Positions 1 to 64,000 of a DNA stretch of 64,000 nucleotides are shown piece after piece. This DNA is from Mytilus trossulus (lineage: Eukaryota): the NCBI RefSeq assembly GCF_036588685.1, contig NC_086373.1, positions 38,006,001 through 38,070,000 on the forward strand. The letters are read 5' to 3'. Numbering within the stretch: position 1 is the first letter of the stretch; each line of letters opens with the position of its first letter. The notes below the pieces were generated by a model that did not search any database, was not told where the DNA came from, and was given only the letters and a program-made list of their open reading frames with translations. The position numbers were made by a program, and so were the translations under genes.

Positions 1-430
1 ATTATGCTCATAGAAATAAGTTTTGTTTATCTCTTGAATAAACCTTGTATTTCAAATAATACACGATTAATTCATTTTGAAATCAGAAAAATCAATACGG
101 TCATGATTATAGAAATGCTTTTAAAAGAGAAAAACAGGGGTAAATGTAACTTTTTGTCTAATTTAATATATATGCTGTTCCCAGATATAAGTAAGTACGA
201 TACCACCAAATTGTTTTCCATATTTGGAATATAAGTTATAAATAGGGCTAAACATTATAAACCTGATATCCTTTCATACCCCGCACAGCTGCATCAAATT
301 GTGTAACCTGTTTTAATGGTTAATTAAATTCAAAAGTATAAATATACCAAAAATCAAACAAAAATCCCCGAGGAAAACCCTGAATATTACAATTTCAAAT
401 AAAGCATGTTTTGTATTTTTTTATTTATAG

Positions 431-675
431 GTTTTTGTATATGTTCAGGATACGGCGGTGTCCATTACCACACACCAGATGGTGCAGATCTACATTTTAT
501 GCGAACATCTAAATATAGCTTGTGGGAGTCTACATTTCCAAATGATCCGTGTTCATTCAGAGTCGAAACGAAAAACAAAAGAAGATATGGTTATTTGCTT
601 TCTTTCTATCCTCTGTTGATTGATTTATATATCATGAATACAACAATTAGTATACTGCAAAACGCTGTTACTATG
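431..675 (+). CDS. Exon: N-terminal half of VWD domain
   Basis: ttatttatAG acceptor; FCICSGYGGVHYHTPDG...KY...CSFRVETKNKRR...ISILQNAVTM matches the VWD pattern C-x-GDPHY-TFDG; donor ATG|gtaaat, phase 0. Confidence 0.8.
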
Positions 676-3600
676 GTAAATTTTGTTTGTTTGTTGATTA
701 TACCTGAATGTTATACCTTAATAATCAGTTGCACAAGACTTATTGATTGTATAGTTTATAACGCTCTCATGAAAAACGAGTTATCTAACGGTTAATTTTG
801 TTTTGTTTAATGTAACCTCCAACTTAAGGAAAAAAGTTGACTTTACTGATGTTCAAAAGTCATAACTAGACTGAGAAATAACAAACACGGGTTACAAACT
901 TAAACTGATGATATTATTTCTTTATAACAATAATGTTCAACTGAAGTTCTCATACCTTTTTACCGTTTAGGGAGTTGTTTCGTAAAATTCAACATTTAAG
1001 AAAAGAAATACATTCATGTAATGTCATCATAAAACAAAAAGACTTGAAAGGGTCAAACATAATTTTAAGAATTAACTAATTTCATTTTGAAAATTAAATG
1101 ATTTTAGGAAGTTAACTCTATTGAATCTATGGTATGAAACAAAAACAAAATATTTTTTACAAGGCAAGGATTGTCTCAGTTGTATATGAGAAAAAACAAA
1201 TGATTTTGTCATGTGATTGTGAATTACCAATTTTTTACTCTTTAAAAAGGGGGCAAAAGAAACTTAAGCAATATCCGCTTTCATCTTTGAAACATATATA
1301 TTCTATAACCAGTGGAAAAAACTAAGTTTGGAACTAAATTACACGAATGTCTGTACTATTAATGTTTCCGTCTTTTCGATATAACCACGAAAGTGTGGTA
1401 TACACTTTTAGATAACCCAATACGCGAGTTATTTAGTATGCACATATTACTGTCATTCATTAAATAAATATACAGATATGCATTGTCCTCATTTAAGATT
1501 GCAAAACCCCTATTCGAGAGAGATGTGTTCGAAACGAGCTCTGAAACTGTTTTTTTTTTGTTATTTTTTTTACCTTTTAATACACACAACTGCTTGTTGT
1601 TCTTCTACCTTAGGTAAATGGTATAGCCATAGAACTACCAACCGTATTGGTAAATAAATCAATGGAAATAACAAGAAGTGGGAGTTTCATCACAGCAGTT
1701 CATTCCAAATGTAACATACGGGTCCAGTTTGATGGTGATCACATGATCAATTTAAAGGTTTCTAAAAATACTTTTGCTGGAAAGTTAACTGGTCTTTGTG
1801 GGAACTGTAATGGGAATAAACAAGATGACTACCAAACCAAGTCCGTAACCGTTGTTTCTGAGAAGGAATGGGATGACAACAAAGTCATATCAAATAGTTT
1901 CAAAGATTCGGATGGTGGTGAACAACCATTAATTAAGTAAGAAAATGTACGAATAGAGCTTGTATTCCTTTCAGGGAATTTATATAATTTGACGTTTAGT
2001 ATCTTAATCATATTTAAGTAAAAAGTAGGATAAAAAAACGTTCTCCGAGAAAAATTGATAAAAGAAAGTCCCTAATCAAATATCAAAATCAAAACTTCAA
2101 ACATAACAACTGAATGGATAAAAACTGTCATACTGCTGAATTTGTATAGTAAACCATTCCTTTTAATTTATTGTTAGTCATAGCTGTATTAGTACTCGTT
2201 GGTGTAGAATTACATGGACTTTAATTACTTTACAAAACGATCACGTAAAAGATTTCAATCGCTGAAATAATTTAGAGATTATATTTTGATTTGATATTTT
2301 ACGAAGCAATTCAAAGCGATTGAAAAAGAGTTTATATATTTTTTGGATTGAATATTTTTATTAAGGTGGTATGGATGTCTTCCTTCATCTTGGATTGTAA
2401 AAAACAGAGAACCAATAGTCCAGATTTTCAATCTAGTTAGCAAAATTTGATGCAGGAATGTAGATATTTAATGTGAATTTACATTAAAATGAACCAATTC
2501 ATAAGAATATAACTTATAAATATTAAAATGTTTGCAAATGTTGATTAGTTTTGGTTGTTTAAAATAAATGAAATTAGCATTTTAAGGGGAGGTAACTCTA
2601 AAACAGTGCATTTTCTGAAGGATTCTATATGAAATTTTCCTATTTTGTATTTAAGCCGGAAAAAACGTACGGTGACCCTATCTTTTCTTTTGATATTCTC
2701 AAAGCAGTGTCTGAAAGCTATCTTTTCCTTAAGTATTTAACAATTCTCTCATGTTGTTTAATTTCTCATCAAAAAATGGTGTTTTTTCCTTTATATTCCA
2801 TACAAAATATGTAATTTTGTCACGTTCTGTAGCTTGAGGAAATGCACGGAGACCTATCATTTTTATTATATTTTTCAACATATACCAATAGTACTAGGTT
2901 TTGGCAAAGTATGAACAAATTCTATCATTTTTATTTTAGACTCCCATACCACCTTAAGGGGTCATATGATAAAGTTAGTAAATACCTTACATCGTGTTAA
3001 TGTTAAATCTTCTCAACAGTTTAGTTGGAGTTCATGACCAAAGTAAATGTTCAGTAAAAGACAAAGTTCGAGCTATGAAGGATGATCATTGCTGGTACCT
3101 TATGTCAGAATCCAGTCCATTTAAGATTTGTAAAGAATCAAAGAAAGTAGATTTTGCCAAGAAGTACTCTAGTTGTGAATTTGATGTTTGCTTCTCTGAT
3201 CACGAAAATTCCCATTGTCCAACATTACAGCATACAGCATATGAATGTAGTCAACATGGATATATGGTGAAATGGAGAAACTCAAATATTTGTCGTAAGT
3301 TTTTAACTGTTTTTAAACAATATTGTTTGCCAAAACAATTAATGACGTAGAGAGATATGTGCGTAACACCTCTGTACACAAGCTTTTTCATTTTATAGGC
3401 TCAAAATTTAAAGTGAATATTTCTTTTAATCAAATAGACCTGCTTAGAGACAGAAATTACCTTCATGTTGAAATGTCGCAATTGTCTTTGACCACAATGC
3501 CGTCATATTTTTCGAATATGACGTCACCAAATTTTTACTTACATACTAACATGGAGAACACAACAGTTGTCAAATAAAGAACAACATAATTATATTTACA

Positions 3601-6600
3601 TTTCCGTTGAAGCGTATATCATTTCCCTTTTGTAAATAGAGTAAGGGGTCTAGTTGTTTCAATCATTGTAGGTGGGCGATTTCTATCTATAAGGTAGCTG
3701 TATCTTCCGACTCTCATGTCTGTTTTATTTGTTTTCGTAACTTTTTACATTTCAAACCGTCAGTTTTCTCCCTTAGGCTTGAGAAAACGGTGATAGTCCA
3801 TCGGAAGAAGACGATAAATGTCTGACCCGTGTTAAGAGAGAGCCATATCTCTTGAACGTAAAAGACACCCTTGTAGATTTTGAAAAGAGCAGGCTAATGT
3901 CGCTACAAGGCAGCACTCGCACCCGCAAAGTGAGAGGGGAGTAATAAAAGTTACAAAACTTGTTTCCCAATCCACTATAAATAAATATGTTTAAACTAAA
4001 CTCATCTAATACATGTACAAATGAGACATGAACAAGGAAATTCAAACATGAACACAAATATATAAATTTATTTATATACTGAGTGCCAATGAAAACGCAC
4101 CACTTTGTTTTTCAAAAATAAAATTTATAATTACAAATCATAATTTTCAAAAGAACTTGTTCTTGAAAGTTAACAATTTTAACAATATATTGATGTCAAA
4201 CAAAAAGGTTTTATTGTTATCTTTCGGGCGCAATAGGTAAAAGAAACATCCAAGGTCGAATCATCAACCTACAGTCCTAACAAAAAGTGTTACAACCCCG
4301 TAGTGCACCGCAATCTAGACAGCGGCGTGGAATTGATCATCCGGGACGTTTAATGTGATCCCGAGGAAATTTATTCCACTTTTCCCGCAAAGCAAACTCA
4401 AGTAGACTTTATGATATTGTTGGTGGTTTTCATCGTTTAAACCATGTCAAATCTGATGCAAAATTTGGTTGATCGGACAAATATTCGGCGAAAGGCATGA
4501 ATTGTGGCCAAGGCGGATGCCAAATGTCTATGTAACCACCAATGACGGTTTTTGGTACATAATGAATGATTTTAGGTCTTCATAATTCGATATTTACGCC
4601 AGACGGCCGTTAAGATGGCACTAAGGAAAGATTGTGGTGCTCTTTAACAATTCCTGCGCACATGGTGCTTAACTGAAATTGCTCCAAAGGTTCTATCGTG
4701 ACCACCATTGTACACTCGTGACCTTTGGACAGCCATCAGAGTCGATATCGGATATCTTAAAGACCAAATGTATCGGTCTTGCTTAGCGTTTCTTGCTTTT
4801 TATACCTCGTTATCATTAACTGATCCATTTTGGTTGAATTTGTGGATGAGTTTGATTTTTGTAGAGGCTACAACATCAGTTTTCTCGTTATTGTATGCTG
4901 TGAAAGGCTTTATAGGATCATGCCCAAATCTGCGTGTCGCTGGTTGTCAGAAAGTCCTGGCATTTACTCAGATGTGTATTGCAGTTTCGTTACAATAAGG
5001 GCGGGAAAACTCATGACATTAAACAAGCTTTGAATGACAAATCTTGAAAATGGTGCGTATGTTGAAAAGCGGTGAACTCGGTTTATGTCCGTTCAAAATA
5101 ACCCTTACTTCACATTTGTTCCAAAAATTACCCAACCGTGAAGTTGCCGAAAATTGTTGTAAAAGTCATTTTCAACCAACTCTTCAAAGTTTTAATATAA
5201 ATAAAATAAAAACTATAAGATTTTTTTGAAAAACAAAAGTGTTGCGTTTTCATTGGCACTCAGTATACATGTATTTAAGCTAGCCTTTTTAGCTCACCTG
5301 GCCAAAAGGTCAAGTGAGCTTTTCTCATCACTTGGCGTCCGTCGTCGTCGTCGTCATCGTCATCGTCGTCGTCTGTCGTCGTTAACAATTTTTCAAACAT
5401 CTTCTCCTCTGAAACTACTGAATGGATTTAAATGAAACTTAGCATGACTGTTCCTTAGATTATTCTGCACAAAGTGTGTGCTTCGATTTTTGATCCGTCA
5501 AAAAACATGGCCGCCGTTACTTAAAATAGAACATAGGGGTCAAATGCATTTTTTGGCTTATATCTCAAAAACGAAAGCATTTAGAGCAAATCTGACATGG
5601 GGGGGGGGGGGGGGGGTGAAATGTTCATAAGGTCAAGATCTATCAGCCCTGAAATTTTTAGATGAATCAAACAAACCATTGTTGGGTTGCTGCCACTTAA
5701 TTGGTAATTTTAAGGAAATTTTGCAGTTTTTTGTCATTATCTTGAATATTATTATAGATAAAGATAAACTGTAAACAGCACAAATGATCAGCAAAGTAAG
5801 ATCTACAAATTAGTAAATATGACCAAAATTGTCAATCGACCCCTTAAGGGGTTATTGTCCTTTGATGACAATTTTTCACAATTTCTTCATCATATTTGCC
5901 AACTTTTAAAAAACTTCTCCTCTGAAACTACTGAATGGATTTGGATGAAACTTAGCACGATTGTTCCTTAGATTATCCTGCACAGAGTTTGTGCTTCGAT
6001 TTTTGATCCGTCAAAAAACATGGCCGCCGTTACTTAAAATAGAACATAGGGGTCAAATGCAGTTTTTTGGCTTATATCTCAAAAACGATAGCATTTAGAG
6101 CAAATCTGACATGGGGGGGAAAATGTTCATTAGGTCAAGATCTATCAGCCCTGAAATTTTCAGATGAATCAAACAAACCATTGTTGGGTTGCTGCCACTT
6201 AATTGGTAATTTTAAGGAAATTTTGCAGTTTTTGGTCATTATCTTGAATATTATTATAGATAAAAATAAACTGTAAACAGCAAAAATGATCAGCAAAGTA
6301 AGATCTACAAAAACGTTATATGACCAAAATTGTCAATTGACCCCTAAGGGGTTATTGTCCTTTAATGACAATTTTTCACAATTTGTTCATCATATTTGCT
6401 AACTTTAAAAAATCTTCTCCTCTGAAACTACTGAATGGATTTGGATGAAACTTATCATGATTGTTTCTTAAATTATCCTGCACAAAGTTTGTGCTTCGAT
6501 TTTTGATCCGTCAAAAAACTTGGCCGCCGTTACTTAAAATAGAACATAGGGGTCAAATGCAGATTTTGGCTTATATCTCAAAAACGAAAGCATTTAGAGC

Positions 6601-9600
6601 AAATCTGACATGGGGGGGGGGGGGGGGGGTGAAATGTTCATTAGGTCAAGATCTATCAGCCCTGAAATTTTCAGATGAATCAAACAAACCATTTTTGGGT
6701 TGCTGCCACTTAATTGGTAATTTTAAGGAAATTTTGCAGTTTTTGGTCATTATCTTGAATATTATTATAGATAAAGATAAACTGTTAACAGCAAAAATGA
6801 TCAGCAAAGTAAGATCTACAAATAAGTTAATATGACCAAAATTGTCAATTGATCCATTAAGGGGTAATTGTCCTTTGATGACAATTTTTCACAATCTGTT
6901 CATCATATTTGCTAACTTTAAAAAATCTTCTCCTCTGAAACTACTGAATGGATTTGGATGAAACTTAGCATGATTGTTCCTTAGATTATCCTGCACAAAG
7001 TTTGTGCTTCGATTTTTGATCCGTCAAAAAACATGGCCGCCGTTACTTAAAATAGAACATTGGGCTCAAATGCAGTTTTTGGCTTATATCTCAAAAACTC
7101 CAGCATTTAGAGCAAATAAGACAAGAAGTTAAAGTATTTATTAGGTCAAGGTCTACCTGTTCTGAAATTTTCAGCCGAATTGGGTAACTTGTTTTTCAGG
7201 TATAATGCCCCTGAATTGATGATTTTAAAGAAATTTTGCAGTTTTTGGTTATTATCTTGAATATTACTATAGATACACATAAACTGTTATAGCAAAAATG
7301 TTAAGCAAAGTAAGATCTACAAATAAGTCAATTTGACCAAAATTGTCAAATGACCCCTTAAGGAGTTATTGCCCTTTAAAGATTTTTTTTCACAATTTGT
7401 TCATCATGTTGACTTACTTTTAAAAATCTTCTCCTTTGAAACTGCTGTATCAATTTCAGCCAAACTTAGGCTAAATGAGTTTCACAGTATCTAGTATGAA
7501 TTTTATATTTCATTTCCTTGTATGTCAAGAAACATAGCTCCCTCCTATGGCTTAAATAGAACATAGGAGAAAATGTTGTTTTTTTTTGCTTGTGAAGAAA
7601 ATAGGACGATTCAAAGAACATTTAGATAAATTGAAAAGCCAAAATAATCATTGATGAGAGATTTAACCAAAAAAATTAAGGTGAGCGATTCAGGCTCTTG
7701 AGAGCCTCTTGTTAAAATGAAATTTCGATCGCATAGCTTATTCCCCCACACTCAGAGAATTCTTACTATACGCATTAGATGAACATGTTATGCTTACAAA
7801 TTATCAACTAATAATAAAAATCTACCATGCATATTACAGCCCTTAATTGCACAGGGGAGTTTGTGTATAATACACCCGTTTCATGTACCAATACCTGTGA
7901 GAACCCAAGATCCACACAGAATTGTCAAGATCCACCTGTTGACGGCTGCACATGTCCAGATAAAACATATTTGAATGGCGGTAAATGTGTTACTATTGAC
8001 AATTGTGGATCCTGTGATCTAAAAATTGAAGGCATATCATCAAAATTAGCAGTAAGTGTTACTTTAATTAGTGTTTTTAATCAATTGAAAATTAAGATAC
8101 GTATGAACAAAACCTGCATTGATATATGTAGGTCTTATTCTAATAACTTAACGTTTGCCCTTGAAGTTAATGGTAATAAGTGAATATTTTTTCATATCAT
8201 AAAAGAGAAAACATTTTTTAAATTTCTCGTTTGCCATATATGTTACATGTGAAGCCGGATCTACCTACTCTCCCGGGCACCTGAGAACATCCCGGTTTTG
8301 GCTGTGTTATGTTGCTCAGTCTTTACTTGCTGTGTTTAATGTCTTTTTTCATATTTTGTCATGTTATTGTTATATTGTTTTCGACTTACAATGTATGAGC
8401 TTAAATATCCCTTTGGTATCTTTCGACTCTTTTTTGTCGTTTGTTTATGTCTGTCATAATTGTTTTCGTAACTTTTTTATAATTTAAGTTTTCGCTCTTA
8501 AAGTGCTTCCCATTTTGTTCATGTGCATTGCAATACACCTGAAAACAAAAACAAAAATATTTGTAAATAAATAAAGGCAACAGTAGTATACCGCTGTTCA
8601 AAACTCATAAAGTTGAAATAACTGTTCCATTAATAAAACGTATTAAATTCAAATATACTTTCTGATTGGGTACACATGCATACGGAGTTGATGAACTATG
8701 GTCTAAATTATACCGAAAAATAGGTTTACTTGTAATTACGTTCATTGTAAATCCTGGTATTGACATACCATATGTTTTCATTTATCAATAATTAATGCGG
8801 ATGTTCAATGAATCCCTTGAAACAGAAATTTCGAAAAATTCTGCCAATTAAATTGGAAAATATGATAATTGTTTCAAACATTGTAGGTAGGCGATTCCTA
8901 TCCAAAAGGTAACTGCACTGTGTCTCAAAAGTGTGACATAGTAAATAACAGCTTCCTATTAGTAACTATTCAACCGGTGAAAATCTGTGATGTTGATGAA
9001 TTGTGTACAGCAAACGACATTGGACTATATGATTGTACTAAGAATTCTAGTAAGTTTATTTTATTCAATTTTACAATCAGCTCTCAGTCTTCAAAGACAC
9101 TAATCTAATGAATTGACTTCATCAAAAAGTAAAATCACAAAAATACTGAACTCCGAGGAAAATTCAATCGGAAAGTCCCTAATCACATGGCAAAATCAAA
9201 TGACAAAACACAAAACAAATGGACAACAATTGTCATATTCCTGACTTGGTACAAGCAAATGGTTCCATAACGCTAAACCTCTCACGTGTACGACAGTTGC
9301 ATCAAATTTGATAAAATTGATAATGATGCGTGAACAAAACAAACAGACACAATAGGTAAAAATGTCACAAATAAAGGTAAAAAGTCTTTATCTTAAGCCA
9401 TATACAAATATAATATACAAATATAATACACGTTAAACACTTAAACAGAGAAAGACAAAGACTTTTACTAACACTTTTGTATCACATATTTGCCAACAGG
9501 CACTCAAATCAAAACAAGGAATACAATAAGTAGGTACGTTATAGTCAGCATATTATAATAATTATTATTACGCATGCAATCATATTGTTTAAGTTTCAAG

Positions 9601-10957
9601 TAAAAGCTATGAAACAAAATTATTCCAAAACATAAAGACAGTGAGCTAAGAAATGGATAAAGTAGTCTAAACTAGAAATGTGACAAACGGTTAATTAAGA
9701 ATAAGAGTTGTTGACCAATTGGTTTTCTAGACATAATATCTGTGCTGCAAATAATTTGACAGATGAAAAAAACACCTTAATCTTCTGATTGAGAGACTAT
9801 TAAAATAATAAAAAAAAAATAGAATTACAAATTTTGACCACATAAATACTAAGTATATTTAATTCTGAAAAATATTTTCGGTAAAAAGACACATCTATAA
9901 TACTAAAATTACGAGGTCCAATTTGTCAGCCGTCATCACGTGAAAACGACGAATCAAAGAATTCAACTTTATATACAACTTATATAGTACAAAGGTGTAG
10001 ATTAAAAATTACACCACTCCAGGCCCTTTTGTTTTCCACGTAATTAATATTGCTAATAATTAAGAAGTTCCAGGTCGAGTCCGATACCGATACCAATAGT
10101 ATAATCACCTGTTACTTATTACCTTATCTGTACGTTCTGCATCTGACAGGGGCACCGCCAAATAGTGTATGCAGGATTAATATGCTATATAAACGGGTCA
10201 TAATCACAGGGTTGACACTACTAAATTGTCAAATTGTTACCTATTGTAGTATTTTAATCAGTAAGACTTTCTAAGATAACAATACGAATACTAAAAATCT
10301 GGGCTAAAAATAAGGCGTATAGATATAGTTTTCAATTTGTTAGCGGGCATGAGTGACGTAAAACAGCGAATCAAAGAATTCAACTTAATATATAACTAAT
10401 ATAGGACAATGCTGTTGATTAAAAAATACTCCATTCCAGGACCTTTTGTTTTCCAAATAATTAGTATTCATCATGACCAATAATTGATAAGTTCCAGTTC
10501 GACGGGTTCAAACAGAAAGATTGGAAAGCAGAGAAAACTGTGTATCTTATAATCGGCATGATTTTATCAGATGACAATACTAATATTAAAGTAAAGCGCA
10601 TAGTTATATACTTTAATTCAGTCACGGACCCGCGATGGCACGGGTATGTTCTAATATCATATATAAGCCAGGCGGCATGTTTTATCCTATTTCAGGATTG
10701 ATTGGTGTCTGATTAGAAGATGAAAGCATACATATCAATCGTTAACCGAATTTTAGTTAAATCCTGTTAGTATCATTAAGTTGAAAAAATATAAGTTATT
10801 CTGAGAAAAGTGTACTGGACGCATAATATTTATTTATATTAAATGTAATTTTGATTCACATACACCACGGAATTTATATTTACTGCAACAAATGTGCATA
10901 TGTGCATATAAAGTATTTTAAAAAGGTTTCTTTCATCATATTGGCAATAGTCGATTG

Positions 10958-10992
<35 letters not shown>

Positions 10993-13900
10993 TGAAAGCA
11001 GTACATTTGGTAATAAAGAAAACATCGAATACCGGTACCTTATCCCGGCCTCGTTAATGTTAGCAATATAGCATTCAAATATATATTTGTTAGTATTTGT
11101 TAGTTCAAATTACAAAAAAAAATATATCAGCTGTAGTAAAAATATAATTTTTCATTTGCCTTTAAATAAAATAACATACTAAAAATTCTAAAATAAGGAC
11201 CACAAATAAATTATTATTTTAACAAACATACATGTACAGATATTCTAAGTTTTTATAGTTTTTTAAGAATGGAAATTTTGAGGAAAAATAAGTTAAATTA
11301 ACAAAATTTTAAATAATAAAAAAGGAAAAAATTATTACAGAAAAAAAAGAAACTAAAAAGAATATAATGTTCTGATGAATATTTTTGATGTTACGTTTTT
11401 GTAAGTTCACAAATTAATATTCTATCATGTTTTTCACACATGCATTATAATAATAGGACTTTAATTACAATCGAACAAATAAGTAAATTGAATCCTCAAT
11501 TTATTGAAAATAAGTTGATTGTTTCTTGCTGATATTCACTTCTCAAAGTTATAAAGATATTTCAGTATTTTCTTCACAGCTGTAATTGATATAACTTTCT
11601 GGATATATCTTGTATTATAAATTAATATCGATTGTAGGGACATTTGAAATAGTTGTCCTCACCTCATTATCCGTAATTACTAACTATTGTAACAATGAAA
11701 GAAAACAGTCCAATTTGGGACATAATATAGTATTTGGTCCGAATACAAAGATATCGTCTTTTTGGATGTCGATGTCCACGAATATAGTTCCCAGTGTGGA
11801 CAGTGTGTTGCTTGTCAATTTTTGTATTCGCCTTTCAAATGCATTTCTTCATGTTTTATGTCTCAAATAGCAAGTAGGGGCTGAAATTACACTGTAAAAC
11901 CATTTCGGTCCTGAATTTTAAAGTAAAGTAGTGCTTTGGTCTAGCTGAAGAAGGTTAAAAATTAGAACATCGGAAGTTGTCAACAGATTGTATGACCCCC
12001 TTTACATAGAATTGTCCATATTTTGAGTTAGACAGGATCAAGTAATCTATAATCTTTTCCAAAAGTAGTACAACAAACTGTTAAGATATTATTCATAAAG
12101 CGCAGATGTTATTTTTTTATTTTCATTTATTTTCTTAAAGAAATGCAGTACGAAATAACCGTGTACGCATACCCTTTTGATGCCGTTGTTGTTTTTTATT
12201 AAAAATTAGTACATGCATTGCATACAAATTACTTCTATGTGATAAATAAAGATATTTTGTATTGCAATTTTTAAATTGTTATGTAAAAAATGATTTTATG
12301 CATCCCTTTAGAAGGTTTGACACATAGTCTCTTTTGAACAGCGTACGAACAAAGCCCGAAATCTTGCTGAAAGGTAATATAAGTCATGTTTATGTAAAAT
12401 TGTCTCTTGATTAATTTGATTTGATTTCTTTTAACAATGACCTCACATTCCATTATCTTTTCAGATTTACTGAATGTTACTATTTCTCCAGCTTATACTG
12501 ATGTCCTTGAGGGACAATCTCAGTTAATCACATGTAATGTAACTGGAATACCGACAGCTACGTCCATTACATGGTTGTTCACACCATCTGGTTCTAATCA
12601 GTCAAATTCCTTAAACATAAGCAATGCAGATGAATATTCCGGTGGCACCATTCGGAATCCTTCCTTAACGGTACTAGATTTTCGATTGTCTGATGGCGGT
12701 ACATATGAATGTTTTGCTACAAATGCTGTTGGAACAAGCAACAGCTCATCTTTAGTTCTTAGATTCATTCGTGAGTATATATATTAAATGTCAATGTAAA
12801 GTGCTATATCAAATTCATATGTCGTAAAGAAAAGGATTTTACTTTGAACTCATTTCAGAAATCTCAATATATTTGGTTTGTTTGTTTCTTTTATCGTCTC
12901 ACCATTACACATCATGTTAGAGAGAGACATTATGACTTACATTAAGTGATCATTTTTATCTTTCAATCTAAAGATACAAAAATGATGATTAAAGATTCTC
13001 GTTCCCAAAGACATTCCGATAGAAACAACCAAAGAAGATTCGATAGAAACATTTTTCAAAGATTATAACAGGTGGAAAAATCCAGATAAATTTCAGTATT
13101 AACATATTTGAAGTTGTTTACCAAATTTAATGACAATAATAAAACTGCAAATTTAAACATTTTTTTTGTTCTGAGTTCTGAATTCATTTTAAAGGGAATT
13201 CCAGTGAAAGTTTTACATATTCTTTCTATTTTTTAGAGCACCTAACAATATCAGCAAACCCGTCAAATGGCACTTCTATTTACGGAGACGTCTCGTACAC
13301 GATTGAGTGTACTATAAGTGGCATTCCCCAGGCTACATCATGGTCTTGGTCAAAGAGACTCACCACAGGCGGCGAATTGACAACAATATCTGCTGGAAGC
13401 AAATATACTATAGTAAATTCTGCCACTCTTCCGCATTTAACTATCAACAGTATAGTGGAGGATGACGAACAGGACTATTTTTGTCAAGGGACCAATGATG
13501 CAGGATCACAAATCAGTATACACGCAAGGCTTATTGTTAATGGAGGTCAGTTCTTAGTTTCAGCTGATCAAGTATGTTAGAAATAGATTGTAAAAACACT
13601 GGAAGCAGTTGTCCTCACCTCATTTTTCGTATTTGCTAGCTATTGTAACAATGGAAGAAAAACAGTCCAATTTGGGACATAATATAGTATTTGGTCTGAA
13701 AACAAAGTTATCGTCCTTTTGGATTTTGTTGTCCACGAATATAGTTCCTAGTGTGGACAGTGTGCTGCTTGTCAATTTTTTTTATACGCCTTTCAAATGC
13801 ATTTCTTCATGTTTTATGTCTCAAATAGCAAGTAAGGGCTGAAATTACACTGTAAAACCATTTCGGTCCTAATTTTTAAAGTAAAGTAGTGATTTGGTCT

Positions 13901-16900
13901 AGCTGAAGAAGGTTAAAAATAAGAACGTCGGAAGTTGTCAAAAGATTGTATGACCCCCTTTACATAGAATTGTCCATATTTTGAGTAAGACAGGATCAAG
14001 TAATCTATAATTTGGATATTTTTTTTTCCAAAAGTAGTACAACACTGTTAAGATATTATTCATAAAACGCAGATGGTATTTTTTTATTTTAATTTATTTT
14101 CTTAAAGAAATACAGTACGAAATAACCGTGAACGCATACCCTTTTGATGCCGTTGTAGTTTCTCATTACAAATTAGTACATGAATTGCATACAATTTACT
14201 TCTACGTGATAAATAAAGATATTTTGTATTGCAATTTTGGAATTGTTATGTAAAAAAGGATTTTATGCATCCCTTTAGAAGGTTTGACACCTAGTCTCTT
14301 TCGAACAGCTTAAGAACAAAGCCCGAAATCTTGCTGAAAGGTAATATAAGTCATGTTTATGTAAAATTGTCTCTTGATTAATTTGATTTGATTTCTTTTA
14401 ACAATGACCTCACATTCCATTATCTTTTCAGATTTACTGAATGTTACTATTTCTCCAGCTTATACTGATGTCCTTGAGGGACAATCTCAGTTAATCACAT
14501 GTAATGTAACTGGAATACCGACAGCTACGTCCATTACATGGTTGTTCACACCATCTGGTTCTAATCAGTCAAATTCCTTAAACATAAGCAATGCAGATGA
14601 ATATTCCGGTGGCACCATTCGGAATCCTTCCTTAACGGTACTAGATTTTAAATTGTCTGATGGCGGTACATATGAATGTTTTGCTACAAATGCTGTTGGA
14701 ACAAGCAACAGCTCATCTTCAGTTCTAAGATTCATTCGTGAGTATATATATGAAATGTCAATGTAAAGTGCTATATCAAATTCATATGTCGAGAAAAAAA
14801 GGGATTATATTTTGAACTCATTTCAGAAATCTCAATATATTTGGTTTGTTTGTTTCTTTTATCGTCTCACCATTACACATCATGTTAGAGAGAGACATTA
14901 TGACTTACATTAAGTGATCATTTTTTATCTTTCAATCTAAAAAATACAAAAATGATGATTAAAGATTCTCGTTCCCAAAGACATTCCGGTAGAAACAACC
15001 AAAGAAGATTCGATAGAAACATTTTTCGATGATTATAACAGGTTGAAAAATCCAAATAAATTTCAGTATTAAGATATTTGAAGTTGTTTACCAAATTTAA
15101 TGACAATAATAAAACTGCAAATTTTAAACATTTTTTTTTGTTCTGAGTTCTGAATTATTTAAAGGGAATTCCAGTGGAAGTATTCATATTCTTTTTATCT
15201 TTTAGAGCACCTAACAATATCAGTAAACCCGTCAAATGGCACTGCTATTTACGGAGACGTCTCGTACACGATTGAGTGTACTATAAGTGGCATTCCCCAG
15301 GCTACATCATGGTCTTGGTCAAAGAGACTCACCACAGGCGGCGAATTGACAACAATATCTGCTGGAAGCAAATATACTATAGTAAATTCTGCCACTCTTC
15401 CGCATTTAACTATCAACAGTATAGTGGAAGATGACGAACAGGACTATTTTTGTCAAGGGACCAATGATGCAGGAACACAAATTAGTATACACGCAAGGCT
15501 TATTGTTAATGGAGGTCAGTTCTTAGTTTCAGCTGATCAAGTATGTTAGAAATAGATTGTAAAAACACTGGAAGCAGTTGTCCTCACCTCATTTTTCGTA
15601 ATTGCTAGCTATTGTAACAATGGAAGAAAAACAGTCCAATTTGGGACATAATATAGTATTTGGTCTGAAAACAAAGTTATCGTCCTTTTGGATTTCGTTG
15701 TCCACGAATATAGTTCTTAGTGTGGACAGTGTGTTGCTTGTCAATTTTTTTTATACGCCTTTCAAATGCATTTCTTCATGTTTTATGTCTCAAATAGCAA
15801 GTAGGGGCTGAAATTACACTGTAAAACCATTTCGGTCCTGAATTTTAAAGTAAAGTAGTGATTTTGTCTAGCTGAAGAAGGTTAAAAATTAGAACATCGG
15901 AAGTTGTCAAAAGATTGTATGACCCCCTTTACATAGAATTGTCCATATTTTGAGTAAGACAGGATCAAGTAATCTATAATTTGGATATTTTTTTTTCCAA
16001 AAGTAGTACAACACTGTTAAGATATTATTCATAAAGCGCAGATGGTATTTTTTTATTTTAATTTATTTTCTTAAAGAAATGCAGTACGAAATAACCGTGA
16101 ACGCATACCCTTTTGATGCCGTTGTAGTTTCTTATTACAAATTAGTACATGAATTGCATACAATTTACTTCTTTGTGATAAATCAAGATATTTTGTATTG
16201 CAATTTTGGATTGTTATGTAAAAAATGATTTTATGCATCCCTTTAGAAGGTTTGACACCTAGTCTCTTTTGAGCAGCTTAAGAACAAAGCCCGAAATCTT
16301 GCTGAAAGGTAATATAAGTCATGTTTATGTAAAATTGTCTCTTGATTAATTTGATTTGATTTCTTTTAACAATGACCTCACATTCCATTATCTTTTCAGA
16401 TTTACTGAATGTTACTATTTCTCCAGCTTATACTGATGTCCTTGAGGGACAATCTCAGTTAATCACATGTAATGTAACTGGAATACCGACAGCTACGTCC
16501 ATTACATGGTTGTTCACACCATCTGGTTCTAATCAGTCAAATTCCTTAAACATAAGCAATGCTGATGAATATTCCGGTGGCACCATTCGGAATCCTTCCT
16601 TAACGGTACTAGATTTTCAATTGTCTGATGGCGGCACATATGAATGTTTTGCTACAAATGCTGTTGGAACAAGCAACAGCTCATCTTCAGTTCTTAGATT
16701 CATTCGTGAGTATATATATTAAATCTCAATGTAAAGTGCTATATCAAATTCATATGTCGAGAAAAAAAGGATTTTACTTTGAACTCATTTCAGAAATCTT
16801 AATATATTTGGTTTGTTTGTTTCTTTTATCGTCTCACCATTACACATCATGTTAGAGAGAGACATTATGACTTACATTAAGTGATCATTTTTTATCTTTC

Positions 16901-19900
16901 AATCTAAAAAATACAAAAATGATGATTAAAGATTCTCGTTCCCAAAGACATTCCGATAGAAACAACCAAAGAAGATTCGATAGAAACATTTTTCGATGAT
17001 TATAACAGGTTGAAAAATCCAAATAAATTTCAGTATTAAGATATTTGAAGTTGTTTACCAAATTTAATGACAATAATAAAACTGCAAATTTTAAACATTT
17101 TTTTTTGTTCTGAGTTCTGAATTTATTTTAAAGGGAATTCCAGTGGAAGTATTCATATTCTTTTTATCTTTTAGAGCACCTAACAATATCAGTAAACCCG
17201 TCAAATGGCACTGCTATTTACGGAGACGTCTCGTACACGATTGGGTGTACTATAAGTGGCATTCCCCAGGCTACATCATGGTCTTGGTCAAAGAGACTCA
17301 CCACAGGCGGCGAATTGACAACAATATCTGCTGGAAGCAAATATACTATAGTAAATTCTGCCACTCTTCCGCATTTAACTATCAACAGTATAGTGGAAGA
17401 TGACGAACAGGACTATTTTTGTCAAGGGACCAATGATGCAGGAACACAAATTAGTATACACGCAAGGCTTATTGTTAATGGAGGTCAGTTCTTAGTTTCA
17501 GCTGATCAAGTATGTTAGAAATAGATTGTAAAAACACTGGAAGCAGTTGTCCTCACCTCATTTTTCGTAATTGCTAGCTATTGTAACAATGGAAGAAAAA
17601 CAGTCCAATTTGGGACATAATATAGTATTTGGTCTGAAAACAAAGTTATCGTCCTTTTGGATTTCGTTGTCCACGAATATAGTTCCTAGTGTGGACAGTG
17701 TGTTGCTTGTCAATTTTTTTTATACGCCTTTCAAATGCATTTCTTCATGTTTTATGTCTCAAATAGCAAGTAAGGGCTGAAATTACACTGTAAAACCATT
17801 TCGGTCCTGAATTTTAAAGTAAAGTAGTGATTTTGTCTAGCTGAAGAAGGTTAAAAATGAGAACATCGGAAGTTGTCAAAAGATTGTATGACCCCCTTTA
17901 CATAGAATTGTCCATATTTTGAGTAAGACAGGATCAAGTAATCTATAATTTGGATATTTTTTTTTCCAAAAGTAGTACAACACTGTTAAGATATTATTCA
18001 TAAAGCGCAGATGGTATTTTTTTATTTTAATTTATTTTCTTAAAGAAATGCAGTACGAAATAACCGTGAACGCATACCCTTTTGATGCCGTTGTAGTTTC
18101 TTATTACAAATTAGTACATGAATTGCATACAATTTACTTCTTTGTGATAAATCAAGATATTTTGTATTGCAATTTTGGATTGTTATGTAAAAAATTATTT
18201 TATGCATCCCTTTAGAAGGTTTGACACCTAGTCTCTTTTGAGCAGCTTAAGAACAAAGCCCGAAATCTTGCTGAAAGGTAATATAAGTCATGTTTATGTA
18301 AAATTGTCTCTTGATTAATTTGATTTGATTTCTTTTAACAATGACCTCACATTCCATTATCTTTTCAGATTTACTGAATGTTACTATTTCTCCAGCTTAT
18401 ACTGATGTCCTTGAGGGACAATCTCAGTTAATCACATGTAATGTAACTGGAATACCGACAGCTACGTCCATTACATGGTTGTTCACACCATCTGGTTCTA
18501 ATCAGTCAAATTCCTTAAACATAAGCAATGCAGATGAATATTCCGGTGGCACCATTCGGAATCCTTCCTTAACGGTACTAGATTTTAAATTGTCTGATGG
18601 CGGTACATATGAATGTTTTGCTACAAATGCTGTTGGAACAAGCAACAGCTCATCTTCAGTTCTAAGATTCATTCGTGAGTATATATATGAAATGTCAATG
18701 TAAAGTGCTATATCAAATTCATATGTCGAGAAAAAAAGGGATTATATTTTGAACTCATTTCAGAAATCTCAATATATTTGGTTTGTTTGTTTCTTTTATC
18801 GTCTCACCATTACACATCATGTTAGAGAGAGACATTATGACTTACATTAAGTGATCATTTTTTATCTTTCAATCTAAAAAATACAAAAATGATGATTAAA
18901 GATTCTCGTTCCCAAAGACATTCCGGTAGAAACAACCAAAGAAGATTCGATAGAAACATTTTTCGATGATTATAACAGGTTGAAAAATCCAAATAAATTT
19001 CAGTATTAAGATATTTGAAGTTGTTTACCAAATTTAATGACAATAATAAAACTGCAAATTTTAAACATTTTTTTTTGTTCTGAGTTCTGAATTTATTTTA
19101 AAGGGAATTCCAGTGGAAGTATTCATATTCTTTTTATCTTTTAGAGCACCTAACAATATCAGTAAACCCGTCAAATGGCACTGCTATTTACGGAGACGTC
19201 TCGTACACGATTGAGTGTACTATAAGTGGCATTCCCCAGGCTACATCATGGTCTTGGTCAAAGAGACTCACCACAGGCGGCGAATTGACAACAATATCTG
19301 CTGGAAGCAAATATACTATAGTAAATTCTGCCACTCTTCCGCATTTAACTATCAACAGTATAGTGGAAGATGACGAACAGGACTATTTTTGTCAAGGGAC
19401 CAATGATGCAGGAACACAAATTAGTATACACGCAAGGCTTATTGTTAATGGAGGTCAGTTCTTAGTTTCAGCTGATCAAGTATGTTAGAAATAGATTGTA
19501 AAAACACTGGAAGCAGTTGTCCTCACCTCATTTTTCGTAATTGCTAGCTATTGTAACAATGGAAGAAAAACAGTCCAATTTGGGACATAATATAGTATTT
19601 GGTCTGAAAACAAAGTTATCGTCCTTTTGGATTTCGTTGTCCACGAATATAGTTCCTAGTGTGGACAGTGTGTTGCTTGTCAATTTTTTTTTATACGCCT
19701 TTCAAATGCATTTCTTCATGTTTTATGTCTCAAATAGCAAGTAAGGGCTGAAATTACACTGTAAAACCATTTCGGTCCTGAATTTTAAAGTAAAGTAGTG
19801 ATTTTGTCTAGCTGAAGAAGGTTAAAAATTAGAACATCGGAAGTTGTCAAAAGATTGTATGACCCCCTTTACATAGAATTGTCCATATTTTGAGTAAGAC

Positions 19901-22900
19901 AGGATCAAGTAATCTATAATTTGGATATTTTTTTTTCCAAAAGTAGTACAACACTGTTAAGATATTATTCATAAAGCGCAGATGGTATTTTTTTATTTTA
20001 ATTTATTTTCTTAAAGAAATGCAGTACGAAATAACCGTGAACGCATACCCTTTTGATGCCGTTGTAGTTTCTTATTACAAATTAGTACATGAATTGCATA
20101 CAATTTACTTCTTTGTGATAAATCAAGATATTTTGTATTGCAATTTTGGATTGTTATGTAAAAAATGATTTTATGCATCCCTTTAGAAGGTTTGACACCT
20201 AGTCTCTTTTGAGCAGCTTAAGAACAAAGCCCGAAATCTTGCTGAAAGGTAATATAAGTCATGTTTATGTAAAATTGTCTCTTGATTAATTTGATTTGAT
20301 TTCTTTTAACAATGACCTCACATTCCATTATCTTTTCAGATTTACTGAATGTTACTATTTCTCCAGCTTATACTGATGTCCTTGAGGGACAATCTCAGTT
20401 AATCACATGTAATGTAACTGGAATACCGACAGCTACGTCCATTACATGGTTGTTCACACCATCTGGTTCTAATCAGTCAAATTCCTTAAACATAAGCAAT
20501 GCTGATGAATATTCCGGTGGCACCATTCGGAATCCTTCCTTAACGGTACTAGATTTTCAATTGTCTGATGGCGGCACATATGAATGTTTTGCTACAAATG
20601 CTGTTGGAACAAGCAACAGCTCATCTTCAGTTCTTAGATTCATTCGTGAGTATATATATTAAATCTCAATGTAAAGTGCTATATCAAATTCATATGTCGA
20701 GAAAAAAAGGATTTTACTTTGAACTCATTTCAGAAATCTTAATATATTTGGTTTGTTTGTTTCTTTTATCGTCTCACCATTACACATCATGTTAGAGAGA
20801 GACATTATGACTTACATTAAGTGATCATTTTTTATCTTTCAATCTAAAAAATACAAAAATGATGATTAAAGATTCTCGTTCCCAAAGACATTCCGATAGA
20901 AACAACCAAAGAAGATTCGATAGAAACATTTTTCGATGATTATAACAGGTTGAAAAATCCAAATAAATTTCAGTATTAAGATATTTGAAGTTGTTTACCA
21001 AATTTAATGACAATAATAAAACTGCAAATTTTAAACATTTTTTTTTGTTCTGAGTTCTGAATTTATTTTAAAGGGAATTCCAGTGGAAGTATTCATATTC
21101 TTTTTATCTTTTAGAGCACCTAACAATATCAGTAAACCCGTCAAATGGCACTGCTATTTACGGAGACGTCTCGTACACGATTGGGTGTACTATAAGTGGC
21201 ATTCCCCAGGCTACATCATGGTCTTGGTCAAAGAGACTCACCACAGGCGGCGAATTGACAACAATATCTGCTGGAAGCAAATATACTATAGTAAATTCTG
21301 CCACTCTTCCGCATTTAACTATCAACAGTATAGTGGAAGATGACGAACAGGACTATTTTTGTCAAGGGACCAATGATGCAGGAACACAAATTAGTATACA
21401 CGCAAGGCTTATTGTTAATGGAGGTCAGTTCTTAGTTTCAGCTGATCAAGTATGTTAGAAATAGATTGTAAAAACACTGGAAGCAGTTGTCCTCACCTCA
21501 TTTTTCGTAATTGCTAGCTATTGTAACAATGGAAGAAAAACAGTCCTATTTGGGACATAATATAGTATTTGGTCTGAAAACAAAGTAATCGTCCTTTTGG
21601 ATTTCGTTGTCCACGAATATAGTTCTTAGTGTGGACAGTGTGTTGCTTGTCAATTTTTTTTATACGCCTTTCAAATGCATTTCTTCATGTTTTATGTCTC
21701 AAATAGCAAGTAAGGGCTGAAATTACACTGTAAAACCATTTCGGTCCTGAATTTTAAAGTAAAGTAGTGATTTTGTCTAGCTGAAGAAGGTTAAAAATTA
21801 GAACATCGGAAGTTGTCAAAAGATTGTATGACCCCCTTTACATAGAATTGTCCATATTTTGAGTAAGACAGGATCAAGTAATCTATAATTTGGATATTTT
21901 TTTTTTCCAAAAGTAGTACAACACTGTTAAGATATTATTCATAAAGCGCAGATGGTATTTTTTTATTTTAATTTATTTTCTTAAAGAAATGCAGTACGAA
22001 ATAACCGTGAACGCATACCCATTTGATGCCGTTGTAGTTTCTTATTACAAATTAGTACATGAATTGCATACAATTTACTTCTATGTGATAAATAAAGATA
22101 TTTTGTATTGCAATTTTGGATTGTTATGTAAAAAATGATTTTATGCATCCCTTTAGAAGGTTTGACACCTAGTCTCTTTTGAACAGCTTAAGAACAAAGC
22201 CCGAAATCTTGCTGAAAGGTAATATAAGTCATGTTTATGTAAAATTGTCTCTTGATTAATTTGTTTTGATTTCTTTTAACAATGACCTCACATTCCATTA
22301 TCTTTTCAGATTTACTGAATGTTACTATTTCTCCAGCTTATACTGATGTCCTTGAGGGACAATCTCAGTTAATCACATGTAATGTAACTGGAATACCGAC
22401 AGCTACGTCCATTACATTGTTGTTCACACCATCTGGTTCTAATCAGTCAAATTCCTTAAACATAAGCAATGCAGATGAATATTCCGGTGGCACCATTCGG
22501 AATCCTTCCTTAACGGTTCTAGATTTTCAATTGTCTGATGGCGGTACATATGAATGTTTTGCTACAAATGCTGTTGGAACAAGCAACAGCTCATCTTCAG
22601 TTCTTAGATTCATTCGTGAGTATATATATTAAATGTCAATGTAAAGTGCTATATCAAATTCATATGTCGAGAAAAAAAGGATTTAACTTTGCACTCATTT
22701 CAGAAATCTCAATATATTTGGTTTGTTTGTTTCTTTTATCGTCTCACCATTACACATCATGTTAGAGAGAGACATTATGACTTACATTAAGTGATCATTT
22801 TTTATCTTTCAATCTAAAAAATACAAAAATGATGATTAAAGATTCTCTTTCCCAAAGACATTCCGATAGAAACAACCAAAGCAGATTCGATAGAAACATT

Positions 22901-25900
22901 TTTCGATGATTATAACAGGTTGAAAAATCCAAATAAATTTCAGTATTAAGATATTTGAAGTTGTTTACCAAATTTAATGACAATAATAAAACTGCAAATT
23001 TTAAACATTTTTTTTTTGTTCTGAGTTCTGAATTTATTTTAAAGGGAATTCCAGTGGAAGTATTCATATTTTTTTTATCTTTTAGAGCACCTAACAATAT
23101 CAGTAAACCCGTCAAATGGCACTGCTATTTACGGAGACGTCTCGTACACGATTGAGTGTACTATAAGTGGCATTCCCCAGGCTACATCATGGTCTTGGTC
23201 AAAGAGACTCACCACAGGCGGCGAATTGACAACAATATCTGCTGGAAGCAAATATACTATAGTAAATTCTGCCACTCTTCCGCATTTAACTATCAACAGT
23301 ATAGTGGAGGATGACGAACAGGACTATTTTTGTCAAGGGACCAATGATGCAGGAACACAAACCAGTATACACGCAAGGCTTATTGTTAATGGAGGTTAGT
23401 TCTTAGTTTCAGCTGATCAAGTATGTTAGAAATAGATTGTAAAAACACTGGAAGCAGTTGGCCTCACCTCATTTTTCGTAATTGCTAGCTATTGTAACAA
23501 TGGAAGAAAAACAGTCCAATTTGGGACATAATATAGTATTTGGTCTGAAAACAAAGTTATCGTCCTTTTGGATTTCGTTGTCCACGAATATAGTTCCTAG
23601 TGTGGACAGTGTGTTGCTTGTCAATTTTTTTTATACGCCTTTCAAATGCATTTCTTCATGTTTTATGTCTCAAATAGCAAGTAAGGGCTGAAATTACACT
23701 GTAAAACCATTTCGGTCCTGAATTTTAAAGTAAAGTAGTGATTTGGTCTAGCTGAAGAAGGTTAAAAATTAGAACATCGGAAGTTGTCAAAAGATTGTAT
23801 GACCCCCTTTACATAGAATTGTCCATATTTTGAGTAAGACAGGATCAAGTAATCTATAATTTGGATAATTTTTTTTCCAAAAGTAGTACAACACTGTTAA
23901 GATAATATTCATAAAGCGCAGATGGTATTTTTTCATTTTAATTTATTTTCTTAAAGAAATGCAGTACGAAATAACCGTGAACGCATACCCTTTTGGTGCC
24001 GTTGTAGTTTCTTATTACAAATTAGTACATGAATTGCATACAATTTACTTCTATGTGATAAATCAAGATATTTTGTATTGCAATTTTGGATTGTTATGTA
24101 AAAAATGATTTTATGCATCCCTTTAGAAGGTTTGACACCTAGTCTCTTTTGAGCAGCTTAAGAACAAAGCCCGAAATCTTGCTAAAAGGTAATATAAGTC
24201 ATGTTTATGTAAAATTGTCTCTTGTTAATTTGATTTGATTTCTTTTAACAATGACCTCACATTCCATTATCTTTTCAGATTTACTGAATGTTACTATTTC
24301 TCCAGCTTATACTGATGTCCTTGAGGGACAATCTCAGTTAATCACATGTAATGTAACTGGAATACCGACAGCTACGTCCATTACATGGTTGTTCACACCA
24401 TCTGGTTCTAATCAGTCAAATTCCTTAAACATAAGCAATGCTGATGAATATTCCGGTGGCACCATTCGGAATCCTTCCTTAACGGTACTAGATTTTCAAT
24501 TGTCTGATGGCGGTACATATGAATGTTTTGCTACAAATGCTGTTGGAACAAGCAACAGCTCATCTTCAGTTCTTAGATTCATTCGTGAGTATATATATTA
24601 AATCTCAAAGTAAAGTGCTATATCAAATTCATATGTCGAGAAAAAAAGAATTTTACTTTGAACTCATTTCAGAAATCTCAATATATTTGGTTTGTTTGTT
24701 TCTTTTATCGTCTCACCATTACACATCATGTTAGAGAGAGACATTATGACTTACATTAAGTGATCATTTTTTATCTTTCAATCTAAAAATTACAAAAATG
24801 ATGATCAAAGATTCTCTTTCCCAAAGACATTCCGATAGAAACAACCAAAAAAGATTCGATAGAAACATTTTTCGATGATTATAACAGGTTGAAAAATCCA
24901 GATAAATTTCAGTATTAAGATATTTGAAGTTGTTTACCAAATTTAATGACAATAATAAAACTGCAAATTTTAAACATTTTTTTTTGTTCTGAGTTCTGAA
25001 TTTATTTTAAAGGGAATTCCAGTGGAAGTATTCATATTCTTTTTATCTTTTAGAGCACCTAACAATATCAGTAAACCCGTCAAATGGCACTGCTATTTAC
25101 GGAGACGTCTCGTACACGATTGAGTGTACTATAAGTGGCATTCCCCAGGCTACATCATGGTCTTGGTCAAAGAGACTCACCACAGGCGGCGAATTGACAA
25201 CAATATCTGCTGGAAGCAAATATATTATAGTAAATTCGGCCACTCTTCCGCATTTAACTATCAACAGTATAGTGGAGGATGACGAACAGGACTATTTTTG
25301 TCAAGGGACCAATGATGCAGGAACACAAATTAGTATACACGCAAGGCTTATTGTTAATGGAGGTCAGTTCTTAGTTTCAGCTGATCAAGTATGTTAGAAA
25401 TAGATTGTAAAAACACTGGAAGCAGTTGTCCTCACCTCATTTTTCGTAATTGCTAGCTATTGTAACAATGGAAGAAACACAGTCCAATTTGGGATATAAT
25501 ATAGTATTTGGTCTGAAAACAAAGTTATCGTCCTTTTGGATGTCGTTGTCCACGAATATAGTTCCTAGTGTGGACAGTGTGTTGCTTGTCAATTTTTTTT
25601 ATACGCCTTTCAAATGCATTTCTTCATGTTTTATGTCTCAAATAGCAAGTAAGGGCTGAAATTACACTGTAAAACCATTTCGGTCCTGAATTTTAAAGTA
25701 AAGTAGTGATTTGGTCTAGCTGAAGAAGGTTAAAAATTAGAACATCGGAAGTTGTCAAAAGATTGTATGACCCCCTTTACATAGAATTGTCCATATTTTG
25801 AGTAAGACAGGATCAAGTAATCTATAATTTGGATATTTTTTTTCCAAAAGTAGTACAACACTGTTAAGATAATATTCATAAAGCGCAGATGGTATTTTTT

Positions 25901-28900
25901 CATTTTAATTTATTTTCTTAAAGAAATGCAGTACGAAATAACCGTGAACGCATACCCTTTTGATGCCGTTGTAGTTTCTTATTACAAATTAGTACATGAA
26001 TTGCATACAATTTACTTCTATGTGATAAATCAAGATATTTTGTATTGCAATTTTGGATTGTTATGTAAAAAATGATTTTATGCATCCCTTTAGAAGGTTT
26101 GACACCTAGTCTCTTTTGAGCAGCTTAAGAACAAAGCCCTAAATCTTGCTAAAAGGTAATATAAGTCATGTTTATGTAAAATTGTCTCTTGATTAATTTG
26201 ATTTGATTTCTTTTAACAATGACCTCACATTCCATTATCTTTTCAGATTTACTGAATGTTACTATTTCTCCAGCTTATACTGATGTCCTTGAGGGACAAT
26301 CTCAGTTAATCACATGTAATGTAACTGGAATACCGACAGCTACGTCCATTACATGGTTGTTCACACCATCTGGTTCTAATCAGTCAAATTCCTTAAACAT
26401 AAGCAATGCTGATGAATATTCCGGTGGCACCATTCAGAATCCTTCCTTAACGGTACTAGATTTTCAATTGTCTGATGGCGGTACATATGAATGTTTTGCT
26501 ACAAATGCTGTTGGAACAAGCAACAGCTCATCTTCAGTTCTTAGATTCATTCGTGAGTATATATATTAAATCTCAAAGTCAAGTGCTATATCAAATTCAT
26601 ATGTCGAGAAAAAAAGAATTTTACTTTGAACTCATTTCAGAAATCTCAATATATTTGGTTTGTTTGTTTCTTTTATCGTCTCACCATTACACATCATGTT
26701 AGAGAGAGACATTATGACTTACATTAAGTGATCATTTTTTATCTTTCAATCTAAAAATTACAAAAATGATGATCAAAGATTCTCTTTCCCAAAGACATTC
26801 CGATAGAAACAACCAAAGAAGATTCGATAGAAACATTTTTCGATGATTATAACAGGTTGAAAAATCCAAATAAATTTCAGTATTAAGATATTTGAAGTTG
26901 TTTACCAAATTTAATGACAATAATAAAACTGCAAATTTTAAACATTTTTTTTTGTTCTGAGTTCTGAATTTATTTTAAAGGGAATTCCAGTGGAAGTATT
27001 CATATTCTTTTTATCTTTTAGAGCACCTAACAATATCAGTAAACCCGTCAAATGGCACTGCTATTTACGGAGACGTCTCGTACACGATTGAGTGTACTAT
27101 AAGTGGCATTCCCCAGGCTACATCATGGTCTTGGTCAAAGAGACTCACCACAGGCGGCGAATTGACAACAATATCTGCTGGAAGCAAATATACTATAGTA
27201 AATTCGGCCACTCTTCCGCATTTAACTATCAACAGTATAGTGGAGGATGACGAACAGGACTATTTTTGTCAAGGGGCCAATGATGCAGGAACACAAATTA
27301 GTATACACGCAAGGCTTATTGTTAATGGAGGTCAGTTCTTAGTTTCAGCTGATCAAGTATGTTAGAAATAGATTGTAAAAACACTGGAAGCAGTTGTCCT
27401 CACCTCATTTTTCGTAATTGCTAGCTATTGTAACAATGGAAGAAAAACAGTCCAATTTGGGACATAATATAGTATTTGGTCTGAAAACAAAGTTATCGTC
27501 CTTTTGGATTTCGTTGTCCACGAATATAGTTCCTAGTGTGGACAGTGTGTTGCTTGTCAATTTTTTTTATACGCCTTTCAAATGCATTTCTTCATGTTTT
27601 ATGTCTCAAATAGCAAGTAAGGGCTGAAATTACACTGTAAAACCATTTCGGTCCTTATTGTACCTGTTCCATTTCACAAAATATATTTCTTTTCTTCTGT
27701 AGGATAGCAAGTGGTTTAAATATAAGCCTGTTGAGAATAAATTGCATGCCAGTTTTTTCCTAAAAAGGCAAAAATCTTTATATCAGCCCATACTGCTTGT
27801 AAGAAAAGTAAAGTAGTGATTTGGTCTAGCTGAAGAAGGTTAAAAATTAGAACATCGGAAATTGTCAAAAGATTGTATGACCCCCTTTACATAGAATTGT
27901 CCATATTTTGAGTAAGACAGGATCAAGTAATCTATAATTTGGATAATTTTTTTTCCAAAAGTAGTACAACACTGTTAAGATATTATTCATAAAGCGCAGA
28001 TGGTATTTTTTTATTTTCTTAAAGAAATGCAGTACGAAATAACCGTGAACGCATACCCTTTTGATGCTGTTGTAGTTTCTTATTACAAATTAGTACATGA
28101 ATTGCATACAATTTACTTCTATGTGATAAATAAAGATATTTTGTATTGCAATTTTGGATTGTTATGTAAAAAATGATTTTATGCATCCCTTTAGAAGGTT
28201 TGACACCTAGTCTCTTTTGAACAGCTTAAGAACAAAGCCCGAAATCTTGCTGAAAGGTAATATAAGTCATGTTTATGTAAAATTGTCTCTTGATTAATTT
28301 GTTTTGATTTCTTTAAACAATGACCTCACATTCCATTATCTTTTCAGATTTACTGAATGTTACTATTTCTCCAGCTTACACTGATGTCCTTGAGGGACAA
28401 TCTCAGTTAATCACATGTAATGTAACTGGAATACCGACAGCTACGTCCATTACATGGTTGTTCACACCATCTGGTTCTAATCAGTCAAATTCCTTAAACA
28501 TAAGCAATGCAGATGAATATTCCGGTGGCACCATTCGGAATCCTTCCTTAACGGTACTAGATTTTCAATTGTCTGATGGCGGTACATATGAATGTTTTGC
28601 TACAAATGCTGTTGGAACAAGCAACAGCTCATCTTCAGTTCTTAGATTCATTCGTGAGTATATATATTAAATCTCAATGTAAAGTGCTATATCAAATTCA
28701 TATGTCGAGAAAAAAAGGATTTTACTTTGAACTCATTTCAGAAATCTCAAAATATTTGGTTTGTTTGTTTCTTTTATCGTCTCACCATTACACATCATGT
28801 TAGAGAGGGACATTATGACTTACATTAAGTGATCATTTTTTATCTTTCAATCTAAAAAATACAAAAATGATGATTAAAGATTCTCGTTCCCAAAGACATT

Positions 28901-31900
28901 CCGATAGAAACAACCAAAGAAGATTCGATAGAAACATTTTTCGATGATTATAACAGGTTGAAAAATCCAGATAAATTTCAGTATTAAGATATTTGAAGTT
29001 GTTTACCAAATTTAATGACAATAATAAAACTGCAAATTTTAAACATTTTTTTTTGTTCTGAGTTCTGAATTTATTTTAAAGAGAATTACAGTGGAAGTAT
29101 TCATATTCTTTTTATCTTTTAGAGCACCTAACAATATCAGTAAACCCGTCAAATGGCACTGCTATTTACGGAGACGTCTCGTACACGATTGAGTGTACTA
29201 TAAGTGGCATTCCCCAGGCTACATCATGGTCTTGGTTAAAGAGACTCACCACAGGCGGCGAATTGACAACAATATCTGCTGGCAGCAAATATACTATAGT
29301 AAATTCTGCCACTCTTCCGCATTTAACTATCAACAATATAGTGGAGGATGACGAAAAGGACTATTTTTGTCAAGGGACCAATGATGCAGGAACACAAACC
29401 AGTATACACGCAAGGCTTATTGTTAATGGAGGTTAGTTCTTAGTTTCAGCTGATCAAGTATGTTAGAAATAGATTGTAAAAAAACTGGAAGCAGTTGTCC
29501 TCACCTCATTTTTCGTAATTGCTAGCTATTGTAACAATGGAAGAAAAACAGGCCAATTTGGGACATAATATAGTATTTGGTCTGAAAACAAAGTTATCGT
29601 CCTTTTGGATTTCGTTGTCCACGAATATAGTTCCTAGTGTGGACAGTGTGTTGCTTGTCAATTTTTGTATACGTCTTTCAAATGCATTTCTTCATGTTTT
29701 ATGTCTCAAATAGCAAGTAAGGGCTGAAATTACACTGTAAAACCATTTCGGTCCTGAATTTTAAAGTAAAGTAGTGATTTGGTCTAGCTGAAGAAGGTTA
29801 AAAATTAGAACATCGGAAGTTGTCAAAAGATTGTATGACCCCCTTTACATATAATTGTTCATATTTTGAGTAAGACAGGATCAAGTAATCTTTAATTTGG
29901 ATATATATTTTCCAAAAGTAGTACAACACTGTTAAGATATTATTCATAAAGTGCAGATGGTATTTTTTTATTTTCATTTATTTTCTTAAAGAAATGCAGT
30001 ACGAAATAACCGTGAACGCATACCCTTTTGATGCCGTTGTAGTTTCTTATTACAAATTAGTACATGAATTGCATACAATTTACTTCTATGTGATAAATAA
30101 AGATATTTTGTATTGCAATTTTGGAATTGTTATGTAAAAAATGATTTTATGCATCCCTTTAGAAGGTTTGACACCTAGTCTCTTTTGAACAGCTTAAGAA
30201 CAAAGCCCGAAATCTTGCTGAAAGGTAATATAAGTCATGTTTATGTAAAATTGTCTCTTGATTGATTTGTTTTGATTTCTTTTAACAATGACTTCACTTT
30301 CCAATATCTTTTCAGATTTACTGAATGTTACTATTTCTCCAGCTTATACTGATGTCCTTGAGGGACAATCTCAGTTAATCACATGTAATGTAACTGGAAT
30401 ACCGACAGCTACGTCCATTACATGGTTGTTCACACCAACTGGTTCTAATCAGTCACATTCCTTAAACATAAGCAATGCAGATGAATATTCTGGTGGCACC
30501 ATTCACGATCCTTCCTTAACGGTACTAGATTTTCAATTGTCTGATGGCGGTACATATGAATGTTTTGCTACAAATGCTGTTGGAACAAGCAACAGCTCAT
30601 CTTCAGTTCTTAGATTCATTCGTGAGTATATATATTAAATCTCAATGTAAAGTGCTATATCAAATTCATATGTCGAGAAAAAAAGGATTTTACTTTGAAC
30701 TCATTTCAGAAATCTCAATATATTTGGTTTGTTTGTTTCTTTTATCGTCTCACCATTACACATCATGTTACAGAGGGACATTATGACTTACATTTAGTGA
30801 TCATTTTTTTATCTTTCAATCTAAAAAATACAAAAATGATGATTAAAGATTCTCGTTCCCAAAGACATTCCGATAGAAACAACCAAAGAAGATTCGATAG
30901 AAACATTTTTCGATGATTATAACAGGTTGAAAAATCCAGATAAATTTCAGTATTAAGATATTTGAAGTTGTTTACCAAATTTAATGACAATAATAAAACT
31001 GCAAATTTTAAACATTTTTTTTTGTTCTGAGTTCTGAATTTATTTTAAAGAGAATTACAGTGGAAGTATTCATATTCTTTTTATCTTTTAGAGCACCTAA
31101 CAATATCAGTAAACCCGTCAAATGGCACTGCTATTTACGGAGACGTCTCGTACACGATTGAGTGTACTATAAGTGGCATTCCCCAGGCTACATCATGGTC
31201 TTGGTTAAAGAGACTCACCACAGGCGGCGAATTGACAACAATATCTGCTGGCAGCAAATATACTATAGTAAATTCTGCCACTCTTCCGCATTTAACTATC
31301 AACAGTATAGTGGAGGATGACGAACAGGACTATTTTTGTCAAGGGACCAATGATGCAGGAACACAAATCAGTATACACGCAAGGCTTATTGTTAATGGAG
31401 GTTAGTTCTTAGTTTCAGCTGATCAAGTATGTTAGAAATAGATTGTAAAAAAACTGGAAGCAGTTGTCCTCACCTCATTTTTCGTAATTGCTAGCTATTG
31501 TAACAATGGAAGAAAAACAGTCCAATTTGGGACATAATATAGTATTTGGTCTGAAAACAAAGTTATCGTCCTTTTGGATTTCGTTGTCCACGAATATAGT
31601 TCCTAGTGTGGACAGTGTGTTGCTTGTCAATTTTTGTATACGTCTTTCAAATGCATTTCTTCATGTTTTATGTCTCAAATAGCAAGTAAGGGCTGAAATT
31701 ACACTGTAAAACCATTTCGGTCCTGAATTTTAAAGTAAAGTAGTGATTTGGTCTAGCTGAAGAAGGTTAAAAATTAGAACATCGGAAGTTGTCAAAAGAT
31801 TGTATGACCCCCTTTACATATAATTGTTCATATTTTGAGTAAGACAGGATCAAGTAATCTTTAATTTGGATATATATTTTCCAAAAGTAGTACAACACTG

Positions 31901-34900
31901 TTAAGATATTATTCATAAAGTGCAGATGGTATTTTTTTATTTTCATTTATTTTCTTAAAGAAATGCAGTACGAAATAACCGTGAACGCATACCCTTTTGA
32001 TGCCGTTGTAGTTTCTTATTACAAATTAGTACATGAATTGCATACAATTTACTTCTATGTGATAAATAAAGATATTTTGTATTGCAATTTTGGAATTGTT
32101 ATGTAAAAAATGATTTTATGCATCCCTTTAGAAGGTTTGACACCTAGTCTCTTTTGAACAGCTTAAGAACAAAGCCCGAAATCTTGCTGAAAGGTAATAT
32201 AAGTCATGTTTATGTAAAATTGTCTCTTGATTGATTTGTTTTGATTTCTTTTAACAATGACTTCACTTTCCAATATCTTTTCAGATTTACTGAATGTTAC
32301 TATTTCTCCAGCTTATACTGATGTCCTTGAGGGACAATCTCAGTTAATCACATGTAATGTAACTGGAATACCGACAGCTACGTCCATTACATGGTTGTTC
32401 ACACCAACTGGTTCTAATCAGTCACATTCCTTAAACATAAGCAATGCAGATGAATATTCTGGTGGCACCATTCACGATCCTTCCTTAACGGTACTAGATT
32501 TTCAATTGTCTGATGGCGGTACATATGAATGTTTTGCTACAAATGCTGTTGGAACAAGCAACAGCTCATCTTCAGTTCTTAGATTCATTCGTGAGTATAT
32601 ATAAGAAATGTCAATGTAAAGTGCTATATCAAATTCATATGTCGTAAAGAAAGGTATTTTACTTTGAACTCATTTCAGAAATCTCAATATATTTGGTTTG
32701 TTTGTCCCTTTTATCGTCTCACCATTACACATCATGTTAGAGAGAGACATTATGACTTACATTAAGTGATCATTTTTTATCTTTCAATCTAAAAAATACA
32801 AAAATGATGATTAAAGATTCTCGTTCCCAAAGACATTCCGATAGAAACAACCAAAGAAGTTTCGATAGAAACATTTTTCAAAGATTATAACAGGTTGAAA
32901 TATCCAGATACATTTCAGGAGTATTAAATCTTTTGAAGTCGTTTATCTAATTTTATGACAATAGTAAAACTGCAAATTTTACACATTTTATTTTGTTCTG
33001 AGCTCTGAATTTATTTTAAAGGGAATTCCAGTGAAAGTTTTACATATTCTTTTTATTTTTTTAGAGCACCTAACATTATCAGTAAATCCGTCAAATGGCA
33101 CTGCTATTTACGGAGACGTCTCGTTCACGATTGAGTGTACTATAATTGTGTTTTTCCGCGTTTCGTTTAGTATAGCGGGAAAATATTGTATTGACGGGTA
33201 CGGTTCGTATGAATATAACATAGGGTCACACTTAGTGACCAATGGGTATACTTTCTGGTAGTAAAGCCTAGGGTCACTTTCTAGCTGTCGTGCAACGAGT
33301 GAACACTCAACTTTAACTTTTGATGCACATGTATAAATGTTGATATTTTTACAGCATTTAATTTGCCAGTACACACATGTTTTATGTCTAGCTGAAGAAG
33401 GTTAAAAATTAGAACATCGGAAGTTGTCAAAAGATGTTATGACCACCAATGACATAGACTTATCCATGTTTTGATTTAGACAGGATCAAGAAATCTATAA
33501 TTTAGATATTTATTTTTCCGAAAGTAGTACAACACGCTGTTAAAATATTACTCATAAAGCGCAGATGGTATTTTTTTTATTTTCAAGTATTGTCTAAAAG
33601 AAACGCACTACGAAATAACCGTGTACGCATACCATTTAAATGCCGTTGTACAGTTTCTTATTACAAATTAGTACATGAATTGCATACACATTTACTTCTA
33701 TGTGATAAATAATGAATAGTTCTATTGCTATTTTACAATTGTTATGTTGAAAATGATTTAATGCATCCCTTTAGAAGAGTTGATGCCTAGTCTCTTTGTA
33801 ACAGTTTAAGAACAAAGCCCGAAATCTTGCAGAAATGCAATATAACTCATTTTTATGTAAAATCGTCTCGTGATTTGTTTGTTATGATCTCTCTTTAACA
33901 ATGACTACACTTTCCATTATCTTTTCAGATTTACAGAATGTTACTATTTCCCCAGCTTATGTTGATGTCCTTGAGGGACAATCTCACATAATCACAGGTA
34001 ATGTAACTGGAATACCGACAGCTACATCCATTACATGGTTGTTCACACCAACTGGTTTTATTCCGTCAAATGTCTTAAACATAAGCAATACCGATAAATA
34101 TTCTGGTGGCACCATTCGGAATCCTTCCTTAACGGTACTAGATTTTCAATTCTCTGATGGCGGTACATATGAATGTTATGCTTCAAATGCTTTTGGAACA
34201 TGCAACAGCTTATCTTCAGTTCTTAGATTTAATTCGTGTGTATTTATAAGAAATGTCAATGTAAAGTATTATATCATATTCATATGTAAAAAAAAACAGA
34301 ATTTACTTTGAATTCATTTCAGAAATCTCAATATATTCCGTTTGTTTGTTCCTTTTATCGTGTCAGTCTAGTCTGTCTACGGCAAATAATGCATAAATCT
34401 AAACAAATTGCAACAGAAATGGTTTCAACAGTTTTATAATACCAAGCATGACACAATCATATATTAAAAGTCTAAAAAAATCGTACGATCGGAAATCCCC
34501 ATTTTGGGCTAAAAACATTAATTTTAACCAAAAATCGATGAAAATTGTGAAGAAAAAAAAAAATCGGAATTTTAGCACTATGTTAGCCAAACAAATGTCA
34601 AAAACGAATTAAGATGACTAAAATAAGTACAAAGAACATTTCCGAAGTAAAATTTACAATCCAGATTAAGAACTTATTGGTAGAATTAACCCTTTTAATG
34701 ATAAAATCACAAAAAAATGCAAAAAAAACGATATATTCGAGATTCATATATGGCTGTTTTTAAACGTTTTATTTTGAAGGCAGCTTTAAACTAAAAACAT
34801 TAAACACAATTATTTACAATTATTTGCGAATAGGAAAAAGAAAACAAACAGTAATTTTATTGAAAATCTTTTTATCTATCATCGAAATTAGCTCAAAATT

Positions 34901-37900
34901 ACCCCTCCCCCCAAAATAAAAATGAAATAAATTTCTAAATAAAATGTATTAATGTTAGATTTGTTACAACATTCATTGAATTAATATCATAAACTGCCTA
35001 AACTGTTCAATAATTGATTACTTTGTTTTAACTTGGTTACTTTTGTTATCATCAAAAAGTATTAGAATAATAAATACAATTTCTGAAAAATTTATCTTTG
35101 AAAATATTTGATTTTGTTTTAATTTAACAAAAAAACAGACAATTTTTATATAAGTCTTCCTAATGTCTGGTTAAATGTCTCTGTAATGTACATGCATATT
35201 GATGCATTCACATATCGTCAAGTTCGGCGGCTTCTGTAATGTTACTTGTATTGGAACAATTCATTCCCCGACATTCCCCACATGCTGGGGAACAGTCTAT
35301 TCCGTGTTTGCGACATGAGCATCGTTTTGTGTCACAATTCAATTTGCAATTACATCTGATTATCCTAAGAAGCTTTTCGGGAGCCGATGGTAGTAATGCT
35401 CTAATTGGAAGCAATTTGTTGTCCTCAACATGCCAACCCCAGTCCTCTGGACCGTTGCTTCTAGGTTTTTCAAAACATCCGATTCACCCGCTTCTGAAGC
35501 TGACAGCTCTACAGAGGATAATTGAGAATATAATTCATCAATTTCCTTCATTTCAGTTGTTTGAAGGGTTGAATTGGGTTCTTCCAAAAGTTTAGATACG
35601 TCAATATTAAATATATCTGCAATCAACAAACAATAAAGTGCTGTATCCACCAACATGTGACCTCTAAACGCTCTAGCTACAGCTTTTCCGCTAAGGATAT
35701 GCGTGAATGCATTCGGAGCGTATATGAGATCTAACATCTCTTTCAAACCAGTATTACTCATAAGATTCCCTATTGAGCCGAGGAAGCTCATCTCTGTGTG
35801 GAATGGCCATAATCGTAAAAACATAGACTTCAAGTTGCTTCCTGGATTTTCGTTTTCAATAATTGATAAAGCTTTCGAATACAGAGGTTGATCAAAAGTC
35901 AAAATCGCTGGTATGTCATAACGCTTTGCTTGGTTGGCGACGAAGTTCAATGTAGAATAGATACATGTCATGTCCGAAGCATTCAAATCTATCATGAAAC
36001 TGATGATTTTCCTGGGTAGTCTCCCGTCTGAACCATCTGCATGAAGCCAGACCACATTGGTATTGGAAACTTTAAAGGCCAAATAATAACCGACAGCAGA
36101 TCAAGACGGAAAGTCTTATCCAGTGTGTTTAGGTTTTTTAACTCAAGCATAACTTAATTCAGCCATACGATCTGATTGAGGTTTGTAATATTTGATCTCT
36201 ATCTTTGCTAATGCCTTCATTTCATCAGTAGAAAAAGCTATTCTAGGAATGGGTTGTGTCTCTTCGTACCAGGCGTAATTCCAGCTATTATGCACATGCC
36301 ATGAAAAGTGTTGAGGTCATCTATCGTTCTTGTGTTGTGGTCAACGTTATCTGCTACAAATTGTACAAAGCTGTTGCTTATATCGCCTGGAAGGTCAACT
36401 CCTTGTACAGCTACAGTACTTGATTCAAACTTCTGGACTTCATAGTATGAGGAACAAAATCCTAAGCTGTTCAATGTGGACACAAGAAATCGTGAAGCGG
36501 AGTTGTGATGCACCTGTACTCCTAGACCGAGTTGAAGCGGTGTTATAAGTGCTCGAGGTCGTGAGGCTTGCATTACTGCTTGTCCTATGGAAGCTATTTT
36601 CACCGATGGATCTTTCTCAGAAAATATATTAGAAAGAAATGATAGCAGGCTTTCGGGTAAGTATGATAGATTATTATCAAATGATGCAATGTTGGCTGGA
36701 GTTGGATAGATAGACTTTGTGGTATTTACAGATCGGATGTCGCTTTTTATCAGTTTGACAGCTGCTCTGATTGTACGAATCACATAAAGTTTAACTTAGG
36801 GCGAAGAGATGAGTATGCGAGTTAACCATGTATCTATCTTTTATTCTTTTATAAAATCATATGGTCGCTAACAATCGATTCTCTACAAATAAAGAATAAT
36901 TTTACATAAGTAAAAATACATAAATTATAATAAGATGCACATGTTTAAGTATTCACATTAAACTAAACAAACAATAAAAACCATTTCATTCATGTATCAT
37001 AATTTCTCTCGTAAGTTAAATTACGTTTAAAATAATAATTAAAAGTTACGCATATTTCTAATAAATAGTACACAATGTTTTCTCTCTTTAAATAAGTTTT
37101 GATATAATAAAAAGATAGTATACATAAAAAGTTTCTTACCAACTTTAATCTGTCTAATAAAACAATGTGCATCCGTATGTTATCAAAATAAAGTCTAGAC
37201 GACGAAGCGCACATCAAAGGCGTAACGTCATAAAACAGAAACGGGAAAATGTGTTGTTCAAAAGAGCGCAACGTTACATTAGCGCTTTCATAAATAAATA
37301 GTAAAAACTGTGTTTCTTATTCTTACAAGAATAAATGAATATGTTAGTTAAACATTTAATAAATAATAAATTTATATTTAAAATTTGAATATTTCAAATC
37401 TTACACTCCCCACAATGAAATTACCAAATAATTTCTTAATACAGTTAGAAAAATATATTACAATTTTGTCACCAATAAAAAATAGTTCTATTTAGAACAC
37501 TCGAGTAAGCATAGTTTATTTGTGTCTCAAATCTGTGACTGACTAGTTTTGACCACACAGCTACGGATATGACCATGACGGCTCCTTGTGATCTCGACTA
37601 TTCTACCCGTTATCCTCTCTGTATATCATCAGCAACTAAAACAATATCGTCTATTTCAACATCTTGTTGTTCCCTCTGCCATTTGCTTCTTTGCTGCGGC
37701 TTTCTTTCCCCTCCTTTTGTTTCCTCTTTTCTCGCTTTTTTGGATGGAGACCTTGCCCTTTTCTTTCCCCTTCGTGGGTTCTTGGAACGAGCACGTTTTG
37801 CTGCCTTTCCCGGGGAGGCGAATGCTGACCTGCTCCTGCTCCTTCTGTTGGACATGGACTTGGATGAACGATGAGTTGGGCTTGGCATCCGTCTTGCTGG

Positions 37901-40900
37901 GTGATATAAGACTGACTCCGTCATTTTCATAGCCTCTGTATCATCTGTAGACAAGCAATTCTTATCTTCTCGTGCTCTATCATCATTTATAACATTTGAC
38001 GCATGCATATCTTCAATAGGACCACGAATAGCCCATCCGAGGCGTGAGCGAATTGCATATGGTTGGTTTTCGTTACCGGACCTTACTTCTAGCGGAATGT
38101 GAGCGTTAGGTGAATCTGTACCTATTAACAACATGACCTCGGTTAAATCAGTAGAGGGTATCTGTATATCGGCTAAATACGGCAATTTTCTTATATCTAC
38201 ATTTTCTGCGGCAGATCGAGCAGAAATTGGAAGCTTCTTAACTGACCAGACCTTTTTTAACGACACGTTATCATTTCCGTCAATAGCTTTTACTTGTAAG
38301 TCAACTTCTTGACCGTGAATTGTACTACCAGAAGAGCTAACAGTAGACATCTCGAAAGTGACCGGCTTGCTGGCTATATTTAATTTCTGAAGTAATCGTT
38401 CATCACATAAAGTTTTATCTGCTCCGTCATCTAGCAAGGCAAATGTTTTGCAAGAGTTACCGTTCTGACCCTTAACGAGGACAGGAACAATTCCTAAACA
38501 GTTCTTAATCATAGAACCTTTAGTAGCTGCGCAATTTACTGACTGCTGAGTAGCTGCATGATCAAAACCGGGCTGAGACCAACTATGCAATAAAATATTA
38601 TGCTTAACATTACAGTCAGATACAGTGCATGCTTTTGATTTTCTACAATTGTTAGCAAAATACTTCCCTTTTAAACAATTATAACACAATTTTAACATGC
38701 GTACTAATTTATACCTATCATCTAAACTCATTGACTTAAATTTGCTACAAGATGTCAAATCTACACATGTACCTGTACAACATTTACATTTTTGCTCATA
38801 TTTAGCTGTGTTATCTAAACTTTGAGTACTTAACGTAGAAACCTTACTATTAACTGTATCATTATTATGATGTTTACTTGTAAAAACCCTATTATCAGTC
38901 TTGTTCTGATTGTTTTCTCTACAAATATCGTACCCATACATAGAACTAGCAATGCGTGATTTTTCGTCTACAAATTTTGCTAAGTCAGAAAAACGAGGTT
39001 CTCTACCAGACTCGCTAATTGAATGAGCAATATCGACCCATCTTGTTCTCATATGCATTGGAAAGCGTTTAACAATACACCTTAAATTTTCAGAATTATC
39101 AATATCTGAATTAAAACCTAACTGAGACAATGTGATTTCACATTTTTGCATTTCTAATGCCAATTTAGATAAACCTTCAATATCTGACGCTTTAATCTGA
39201 GCGCCGTACACTAATTTTTCAATAAATGATCTAGCAATTACATGTGGCCTACCGTATCGGGAGTACAATATTGCCCTAGCACGTTTGTAACCCTCATCAG
39301 AATCTAATAATACACAATCTTCTATACAACACTTTGCTTCACCTCTACAGTACTGAATTAAATAACTCAGTCTCAAACTATTATCACTTATTCTACCTTC
39401 AATGTTTGTCTCAAAGTTCCGTATAAACTTACTATAGTCTAACGGAGTTCCATTAAAAGTTAATAATTCTGGTTTTGGCTAATTAAACCCTTCGTGAAGT
39501 GTAGATGCTAGGCGTTGAAAAGCCGAATCTATGCTGGAAACACTTACATCCGAAAATCCAGACTGAGCACTGATTCCCTGTGTACTGTTATTAATGTTCA
39601 TCTTTGGTTTATCAGTTGCTGCAGTTTGTCCGGAAAGAGAGTTCATTTTAATACACTTTTCACTCGCAGGAACAGAGCTCTGTAATGTTTGCGAGACTGT
39701 TGCGAAATGTTCCGAATGTTCACGATTCCACTGGTATTATCTGTGTCTTCTTCCACTGCTTCTTGCCACACTGATTCTTCGATATTTGCCTCTTCCATCT
39801 CGGATAGTTGATTAAATACCTGTTGTCTAAATTTAATTTCTATTTGTGCACGCTCTAGTTCATGCTGTTCTGATAATTTCCTGAGTTTAAGTTCTGCGAT
39901 TAGCCGCTTAGCTTTGGCACTGCGAAATCTAGATTGTGATGAAACTGAAGATCGTGAACTCAAACTGCTTTCAATTGAAACTGTATCACTTTCTTCGGGT
40001 ATTTCCTCTTCATGCGATTTTTCACTCGCGATATACTGAGAAAATCTATCCCGGAATTCTACAAAGTTCTCATGACAACGTTCATAGTTCACTTCCAAAT
40101 TTGCTATAACTTCTGATTGTGTACACAAATCTAAACACTGTAAGTGTGCTAACTTAAATTGTTCAAACCTTTCACATAACTTTGAATATAATTGTTTTGC
40201 ATGTTCCACGTTCTCATATGAAATTAAATTCTTCTCCAATTCTTTGTACAATTTAGTAAGCTGCGCTAAATTCGTACTACGAGTCCGTTTTGCATCACTG
40301 AAGTCCAGACAGTCTTCTTTCCGTCTATCGGTAGCCATTTTTTTAACAAATATTCAAAATTCGGCACAATTTTAGAATTTCCTCCTCTCCAGAGTTGAGA
40401 ATTGTACGAATCACATAAAGTTTAACTTAGGGCGAAGAGATGAGTATGCGAGTTAACCATGTCTCTATCTTTTATTCTTTTATAAAAATCATATGGTCGC
40501 TAACAATCGATTCTCTACAAATAAAGAATAATTTTACATAAGTAAAAATACATAAATTATAATAAGATGTACATGTTTAAGTATTCACATTAACCTAAAC
40601 AAACAATAAACACCATTTCATTCATGTATCATAATTTCTCTCGTAAGTTAAATTACGTTTAAAATAATTATTAAAAGTTACGCATATTTCTAATAAATAG
40701 TACACAATGTTTTCTCTCTTTAAATAAGTTTTGATATAATAAAAAGATAGTATACATAAAAAGTTTCTTACCAACTTTAATCTATCTAATAAAACAATGT
40801 GCATCCGTATGTTATCAAAATAAAGTCTAGACGACGAAGCGCACATCAAAGGCGTAACGTCATAAAACAGAAACGGGAAAATGTGTTGTTCAAAAGAGCG

Positions 40901-43900
40901 CAACGTTACATTAGCGCTTTCATAAATAAATAGTAAAAACTGTGTTTCTTATTCTTACAAGAATAAATGAATATGTTAGTTAAACATTTAATAAATAATA
41001 AATTTATATTTAAAATTTGAATATTTCAAATCTTACACTGATCAAAGCTCTCTTTTCGTCATCTGGATTTAAATCGTTTGGTCTCTGATAATAGTCCTGA
41101 AGAATACAAGTCACTGTTTCACGTAGAGTTACAACACTTTTTCTACCTGGTATGTCTGTAATAATGATTTCGTCTCCAAAATGTTCCAATCTTTTCTTTA
41201 AATACATCTGACTATAAGCATTCCCATCACACATCTCGTCCAAGATCTGATATGGAAATCTGTTCGTCGTCATGATGTTTAAGGAAGTCGACTATTTTGT
41301 AGAAGCCGTCTTCTTGCAAAGTTGGCCTTCCTCTTTGGTTTTTCAGGCTTTGCGTCTGGTGATATGGGAGAACGGAATACAGGAGTGTTTTTGCACGTGC
41401 GGAAGTTTACACTACATGCCTGGTGATAAACAGCATCCGCTGCTTGGAGGTCGCTTACGCTCTCCAGTCTTCCGCGAACCTCATCTGCCCAATCTTCATT
41501 CCGAAGATCACAAGCATCTTGTATGCGACTCTCAAAATCATCAGTTCGAACCTGAAATACATTTTTGTCTTTTTTCTTGGAGTCTGTTGCTTCATTTCCA
41601 CAGAATAAACAATGTTGTTTAAAATCAAAATGGGACTTTGATCGTAATTTTGGAGTATTTGTATTAATTTCTCTCAGAACAAGTTTTTCTTTTTTGTATG
41701 TCTTTATGTCATTTGGATTGGTATATGTTTTCCTGCAGAGTTGATGGACAAAATTACCCTTATGCGGACAAACAGTCTCCTCTTTCCTGGCTAGCTTTGA
41801 TGATTCCAAGACAACCTTTTTGTCGCAATTTGATCAGTGTTGTTTGGTGGTCATCTTTTAGGCACACAATACATTTCTTCATAGTATAGATGTAGCTGAA
41901 AAGAAATAGTACACAATCATTTGTTGTTACATATTTAATTTTTATATTTGTCATATAACATATCAATACACATTAAAATATTATTCAGAACAACAAATAT
42001 AAACAACATCGACTCTTAATGAATAATGTTTTCTTGTCCGTGTGATGTTTCTTTTTTTAGTGTGTCTATACACTGTAATTCATTTGTCCATTTCTCAACT
42101 TCTTATGAATTCTAGCACTGCTGAAGATAATGAATTATTTGAAAAGTGTCAAAAAGGGCGACAAGAGAATCAATAGGCTTAAATCGCGTCCGAGAAAACG
42201 AAAAGGACATTAAGACAAACAAGACAAACTATACAAAGTACACACAGAAACGAGCATCTTGAACTTAAGAAGTACAATTTTATTGTAAAGCATTAAAAAA
42301 AGTATACTATGTTCGATGTTTTCCCTACTTGGAAATTTTCGATTGTGTTTTATTGTAACCTATTCCGTACATTTGTTTAGTTGACTATTCATTTTGAATT
42401 TGGTTTGAATTGACTTTTGATGGAACAAGATACGCAATCAAATATTTTTGACACGACTGTGAAAAAATACTTTCAATGAAATAGGCAATGCAGAAAAATA
42501 TAATATAGTACCTGATTTAGAAATTATTCGTGTGCTTAACAATTAGCACAGTGACTGTGGTTAGCTCCAATAAAATCATGACGCTAAATCGGACATAGGT
42601 TTCTTCAAGTGAAAGCTGAAATAGAATTACAAAATAGTTATTTTCGACAATAATTCATTAAAAAAGGAAGGAAACAATTATTTAAAATTATTTATTTGAA
42701 GAAAACGCAATAGAAGATAAGAATAAATGCTTTGGCTATAGTAATTAGTTCAAAATCGACAAAATTGCAATTTTTACTGTCCATTTTTGTTAATTTGGCG
42801 TTCCATACTTTTTTGTTTCCGTTAGGTACGAGTCTTACTACGTCCCTTTAAATTATTTTTATTGTTAAATTTTGGACTTTATTAATTGAAATTTAATTGA
42901 TTTTATGTAAAGGTAGTTGATTTTATTTATTTTCTTTGAACTTAACAAAAATATAGTGATCTTTGTCGTTTGACCTGCGTCAAGAACTTTCGTCTAATTC
43001 ATTTCTTGACGCATTTCCGAATATCTAAATACACGTAAAACATAAGTGTATGTTAAAAAAACACTTACCAGCATACTTTTATAATAACATAAATTTATGT
43101 AAGCGATTCTTTCAGTGATATCATCTTCTCAGTTGGTTTCTATAAATTCACATATGTAAGAGTCTTCTCCCTTTGTCAATATGGCGGACCATTTCTGACA
43201 TGAATCGGCAGGCACGTCACCGATATTTTTATTTTCAATTTTCACCGATTTCCGACCGTACGATTTTGTTAGACTTTTTTAACGGTAATGTTCTATGATA
43301 ATCTCATATGATATATAAAAAATCTTTTCTGTTGCAATTTGTTTAGGTTGATTCTGAAGACAGACTAGACTACTACACATTATGTCAAAATGAGACATTA
43401 AGACTTACATTAAGGTGGTATGGGAGTCTAAAATAAAAATGATAGAATTTGTTCATACTCTGCCAAAACTTAGTATCTATTGATATATGTTTAAAAATAT
43501 AATAAAATTGATAGGTCACCGTGCATTTTCTCAAGCTACAGGACGTGACAAAATGATAAATTTTGTATGGATTATACAGGGAAAAACACCATTTTGTGAT
43601 TAGAAACTAAACACAATGATAGAATTGTTAAATACTTGAGGAAAAGATAGCTTTCTGACAATGCTTTGAGAATATCAAAAGAAAAGATAGGGTCACCGTA
43701 CGTTTTTTCCGGCTAAAATACAAAATAGGAAAAGTGCATAAGAATCCTTCAGAAAATGCACTGTTTTAGAGTTACCTCCCCTTGAAATGCCAATTAATTA
43801 ATTTTTTTAAACAACCAAAACTAATCAACATTTGCAAAAATATTAATATTTGTAGGTTATATTCTTATAAATTGGTTCTTTTAAATGAAAATCACATTAA

Positions 43901-44926
43901 ATATCTGCATTCCTGCATCACATTTTGCTAACTTGATAAAAAATCTGAACCTTTGGTTCTCTGTTTTTTACAATCCAAGATGGAGGAAGACACCCCTACC
44001 ACCTTAAGTGATCATCTTTATCTTTCAATTAAAAGAGACAAAAATGATGGTTAAAAATTCGGGTTTCTAGATATATTCCGATAGAATTGTTATAAAAGTT
44101 ACTAAAATTATAATTTTATACGCCATACACGCGTTTCGTCTACATAAGACTCATCAGTGACGGTCAGATCCAAATAGTTGGAAAGACAAACAAGTACAAA
44201 GTTGAAGAGCATTGTGATAAAAGGTTGAAAAATCCAGATAACTTCAAGGAGTTTAAAGAATTCTGAAGTAGTTTACCAATTTTAATGATAAAATATCTGA
44301 AATAAATTCTTATAATTTATAAGTCACAGTTTATACTGATAGTGCACCAAGGTAAGTACTATACATGACCACATTTTTGAAGTAGATATAAAATAAACAA
44401 GTTCTATTTCATTTCATTGCTTATGTGGACCTAATTATGTAAATCCAAATCACTTGTCGAAAAATAGACAATACATAATGAAACGTTTATTTTGAACAGA
44501 TTTATTATAAAACTGCAAATTTTAAATAGATTTTTTTGTTCTGAGTTCTGAATTTAATTTAAAGGGAATTTCTGTGAAAGTTTTGCATATTTTTTTTATA
44601 TTTTAGAGCTCCTAACAATATCAATAAATCCGTCAAATGGCACTGCTATTTACGGAGACGTCTCGTACACAATTGAGTGTACTATAAGTGGCATTCCCCA
44701 GGCTACATCATGGTCTTGGTTAAAGAGACTAATCACAGGCGGCGAATTGACAACAATATCTGCTGGAAGCAAATATACTATAGTAAATTCTGCCACTCTT
44801 CCGCATTTAACTATCAACAGTATAGTTGAGGATGACGAACAGGACTATTTTTGTCAAGGGACCAATGATGCAGGAACACAAATCAGTACAAGTGCAAGGC
44901 TAATTGTTAATGAAGATCAGTTCTAA
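431..44926 (+). CDS. Multi-exon gene (5' end outside window): FCGBP/zonadhesin/mucin-like VWD-C8-TIL module followed by ~21-22 tandem Ig-like domains
   Basis: Exons 431-675, 1614-1936, 3020-3294, 7840-8051, 8887-9049, then Ig exons A/B. All have AG/GT boundaries, and junction phases (0,2,1,0,1,1...) join into one open frame. The 3' end is uncertain (B11, A12 and B12 are damaged). Confidence 0.8.
1614..1936 (+). CDS. Exon: C-terminal half of VWD domain
   Basis: ccttAG acceptor; VNGIAIELP...VQFDGDH...KLTGLCGNCNGNKQDD (VWD GLCG motif); donor AA|gtaaga, phase 2. Confidence 0.88.
2365..2953. mobile_element. Non-autonomous TTAA DNA transposon (Kolobok-like MITE)
   Basis: TTAA|GGTGGTATGG...CCATACCACC|TTAA; a second, inverted copy lies at 43414-44003. 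RR...YY termini with TTAA TSD fit Kolobok. Confidence 0.85.
3020..3294 (+). CDS. Exon: C8 domain
   Basis: caacAG acceptor; C..L...SPFKIC...CEFDVC...HCPTLQHTAYECSQHG..VKWRNSNIC; donor C|gtaagt, phase 1. Confidence 0.88.
4077..5265 (-). mobile_element. Tc1/mariner deletion derivative
   Basis: TA TSD and ~40-bp TIRs (TACTGAGTGCCAATGAAAACGCA...). Decayed transposase on - strand 4963-4277: MPGLSDNQR..LGM, GSVND, QDRYI, ALREKWNKFP..I...S.PRRC....RG.NT, with stops and frameshifts; no DDE core found. Confidence 0.85.
5286..7713 (+). mobile_element. Non-autonomous Helentron (HINE/DINE-1-like) with internal ~500-bp tandem repeats
   Basis: 5' TTTTTAGCTCACCTG..GTGAGCT palindrome, (GTC)n microsatellite, repeat starts at 5401/5914/6414/6927/7428, 3' subterminal IR AGGTGAGC plus hairpin AGGCTC-TTGA-GAGCCT ending CTTGTT. 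Confidence 0.85.
7840..8051 (+). CDS. Exon: TIL (trypsin-inhibitor-like Cys-rich) domain
   Basis: ttacAG acceptor; PLNC...SCTNTCENP...CQDPPVDGCTCPD...GGKCVTIDNCG; donor GCA|gtaagt. Confidence 0.88.
8245..8435 (+). mobile_element. Degenerate SINE-like repeat (Nin-domain-like core)
   Basis: GGATCTACCTACTCTCCCGGGCACCTGAGAACATCCCGGTTTTGG...GTTGCTCAGTCTTTA resembles the molluscan Nin-SINE core as I recall it; unverified. Confidence 0.45.
8887..9049 (+). CDS. Exon: Cys-rich TILa/VWC-like module
   Basis: ttgtAG acceptor; VGDSYPKGNCTVSQKC...ICDVDELCTANDIGLYDCTKNS; donor A|gtaagt, phase 1, compatible with Ig exon A1. Confidence 0.78.
9120..9375 (+). repeat. Dispersed repeat with a related copy at ~2035-2140
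   Basis: Shared motif CTCCGAG..AAATT...AAAGTCCCTAATCA.AT..CAAAATCAAA...ATGGA.AA.AA.TGTCATA.T.CTGA.TT.GTA in both places. Confidence 0.6.
9894..10654 (+). mobile_element. Non-autonomous Helitron
   Basis: A|TCTATAATACTAAAAT 5' end, 3' GC hairpin (ACCCGCGATGGCACGGGT) then CTAA|T; internal ~420-bp-spaced duplication; homologous 3' end at 47142-47242 ending CTAG|T. Confidence 0.7.
12465..12770 (+). CDS. Ig-like exon A1
   Basis: tttcAG/GTgagt, 306 nt, phase 1-1; ITC...ITW...PSLTV...DGGTYECFATNAVG (I-set-like). Confidence 0.9.
13237..13545 (+). CDS. Ig-like exon B1
   Basis: ttttAG/GTcagt, 309 nt, phase 1-1; TIECTISG...WSW...HLTINSI..DDEQDYFCQGTNDAG. Confidence 0.9.
14432..14737 (+). CDS. Ig-like exon A2
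   Basis: Copy of A with intact splice sites (LDFK variant). Confidence 0.9.
15206..15514 (+). CDS. Ig-like exon B2
   Basis: Copy of B with intact splice sites. Confidence 0.9.
16400..16705 (+). CDS. Ig-like exon A3
   Basis: Copy of A with intact splice sites (LDFQ). Confidence 0.9.
17175..17483 (+). CDS. Ig-like exon B3
   Basis: Copy of B, TIGC variant, intact splice sites. Confidence 0.9.
18369..18674 (+). CDS. Ig-like exon A4
   Basis: Copy of A, same LDFK variant as A2. Confidence 0.9.
19145..19453 (+). CDS. Ig-like exon B4
   Basis: Copy of B with intact splice sites. Confidence 0.9.
20340..20645 (+). CDS. Ig-like exon A5
   Basis: Copy of A, same variants as A3. Confidence 0.9.
21115..21423 (+). 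CDS. Ig-like exon B5
   Basis: Copy of B, same TIGC variant as B3. Confidence 0.9.
22310..22615 (+). CDS. Ig-like exon A6 (core Trp->Leu)
   Basis: Copy of A; TGG>TTG at 22417-22419. Confidence 0.88.
23086..23394 (+). CDS. Ig-like exon B6
   Basis: Copy of B; donor GTtagt. Confidence 0.88.
24279..24584 (+). CDS. Ig-like exon A7
   Basis: Copy of A with intact splice sites. Confidence 0.9.
25054..25362 (+). CDS. Ig-like exon B7
   Basis: Copy of B (KYIIV variant). Confidence 0.9.
26247..26552 (+). CDS. Ig-like exon A8
   Basis: Copy of A (TIQNP variant). Confidence 0.9.
27022..27330 (+). CDS. Ig-like exon B8
   Basis: Copy of B (QGAND variant). Confidence 0.9.
28348..28653 (+). CDS. Ig-like exon A9
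   Basis: Copy of A with intact splice sites. Confidence 0.9.
29123..29431 (+). CDS. Ig-like exon B9
   Basis: Copy of B (WLKR, NNIV, DEKD variants); donor GTtagt. Confidence 0.88.
30316..30621 (+). CDS. Ig-like exon A10
   Basis: Copy of A (TPTG, QSH, IHDP variants). Confidence 0.9.
31092..31400 (+). CDS. Ig-like exon B10
   Basis: Copy of B; donor GTtagt. Confidence 0.88.
32285..32590 (+). CDS. Ig-like exon A11
   Basis: Copy of A, same variants as A10. Confidence 0.9.
33065..33261 (+). pseudogene. Truncated Ig exon B11
   Basis: Acceptor and first ~27 codons (to TIECTI) are present, then unrelated sequence from 33146. The frame stops at TAG 33259-33261. Confidence 0.85.
33929..34235 (+). 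pseudogene. Degenerate Ig exon A12
   Basis: Diverged A copy: first Ig Cys lost (ITG), 1-nt insertion just before the donor (307 nt), donor weakened to GTgtgt. Confidence 0.8.
36772..37405 (-). repeat. 3' LTR
   Basis: Direct repeat of 40403-41037; about 6 substitutions and 1 indel counted by eye. Confidence 0.95.
37490..40338 (-). pseudogene. BEL/Pao gag-protease polyprotein remnant with integrase C-terminal tail
   Basis: Coiled-coil gag N-terminus; PKPELLTFNG/RLSYLIQYC.GEAK/RYG (DUF1759-like); CYNCL and C..CNVKH..LLH knuckles; protease ALLDDGAD and LGWAIRGP; tail QRSKW..DIVLV..RSCVVKT..KLCLLE. A frameshift near 39650-39700 and an in-frame TAG at 39479-39481; RT, RNaseH and integrase core are absent. 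Confidence 0.9.
37686..37913 (-). pseudogene. PL-III: Captured copy of sperm protamine-like protein PL-III (phi-1)
   Basis: ATG at 37888: MPSPTHRSSKSMSNRRSRSRSAFASPGKAAKRARSKNPRRGKKRARSPSKKAR. This closely matches the Mytilus PL-III N-terminus as I recall it, and a shifted frame gives the C-terminal RRGKKAAAKK. Confidence 0.85.
40403..41037 (-). repeat. 5' LTR
   Basis: Direct repeat of 36772-37405, upstream of the gag ATG at 40338. Confidence 0.95.
43414..44003. mobile_element. Kolobok-like TTAA MITE (inverted copy of 2365-2953)
   Basis: TTAA|GGTGGTA...TACCACC|TTAA; the other array units show the empty site GACTTACA-TTAA-GTGATC. Confidence 0.9.
44121..44162 (-). ncRNA. Minimal type I hammerhead ribozyme motif (Penelope/retrozyme-type repeat fragment)
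   Basis: Minus strand CGTCA-CTGATGA-GTC ttatgta GAC-GAAA-CGCGTG-TA-TGGCG: complete core, stem I CGTCA/TGGCG, stem II GTC/GAC, short quasi-palindromic stem III. Confidence 0.7.
44607..44926 (+). CDS. Ig-like exon B12 (donor lost; possible terminal exon or pseudo-exon)
   Basis: Intact acceptor and Ig motifs; GGAG|GTCAG has become GAAG ATCAG; reads through to TAA at 44924-44926. Confidence 0.65.
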
Positions 44927-44974
44927 GTTTAGCTGATGAAGTAAATAAGAACTACATTCTAATGACATTCAACG

Positions 44975-45372
44975 CAATAGACCACTTTCGTGTTCATCCG
45001 TCACCGGCAAAAACTCGTCAATTATGCATGCCTTTATGACGTCATTTACCAGATAGAGGGGCTCGCCTGTATCCCTGCACTATTTACGTTCATCAAGCGT
45101 CTTGGTGATCGTCTTTGTGCAGGATAAACTAGAAATAAGGGTTGCTCTGTAGGTACTTACTGACAATTCCCTAATGACAGCAGTGTTGATTGTCAATTTT
45201 GAGAATTCAATTTGCCGAATAATTCGTACAATATAGAATTATAGTTTTCCATCCACTCGCTCAACCATGGAAGGAAGTGACGACGCCCCTAAACGCACAA
45301 ATGACGGTGATAAAGGCGCGTATAATTGACGAGTTTTTTCCGGTGACGGATGAACTCGAAAGTGGTCTATTG
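44975..45372. mobile_element. MITE with ~70-bp TIRs
   Basis: CAATAGACCACTTTCG.GTTCATCCGTCACCGG.AAAAACTCGTCAATTAT... mirrored at the right end; no obvious TSD. Confidence 0.8.
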
Positions 45373-46789
45373 TACAAACATTATTAATTGCAATATTTGA
45401 TAAAAGTGACAATTGATTAGGGGAAAACATGTCAAAGAGAGACACCATATTATTTGTGATAGTAAAGAAAAAGAAATGCACTAAAAAATTAGTTCTATGT
45501 AATAAATCAAGATAAATTTTTCTGCATTTTTGCATTGGTTTTCTTTGAAATGAAATTGCGTGCATACCTTTTGAAGTGTTGAATCCTGATGTATTTTCAA
45601 CAGCATAAGCGCAAACTCGAAATCGAAGCAAGAGTATTTGATATAGCATCTCACTTCAGATTCTATCATTTTTATATATCAAAGCTGCAGGTTGAATTTA
45701 TAACGTCAAAAAATCACAGTACTAAAAGATGAAATATATGGGTCAAGTGAAATACCTATCTAATGAATCACAAAAACAGAGTAGGTGTGTTCGAATAGCT
45801 ATTTTTTTCTAAAAGTACTTGACGTCAGTCTTTTAATTTGGATGATGAAAATGGATATCTTCGAAAAAATATGACTTTCTTGTGTGTGATTACTAGGGTT
45901 TAAAATCTTCAACCACTGAAAATGATTAGTCGGCCCTTCCACGGCTCGAAATATTTAATTACAATTTTTTTAAATGCTTAAGAATTTTCCAAAATTCCAC
46001 CTGACATCCGAACAGACAATATTTTTAAGTTGAATCAATGCAGACAAGATCATTAACTGATGCTCATTAGCTAGTAGATACATTTAACTGATATATAACG
46101 ATCGATCGTAATGGTACTATGTGGATAAATTTATCAGTTTTCAAGAGCAAAATTGGCAGAGCGTCATCCCTACAATGGCTTCCATTTCTACGATTGTGAG
46201 CATGAACTGGCGTAATGGGGAGACAATTTTGAAGAAGAAGAAGAATCCTGACTGTAGGGATAACATTTCTTTATATATACAACTTGACAACGTTCCGCCT
46301 TGTGATACGTTCGTACAAGACTATTTTAAGGATCTGCTTTGCTGGAGCTCACCTTCACTAGTTTAGTCGTATAATATTTTCAAAATATTTCTGTTATTTT
46401 ATTTTCACGACAAAATGGAAGACGATGTAATATCAATGGGTTTACATGCATTGAAATTTTTAAAAATGTGTATTTCTTATGTCATTAAAAGGAATCTTAG
46501 AAATAAGAAAAATCTTTTGTCGAGTAGTTGGAGGCTGTGAACCGCATTTTTTTCATTATACTTGTGAGGTGTCATTTTATCGCGCTTTTGTAGCATGTCA
46601 TTTTGCAAAGTTTTAAACATTAAACCCTCTACTGTAAAAAAGATACATATGGCAATCATTGCATTTGAAGTACGACTTATTTTCTTCTACCTATAGGATA
46701 ATACTCTCATATTAATATGTTTATACCAATACGATTAATCATTTGATACAAAAAGGTAGTTATATAAATACTGATATTTCTTAGAATTG

Positions 46790-47140
46790 AGGGTCATCCT
46801 TTAAAAGTTATGGTCATCATTTACAAATTACGGTCATCTTAAAAGCAATTACGGTCACCCTTGTTATGAATCGCTGATTCTGTTACGGTCATCTCGATTG
46901 TGATTTACGGTCATCTGAGCGATTTTTTCTAATCGAATTTCCCGTTTCATGCACATTTCTCGGAAGTAATCAGTGATTTCCGAGTGATTCTTTTATAAAT
47001 TTATATCGTTTCAATGTATGAATTGTAAAGAAAATGATATAGAAACACTTAAACAGACAATACAGAAACTGACCTAATTTTTCGTCCGACATCTTGGGAT
47101 GACCGTGAATGCAGTTACGGTCATCAGCTTTACCCCAGTG
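46790..47140. mobile_element. One end of a CACTG-terminated DNA transposon with subterminal TTACGGTCATC repeats
   Basis: About 8 copies of (TTAC)GGTCATC in both orientations, ending ...CCCCAGTG; no partner end found. Confidence 0.45.
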
Positions 47141-47141
47141 T

Positions 47142-47242
47142 TTATCAGATTGCAATACCTATACTAAAATAAGACTTACGCATAGTTATATACATGTACT
47201 TTAATTCAGTCACGGACCCGCGATATCACGGATGTGTTCTAG
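47142..47242 (+). mobile_element. Helitron 3' end fragment
   Basis: Homologous to 10563-10654; hairpin then CTAG|T. Confidence 0.65.
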
Positions 47243-48157
47243 TACTTCTAATAAAATCCCTTTGACATGATATAGTTAACTGTTTACATCCACTTCATTT
47301 ACACTTTGACGAATAGTTATTTCATAGGTATTTAAGCCACATTATTTTGATATAGTCAGGTAATTTAAAAGTGAGTGTTGTTTGTGTTTTGTGTTAATTA
47401 TTCAATTATCTCACTTGAATAGACTGGAAAACACGTGTTATATTTTATTTGTATTAACTGAAGTTACCACCCATTATTATGTTCATTTGAATTATTTCAA
47501 AATATTTGAAAAACAAAACAGTTTTTACTCTATTAAACTTATAAATTCAAAAGAGCGATAAACTATTTATATACAAATACAATTAACATATCAACGAGTT
47601 CCTTCCCAAAAGTTAAATTGCAAGACTCAGAAATAAAAAACACCGAAAATTGCATTATATTTTTATTTAGATAAAATGATTCATTTCAGTGTGTAGGGGT
47701 GCGCTGTTACCTAATGAAGGGAACTGAAGGTTAGGGCGCCAATCCTTCCAAAATTCCGGCAGGCAGTAGTGTTTTTGGCCGATGGACTGTATTAATATAC
47801 AGGCTTCAGCGCCGACGGAGGAGAACCTGATACTGCTTTAGCCGTGCACCTCCACAAGGTGTAATTTCTTCTGGCTTGGAAAAAATTATTTTGGAACTGA
47901 TGTCTTCCTATCTTCAGTCATTCACTTTATTTTTGAAACTCTCTTTCAATTTTTTTTTTCTCACCGGCTATGTTCCACACTTTCTCTTTCTCTTACTCTA
48001 ATTTTTTTATTTCATTTTCTAACACTGATTTTTTTCCTTCGATCTCTTTCATACTCTCTTTTACTTTCTCTCATACCCTGTTTCTTACTTTCTCTCACAC
48101 CCTATTTCTTACTTTCTCTCACACAATCTTCCTAACTTTCTCTCAATGTCTAACAGT

Positions 48158-49182
48158 GTGAGAGAGAGAGGCAGTGTGTGTGTGCGAGAGGGAGCTACTG
48201 TGTGAGGGAAAGAATGTGTGTGCGTGAGGGAGAGACTCTGTGAGGGAAAGAATGTGTGTGCGTGAGGGAGAGACTGTGAGGGAAAGAATGTGTGCGTGAG
48301 GGAAAGAATGTGTGTGCTTGAGGGAGAGACTGTGTGAGTGAAAGATTGTGTGAGGGAAAGAATGTGTGTGCGTGAGGGACAGACTGTGTGAGGGAAAGAA
48401 TGTGTGTGCGTGAGGGAGAGACTGTGTGAGGGAAAGACTGTGTGAGGGAATGAATGTGTGTGCGTGAGGGAGAGACTGTGTGAGGTAAAGAATGTGTGCG
48501 TGAGGGAGAGACTGTGTGAGGGAAAGAATGTGTGTGCGTGAGGGAGAGACTGTGTGAGGGAAAGAATGTGTGTCTACGTTAGGGAAAGACTGTGTGAGGG
48601 AAAGAAGGTGTGTGCGTGAGGGAGAGACTGTGTGAGGGAAAGAATGTGTGTGCGTGAGGGAGAGACTGTGTGAGGGAAAGAATGTGTGTGTGTGAGGGAG
48701 AGACTGTGTGAGGGAAAGAATGTGTGTGCGTGAGGGAGAGACTGTGTGAGGGAAAGACTGTGTGAGGGAAAGACTGTGTGAGGGAAAGAATGTGTGTGCG
48801 TGAGGGAGAGACTGTGTGAGGGAAAGAATGTGTGTGCGTGAGGGAGAGGCTGTGTGAGGGAAAGAATGTGTGTGCGTGAGGGAGAGACTGTGTGAGGGAA
48901 CGAATGTGTGTGCGTGAGGGAGAGACTGTGTGAGGGAAAGAATGTGTGTGCGTGAGGAAGAGACTGTGTGAGGGAAAGAATGTGTGTGCGTGAGGGAGAG
49001 ACAGTGTGAGGGAAAGAATGTGTGTGCGTGAGGGAGAGACTGTGTGAGGGAAAGACTGTGTGTGTGAGGGACCGACTGTGTGTGAGAGTGAGTGCGAAAA
49101 AGTGTGTGATAGAGAGAGATAGAGAGAGTGTATGAGAGTGAGACAGTGTGCGATAGAGAGCGTGAGAGAGAGAGAGAGAGAG
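48158..49182 (+). repeat. 38-bp TGAGGG-rich minisatellite flanked by GA/GT microsatellite
   Basis: Unit GGAGAGACTGTGTGAGGGAAAGAATGTGTGTGCGTGAG (18+20-nt sub-units), more than 20 copies. Confidence 0.95.
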
Positions 49183-49919
49183 TCATGCTTTGATGATTTC
49201 CTATATAGTCAACAAAATGTTTCCCTACCCCTGGGTCTGTCTGCATGTTTATAGTTCTACGTTATAGTACTAATACTGGCTTTTTCCCCCTCCATTACTT
49301 CAAAGGTCCTAGATAGTTGGGGCAATATGCGCAATTGTTTCTCCATAGGCCGTAATGGTAACGTTTTCTTCTGTTGCTCAGCCAATATCGTAAACTTGTA
49401 CATGTATGATGGCTTGTTTCGAAGCTGAGACATTTTTACATATGTGGTTAAATTATCGGGGTACGAAGTGTGATTCATTTTTCCGTAATTTAGCAAACCC
49501 CGAATATCCTTTTGCGATGTGGCTCCTCATGGTAAAACATCCCGTTTTTAACACAATAAGTTCTTTGAAATTTTAATACTTTGAACACATTTAATAACTC
49601 CATGGTTTTTACACATTTATTCTGTGTTCCCTTACTTTCTAAATTAACACTAATGGTTCAGCTCAGTCATTTGTTTATCATAGAAATATGTCAAATATCA
49701 CTACACAGAGATTTTTTGTTCACAAGTGACTTTTGTGTTCCTCATTTCAAGGCGCATTAGGGGTATTGTCCCAGTTGCTTATCTGTTTATCGTACGTTCT
49801 ATCACTGGCTTTTTTACTGAGACTAGAGATTTCATGTTACAAACCTGACCTAAAAACACATGTCCTATTAGAACCTATAGTTTATATAGACTTTGCATGG
49901 TAATAAAGATTTATATATA

Positions 49920-50195
49920 TTTATCGCTATTTTGTGCATTTTTCCTTTGATCTTTTTTTGTGAAAATTTTCATATCATGCTTCTCGCTTGAGATGGAAAA
50001 ATTATCGTTAGAAACTAAGGAGACCACGTGGCGTTGCTAACGAAATTGACAAGAAATTGACAACGTCGTCATAGGTAAAATAGCGATAAACAGATTATCA
50101 TTGGTCATCTCAGCTCGATTGCTTTTCTCACTTTCGCTGTACCAGCTCAATCGAGAAAATTAATCTCGTTGAGATGATCAACGATAATCTATAAA
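49920..50195. repeat. Small foldback element
   Basis: TTTATCGCTATTT...AAATAGCGATAAA IR, plus hairpin AGATTATCATTGGTCATCTCA...TGAGATGATCAACGATAATCT. Confidence 0.55.
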
Positions 50196-51432
50196 TATTG
50201 ACCCTTTCTGGATCCAGGATGTCGTTTTTTGAATTTTGGGATGTCAGTATTTGATATTTTTTAATTTCCTCTTTTTAAGCTTGTTTACAAATAATAATGT
50301 CACGTGAAGGCGCACTGACGTCACAATTTGCATCAATCTTGCAATACACTACAGTTCAATCATACAGAACTCCATTATCGTGCAAACATGCAACGTGAAT
50401 GTGATTGGTTATCAAATAATACAGAAAGAATGCTAGAAGAAATTAGTTCATCAAATAGATTTTGACACGACTAGGTCGGGTTGACATTTCTGTCATCGGG
50501 GATAATAATTGAGATAAATAGGACTAAACTGACCGTCAAAAATGTCGAGAAGCACATGTATCTCGAGAACTATATAATTAATAAGCCATACTTACGACAA
50601 TTACTCTATGTTAATAAACCCTATGTACGTGAAATTTCGCAATGATAACGATCAAGAATTTTGATCATGATGGCGACGAAGCGCTAAAAATATACTTACT
50701 CCGGTTGCTTTACGTAATAAAATTTGTATAGAATTGAATTTGACTAAAGTTAAACATAAAAAAGTAAATATGCAGAAGCATGACAATATATTATTGATAA
50801 AGTGTGTATATATTTCTATAAACGAAGTTGTCTGTATACTTCACTAAGGATTAATAGTACATTTGAGCACAAGGAGATCTCTATTTGTGAATCGGTTTAT
50901 TAACCCCTTTGAACCCAGGGTCGAAGTTCAAGATGTTAACATATTAACGGAAATTTTTAGCGTTGCTTTTACCATTGAGGCCATCTATTTTTATTGCGGG
51001 GTTTCACCATTTCACATATTAAGATCGGAATTATAGAAAAAATGGAATGTTGTTAGCAGAATCCAAACAGAAAATGATGAACACTTGATTATTTTCAGCA
51101 ATACATCAACTGGATCGAGGTTCTATGTATTCACGTTATTTGTAAAACTCTCCTTATTCCTGTGAACCGTGTGCTTTACATCGAGGCTTGCTATGCTTTA
51201 CATCGAGGCTTGCTATACTTTACATCGACGCCACAGTACTTCATCCAATCAGGGAATGTTTATTTAGGGCATTCGACCTATTTTAACTCAGATTTTGGCA
51301 CATTTTAATCGAAATTATAGAAAAATGGAATATTGTTAGTACATATAAAATAGAAAAAGAGGAAAACTTTTAGCTAAAGATGATTTGGATGGGGGTTCTG
51401 TGTATTCACATTATTTGTACAACTCTCCTTAC

Positions 51433-53026
51433 TACGGGGCGCCGAATGGGACTCTTGTGGTTTTGTACAAAATTCAATTCTGTCATAACAAAATCATTTT
51501 TGTCTTACAAAACTATGTGCTACCGACTTGTTTTGTGAGAACTTCAATTTTGTGATGACAAAATTCATTTGTGTTGACAAAATTCATTTTTGTCATGACA
51601 AAATTCATTTTTGTAGACAAAATTCATATTTGTCATGACAAAAGTCAATTTTGTCTTAAAGGTATGCAAATATAAACATATTTGCATACAAAATTGACTT
51701 TTGTTACCTGATATGGAAATTAAATCACAAAAGTCAATTGTGTACGGTAAGATTCAATTTTGTGAGACAAAATTGACTTTTGTGAAACTAAATTGTTTTT
51801 TGTGAGACAAAATTGACTTTTGTGAGACAAAATTGACTTTTGTGAGACAAAATTGACTTTTGTGAGACAAAATTGACTTTTGTGAGACAAAATTCAATTT
51901 TGTCATTTTTGTTGAGACAAAATTCAATTTTGTCATATTTGTTGAGACAAAAGTCAATTTTGTTAATTTTGTTGAGACAAAAGTCAATTTTGTTAATTTT
52001 GTTGAGACAAAAGTCAATTTTGTTAATTTTGTTGAGACAAAAGTCAATTTTGTAAATTTTGTTGAGACAAAAGTCAATTTTGTTAATTTTGTTGAGACAA
52101 AAGTCAATTTTGTCAATTTTGTTGAGACAAAAGTCAATTTTGTCAATTTTGTTGAGACAAAAGTCAATTTTGTGACGACAAAATTCATTTTTGTGATGAC
52201 AAAATTCATTTTTGTGATGACAAAATTCAATTTTGTAACAACAAAATTTACTTTTATGAGACAAAATTGACTTTCGTGAGACAAAATTGACTTTCGTGAG
52301 ACAAAATTGACTTTCGTGAGACAAAAATCAATTTTGTTGAGACAAAATTCAATTTTGTTAATTTTGTTGTGACAAAATTCAATTTTGTTAATTTTGTTGT
52401 GAATTTTGTCAATTTTGTTGTGACAAAATTCAATTTTGTTGTGACAAAATTCAATTTTGTTAATTTTGTTGTGAATTTTGTCAATTTTGTTGAGACAAAA
52501 TTCAATTTTGTTAATTTTGTTGAGACAAAATTCAATTTTGTCAATTTTGTTGAGACAAAATTCAATTTTGTCAATTTTGTTGAGACAAAAGTCAATTTTG
52601 TCAATTTTGTCTCACAAAAGTCAATTTTGTGTAACAAAAGTCAATTTTGTGTAACAAAAGTCAATTTTGTGTAACAAAAGTCAATTTTGTGTAACAAAAG
52701 TCAATTTTGTGTAACAAAAGTCGATTTTGTATGCAAATTAGTTCACAGAAACCAAACTAAACTAATTTAAATACAAAATTGACTTTTGTCGCTCAATTTT
52801 CAAATTAGGTAACAAAAGTCAAGTCTGTGTAACAAAAATGAATTTTGTCATGACAAAAGTGACTTTTGTCCGCTGATAGATAATTTTGTATGACAAAATT
52901 TCAAATTTGTAGTATGATACAAATTTTGTTAAACTGAACTCATTTTTGTTGAACAAAAGTCACTTTTGTCCGTACAAAATTGAATTTTGAGTACAAAACC
53001 ACAAGAGTCCCATTCGGCGCCCCGTA
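51433..53026. mobile_element. TIR element with 5-bp TSD carrying a 21/30-bp minisatellite
   Basis: CTTAC|TACGGGGCGCCGAATGGGACTCTTGTGGTTTTGTAC...GTACAAAACCACAAGAGTCCCATTCGGCGCCCCGTA|CTTAC; interior built from ACAAAA(G/T)TCAATTTTGT units. Confidence 0.9.
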
Positions 53027-54449
53027 CTTACTGATACCATATTTTGGAATTTCCGTGACCTAAATGGTTCGCGAAAATTAATATTTTTATATATATATAT
53101 ATAGTATAATTACTAGAGAACATTCTGATTCCAGTGATATCTAGTGTCTATAAAAAAAGATTGCAAATGAGACAACTTTCCAACAAAGTTCAAATGAAAT
53201 GGATGTAAGCAATTAAAGACAACCTTACAGCCTAAACTATGATTAAACCTATATCTACATGAAAGTATGAACTTGAACAGGTCCATTGAGAAAACTAAGT
53301 TCATATATTATAACGAAATAAATTGCGATAAACAAATTTGACAAACATTCTACGATATGCTCTAACTTAGCGGGAGCTTGACAAGTAAAAGTGCATGTCC
53401 ATAAGTTCAATAGAGAGAAACGAATATGTAAATATTTTAGGCTTTGATTAATCGATAGCCTTACATGTATGGGAGTTTGTTCGCTTCCAATTACTTTGCT
53501 ACAAGAAAATGCTTTACTTTGTTGAGACGTAGTGACCATGGATTAGAAATAGAAAAAGACCGCTATGATATATCCTAGAAAGGATAGAATATATCTCAAA
53601 TATGCCACATGCAAGATGGAGGGTGAAAAACACTTCCTCCCTGAATGTGAATTAACAAAAAAATTATCTATTTGATTTTTTTTACCTTCTCGTTATTTAT
53701 GTCTCTTACTCAAGAACAAAAAGTGCATGACAAGATAGACTCCTGTACAATGTATATATAATAAATCCCCTTTATAAAACAGTCAGGGCAGAATTCTTTC
53801 AAAAAAATTCCAGGTGTTCATTTCAATAGTATTGTTATCTGTTAGTAATATTAATTTTGCTTTGGTTTTCTTTGTCACAAACTATTATGTTGATATGACA
53901 ATAAAGATTTTTATTGGATAGATTTCGTTTATATTTTAGCACTAGCGGAGTATTTACATACTTACATCTCTTTTCAAACCTATGTACCGGTGTATTTGTT
54001 AAAACGTATTCCCCTATATTGTCATCAACGAGGACGCTTCAGTTTGTTCTGTTAAAGAAGAATTTCAGTTTTGGAAAGACATTTAAATTCCTTCTTTTAG
54101 AGGTTCAGACCGTGTTCATTCTTTTTCTGTGTGTCTATACCACAAGGATAAAAAGTTGTATGAATGCAAAGATCTTGACATCATATACAGGAATGAACGT
54201 TGTTTATTAAAAAAAAGAAATATCATTTAGTTACAAAAAGTAATGCAATATTGAGAAAGGAAATGTTGAGGGCGTTAGCGCGAATGGGTGACCAAGATAT
54301 CAGTGTCAATGCAGGATTACCATGATTACAGTTTTCAATAATTTAGGAGGGGATCTTTCAGCGATTTTATCATTTGTTATTGGGTTGCATGATTAAAATA
54401 GGGTATCCAACTTTATTGTACAACATCTTGATGTAAATAAGAATACGCA

Positions 54450-54645
54450 CATCCGGGTGCAGGAGTTTCTCGCTGCATTGAAACCTGAACTTGTAACAAA
54501 TTTGTTTAGGGGCCAGCTGAAGGACTCCTCCGGGTGCAGGAGTTTCTCCCTGCATTGAAGACCCATTGGTGGCCTTCGACTGTTTTCTGTTCTATGGTCG
54601 GGTTGTTGTCTCTTTGAAACATTCCCCATTTCAATTCTCAATTTT
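54450..54645 (+). repeat. Dispersed repeat fragment (SINE-like) with internal 30-bp duplication
   Basis: CCGGGTGCAGGAGTTTCTC.CTGCATTGAA occurs twice, followed by a GT/CT-rich tail. Resembles an abundant mussel repeat (recalled, unverified). Confidence 0.45.
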
Positions 54646-54910
54646 ACTTGGAGAATGATGCATGTGTGACAGCGATATTTGTTCATGTATTTCTTATGTT
54701 AAATTAGAATTGTAACTGCTTTTCTGTAAACTCGTAACTTTTATCAGGTTCTAGACTCACATGTATGTGCCTGTCTGTGCCTGTCACATGAATTAGAATT
54801 ATGTACTTTTAATCCGTTTGTCACTTATTATATACAACCGATATCTTATCATTAGCACTTTTGTTAGTTTTTAGTTTCTTCATGCGTGTAATATTAGGTA
54901 ATTATGTTAT

Positions 54911-55141
54911 AGATAATGCATATTTGAAGGTTTTTCTTGTCGTAGAACACACCGAGGGGTGTCAGGATTGATCAAATGAAAGACCGACCGGAGGGAGGTC
55001 TTTCTTTGAACAATCCTGACACCCCAGACACGTCAGGATTGATCAAATGAAAGACCGACCGGAGGGAGGTCTTTCTTTGAACAATCCTGACACCCCAAGG
55101 TGTGTTCTACGACAAGAAAAACCTTCAAATATGCATTATCT
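54911..55141. repeat. Long palindrome with duplicated 71-bp hairpin head
   Basis: Perfect 43-bp arms AGATAATGCATATTTGAAGGTTTTTCTTGTCGTAGAACACACC enclose two copies of a self-complementary unit (54961 and 55032). Confidence 0.9.
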
Positions 55142-56805
55142 GACTTATATACCGTCAAAAAAAATTAATTGTATAAAGATTTGTAAAATTTAGTATCCTA
55201 TTTTACCAACAACACTAAAGTGGGATATTCCTTTCTAATGCGTTCAGGTTTTAATACGCCCTGCGGCTCATTTAAAATGTGAAATAAAACTCACTAAATA
55301 ATCAAGATATAAACCTTTTAAAAATTGTTATCCATGCACAATAAAAATATCACTGTAACTGCATGAAGTAAGACACAAATGTATTGTTACCATCCGATAA
55401 CGGTGTATGAAAAATACAAGACACATTGTAAGTTATTTATTCACGGTATCAATTAGCTTATCGAAAAGGGGGAGGGGTATGTTTTTTTTTCTATTTGTTC
55501 TGTTATTTTTATCGCGGATGAAAATGGTTATTTTTTTAACAATTTTACTTGAATCGAATGAAAAATTCAGAAAGATTGTCATTTGAATAGCAATACATTT
55601 TATCAAAAAGATAATCAGGATATAATTATATACTCTCCACACTCGACCCTTTTGTGAGTTACTTTTGTGTTATTCAATAGAATATAAGATTATCTAATTA
55701 GTTAATCATTTGATAGAGTAAAAGTTATACAAAAATTTTAAAAAGTTAAGAACTGACACGAACACGAATATAAATACATGTAGGTCACAGTATGAATTCC
55801 TATTCAGTGTGTATCGTTCTGAACATGCATGAAATATTTGCCACTGGACGTAAAGCAAGCAACCAAAAATCAATCAACCTATTCATTTTGACTCAATAAG
55901 ATTTTCAAAATCTTACACACGAATATGTTAAATCTGGATTTATTTTATGAAAGTCTACATTAAAATTCATCTGACATATATGATAATGTTTCTTTATTGT
56001 AGCGATAAAGCAACAAAACTTCACGTTATTTGTTTCTAAAATTAAATTGCGGGACTACTAAAAATAAATTTCCAAATCGGCAATAAAAAACTATTACACG
56101 AATAAAATTTTTAAGTAAATCATAGATTGCATGTTTATCAAGGAAAATAATGACCTTACACAAGTCATTATTTTATGCCTTGGAGCATATACCATTGAAA
56201 CATGGTATCGTCCGGGTTGATTCTGAAAAAGAATGACCTGACGTTCTGAAAGAAAATAACTCCATATAGGTATATAAAGTTTTATAGTTTGTAATCCGGC
56301 GATCTAACTTAAAGATACGCTACACCATAGATCTATGGCTACCATGACATAAGAATGTTTACGACAATCCGTGATAAACCTTGTATATTGTATTTGTACG
56401 TGTATTTCAAAGTATGGTTCATACCGTTATATCATCCTAATTGTTGATAATAAGAAATTCGATGGATTCTTATTGACCAAGATTGTTTCATTCTCTTTAT
56501 ACCACAAAAAAAAAAGTTTCTGATATTGCAGAGTTGTCAAACATCGTTGATATATGTATAAACACATGAAACAATTGAGTTCTACGTCAATGTACAGTTT
56601 CAAAGGCATACACAAATCTCTTAACTTTCCTATTGGATGTTTACCACTTATGATTTTCTAAATCCGATTTAAGTGTATTTGATTTTTTTAGAAACCAACT
56701 CAATCAGGATCCGTTTTTGAATTATATAATCAAGGTATGATCTACATGAGAAAAAGAAGTAAAATATTAAAGTTTTTTTTTTGCTTGATAGTGTTCTGAA
56801 TAGCT

Positions 56806-57038
56806 GAGGGTCTGGATGGAGGATCCTAGTACATAATAGAGAATAATAGAAGAAAGAAGAATGAATGGTAACAAATTAAATTTAGAAAAGAAAAAAATAG
56901 GTTACAAAAAAAAAAGAAAATAGAGAATAATGGAATGCTAACATATAAAGAATAGAGAGTAAAGGGCAAAAATTATTAAAAAAAAATAGGGAAAAATAAA
57001 ATAAAACAAAAAGGAATGACCCTCAATCAAAACCCTCA
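56806..57038. mobile_element. Possible small degenerate MITE with A-rich interior
   Basis: Imperfect IR TGAGGGTCTGGATGGAGGATC ... GACCCTCAATCAAAACCCTCA. Confidence 0.35.
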
Positions 57039-57845
57039 TAGTTAATGCCGAGTCCATAAGAAAATAACAATTCGTCTAAAGGCTTTTCTTGTATTTGACA
57101 AAGATGTAAAAGAACCGAAACACTTACAGTGGTATATAACTAATACAGAGGAAATAAAAATAACAGTCAAATCCATCTATAAAGGTCAAATTTGCCTGGC
57201 GGAGTTGAAACATATATATTATACATTTGATACTTTTAGAATATATTTAACTATGTAAAATACAAAACGATGTTATTTGATTTTGGCAAATTTATCTAAA
57301 AGTATACTTGTTTTAAGTTGTTTTTTTAAGGTCATACGAAATCGTCATAAAATAAAATATTAATTTGTAATCCATTTTACTGTTAAATAATCCAGTTAAA
57401 CCTTAATCCAGGAGAATGGATATTTAAAGGTATATAATATACGCGTAACATACTTTTGAATTGGTTACTTAATTTCCCCTGTATAGAAATATGTGTACTT
57501 AAAACCATTTAAAACCCGCGAGCGAAATAAATTACTTGAAGACAAACAGTCATTGCCAAATTTTAAACGGGTGTTCAATAGGACTATTATCAAAATAGAA
57601 TTACTCAGAGTCTTTTTAAACCGAATTCAATGATTAAAAGTTGAAGTTCTTCAATTTTGGTGTATACATTTTTAATGACACCTATGAATGGATAAAGGAG
57701 TATTTATTATGTGAACGTGACGTCGAAGATACAGTTTATTATACAGTGATTTACATTTATACCTTCTCGTTCGTTTTTTGGAGAATAAGTTACTGTGGCA
57801 GACCGGTGGCCGCTTACCGGAAGAAAAAGAAAAAATTGTTGAACA

Positions 57846-59291
57846 ATGCATGTGATCAGCCAAACCCAAACACATCAGCCAAGGGGTTCAATTGCAGTAC
57901 CAGGGCGAGACGGGTATCTCTCGCCGGATTACCATCACCATTCGCCACATTCGCCGCATTTTTTGCGAAAACATCGCCGGAATGCTTCATGTGATTCCAG
58001 ACGGTCCGAACTGATTCCTGAAAGAAGTGAGCCTGATACTGACCACGAATCTGTTTGTTTGATAGAAAAGCCAGAGTTCCTGGAAACTGCAAGCTTAACT
58101 GATGGTCATAATTGCAAACAAGAAGAATGCGAAAGGATAATTATCAATGTCAGTGGTCTCAAGTTTGAAACACAACTTCGAACACTCAATAGACTTCCGA
58201 ACACCCTTCTAGGAGATAAATTTAAAAGAGAATATTACTGGGATGCTAAGCGGAAGGAATTTTTCTTTGATCGACATCGACCAAGTTTCCCCGCTATTTT
58301 GTATTTTTATCAAAGTGGTGGAAGGCTTTTAAGACCTATTGAAGTTCCAACTGATGTTTTTCTTACCGAGTTGCAGTTTTTCGAACTTGGGGCCACTGTT
58401 ATAACTGCTTATAAGGAATCTGAAGGTTTTTTAATTGAAGATACTGGACACGAAATAATGCCAAAAAATCCTCTTCAAAGAAAGATCTGGGAGCTTTTTG
58501 AATACCCAACGAGCTCAATACTTGCTAAAATTTTTGCATTGTTATCCGTCATTTTTATAGTTGTTTCTGTTGTCAATTTTTGTGTGGAAACTTTACCTCA
58601 GTATGCAAATATGGGATGTACAAATGTTACACAGATTCATCCTGGAAATGTAACCTCTCGTAAAGAAGTTCCTGTCTTTGTGCAGCCCCTTTTTATCATA
58701 GAAGCAACATGCATGTCGTGGTTCATTATAGAGTTAATATTTAGAGTCATCAGTTGTCCTTCTAAAGTACTTTTTATAAAAAATTTCGTCAACTGGATTG
58801 ATATAGTTTCAATCATGCCGTTTGTTGTATCGTTAGCCATGCTGTTTATAACTGGAGAATGCGAGGGATCGTCGAAAACTGGTGCTATATCGGTTCTTAG
58901 GGTTCTGAGAGTTGCAAGGATACTAAAATTGAGCAAGCATTCTGAAGGACTCCAACTTCTAGGTAAAACTTTAAGAGACAGTGTACAAGAACTTATGATG
59001 TTCGTTCTTTTCCTTGGAATAGGAATTGTTATATTTTCAGGTGCTATTTTCTATGCAGAACTATCTCAAGAAAACACGCACTTTACTAGCATTCCCGGGT
59101 CGTTTTGGTGGGCAGTTGTAACCATGACAACTGTCGGGTACGGAGATATGTATCCGGTTGGCATATTTGGAAAGATTATTGGCACTTTGGCAGTTTTGTG
59201 TGGATTGCTGTCAATTGCATTACCAGTACCTGTAATCGTTACAAATTTTAGTAACTATTACCGAGCATCTACGGGTAGAGGTGGCTTTTGA
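57846..59291 (+). CDS. KCNA: Voltage-gated potassium channel, Shaker/Kv1 subfamily (single coding exon, 481 aa)
   Basis: T1 domain (IINVSGLKFETQLRTL...FFDRHRPSF.AILYFYQSGGRL.RP), IWELFEYP, S1-S6, S4 RVLRVARILKLSKHS, FWWAVVTMTTVGYGDMYP filter, PVPVIV hinge. Confidence 0.97.
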   Translation: MHVISQTQTHQPRGSIAVPGRDGYLSPDYHHHSPHSPHFLRKHRRNASCDSRRSELIPERSEPDTDHESVCLIEKPEFLETASLTDGHNCKQEECERIIINVSGLKFETQLRTLNRLPNTLLGDKFKREYYWDAKRKEFFFDRHRPSFPAILYFYQSGGRLLRPIEVPTDVFLTELQFFELGATVITAYKESEGFLIEDTGHEIMPKNPLQRKIWELFEYPTSSILAKIFALLSVIFIVVSVVNFCVETLPQYANMGCTNVTQIHPGNVTSRKEVPVFVQPLFIIEATCMSWFIIELIFRVISCPSKVLFIKNFVNWIDIVSIMPFVVSLAMLFITGECEGSSKTGAISVLRVLRVARILKLSKHSEGLQLLGKTLRDSVQELMMFVLFLGIGIVIFSGAIFYAELSQENTHFTSIPGSFWWAVVTMTTVGYGDMYPVGIFGKIIGTLAVLCGLLSIALPVPVIVTNFSNYYRASTGRGGF

Positions 59292-60259
59292 TATTTGAAA
59301 GTGTCAAACAGAAATGTCTGTCAATGTATACACTTAAAATGGTATAATGCATTTAAATTCTTATATTGAGATTCATTTATTGTTTATTTTGACAAATGAA
59401 AACTGAACGAAAACATTTATATCTAAGAAAGTACAATCGAAGTAAGGAAACTTTGATATGCATTAGAATAAAATCGAAATCATTTTAGGTAATATATTCT
59501 GGTTTACCAAACAAGCAGCAAACTTATTTTAATTCATGTTGGATCAGGCATTCATTATGCAAGATTAATATTTCAGTATATTTAACTTAGCTGGGTTACC
59601 ATTTTAATTTCTACGGATTATTTTGTTATAATTAGTCTACTTCAACATTATTCTAATCCTGCCATTTCTTAGTGGAAGTTTCAAAAACATTGCGTCACAT
59701 GGTTACTATTGTTCGACATTATTTGCTAAAGGATATTTAAGTTTTAATAAAGGTTTTCCTTGTCAAAAACTTTGTATAATACCATGCAGTGTAATATAAT
59801 GTCGTCTTATTTGTGTGCTTCAATTATTACATACACACATAATGTCTTGTACAATAGTGTTTACGTAAATGGAAATGTACATTCGTTTCACACGAATTGT
59901 AAAAAGAAAAACTCATCAAATTTTGTATTGTGTTTAAGTTATGAATGATTCTCGTGTATTTTCATTAAAGATTTCAGATATTAAACACATTATTTAAACA
60001 CTTCTGGCAATTTTACAATATAGTATATTTAGGACTATTGTCATGTAAAACTTTTTATAACTATAGCCGTACATGTTATATACTTACATTTGGATAAAAG
60101 TAGATGTATGGATTTGATGTATCATATGTTGTAAATGTATATATTATAAATGCAATTCAAATCTATAAATGTTGCTGGATTGCGAATTACCAATTAGTAT
60201 TAAATAAATTTTCAGGTTAAAGTTTTATAATTATTTTCGTTATTTTTGTTCTGTTTTAA

Positions 60260-60837
60260 AGGAGTAGGTCCGGTAAGGACTCATTTTGGCCTCAAATTTC
60301 AGTTTCATCTGACGAAAGATTTTGACCACTTTTTAAACACTTAAGTGTCTATTTTACTTGATTCTTTATGTTAAAAATTTTAACTGATTTAGTCATTAAA
60401 AACGATCCGATTCAAGCTCAAAAATGAAAAATCTCGCAGGCAATTATGCCAAAAACGTCACTTTTCCGATGGTTTTTGTCAAAAATGAAAGTGGCCGCAT
60501 CCGTGTTCATCCACAACCTTTATATATGTTATGTATTCTCATAAAATACAACTTACATTTCAATATTAAGGATGAACACGAATGCGGCCCCTTTCGTTTT
60601 ACACGGAAAACGTCTAAAATTTAACTAAAATGGTAGAATTTTGAAGATTTCAGTAATTTAGCATGACTTAATGGTGCTACAACCCGATATATTTGCATTG
60701 TATTGTCAAAAAACAGCCCATATTTATGTAGCAGAAGCATTCAACTGTCCATTAAATAACTAAAAGTTTACGTTTTAACATTTTTGTAAAACTGTTATAT
60801 TTTGGGGCCAAAAAGGGGTCTTACCGGACCTACTACT
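60260..60837. mobile_element. Kolobok-like MITE
   Basis: TTAA|AGGAGTAGGTCCGGTAAG...CTTACCGGACCTACTACT TIRs (right TSD degenerate); internal IR GGCCGCAT.CGTGTTCATCC/GGATGAACACG.ATGCGGCC. Confidence 0.75.
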
Positions 60838-61819
60838 TTCCATTCCGTGTCATTTGCTAGAGCTAGATAGTATCAACAGAGATACGTCAAAATTTGGCTT
60901 ACAACATGTTACTACATAGTAAATGTACTGTGTGAACAGTCAATAGTTGAATTTAGAGAGGTTTTGTGAGATGCTGTTAAAAAAACCGAAGTGTAAGCTC
61001 CAAAATGTGTCAAGATAGTCTCATAAGATAATGAAAGTACTGAATGTTTACTCAGATGGTTCAAATATCTAATGAATGTTAAAGAGTTATATGCAAAAGA
61101 CCAATTATGGTCGAATATTATCAAGCTTCAGAAAAAAAAATGTGTCGCATGAATATAAAAACAAGGATATGAGGTATGATTAACAATGAGACAACAACGA
61201 CCAATGATCAAGTTAAACATAAGAGTTATATAATATATGAAAGACGAATAAAAGTCGAATATTATCAAGCTTTAGATTATAATATATCTGATGAATATAG
61301 AAACAAGGATATGATGTATGATTAACAATGAGACAACTAGCTACCAAAGATCAAATATTTGACGGATGCACAAGCAATTATAGGTCACTCTACGGCTTTC
61401 AGCAATGAGAAAAAACCATATAGTATAGTCAGCTATAAAGGGCACCTTCATGAAATATGTGTTAAAAACATTTCAACCGAAAGAAAACAACTGTTTAATT
61501 CATAACAATACAATTAACAAAAAAAAAAAATGTGACAGACATGAACCACGACATCCACTGAATGACAGACTTACTCGGGACAGGTACATAAAGAATAAGG
61601 AAGTTTCAAACATGTTTGTAAGCGGTCAGCTCTCCTCTAACCTAGGACAGTGGTGTATAAATAGCACGACATAAGAACAAAATGTTAAAATCCGTTGCAA
61701 ATTGATCAAAAGATTGATTCGACGCACAAATGCATCTAAAATGAAAACACTTAAATTATATTGCCGATACAAGAGTACTCGCAGGTACTGAAAGCTAGTT
61801 GAAACCCAATAACAACAAC

Positions 61820-62786
61820 AAACCAGGTGCTCCGCAGGGCGTAGCTTAATACGACCACAGATGTCGATCCCTAAACAGTTGGGGCAAGTATGGACACAAC
61901 ATTCAAACTTGATACAGCTCTGCAGTTGGATTGTGATCAATTTTTTGACATAATATGAGTTTCTGACACAAAACAAATGTCAAGATCTTACAAAGCTATT
62001 GCCCAATATTGTGCGATTGAAGATTTCTTCTTCAAACTTTTCAAAAATTTGGAATTTGAGAAAAGAATTGAAAAACTATTACCCCCCCCCCCCCCCCCCC
62101 CACCCCCTTGTTTGCAATTAGTCCAAAACCTGACATTTCTGTAAACATAATTTAAAAGTAGTGTACTGGAGGTAAATCCGAACATACCCCAAATTGTATG
62201 TTAAATATTTTTGAGTTACCTCCCTTACACTGCTTTTAAATGGTCTAATTGTCCATTGACCAAGAACCTATTTTTCCCCCTAATTCCCAAACTTTTTGAG
62301 CCATTACTCCAAAGTCAATACTAACCATCCCTTCATGGTATGGAAACTTGTGGTATAATTTCAGAAAGATTCATACACTTGAATAGCTAAAAAAGTTATT
62401 CTTTGAAAACTGCTTATTTGGGCCCCCTTTTTGGCACGTAATTCCTAAACCCTTGGGACCATAACCCCAAAATTCAATCCAAACCTTTTACCTATGGTAT
62501 TAAACAAGTGCAAATGAAATACTATTACACAATTTGATATCCTGAAAGTAGAAAAATACTTGTTTGGCCATTTTTGGGCCCCTAAATCCAAAACGGTTTG
62601 GACCATCATCCCCAAAGTCAATCCCAATCTTCCTTTTGATGTATTAAAACTTTTTATAAAATTTCATAGAGATCCATTTACTTAAATTAAAGTTATTGTC
62701 CGGACACCAAATGTGTCTTCGGACGACGACGCAGACGACATTCTACCATTATACGAACGCAAAATGTTTTTGCGGTCGTATAAAAA
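61820..62786 (-). mobile_element. Non-autonomous Helentron (HINE-like), second family
   Basis: Minus strand starts TTTTTATACGACCGCAAAA..TTTTGCG.TCGTATA palindrome + GTC repeats; ends GGTCGTAT subterminal IR, GC-rich hairpin-like stretch, CTGGTTT. Confidence 0.7.
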
Positions 62787-64000
62787 CATGCTTTCTCAGA
62801 TTTAAGTTTCAATCAGAGCACATCCAACGGTGTTAATGTAAAGACATAATAAACGATATGAGTTACGCTTTCATGACCTTGTGCAATGCCAAACTATAAG
62901 TGGATCGTATTTAATTTTACGGGCTCTATAAACAACATCACCGTTCTGCTATCCCATTTCAATAATAATTCAACTGGTGCGACCAAGCATTCAAACTGAC
63001 AAATTATTTGTTATTATGGAAAAATTTCGGAAGGTACGAGTTTTATTGTAAGTAACGAAATCAGTTGCTTAATTTTTCGCCAGGTGTATGCATAAATTTC
63101 GCTCATTGAAATTTATAACATCCTTACAGACACGGGCGTGGCAAACGAGTTGTGATATGTAAACAAAGTAGGATGGGCCAGCAGTTTTTGTGCCAATTGA
63201 CATAACATTATCGCCAACAATGAGTCAACATTAAAATTTACGGCCAGTTTTTGTAATTAAATTTTAATCAGACGCACACCACCCTTCAGTCTTTGCTCTC
63301 ATTCTACGTTATTTGTTTATCACTTTTAAACATTAATAGAGGCAGTTTAAATAAAGCATTATTTACACGATTAGATTGTACTGGTTACCGGAACTTTGGA
63401 TTCACCAAACCTGGTACCGAGTCTTCATAACTGAGAAACAGCCAATATATGCCCACAATTTATTGATTCATTTAAACATGTTTGTATCATTCAACATCCC
63501 TAGTTATTAATTTGATACCTTAATTATCAAAATATATTTTACATACTGATATGCGTAAGAACTATTTTTTTGGAAATTTTATTAAGGTTTATTAACCAAC
63601 TATGTACATTAATTATTGCCAAAAATGCCTGTTTACTATTTACCCTAACTGGGCTAAATACAGACAAACTGGGCATTAATACAGGGTCATTACAGAAAAA
63701 CAGGGCCATTACAGAAAAAAACAGTGTTAATATCAAATATAATAAATGTAACCTGGCCGCTGATTTTCAAATATAGGAATCACTGTTCATCCTGTTTTTC
63801 AACACATAACATATCTTGGATATTTGGTATGTTGAAAGCTTTATGATGGTGAAGTGCCAATTATTTTTTTCTAACTAAACTATCAATAAAACAGTAAGAG
63901 AGGACATCAAGTTGGCAGCAACACATACACTTTTGTACAGTTGGTTGATAAATGTATTAAGTAATGAGTGTTTTTATAGTGGCCCTGTTATATGTCCTCG

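Follow-up and report, generated by a model that had tools for sequence, protein, structure and literature searches.

A Mytilus trossulus gene predicted to join one FCGBP-type D assembly to a 22-domain immunoglobulin rod

The window analysed here is a stretch of 64,000 nucleotides of Mytilus trossulus DNA (NC_086373.1, positions 38,006,001 to 38,070,000). On its forward strand lie five VWD-C8-TIL-E exons (E1 to E5), followed by a tandem array of alternating Ig-A and Ig-B exons (Table 1). RefSeq already has an automated model of this gene, XP_063433761.1 (P0120; Mytilus trossulus, 3040 aa, 'hemicentin-1-like'), in which a Pfam scan gives the order five TSP1-like repeats, VWD-C8-TIL-E, 22 I-set stretches and a C-terminal EDQF. 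The model has the same head-to-Ig join as the reading given here; it places the B1 acceptor upstream, where a contig from public run X1 has it at 13237, and takes in only the first 23 codons of A12. The name is a misnomer, since it reflects the Ig count only. The 5' start of the gene lies upstream of the window, and neither the five TSP1-like repeats found there nor the loss of the GDPH motif (below) figured in an earlier, sequence-only reading of the locus. No publication on the gene was found, by topic or via six accessions, in a body of literature that mostly excludes subscription papers.

Table 1. Features of the head and of the Ig array (positions in the window)
Feature	Position	Strand	Basis or remark
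E1, N-terminal VWD half	431..675	+	Pfam VWD 1.3e-4, weak, just under cut-off
E2, C-terminal VWD half, GLCGNCNG motif	1614..1936	+	Pfam VWD 1.5e-14
E3, C8 domain	3020..3294	+	Pfam C8 3.2e-10
E4, TIL domain	7840..8051	+	Pfam TIL 2.5e-7
E5, Cys-rich E/TILa-like module, phase-1 donor	8887..9049	+	alignment
Predicted intron 5, head to Ig array, with high-copy repeats	9050..12464	+	no Thr/Ser-rich exon found
Tandem array, unit ~1969 bp (A and B with the intron between them, plus 850 bp of intron ahead of A and 48 bp after B)	11627..44962	+	
Ig exon A1, 306 bp, phase 1-1	12465..12770	+	Pfam I-set; spliced ends in contigs
Intact A exon starts after A1	14432, 16400, 18369, 20340, 22310, 24279, 26247, 28348, 30316, 32285	+	
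Ig exon B1, 309 bp, phase 1-1	13237..13545	+	Pfam I-set; spliced ends in contigs
Intact B exon starts after B1	15206, 17175, 19145, 21115, 23086, 25054, 27022, 29123, 31092	+	
B11, exon cut after ~80 bp	33065..33148	+	sequence
A12, degenerate: lacks its first Cys and has 1 additional base ahead of the donor	33929..34235	+	sequence
~9 kb element, terminal inverted repeats and nested LTR element, inside last intron	34365..43371	-	
B12, terminal Ig exon	44607..44926	+	donor GT changed to AT; reads into TAA

The head exons have AG/GT ends throughout and compatible phases (1-0, 0-2, 2-1, 1-0 and 0-1). FCGBP is the best solved relative of the module (best PDB match, 1.2e-114). The closest protein models are uncharacterized ones from M. 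edulis (XP_071157973.1) and M. galloprovincialis (XP_076105716.1), P0014 and P0015 below. E5 is identical to these at 39-41 of 54 positions, and the corresponding part of another relative, P0016, lines up with the ends of FCGBP modules. GDPH is the self-cleavage site motif of FCGBP D modules. E1 has GGVH in its place and a Ser at one conserved Cys; in the alignment, the partner Cys is also missing at the E2/E3 junction, and the head Cys count is even (28). E1 resembles module 1 of P0014 (75/81 identical) more than module 2 (51/81). A contig of run X1 covers E4 with 14 differences.

E1 to E5, ten A-B pairs, A11 and the terminal B read through 2664 codons with one stop, the final one, and all 27 exons are free of stops and frameshifts. 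The sequence-only reading had described a VWD-C8-TIL head on about 21-22 Ig domains with no transmembrane exon, and it is upheld: the reading frame of the five head exons continues through 11 intact exons of each Ig type, A and B, giving 22 domains (A1-A11, B1-B10 and the terminal B), and the top hydrophobic 19-mer of the RefSeq model scores 1.39, compared with 3.48 in a transmembrane relative. Transmembrane, further Ig or CBM_14 exons gave no match in 44927-64000 (tblastn, E<=1), and no signal peptide is evident in P0120, whose 5' end may be missing. Both Ig exons are recognised as I-set (A 6.4e-11, B 8.9e-8). B12 ends in VNEDQF and a stop, where relatives end in VNGGQF. A polymerising C-terminal Cys tailpiece was considered and rejected; 7 of 11 copies have the B read-through that would supply it (..QVC), and the terminal exon lacks it.

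The Ig Cys are kept in all 22 intact copies, while A6 has lost its core Trp (Trp>Leu). Five sequons (NVT, NVT, NQS, NIS and NSS) are kept in 11/11 intact A copies, and B has a single NGT in 11/11; the description of the domains as sequon-rich does not extend to B (1 per 103 aa). The five A sequons are borderline against a shuffle of the domain's own composition (P=0.056) and many by comparison with homologous domains, where at least five occur in 2/69 and none in 34/69. An A-B pair is predicted to fold as two beta-sandwich domains (pLDDT 94.2), with the last strand of A (96-101) running directly into the first of B (103-109). A fold search returned generic tandem Ig matches, the best being titin Z1Z2 (TM 0.56).

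Each internal B-A intron joins a 48 bp terminal-type flank to 850 bp from the intron preceding A1. This unit junction, which is read directly, shows that the array expanded from a single unit. The units are 3-64 bases apart in a nested pattern and are not identical copies. Indel sites number 0 in Ig exons and 13 in introns (naive P=0.008), and variable sites 29/615 in exon against 96/1354 in intron (P=0.046); the Ig exons are under constraint. Within the array, pN/pS is 0.60, which is not distinguishable from 1 (P=0.19).

A-to-B splicing was observed in a contig from run X1 (12770>13237 joint, GT..AG), and exact B-to-A joints in contigs from runs X1 and X17 (two studies), splicing being read solely from intron-precise joints in runs whose nature was guessed. 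Back-splicing of a single pair could also yield a B-to-A joint. The A exon in the contig of run X17 has a variant that, within the window, occurs in A12 alone. Contigs from X15 and X16 extend into introns and are DNA-like. Among the 15/58 joints listed (4/21 runs, 7700-13580), the E5-to-A1 joint was not found, and no listed contig of the same scope spans intron 5; the head exons are thinly covered. These observations are neutral for the join. The direct E5-A1 join is a prediction, and the placing of head and Ig domains in one gene is sustained by the open frame and phases, the independent RefSeq model and the models of two sister species.

P0014 and P0015 resemble the window gene in combining a GDPH-less D assembly and a C-terminal Ig pair in one protein. 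They differ from it in having two D assemblies, three Thr/Ser-rich spacers and two internal TSP1 domains, and in ending, according to the gene models, in a single A-B pair. Their Ig pair is identical to that of the window gene at 95-97/101 (A) and 91-95/102 (B) positions. At the spot of the head-array join, the sister models have 1420 extra residues; neither the spacers nor the TSP1 block of P0014 has a match in the window better than E=5 (tblastn). Sequon density is alike in the Ig repeats and the relatives' spacers (2.96 vs 3.12 per 100 aa). Given this absence of a spacer match and the similar sequon density, the earlier suggestion that Ig repeats replace a mucin spacer is supported as a comparison; but the relatives already have the pair as a cap at their C-terminus, and the array is an amplification of it. 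The head is identical to P0014 at 355/405 positions and the product of the Kv1 channel gene at 474/480, and hence the head may be a paralogue or under relaxed constraint. In the tree, the branch to the window copy is 0.11 and the sister-species end branches are 0.01-0.02. The loss of GDPH is common to the window copy and both sister species and is therefore old.

More distant relatives occur in M. californianus (XP_052064788.1, 'IgGFc-binding protein-like') and M. coruscus (CAC5407900.1). Like the window gene, these have a TSP1 block followed by VWD-C8-TIL-E modules (45-80% identity exon by exon), and they lie on the Kv1 record; unlike it, they have 3-4 modules, GDPH in all of them and no Ig domain. 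A long PTS region and a CBM_14 domain (1.6e-11 at the P0013 end) close the M. californianus protein. The stem to these two relatives is long (0.52), so they may be a sister paralogue. The Kv1 gene and the relatives are on records of equal size in four species, and the accession spacing between them is 8 in M. coruscus and 17 in M. galloprovincialis.

The nearest relatives of the Ig pair are bivalve multi-Ig membrane proteins of the P0020 and P0001/P0009 families (A 53-62%, B 53-55%), which are named hemicentin or peroxidasin homologs. P0020 has the A-B order of the window gene, but these proteins have a signal peptide and a TM segment, lack VWD and carry 0-1 sequons in their A-like domains. 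A search of long proteins with the Ig pair gave 89 matches, with VWD listed in none. Among 269 proteins, a profile of 7 modules gave 9 matches, all from the window gene's family, and VWD and Ig occurred together in only three models, those of the window gene and its two closest relatives. At least 20% of the length was repeated by 20-mers in 26/227 proteins of >=600 aa, a set holding many isoforms of one oyster gene; 6/26 were from the window gene's family. Homogenised Ig arrays also occur in other bivalve proteins.

Several alternative explanations were weighed. The locus could be a decaying or near-neutral rearranged copy, from which the spacers were deleted, in which the Ig unit expanded by drift and whose transcribed product does little. 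This would fit the loss of GDPH and of one Cys pair, the long branch, the non-significant pN/pS, the broken B11 and A12, the transposon at the 3' end and the Trp>Leu change in A6. It is nevertheless considered unlikely, as the 27 exons are intact, indels are confined to introns, Ig Cys and sequons persist in 22 copies and both sister species also lack GDPH. A role as a gamete or egg-coat species-recognition protein, with the homogenised array as a repeated binding site, is proposed by analogy with sea-urchin EBR1 and abalone VERL, whose repeat pattern it resembles, and would agree with the fast divergence inside the species complex. No sequence relationship to either is in evidence, however, and the pattern is not diagnostic because other bivalve Ig proteins show it too; the dense A sequons would also be more in keeping with a spacer than with a binding surface. 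This role is regarded as quite improbable.

The two remaining alternatives concern the join itself. High-copy repeats occupy intron 5 at about 9100-9400 and 9900-10650, just where the sister models have their extra residues, and could have made the assembly drop spacer exons and a second D assembly from a gene that is really M. edulis-like, with or without the array. Against such an artefact, which is judged very unlikely, the array units are distinct with nested differences, the record is of chromosome scale (113 Mb), and the exons differ from the sister models in 12% of residues, so that they are not a fragment of the same allele. It is less probable still that two adjacent transcription units are present, the head ending alone and the array belonging to another gene. 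B-like exons do occur in an unrelated partial model with SAM domains (P0002/P0012, 71%), and gene predictors can therefore wrongly chain such exons; but E5 has a donor with no in-frame 3' exon found nearby, A1 has an acceptor with no start or signal exon found upstream, and head and Ig domains are joined in models of three species.

The reading preferred here, which is held to be somewhat probable, is that of one expressed gene in which a single D assembly of FCGBP type, together with the TSP1 block, is predicted on a 22-Ig rod. The growth of the array from one unit and the kinship of the Ig pair with bivalve multi-Ig membrane proteins point to a young, exon-shuffled and probably secreted mucus or matrix glycoprotein, with recent tandem duplication of one pair as the likely origin of the rod. 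The ancestor would have been a mucin-like TSP1-(VWD-C8-TIL-E)n-PTS gene adjoining the Kv1 channel gene, with a chitin-binding end in M. californianus. This would have given rise to a fast-evolving copy without GDPH and one disulfide, which may then have acquired a new C-terminus by capturing two phase-1 Ig exons of the bivalve multi-Ig membrane protein family. In the genome of the window, some 1420 residues (the spacers and the second D assembly) would then be missing, and the Ig pair would have been amplified about 12-fold via unequal crossing-over, with the latent donor of the B exon reused.

Family membership makes a mucus or matrix role plausible; immune or gamete-coat recognition is no more than a proposal by analogy. 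The head might bind non-covalently to other matrix or mucus components, and the stalk, with its 66 sequons, might act as a hydrated stiff spacer in the role of the lost Thr/Ser-rich segments. If each Ig domain measures 4-4.5 nm, the stalk would be about 90-100 nm long. In the boldest version, which we consider improbable, a chitin-tethered mucin swapped its tail for a receptor-derived Ig pair within a few million years, and M. trossulus then dropped the spacers and built a 22-domain species-specific recognition array (for gamete, self or microbe), which would make the locus a candidate, like EBR1, for a species barrier in hybrid zones of Mytilus.

Should the history hold, the locus would offer a still readable, stepwise rise of a new extracellular architecture among close species, in which the tail was exchanged, the self-cleavage motif and then the spacers were lost, and the pair was amplified 12-fold while its junction stayed preserved. 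The database name 'hemicentin-1-like' is corrected as well. If the array were species-specific and expressed in gonad or mucosa, it would be a candidate that can be tested in a hybridising group already studied in depth; otherwise, it would be one further bivalve domain shuffle.

Several known classes were compared with the gene, which does not qualify as a hemicentin, an FCGBP or a gel-forming mucin. Hemicentin has an N-terminal VWA domain and C-terminal EGF and fibulin-type modules; the 22 I-set stretches would fit, but Pfam shows VWD, TIL, TSP1 and Ig and none of these modules. Zonadhesin has a TM segment. It is also described as carrying MAM domains (PMC4948705), and neither feature was found. 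A SCO-spondin-like protein would combine VWD-C8-TIL with TSP1 and LDL-receptor A (LDLa) repeats; TSP1 is present, while LDLa is absent from the Pfam scan. FCGBP, gel-forming mucins and VWF share the D assembly type with the window gene, which differs in its one D assembly, lack of GDPH, TSP1 head and Ig stalk. FCGBP is described with an N-terminal FCGBP_N domain and D-module self-cleavage (PMC4948705); the VWD-C8-TIL-E order fits, but in place of many GDPH-bearing modules there is a single one with GGVH and 0 GDPH, and Pfam does not report FCGBP_N in P0120, a model possibly short of its 5' end. Gel-forming mucins are described as ending in a cystine knot and as having spare Cys through which they polymerise (PMC9169620). 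The window gene has one assembly rather than at least three, no PTS exon match in the window, an Ig domain at the C-terminus with no cystine knot by Pfam, and an even number of head Cys. In VWF, folded VWA domains stand at the site of the MUC2 PTS region (PMC9169620, PMC6109156), which provides a precedent for a spacer swap. The vocabulary of VWD-C8-TIL and TSP1 recurs in flatworm ap2, sea star Sfp1 and an oyster larval IgGFc-binding-like protein (PMC8621496, PMC6337334), for which the passages cited, unlike the window gene, mention no Ig array. EBR1 is described with a conserved TSP1-containing N-terminal part and species-specific C-terminal repeats that are 97-100% identical (PMC13672419), and VERL with 22 repeats, of which repeats 3-22 are >95% identical (PMC2704960). 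Both resemble the window gene in their homogenised arrays, which are species-specific in these two proteins, and egg expression has been shown for both, gamete-recognition repeat proteins being marked by such expression and by species-selective binding of sperm proteins; their domains are unlike those of the window gene (CUB-TSP1 in EBR1, repeats without introns in VERL). There is precedent both for folded domains standing where a mucin spacer would be (VWF) and for homogenised Ig arrays in bivalves.

The gene is interrupted and lies on the + strand, in a window with a GC content of 30-37% across most of its length (see table). Pfam matches in the head exons are, in exon order, VWD, VWD, C8 and TIL; for the fifth exon, the matching region in P0016, a relative, aligns along FCGBP module ends. 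The intact Ig exons are A1-A11, B1-B10 and the terminal B. The domain counts and sequons of the sequence-only reading were found to be correct, though its description of the Ig domains as sequon-rich applies to A and not to B. The unusual VWD-C8-TIL head on an Ig stalk, which it had proposed, is supported by the open frame, the phases, Pfam and a matching RefSeq model. An exact search with the ORF of an A exon retrieved a cluster containing this model, M. trossulus XP_063433761.1 ('hemicentin-1-like'), whose record has the same length as that of the window's Kv1 protein. Its head is identical letter for letter, as is the E5-A1 join, and it has 22 I-set stretches; judged by these matches, it is the window's gene. 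Beyond the 5' edge of the window the model adds five TSP1-like repeats (by inspection; Pfam passes one stretch). No signal peptide is evident in it, nor a transmembrane segment. RefSeq thus already contains this architecture, as an automated model whose name misleads.

Coordinates of the gene and of other features in the window
Feature	Position	Strand	Remarks
Head exons E1-E5	431-675, 1614-1936, 3020-3294, 7840-8051, 8887-9049	+	canonical ends, compatible phases
600-bp repeat	2361-2957 (intron 2), 43410-44007 (last intron)		91% identical, copies inverted
Tandem units, intron 3	5386-7469		~515 bp, 81-90% alike
Ig exons A (306 bp) and B (309 bp), alternating	from 12465	+	both phase 1-1; unit ~1969 bp
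B1 start	13195-13237		upstream acceptor in RefSeq model versus 13237 in X1 contig
A6	22310-22615	+	Leu replaces core Ig Trp
Insertion, B8-A9 intron	27660-27805		~140 bp (intron 1017 bp versus 885)
9 kb element	34365-43371		after A12, before terminal B; terminal inverted repeats
Nested LTR element	36770-41039		639-bp LTRs (36770-37407, 40401-41039) 98.9% identical; minus-strand ORF with DUF1759
Terminal B	44607	+	AT where GT donor expected; frame runs into stop
Satellites (two)	48043-49182, 51543-52730		38-mer; 20/21/30-mer, region partly self-inverted
Kv1 (Shaker-type) potassium channel gene	57846-59291		intronless, 481 aa; synteny anchor

The ORFs of the 9 kb element lie on the minus strand, are broken and match nothing in Pfam; one of them has a Cys-rich, CXC-like end. 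The nested LTR element, presumably BEL/Pao-like, is a young insertion.

The gene's nearest relatives among proteins, M. edulis XP_071157973 and M. galloprovincialis XP_076105716, share the order D assembly, Thr/Ser-rich spacer, TSP1, second D assembly, spacer, TSP1, spacer, A, B. These sister models have one A and one B and the C-terminus GGQF; a TSP1 block is N-terminal in the M. edulis model, and the M. galloprovincialis model begins within the first VWD. E1 matches their first module at 75 of 81 positions and the other at 51 of 81. Residues ~878-2300 of the M. edulis protein, the repeated D module excepted, had no match in the window. GDPH modules number four in M. californianus XP_052064788, which ends in a PTS region and CBM_14, and three in M. 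coruscus CAC5407900; Ig domains occur in neither. All four relatives are on records equal in length to their own species' Kv1 gene record, suggesting that they share a locus. A tree of 10 modules grouped the five GDPH-less ones in one clade (100/100; stem 0.52), with a branch of 0.11 to the window copy. Kv1 differs by ~1% between this genome and the sister species, and by 5% in the comparison with M. californianus and M. coruscus; given this long branch and a head 12% different from that of M. edulis, the window copy may be an orthologue or a paralogue. Both Cys of one pair were lost from the head along with GDPH, leaving 28, an even number. In the partial M. galloprovincialis models P0002 and P0012, a B-like exon (71% identical, end NGGELFVI) comes after SAM domains, either a further mobile exon copy or a prediction chimera.

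The closest other Ig domains belong to membrane proteins of Mytilus that have between 6 and 37 of them (A 53-62%, B 53-55%). Among their 69 distinct A-like domains, 34 have no sequon and two have at least five; the relatives with a single pair already have all five A sequons (one of them as NKS). Similarity to the unit extends from 850 bp upstream of A1 to 48 bp past the terminal B. Every internal B-A intron consists of these two flanks joined together, the outcome predicted for duplication of a single unit. Units U1-U10 differ pairwise by 3-64 per ~1970 bases (paired as U2/U4, U3/U5, U7/U8 and U9/U10) and the outer array flanks by 8-9%, a disparity suggesting that the first duplication is the older event and the growth recent. 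Homogenisation covers introns as well as exons, with indel sites at 13 places in introns versus none in exons, and fewer variable sites in exons; pN/pS within the array is 0.60, not significant. A Glu>Gly change is common to B3 and B5. AlphaFold2 (10-row alignment) predicted an A-B pair as two Ig sandwiches without linker (pLDDT 94.2, pTM 0.73).

The gene product is, on balance, probably a secreted mucus or matrix glycoprotein, whose head would bind non-covalently and whose stalk would take the place of the relatives' Thr/Ser-rich spacers. Sequons per 100 aa are 2.96 in the stalk versus 3.12 and 2.23 in the spacers, and the Pro/Thr/Ser share is 0.30 versus 0.33-0.36. Covalent polymerisation, described for MUC2 and VWF (PMC9169620), is unlikely, since the GDPH means of cross-linking is lost and there is no cystine knot. 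A decaying copy would be the reading closest to the damage late in the array, where B11 is truncated and A12 lacks its first Cys and carries an extra base, but it is an unlikely one: the head joined to ten pairs, A11 and the terminal B gives 2664 codons with no internal stop. Of the 71 sequons in this frame, 66 are in the Ig part. A gamete recognition protein, recalling the repeat patterns of VERL (PMC2704960) and EBR1 (PMC13672419), is less probable still.

Contigs from four of 21 public runs, none recorded as RNA, were compared with 7700-13580. A contig of 579 bases from run X1 reads B-A-B with two differences in each of three pieces; its A-B joint omits exactly the GT..AG intron and its B-A joint is at the predicted sites, the latter recurring in X17, a run of a different study. 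These joints show that the Ig exons are spliced; a back-splice could be an alternative source of the B-A joint. The X17 contig holds an A variant that within the window is present only in A12, so other haplotypes or species may also have arrays. Repeat counts of EBR1-type arrays vary between assemblies (PMC13672419). Misassembly of the window appears slightly more remote than a gamete role. Least probable is a pair of separate genes, head and Ig array: their join is predicted, and the RefSeq model contains it.

Membership of the hemicentin, FCGBP, gel-forming mucin, SCO-spondin or zonadhesin families failed in each case on the features tested. The VWD families were defined in PMC4948705, the main text of which, for the terms searched, makes no mention of Ig fusions. 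PMC6109156 reports a gel mucin of a tunicate that carries a chitin-binding domain, and states that mucins and VWF diverged by different central modules, a precedent for spacer swapping. Proteins with VWD-C8-TIL and TSP1 occur in aquatic adhesives and mucus (PMC8621496, PMC6337334), and in sponge aggregation factors VWD and other domains have been shuffled in phase 1 (PMC5400394). In the literature searched, no paper on the window's gene was found; its architecture, in RefSeq as an automated model, is, as far as sequence can tell, real and unusual, with a traceable recent history. Further models from mussels, scallops and oysters also contain homogenised Ig repeats like those of its array.

Follow-up and report, generated by a model that had tools for sequence, protein, structure and literature searches.

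A PL-III gene fragment in a BEL/Pao retrotransposon of Mytilus, probably captured from mRNA by reverse transcriptase template switching

Introduction

How does a piece of a sperm-chromatin gene come to lie inside a retrotransposon, by which route was it taken up, and what has become of the hybrid since? These questions are raised by a 64,000-nucleotide stretch of Mytilus trossulus DNA (contig NC_086373.1, positions 38,006,001 to 38,070,000; the window below), in which part of PL-III is embedded in an LTR element. The original prediction, made from the sequence, was that reverse transcriptase (RT) jumped onto the PL mRNA at a microhomology, copied to its 5' end and jumped back.

LTR-mediated retroposition of host genes has been published for flies, mosquito (a BEL element), fish, chicken and mouse (Tan et al. 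2016, PMC5131818). The cases described there include mosquito ENSANGG00000011308 in BEL18_AG and fly CG17604_r. We found no report of PL-III capture in mussels in the open-access mollusc literature, a scope outside which subscription journals mostly fall.

Results

A young, non-autonomous BEL/Pao element

The insert resides in an element with the following parts:

41037-36772, minus strand: non-autonomous BEL/Pao element of Mytilus, delimited by an LTR pair and a target site duplication (TSD)
40403..41037, minus strand: 5' LTR (TGT...ACA), 635 nt
36772..37405, minus strand: 3' LTR, 634 nt
41038..41042, minus strand: upstream copy of the 5-bp TSD ATCAG, at the LTR edge
36767..36771, minus strand: downstream copy of the TSD ATCAG, at the LTR edge
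37914..40338, minus strand: BEL/Pao gag (DUF1759, Cys/His knuckle), aspartic protease and linker
37984..37985, minus strand: site of an in-frame 69-nt (23-aa) deletion in the BEL linker, a separate event, with a 2-nt overlap
37491..37685, minus strand: remnant of the BEL integrase C-terminal tail (DUF5641)
37406..37415, minus strand: short purine-rich tract preceding the 3' LTR, likely the PPT
34466..34497, no strand assigned: inverted-repeat arm of a larger element that hosts the BEL insertion (partner arm 43247-43278)

As in other BEL/Pao elements, the LTRs run from TG to CA and are flanked by a 5-bp TSD. Compared with each other, they differ by six substitutions and one indel (K2P 0.0095, that is, 1%), so this copy is young. 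No tRNA genes were found in the window. In the window copy, the gag-protease frame is interrupted twice, near 39700 by a frameshift and at 39479-39481 by a stop; it is 97.6-99% identical to the unbroken 911-aa protein P0052, and the window ORF is 85-87% identical to full BEL/Pao proteins of M. edulis over residues 300-530. The fused reading frame ends at a stop (37612-37610) within the integrase tail remnant. The 69-nt linker deletion is absent from the older hybrid forms P0040, P0053 and P0061, the evidence including record 19 of run X17.

The parent-type protein P0036 contains DUF1759, RVT_1, Peptidase_A17, Integrase_H2C2 and DUF5641 in a single gag-PR-RT-RH-IN frame, and the parents thereby resemble the mollusc BEL/Pao elements of PMC6238403, with the same domains including the integrase zinc finger. 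Unlike those elements, the derivative lacks RT, RNase H and most of the integrase, about 3 kb having been replaced by 216 nt of PL-III sequence: between the two junction motifs, P0036 has 997 aa and the window 216 PL-only nt.

A piece of PL-III with a deletion

The coding part of the insert consists of three features:

37729..37888, minus strand: PL-III codons 1-53, in frame with gag-protease
37728..37729, minus strand: point at which about 103 nt of the PL-III middle are deleted, with a frameshift
37686..37728, minus strand: what remains of the PL-III C-terminus, ending with the last sense codon and read outside the PL frame

Judged by its matches to the published PL-III qPCR primers (PMC9138527, Table 1), the insert can be identified as PL-III: the primers match at 18/20 (37903-37884) and 20/20 (37751-37770) positions, and no further primer site with up to four mismatches was found in the whole window. 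Codons 1-53 include 20 Lys/Arg, with a net charge of about +20. A transcript matching the insert, an RNA contig of 356 nt (16-nt leader, 303-nt CDS and 37-nt 3' end), encodes 101 codons, close to the 102-residue span of M. californianus PL-III (PMC13113032). Protein searches with the PL piece returned no named PL-III; none of three candidates matched, and the one further protein found was repetitive and unrelated.

The RNA contig confirmed that the middle of PL-III had been deleted with a frameshift, as predicted. It contains 127 nt opposite 18 nt of the window (37711-37728), where other hybrid copies have 6 nt more than the window; the family deletion is therefore about 103 nt (1 mod 3, a frameshift). 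The window copy has lost 6 nt beyond this, at 37709 in the C-terminal remnant, where other copies keep them. Over 176 nt, the RNA contig differs from the window by 24 letters and 9 gaps, and there are differences at three places under the reverse primer; the contig is therefore probably from a different Mytilus species, and the deletion may be a few codons longer or shorter. With its middle deleted, its C-terminus out of frame and neither promoter nor 3' UTR, the insert reads as a captured fragment and not as a PL-III gene. Hallmarks of L1 activity are absent as well: the insert stops before the PL stop codon and has neither an A tail nor a flanking target duplication.

The 3' junction

37686..37696, minus strand: 3' junction, 11-nt microhomology CAGCAAAGAAG common to both parents

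Parent-type BEL contigs match the window from the tail to 37696, with loose ends there in all four runs compared, and a variant BEL contig departs at 37693 in two of the four. The 356-nt PL RNA contig matches down to 37686, without a difference in 37686-37710, and then continues into the stop codon and 3' UTR. The stretch shared by the two, CAGCAAAGAAG, thus amounts to 11 nt. In the PL frame, bases 37697-37686 encode A-A-K-K, and in the BEL frame Q-Q-R-S, which upholds the predicted overlap of about 11 nt in two frames; its exact extent is 37696-37686, the first G originally quoted (37697) being PL-only. A microhomology shared by both parents, which the prediction called for, is thus present. 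The chance of at least 11 shared nt at a random junction is 3-4e-6. An exact 11-nt word is expected 0.45 times between a 340-nt mRNA and a 5.7-kb element, so the match is likely the best available site and not an unusual sequence. One further contig (X5 record 27) reaches 25 nt beyond 37686, the threshold for bridging being 31 letters.

The 5' junction

37913..37915, minus strand: 5' junction TCA, present both in a BEL Ser codon and in the genomic PL copy; first half of the Inr-like TCAGTC
37889..37913, minus strand: 25-nt PL-III leader, with a 19/25 ungapped match to the replaced BEL sequence

Parent BEL proteins and contigs match up to 37913. X1 record 7, a DNA contig whose upstream part is unrelated, matches up to 37915, which means that the PL gene also has TCA and that 3 nt are shared (chance about 0.055). 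The claim that this junction falls on an initiator-like motif holds in part: TCAGTC does stand at 37915-37910, with its A 25 nt before the ATG at 37888, but the BEL linker M-E-S has TCA as well, as its Ser codon. The motif occupies 0.16% of window positions and is carried by the genomic PL copy; we call it Inr-like after the Inr consensus. Upstream of the A at 37913 there are no PL-specific bases, and the insert gave no sign of PL promoter or other untranscribed DNA. AGTC stands twice at the junction, at 37917-37914 and 37913-37910. The RNA contig stops at 37904, which lies 9 nt inward of the junction, and has no loose end there; this hint comes from a single study, below the bar of two. Only contigs were compared, and contig ends cannot show where a transcript starts. 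The contig rows listed covered the leader except for positions 37897 and 37891. On sequence grounds, a PL-III cap site at the junction (~37913) is plausible. X14 record 14 (37780-37933, 15 gaps), which is either an older hybrid or a gapped PL alignment, was left out for this junction.

A bare run-off at the mRNA 5' end is not borne out, given that the leader and the BEL sequence formerly in its place agree at 19 of 25 positions, in an alignment shifted by 4 nt relative to the crossover. This match is a new observation, missed in the original prediction. At 15 other offsets, the leader and BEL agree at 2-9 of 25 positions; among 127,886 other 25-mers of the window, none reaches 19 and one reaches 18, and the binomial probability of 19/25 is 2e-7 to 3e-6, for an ungapped test that was designed after an earlier local alignment had been inspected. 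When the part with the 4-nt offset is left out, the local alignment of the 30 nt inside the junction with the parent's next 30 nt ranks in the top 0.4-2% of BEL windows and is attained in 9-72 of 5000 shuffles, which is moderately unusual only. Translated in another frame (YITQQDG), the leader finds its best match at the junction itself (SITQ[E]xG) in 4/4 parent polyproteins of 1572-1722 aa, which are close kin, the match having first been spotted by eye. The version of the leader in the published primer matches BEL at 18/25 (a hand count), the hybrid siding with BEL at one base. Given the 19/25 match, the jump back was likely guided by homology too.

A hybrid family in three species

The junction peptide occurs in 13 of 72 fetched proteins (8 from M. 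edulis, 4 from M. galloprovincialis and 1 from M. trossulus). Four of the 13, from two species, form a single unbroken 911-aa Gag-protease-PL frame, and two (P0040 and P0071) shift frame inside PL. All four proteins fetched from M. coruscus are not hybrids, two of them stopping short of the junction. Hybrid contigs were present in three of four runs compared, out of 24 listed, and came from three studies. As regards transcription from the LTR, X17, the one run recorded as RNA, yielded no hybrid contig, and X5, which has the hybrid, has no library type on record. The contig depths of hybrid and parent-type (75.6/13.4, 26.8/19.5 and 35/10.7) are depths and not copy numbers; they seem to point to a derivative more numerous than its autonomous parent. 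Scans of viral and metagenome contigs for DNA patterns produced 0 matches, and a parent-protein scan of metagenome contigs produced 47 pattern matches, 0 of them confirmed.

The hybrid proteins combine, in mosaic fashion, residues of the parent type with residues of the hybrid type; P0061, for example, equals the parent P0036 at all 20 informative sites to position 794 and then switches. Such mosaicism would be expected from repeated co-packaging and could also reflect gene conversion. Identical junction peptides in three species, together with the window copy's own TSD and near-identical LTRs, suggest that the hybrid likely had one origin followed by secondary spread.

Discussion

A double template switch as the probable route

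We consider it probable (roughly 0.7) that RT switched template twice on co-packaged sperm PL-III mRNA, likely once in the history of the family, and that the product was then spread in trans by full-length relatives. Abundant PL-III mRNA would have entered the particle of the element in male germ cells. Minus-strand synthesis from the 3' end would have left the BEL RNA within the 11-nt match, just before the PL stop codon. RT would have passed over about 103 nt in the repetitive middle of PL, during capture or shortly afterwards, because every hybrid protein has this deletion. It would then have come to the 5' end of the mRNA, no more than 2 nt from 37913. Much as in strong-stop transfer, the new copy of the leader would have paired with the similar stretch of BEL linker but slipped by 4 nt, which would have duplicated AGTC and brought PL into the gag-protease frame. 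Keeping its LTRs and a translated gag-protease frame, the hybrid would have multiplied and gone on recombining with its parent, with later losses of 69 nt of linker and of the end of the tail.

The predicted RT switch is thus supported in part, by the 11-nt parental microhomology and the lack of a PL promoter; the junctions alone do not prove an RNA template, because an event at the DNA level would likewise be guided by the 19/25 match. No intron is present in the 128 nt of genomic PL that were compared, so that intron loss gives no proof of an RNA route here. The homology lies 3' of the crossover with the PL version kept, which would be the polarity expected when a finished minus strand anneals to an acceptor. 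Against the switch, a start at the A combined with the best-paired register predicts one AGTC, and two are seen. Two copies would arise more readily from a donor with TC at -2/-1, in which case transcription began 2 nt further up or the donor was DNA.

If the donor was DNA, a genomic BEL copy or its cDNA would have been broken and then mended by copying the PL-III gene, with invasion at the 11-nt match, re-annealing at the 19/25 match and later retrotransposition of the product. Both homologies would serve this route equally well, TCA, which spans the presumed +1, is also present in the genomic PL copy, and the intronless 128 nt do not tell against it. We nevertheless regard it as unlikely, since nothing obliges a DNA donor to end as close as 2 nt to an Inr-like motif and 9 nt to the end of the RNA contig, and the homology begins exactly at the A and ends at the ATG; flap trimming, we infer, would favor the best-paired register without the AGTC duplication. 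The donor is, moreover, a very abundant germ-line mRNA: the depth of the RNA contig is 357.6, against 5.6-8.9 for BEL contigs in the same run, although depth is a poor measure of expression.

Two-step transduction, the model for retroviral oncogenes, would place a BEL element upstream of PL-III; a deletion in the DNA, spanning the 19/25 match, would then have joined gag-protease to PL, and a single switch of RT at the 11-nt match would have supplied the BEL 3' end. It would account for the difference between a long imperfect and a short perfect junction, and a single RT switch suffices. We think it quite unlikely, as it requires an earlier BEL insertion beside PL-III, of which none was seen, and makes the match to the Inr-like site a coincidence; the 733 nt upstream in the genomic PL contig do not match a 641-nt stretch of the window, the sole stretch compared. 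Still far less credible is the insertion of a PL-III retrocopy, generated by a LINE, into a BEL copy that was intact, with later deletions of neighboring pol. Retrocopies often begin near the cap, as this insert may, but it has no poly(A), 3' UTR or target duplication, both of its ends lie on sequence shared with a parent, and the BEL frame is discontinuous by 997 aa (of P0036).

Comparison with known captures

Much in the reading as a double template switch onto PL-III mRNA has counterparts among the cases of Tan et al. (PMC5131818). There, too, a piece of host mRNA replaces part of an internal ORF, microsimilarity is found at both switch points (here 11 nt at the 3' end, and 3 nt plus the adjacent 19/25 at the 5' end), both LTRs are kept, and non-autonomous secondary spread follows one event. 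The microsimilarity in those cases has a median of 6 bp, compared with 11 exact nt and the 19/25 leader match in the mussel hybrid; their switch points fall anywhere in the mRNA, whereas the mussel leader match starts at the Inr-like site; and their proof of the RNA route is intron loss, in contrast to the intronless 128 nt of genomic PL here. The mussel family further differs in its mollusc host and in its at least 13 recorded copies in three species.

Maize Bs1 is likewise an LTR element with captured host coding sequence and switch points shared across related species (PMC5131818), but it combines pieces of three genes in 1-5 copies, whereas the mussel hybrid carries one sperm-chromatin gene in frame behind gag-protease. 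Mouse IAP 1-delta-1 is similarly a non-autonomous deletion derivative that keeps one fused frame; its fusion protein aids transposition in cis, and the derivative makes most new insertions (PMC6466679). It arose by a pure 1.9-kb deletion and contains no host sequence, unlike the hybrid with its PL-III.

Has the protamine been co-opted?

It is conceivable, although we doubt it, that the host protamine has been put to use: a Gag-protease-PL protein would be made and would act in cis to bind or condense the element's nucleic acid in male germ cells, hence the spread across the blue-mussel complex, with the host mRNA 5' end handled like the R region in strong-stop transfer. For such a role speak the 4-nt offset and the 103-nt and 69-nt deletions, which all leave one frame (about 1/27 if independent and unselected), the four unbroken 911-aa frames in two species, and hybrid contig depths above those of the parent-type. 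Against it, three of four listed differences from the genomic PL copy lose Arg or Ser (R6H, R12M and S23F), and the frame shifts of P0040 and P0071 (2/13) fall inside PL. Selection that keeps a frame open whatever it encodes, as in IAP 1-delta-1, would account for the frame without a PL function.

Implications

In mussel ecotoxicology, the PL-III qPCR primers of PMC9138527 would yield a 153-bp product from the captured piece; with 18/20 and 20/20 matches to the hybrid, hybrid DNA or transcripts could be counted as PL-III. Few natural captures of mRNA by an LTR element are resolved as well as this one: the two parents still exist and are on record, as are the derived family and an older form of the hybrid, so that the order of events can be read. 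It extends LTR-mediated retroposition to molluscs and to a sperm-chromatin gene. Mytilus PL genes were reportedly described as multicopy and dispersed by Heath and Hilbish in 1998, and the hybrid family may be the explanation of such older reports.

The hybrid element and its insert

The element that carries the insert is an LTR retroelement of 4266 nt, single-copy within the window:

41037-36772 (-), non-autonomous BEL/Pao element
41037 towards 36772, in order: gag and protease, PL-III insert, integrase-tail remnant
37913-37915, approximate 5' junction, with the PL ATG at 37888
37696-37686, 3' junction

Its LTRs (TGT...ACA) differ by six substitutions and one indel (K2P 0.0095), the target duplication is the 5-bp ATCAG, and a frameshift near 39700 together with a stop at 39479-39481 disrupts the gag-protease frame of this copy. 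Window proteins match records from Mytilus edulis, M. galloprovincialis, M. trossulus and M. coruscus. Full-length M. edulis relatives have RT, Pao peptidase/RNase H region and integrase domains; in the full-length relative P0036 the junction motifs stand 997 residues apart, a span taken up in the window by 216 PL-only nt.

Judged by its sequence, the insert is a PL-III fragment. The PL-III qPCR primers in Table 1 of PMC9138527 match it at 18/20 and 20/20 positions, with no second site in the window at up to four mismatches, and would amplify 153 bp of the captured fragment (37751-37903). The examined text of PMC7915165 gives no PL-III primers, and protein searches with the insert returned no named PL-III record. 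One RNA-run contig of 356 nt, made up of 16 leader nt, 101 codons and a 37-nt 3' end, aligns to the insert as two pieces. The PL-III middle, 127 nt in the transcript, is reduced to 18 nt in the window; hybrid contigs from three runs are 6 nt longer there, so the family-wide deletion is about 103 nt, which bears out the deletion with a frameshift in the original prediction. After this deletion the PL sequence is read in the same frame as the integrase tail.

The two junctions

Contigs from four of the 24 listed runs were aligned on 37480-38120. Because parent-type BEL contigs match the window no further than 37696 in all four and the PL transcript fits as far as 37686, followed by its own stop codon, the two parents have 11 nt in common (37696-37686); variant parent-type contigs diverge at 37693 in two runs. 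The predicted overlap of ~11 nt thus holds in length, but its quoted first G (G37697) is found in PL only. P0036 reads YLPTL-QQRSKW, its tail identical to that of the window. Given that at least 11 shared nt at a random junction have a chance of 3-4e-6 and that the expected number of 11-nt words common to the two parent molecules is 0.45, the 3' join took about the best exact match available.

At the 5' junction the parents read M-M-E-S-S-I-T-Q-E-D-G and the window M-T-E-S-V-L-Y-H-P-A-R-R-M-P-S-P. Parent contigs match up to 37913, with the loose end visible in two of four runs, which assigns the TCA of TCAGTC to a BEL Ser codon. An 855-nt low-depth DNA contig, taken for a genomic PL copy, matches 37788-37915 before diverging from the compared stretch, so that TCA would be common to BEL and PL; the predicted upstream site at TCAGTC, a motif we take to be initiator (Inr)-like, is retained as a location, though its first three bases belong to both parents. 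The RNA contig stops at 37904 with no loose end. AGTC is present twice in the hybrid, and it is these four extra nt that bring PL into frame with gag-protease.

An alternative frame of the PL leader reads Y-I-T-Q-Q-D-G, whose best match in all four parent polyproteins is the residues right at the junction. In DNA, the 25-nt leader (A37913 to the base before the ATG) is identical to the parent at 19/25 positions, ungapped, 4 nt off the crossover register; 15 alternative offsets give 2-9 matches, and among 127,886 other window 25-mers none reaches 19 and one reaches 18. The binomial probability is 2e-7 to 3e-6 (0.001-0.016 across 5700 sites) in a test devised after the match was seen, with one contig as parent DNA; a plainer local alignment places the leader only in the top 0.4-2%. 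This homology to the replaced BEL linker is a new observation.

The hybrid family

The junction peptide occurs in 13 of 72 proteins compared, eight from M. edulis, four from M. galloprovincialis and one from M. trossulus; the main protein cluster has 28 members, 15 of them among the matches listed. Four proteins are a single unbroken 911-aa Gag-protease-PL-tail frame. All hybrid proteins are predicted gene models, and translation is not implied. The common form has a linker 69 nt shorter and an early stop. P0053 and P0040, in which neither the linker nor the integrase tail is shortened but both junctions and the middle deletion are already present, are an older hybrid form. Parent-type and hybrid-type residues are mixed in several copies, including that of the window, and such mosaics point to probable repeated recombination with an autonomous partner. 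P0061, P0066, P0067, P0070 and P0038 are parent/hybrid residue mosaics along gag-protease.

Hybrid contigs occur in three of four runs, from three studies. Contig depths (hybrid/parent-type) are 75.6/13.4, 26.8/19.5 and 35/10.7, and that of the genomic PL contig in run X1 is 6.95, depth not being copy number. Mytilus PL genes are reportedly multicopy and dispersed, a view attributed to Heath and Hilbish.

Surroundings of the element

12269-34311 (+), tandem array of a ~1969-bp unit, about 11-12 head-to-tail copies of 96-100% similarity; introns and two exon-like frames for immunoglobulin domains in every copy
44559-44858, additional exon-like Ig copy, past the nested transposons
34466-43278, larger element with 32-nt inverted arms, in which the BEL copy is nested; disrupted transposase-like frames at 35208-36795 and 41010-41833 that end in a Cys-rich motif
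2361-2957 and 43410-44007, two copies of a ~600-nt repeat in inverted orientation, 40 kb from each other and 88-97% alike
48143-49261 (-), strongly G-skewed repetitive open frame, 372 aa
51546-52989, 20-nt-period repeat region with many inverted arms
57843-59291 (+), 482-aa single-frame voltage-gated potassium channel-like gene (BTB_2, Ion_trans)

The array at 12269-34311 is, by its predicted frames, a tandem array of Ig exons, homogenised and of great length. The transposase-like frames have no Pfam match, and their Atlas look-alikes are unnamed eukaryotic clusters, one with DUF6589 on 23%; the larger element presumably resembles Academ-type DNA transposons.

Origin of the hybrid

We favour, with a probability of roughly 0.7, a double RT switch on PL-III mRNA co-packaged with BEL RNA in male germ cells, the cap position being presumed. 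At the 11-nt match RT would leave the BEL RNA and copy the PL-III mRNA through to its 5' end, whereupon the copied leader would anneal to the look-alike BEL linker. The homology would then lie on the side already copied by the minus strand, as in strong-stop transfer. The predicted jump onto PL mRNA gains from the microhomology in both parents, but the AGTC duplication fits poorly with an mRNA start exactly at A (37913); a donor with its end 2 nt upstream of this A, or a later frame-opening change that was retained, fits better.

Repair at the DNA level is an unlikely source of the hybrid, and two-step transduction, behind which stands the oncogene-transduction model, is improbable. We also doubt that the fused protamine tail was co-opted by the element to act in cis, since three of the four listed differences from the genomic PL copy are drift of the PL piece off Arg/Ser and the frame is shifted inside PL in 2 of 13 hybrid copies.

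We found no report of PL-III capture in mussels in the mainly open-access papers searched; the word 'protamine' is absent from the examined text of the mollusc BEL/Pao paper (PMC6238403), and the capture is not described in that of PMC13113032, supplement text included. The retained fusion frame recalls IAP 1-delta-1, as far as the consulted part of PMC6466679 describes it. The hybrid has the same architecture as LTR-mediated retroposition, which, in the sections of PMC5131818 consulted, includes a mosquito BEL case and has secondary spread on record. The presence of PL-III sequence within a BEL element is real, and the mussel case is an unusually well resolved example of this known LTR-mediated capture architecture.

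Follow-up and report, generated by a model that had tools for sequence, protein, structure and literature searches.

The window analysed here, a stretch of 64,000 nucleotides from Mytilus trossulus, carries at 36772-41037 of its minus strand a 4.27-kb, non-autonomous BEL/Pao LTR element in which a fragment of the gene for the sperm protamine-like protein PL-III, absent from full-length relatives of the element, stands in place of the reverse transcriptase-RNase H-integrase region. We consider, with a probability of about 0.88, that this element is one copy of a non-autonomous family born by a single jump of reverse transcriptase (RT) onto PL-III mRNA.

Anatomy of the window element and source of its insert

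The element is bounded by two LTRs with TG...CA ends and by a 5-bp target-site duplication (TSD), and Pfam gave no match for the ORFs in the adjoining host sequence. Its features are, from 5' to 3':

41038-41042 (-): upstream copy of the TSD, ATCAG, seen on aligning the borders of the two LTRs and in the flanks; these 5 nt recur after the 3' LTR
40403-41037 (-): 5' LTR, 635 bp, 98.9% identical to the 3' LTR
39643-40338 (-): N-terminal part of gag, a 231-aa ORF that is separate in the window copy (ORF and copy comparison)
37917-39376 (-): gag (DUF1759, Zn knuckle) and aspartic protease (DDGAD), the element-derived part of the long ORF
37913-37916 (-): 5' junction, 4-nt microhomology; GTCA here, ATCA in the parent, the gene and the oldest copy
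37889-37912 (-): leader derived from the PL-III 5' UTR, translated in frame as VLYHPARR; corresponds to 1504-1527 of L010, directly 5' of the PL-III ATG
37730-37888 (-): PL-III codons 1-53 (MPSPTHRSS...SPSKKAR) in the PL-III frame, 45/53 identical to the product of the PL-III gene
37728-37729 (-): internal deletion junction with a 5-nt AAGAA microhomology and a frame shift; 103 nt of PL-III CDS (L010 1682-1784) are gone
37697-37728 (-): 3' end of the PL-III CDS, out of frame (KEETKGGERKP), from the gene alignment
37687-37696 (-): 3' junction, 10-nt microhomology CAGCAAAGAA, common to the PL-III CDS (up to 3 nt short of its stop) and to the integrase tail of the parent
37610-37686 (-): C-terminal tail of integrase (RSKWQREQQDVEIDDIVLVADDIQRG) and stop codon, in the parent's frame
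37406-37413 (-): polypurine tract (GTGGGGAG) abutting the 3' LTR, read directly from the sequence
36772-37405 (-): 3' LTR, 634 bp, from the LTR comparison
36767-36771 (-): downstream copy of the TSD, ATCAG, from the border alignment

The long ORF (37610-39376, minus strand, 588 aa) combines the gag domain (Pfam DUF1759, E 4e-7 for the chimera), the Zn knuckle and the DDGAD protease motif, and continues after the protease through ...LSTDDTEAMKMTES, the leader, MPSPTHRSSKS...SPSKKAR and QQRSKW...DIVLV up to the stop codon; the ATG of the PL-III-derived stretch (37888-37886) is in frame with gag-protease. Four other copies have the N-terminal gag ORF joined to the ORF that follows it; in the window copy, relative to L030, the reading frame shifts upstream of 39700 and meets a stop near 39480. 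A 6-bp deletion at 37709/37710 is private to the window copy, contigs from other runs keeping those 6 nt.

A single PL-III gene was identified in the genome, on contig C14. Its 102-aa product agrees nearly residue for residue with the published alignment of PHI1_MYTED and the M. californianus and M. trossulus PL-III sequences, and the identity of PL-III was decided from this alignment after a HMMER protein-database search with the PL-III ORF had returned 0 matches at E <= 0.001 among 4,657 candidates, an outcome that most likely reflects composition bias and not novelty. Pfam found no domain in PL-III. The DNA of the insert is 90% identical to the C14 gene over 187 nt, non-coding leader included (E ~2.9e-65), and the composition-adjusted BLASTP E-value between its peptide and the gene product is 3e-13. 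The gene is uninterrupted from its predicted start to its stop, with no intron in the captured part, and a histone stem-loop lies in its 3' UTR, which is absent from the captured piece. The latter comprises the leader, the ATG and 53 codons, with an internal loss of 103 nt, and extends to 3 nt short of the stop codon. With the PL-III promoter, stop codon and 3' stem-loop missing as well as the 103 nt of CDS, the insert is a fragment of the PL-III gene and not a PL-III gene.

Where the chimera has its insert, L021 and L022, two full-length relatives, have 2,990 bp that encode RVT_1, Peptidase_A17, Integrase_H2C2 and rve domains and contain no PL-III sequence. In L021, the Peptidase_A17 match ('Pao retrotransposon peptidase') reaches E 1.9e-51 and is accompanied by the three other domains, while in L022 the segment missing from the chimera spans 4158-7147, leaving about the 25 last integrase codons. 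The chimera retains LTRs, primer-binding site (PBS), polypurine tract (PPT), gag and protease, and is non-autonomous because its own RT, RNase H and integrase are missing. Its gag-protease part in the window is 95-98% identical to both relatives, with 69 bp near 37984, present in L021 and L022, missing. These two were the only near-full-length parents found, and one has a broken pol.

The initial annotation, made from the letters alone, had described an R/S/K-rich ORF with its own ATG and leader, lying in the gag-protease frame between the protease region and the integrase tail. Reading of the ORFs agrees with it, and its limits (37686-37913) fall within 1-3 nt of those obtained by genome comparison, which place about 216 bp of foreign DNA at 37912-37697 (outer limits 37915/37912 to 37697/37687). 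The proposed PL-III origin is borne out by the DNA match to the C14 gene, the peptide identity and the published alignment, as is the replacement of RT-RNase H-integrase by the insert-free relatives. The same annotation named two readings that would undo it, namely that the basic stretch is a native BEL/Pao linker carried by intact members, or low-complexity R/K/S sequence resembling PL-III by composition. The empty HMMER search speaks for the second by exposing the strong composition bias of the protein, but the DNA identity extends through the non-coding leader and the BLASTP E-value is adjusted for composition; the first founders on the absence of the stretch from both full-length relatives. 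Both readings are thus refuted.

Junctions and spread of the chimeric family

The predicted PL-III promoter features TATAAA at L010 1472-1477 and a TCAGT initiator whose A, at 1503, lies 31 nt downstream, the transcription start being a prediction from this TATA/initiator spacing; L010 1500-1504 corresponds to C14:61074710-61074714. The captured piece includes no promoter sequence and begins at most 3 nt from the predicted start, with which the 5' junction (37913-37916) coincides. Microhomologies of 10, 4 and 5 nt are found at the 3' junction, the 5' junction and the internal deletion, respectively; in a simulation of random junctions, the probability of at least 10 nt was 7e-6 and that of at least 4 nt 0.017. 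The 10-nt 3' junction is one of only three 10-mers common to the parent interior and the PL-III mRNA, and when the 5.8-kb parent interior is compared with the initial 50 nt of the PL-III transcript region, the 5' acceptor scores highest; both outer junctions fall at the best parent/mRNA homologies. This pattern fits RT template switching.

We propose that RT would have been copying the element RNA within a virus-like particle where PL-III mRNA was co-packaged, would have left it for the PL-III mRNA at the 10-nt homology in the integrase tail, copied this mRNA back to its 5' end while skipping 103 nt at the 5-nt repeat, and returned to the element RNA just past the protease, at the element site most like the PL-III leader. 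The product would have lost the 2,990 bp of RT-RNase H-integrase, kept LTRs, PBS, PPT, gag and protease, and been mobilised repeatedly since, with enzymes provided in trans by autonomous relatives. We infer that an RNA intermediate existed, in which order the jumps took place, that the parents supplied RT and integrase, and that the element was active in male germ cells. Intron loss cannot prove an RNA route because the captured part of the gene is intronless, and the insert bears neither an intron-loss nor a poly(A) signature; the RNA intermediate is supported by the predicted cap-site start and the junction microhomologies. PL-III being a sperm-specific message, its capture points indirectly, and reasonably, to BEL/Pao particles forming in male germ cells. 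The divergence of the insert from the PL-III gene (10%), set against that of gag from one parent (only 1-2%), needs an extra assumption, either recombination with parents at a later time or a source allele that was itself divergent.

At least nine chimeric copies lie on seven contigs, and the same three junctions, with the 103-nt deletion, recur in 9/9. Distinct 5-bp TSDs were found in seven copies, that of the window among them, together with distinct flanks, and the seven LTR pairs measured are 98.7-100% identical, the two LTRs of L030 showing no difference. Identical junctions, distinct TSDs and near-identical LTR pairs lead to one capture followed by amplification in trans: the family has a single capture origin, its integrations are independent and its LTRs are young. 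Three copies bear a 253-bp deletion in both LTRs, which implies replication through RNA, since nothing else would duplicate the deletion. In four copies, gag, the PL-III part and the integrase tail are joined in one open reading frame of 912-958 aa. Among them, pairwise dN/dS values of 0.26-0.46 reveal purifying selection on gag-protease, whereas the PL-III-plus-tail part, with few substitutions among copies, yields 0.4-0.9, indistinguishable from neutral.

Contigs of sequencing runs that carry two other organism labels contain both junctions as well. A 274-nt contig from an RNA library (X18) passes from the PL-III 3' CDS into the integrase tail, for which DNA carry-over or an assembly path through the genuine PL-III mRNA is possible, as is a chimera retaining the 103 nt, in which case the internal deletion would postdate the capture; the RNA runs covered small shares of the stretch only, X15 corresponding to just the untranslated region between ORF and LTR. 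At the sensitivity used, no free PL-III pseudogene was found in the genome, and all the dispersed PL-III-like sequences detected lie within one transposon family. Two further claims of the initial annotation also stand: capture through RNA gains support from the predicted cap-site start and the junction microhomologies, and the idea that an LTR element disperses PL-III fragments agrees with nine copies and no free pseudogene. The annotation moreover describes PL genes as reportedly multicopy and accompanied by pseudogenes.

Alternative origins and a possible role of the cargo

A misjoin of the PL-III gene to a repeat during assembly, for which only the general risk of repeat-rich genomes can be invoked, is refuted by nine copies on seven contigs, seven of them with their own TSD and flanks, and by junction-spanning contigs in independent runs under other organism labels. 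Another alternative is an event at the DNA level, in which microhomology-mediated end joining (MMEJ) or replication-fork template switching (FoSTeS) would have pasted a piece of the PL-III gene into a deleted copy that was, by chance, a transcribed master. Microhomologies of 4-10 nt are typical of MMEJ or FoSTeS too, and the insert offers no discriminating intron loss or poly(A) tail. Such an event would nevertheless have to account for a promoter-free piece starting no more than 3 nt from the predicted cap site, which takes the place of element sequence instead of splitting it and shares its orientation, with outer junctions at the best parent/mRNA homologies, a pattern matching RT template switching as described in PMC5131818. 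We regard this origin as improbable.

The cargo might also be functional, either because a protamine-like, nucleic-acid-binding tail on Gag-protease aids packaging or acts in spermatids, or because the copies yield small RNAs acting on PL-III. The four copies with one open frame, the excess of chimeras over near-full parents (nine vs two) and runs of identity between insert and gene of up to ~30 nt, apparent by eye in the alignment, would be in keeping with a function. Against it, dN/dS in the PL-III-plus-tail part cannot be told from neutral whereas gag-protease is clearly constrained, only half of the PL-III CDS is both present and in frame, and non-autonomous elements often exceed their parents in number without special cargo. 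We regard this explanation, too, as improbable. One form of it, in which the in-frame tail helps the element to compete for parental RT and integrase in spermatogenic cells or the copies produce germline small RNAs modulating PL-III, is a speculation that we find hardly likely; if true, the advantage conferred by the tail could account for nine chimeras vs two near-full parents, and the small RNAs would link transposon silencing to sperm chromatin packaging. Capture of PL-III mRNA by template switching remains our preferred reading.

Comparison with known systems

The first 53 residues of the insert and its leader derive from the Mytilus PL-III/sperm-specific protein phi-1 (Q04621, Q1A5Z3, Q9TXE3), from which the insert differs by the lack of a promoter, of an in-frame C-terminal half, of the stop and of the 3' stem-loop, and by its location inside a transposon ORF. 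That the dispersed PL-III-like sequences detected all lie in one transposon family bears on PL gene counts in mussels and on the design of expression assays, primers and probes for PL-III. In the library searched, no paper joins protamine-like genes to retrotransposons in Mytilus.

In retroviral oncogene transduction and in gene capture by plant LTR elements (e.g. maize Bs1), a host mRNA replaces pol, the resulting element is replication-defective and helper-dependent, and Gag-cargo fusion proteins are typical. The mussel cargo differs in being a fragment whose 3' half is frameshifted.

LTR-mediated retroposition giving rise to chimeric retrocopies is known in metazoans, namely in Drosophila and mosquito, with Pao/BEL elements included (Tan et al. 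2016, Genome Res 26:1663, PMC5131818). The mussel family resembles these cases in that internal ORF sequence between intact LTRs has given way to a partial copy of an mRNA, with microsimilarity at the switch points (more than two switches being possible there), in the involvement of Pao/BEL elements (BATUMI and BEL18_AG there), and in the behaviour of the chimera as a non-autonomous element with secondary insertions. The capture mechanism is thus already known in other animals, and the mussel family is a clear mollusc example: it extends LTR-mediated retroposition to molluscs, indicates that capture can involve the mRNA of a gene whose 3' end is of the histone type, and would constitute an unusually well-resolved natural record of RT template switching, with outer junctions at the best homologies, a third jump inside the cargo and copying up to the predicted mRNA 5' end. 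It departs from the cases of Tan et al. by its host, a bivalve in a phylum unmentioned in PMC5131818, by its cargo, drawn from a sperm nuclear basic protein gene whose 3' end is of the histone type, by a capture reaching the predicted mRNA 5' end, by at least nine copies vs one to a few insertion sites in Drosophila, and by a gag-protease part under purifying selection to which the cargo is fused in frame.

Structure of the element and origin of its basic stretch

The window carries an LTR element with an interior of only ~3 kb.

Features of the LTR element
36772-41037, minus strand: LTR element
LTRs, minus strand: 635 and 634 bp, TG...CA, 98.9% identical
37413-37406: polypurine tract GTGGGGAG, adjoining the 3' LTR
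Flanks of the element: 5-bp target duplication, ATCAG
37610-39376, minus strand: long ORF, 588 aa

The long ORF contains a BEL/Pao gag domain (Pfam DUF1759), a zinc knuckle and a DDGAD protease motif. Its translation runs from ...TEAMKMTES via a short leader into MPSPTHRSS...SPSKKAR, then through a few odd residues to QQRSKWQRE...DIVLVADDIQRG and a stop, bearing out the order described in the initial annotation (protease region, leader, basic stretch, integrase tail). In this copy the reading frame is interrupted twice, near 39480 by an in-frame stop and upstream of 39700 by a frame change. The insertion lies in a run of minus-strand ORFs (240, 181, 87 and 176 aa; 35360-36783 and 41010-41809) that had no match in a Pfam search; they appear to be parts of one longer coding sequence that the element has split. 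This disrupted sequence may be a gene specific to the lineage or a second mobile element.

When 321 bp spanning the basic stretch were used to query the genome to which the window belongs, three types of match came back: a locus on contig C14 (L010) matching only the middle of the query (90% over 187 nt, E 2.9e-65, and 85% over a further 46 nt), eight further loci aligning over the entire chimeric region with 86-97% identity, and some loci matching the query ends only, ~3 kb apart. L010 is an intact gene for the sperm protamine-like protein PL-III.

Features of the PL-III gene (L010 coordinates)
1472-1477: TATAAA
1503: A of the TCAGT initiator
1528: ATG of a 102-aa ORF ending ...KKAAAKK

In this gene region (1380-1912; G000:C14:61074590-61075122), the initiator lies 31 nt downstream of the TATA box. 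The 3' UTR contains a histone stem-loop (RF00032, 37.8 bits, over the Rfam threshold), and ~115 nt ahead of the predicted start there is an AAACACA motif that resembles the histone H1 box; the histone-type 3' end and this motif are consistent with the proposal that protamine-like proteins descend from H1. The encoded protein matches, nearly residue for residue, the published alignment (Fig. S1 of PMC13113032) of M. edulis phi-1 (Q04621), M. californianus PL-III (Q1A5Z3) and M. trossulus PL-III (Q9TXE3), and in BLASTP the chimera peptide shares 45/53 identities with it (E 3e-13, composition-adjusted). A large HMMER protein search was blank, as expected from so biased a composition. The initial annotation had assigned the basic stretch to PL-III, correctly so given the C14 gene match, the published alignment and the BLASTP result.

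Junctions with the parental element and the PL-III gene

The genome search yielded two near-full-length parents and no more: L022 (contig C11), a full-length relative with both LTRs, and L021 (contig C13), with a 1,267-aa pol ORF containing RVT_1, Peptidase_A17 (Pao), Integrase_H2C2 and rve. Parent and chimera are collinear up to GGAATCA (L022 4151-4157) and again from CAGCAAAGAA (L022 7148-7157); between these blocks the chimera lacks 2,990 bp of the parent, and the parents lack PL-III sequence. The possibility raised at the outset that the stretch is a native linker of intact autonomous members is thus contradicted, since L021 and L022 have the 2,990 bp there instead. Downstream of the protease, near 37984 (L022 4018-4084), both full-length relatives have an in-frame segment of 69 bp that is missing from every chimeric copy; contigs with and without it both occur in other sequencing runs.

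Anatomy of the captured piece in the window copy
37916-37913 (L010 1500-1503): 5' switch site, ATCA in parent and gene (GTCA in the window copy)
37912-37889: captured leader, 24 nt
37888-37886: ATG; 53 PL-III codons, to 37730
Internal deletion: 103 nt of CDS (L010 1682-1784) lost at a 5-nt AAGAA repeat, shifting the frame
37728-37697: last PL-III-only CDS, 32 nt
37696-37687: 3' junction microhomology, 10 nt, CAGCAAAGAA

At the 5' junction the parent reads ...GGAATCA/TCTTT, the gene ...GCATCA/GTCTTG and the oldest chimeric copy GGAATCAGTCTTG, which therefore places the switch in ATCA. This site falls exactly at the mRNA start predicted from TATA/initiator spacing, and the captured piece includes no promoter sequence. 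The 3' microhomology falls 3 nt short of the PL-III stop codon, and reading continues in the parent integrase frame. A 6-bp deletion at 37709/37710 is private to the window copy.

Chance was assessed with 2 million random parent/mRNA junctions, in which microhomology of at least 10 nt arose at a frequency of 7e-6 and of at least 4 nt at 0.017. The 3' junction 10-mer is one of only three common to the parent interior and the PL-III mRNA. Each 50-nt window of the 5.8-kb parent interior was aligned with the opening 50 nt of the transcript region, and the 12 that scored highest all overlap the real 5' junction. Because of this 10-mer scarcity and the placement of the 12 windows, both switches lie at the best available homologies, the kind of site at which a nascent minus-strand cDNA would switch template. 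Synthesis would have proceeded from the element 3' end to the 3' CDS of the PL-III mRNA, through an intramolecular skip to the mRNA 5' end, and back into the element after the protease.

Copies, age and coding state

Searching the genome with the PL-III gene at both DNA and protein level found that gene and nine chimeric copies, the window locus included, and nothing else. All three junctions are identical in 9/9 copies: a single capture was followed by many integrations. Seven copies, including that in the window, have unrelated flanks, distinct 5-bp target duplications (ATCAG, ATAAC, GTGAT, GATAG, TTCGT, CATGC and ACTAT) and LTR pairs 98.7-100% identical. Three copies (L026, C2:14.15 Mb; L027, C37:0.19 Mb; L031, C10:21.49 Mb) form a sub-family in which both LTRs have lost the same 253 bp, leaving LTRs of ~375-385 bp, so the shortened LTR still permits retrotransposition. 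One copy has an internal deletion and one a 5' rearrangement. The rearranged copy, L028 (C4:5.08 Mb), carries at 1015-2150 an inverted duplicate of the integrase-tail/3' LTR start after its 5' LTR, followed by a normal interior; its target duplication is clean and its LTRs are 99.8% identical. The old copy L033 is ~9-12% diverged, with no clear target duplication.

Divergence between the insert and the PL-III gene amounts to 10%, and most differences are common to L033. Part of this divergence lies on the gene or allele side, because at one position the chimera reads RRGKK like PL-III of other species, and the gene in this genome RKGKK. Identity between parent and chimera is 98-99% in gag but only 91-93% from integrase tail to polypurine tract (element positions 900-2700 versus 3345-3630), a mosaic that suggests that, after the capture, parent and chimera RNAs packaged together recombined.

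In four copies a single frame of 912-958 aa is open across gag-PR, PL-III and integrase tail. Among these four, gag-PR has pairwise dN/dS values of 0.26-0.46 (binomial p 1e-4 to 0.08; pairs not independent), so the family seems to need its own Gag-PR; values of 0.4-0.9 for PL-III plus tail are not significant and lend no support to a need for the PL-III peptide.

Independent sequencing data and known systems

Between 54 and 65% of sampled 31-mers of the stretch were present in runs of four other organism labels and of mollusc or marine metagenomes. Contigs of X1 (organism A) and X4 (organism B, DNA) cross both junctions. A 274-nt contig from the RNA library X18 (organism C) runs from PL-III CDS into the integrase tail (window 37599-37758) and has 125 nt against the 16 of the window, the length expected without the 103-nt internal deletion; either it comes from a chimera in which the 103 nt persist, or the assembly was routed through real PL-III mRNA. 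Junction-spanning words are present in this library, which is not proof of transcription.

The presence of a PL-III-derived stretch inside a BEL/Pao element is confirmed, and the capture interpretation of the initial annotation is supported. Among the papers searched, none ties PL genes to retrotransposons in Mytilus. The mechanism itself is already known, and this case adds an instance: Tan et al. 2016 (PMC5131818) described it in Drosophila, mosquito, zebrafish, chicken and mammals, including Pao/BEL elements, with a median microsimilarity of 6 bp, multiple switches and secondary retroposition as pseudo-LTR elements. The window element agrees with those retrocopies in every testable respect; new here are the mollusc host, a cargo that is a sperm nuclear basic protein, a captured sequence that extends to the predicted cap site, the nine copies and the in-frame Gag-PR-cargo fusion.
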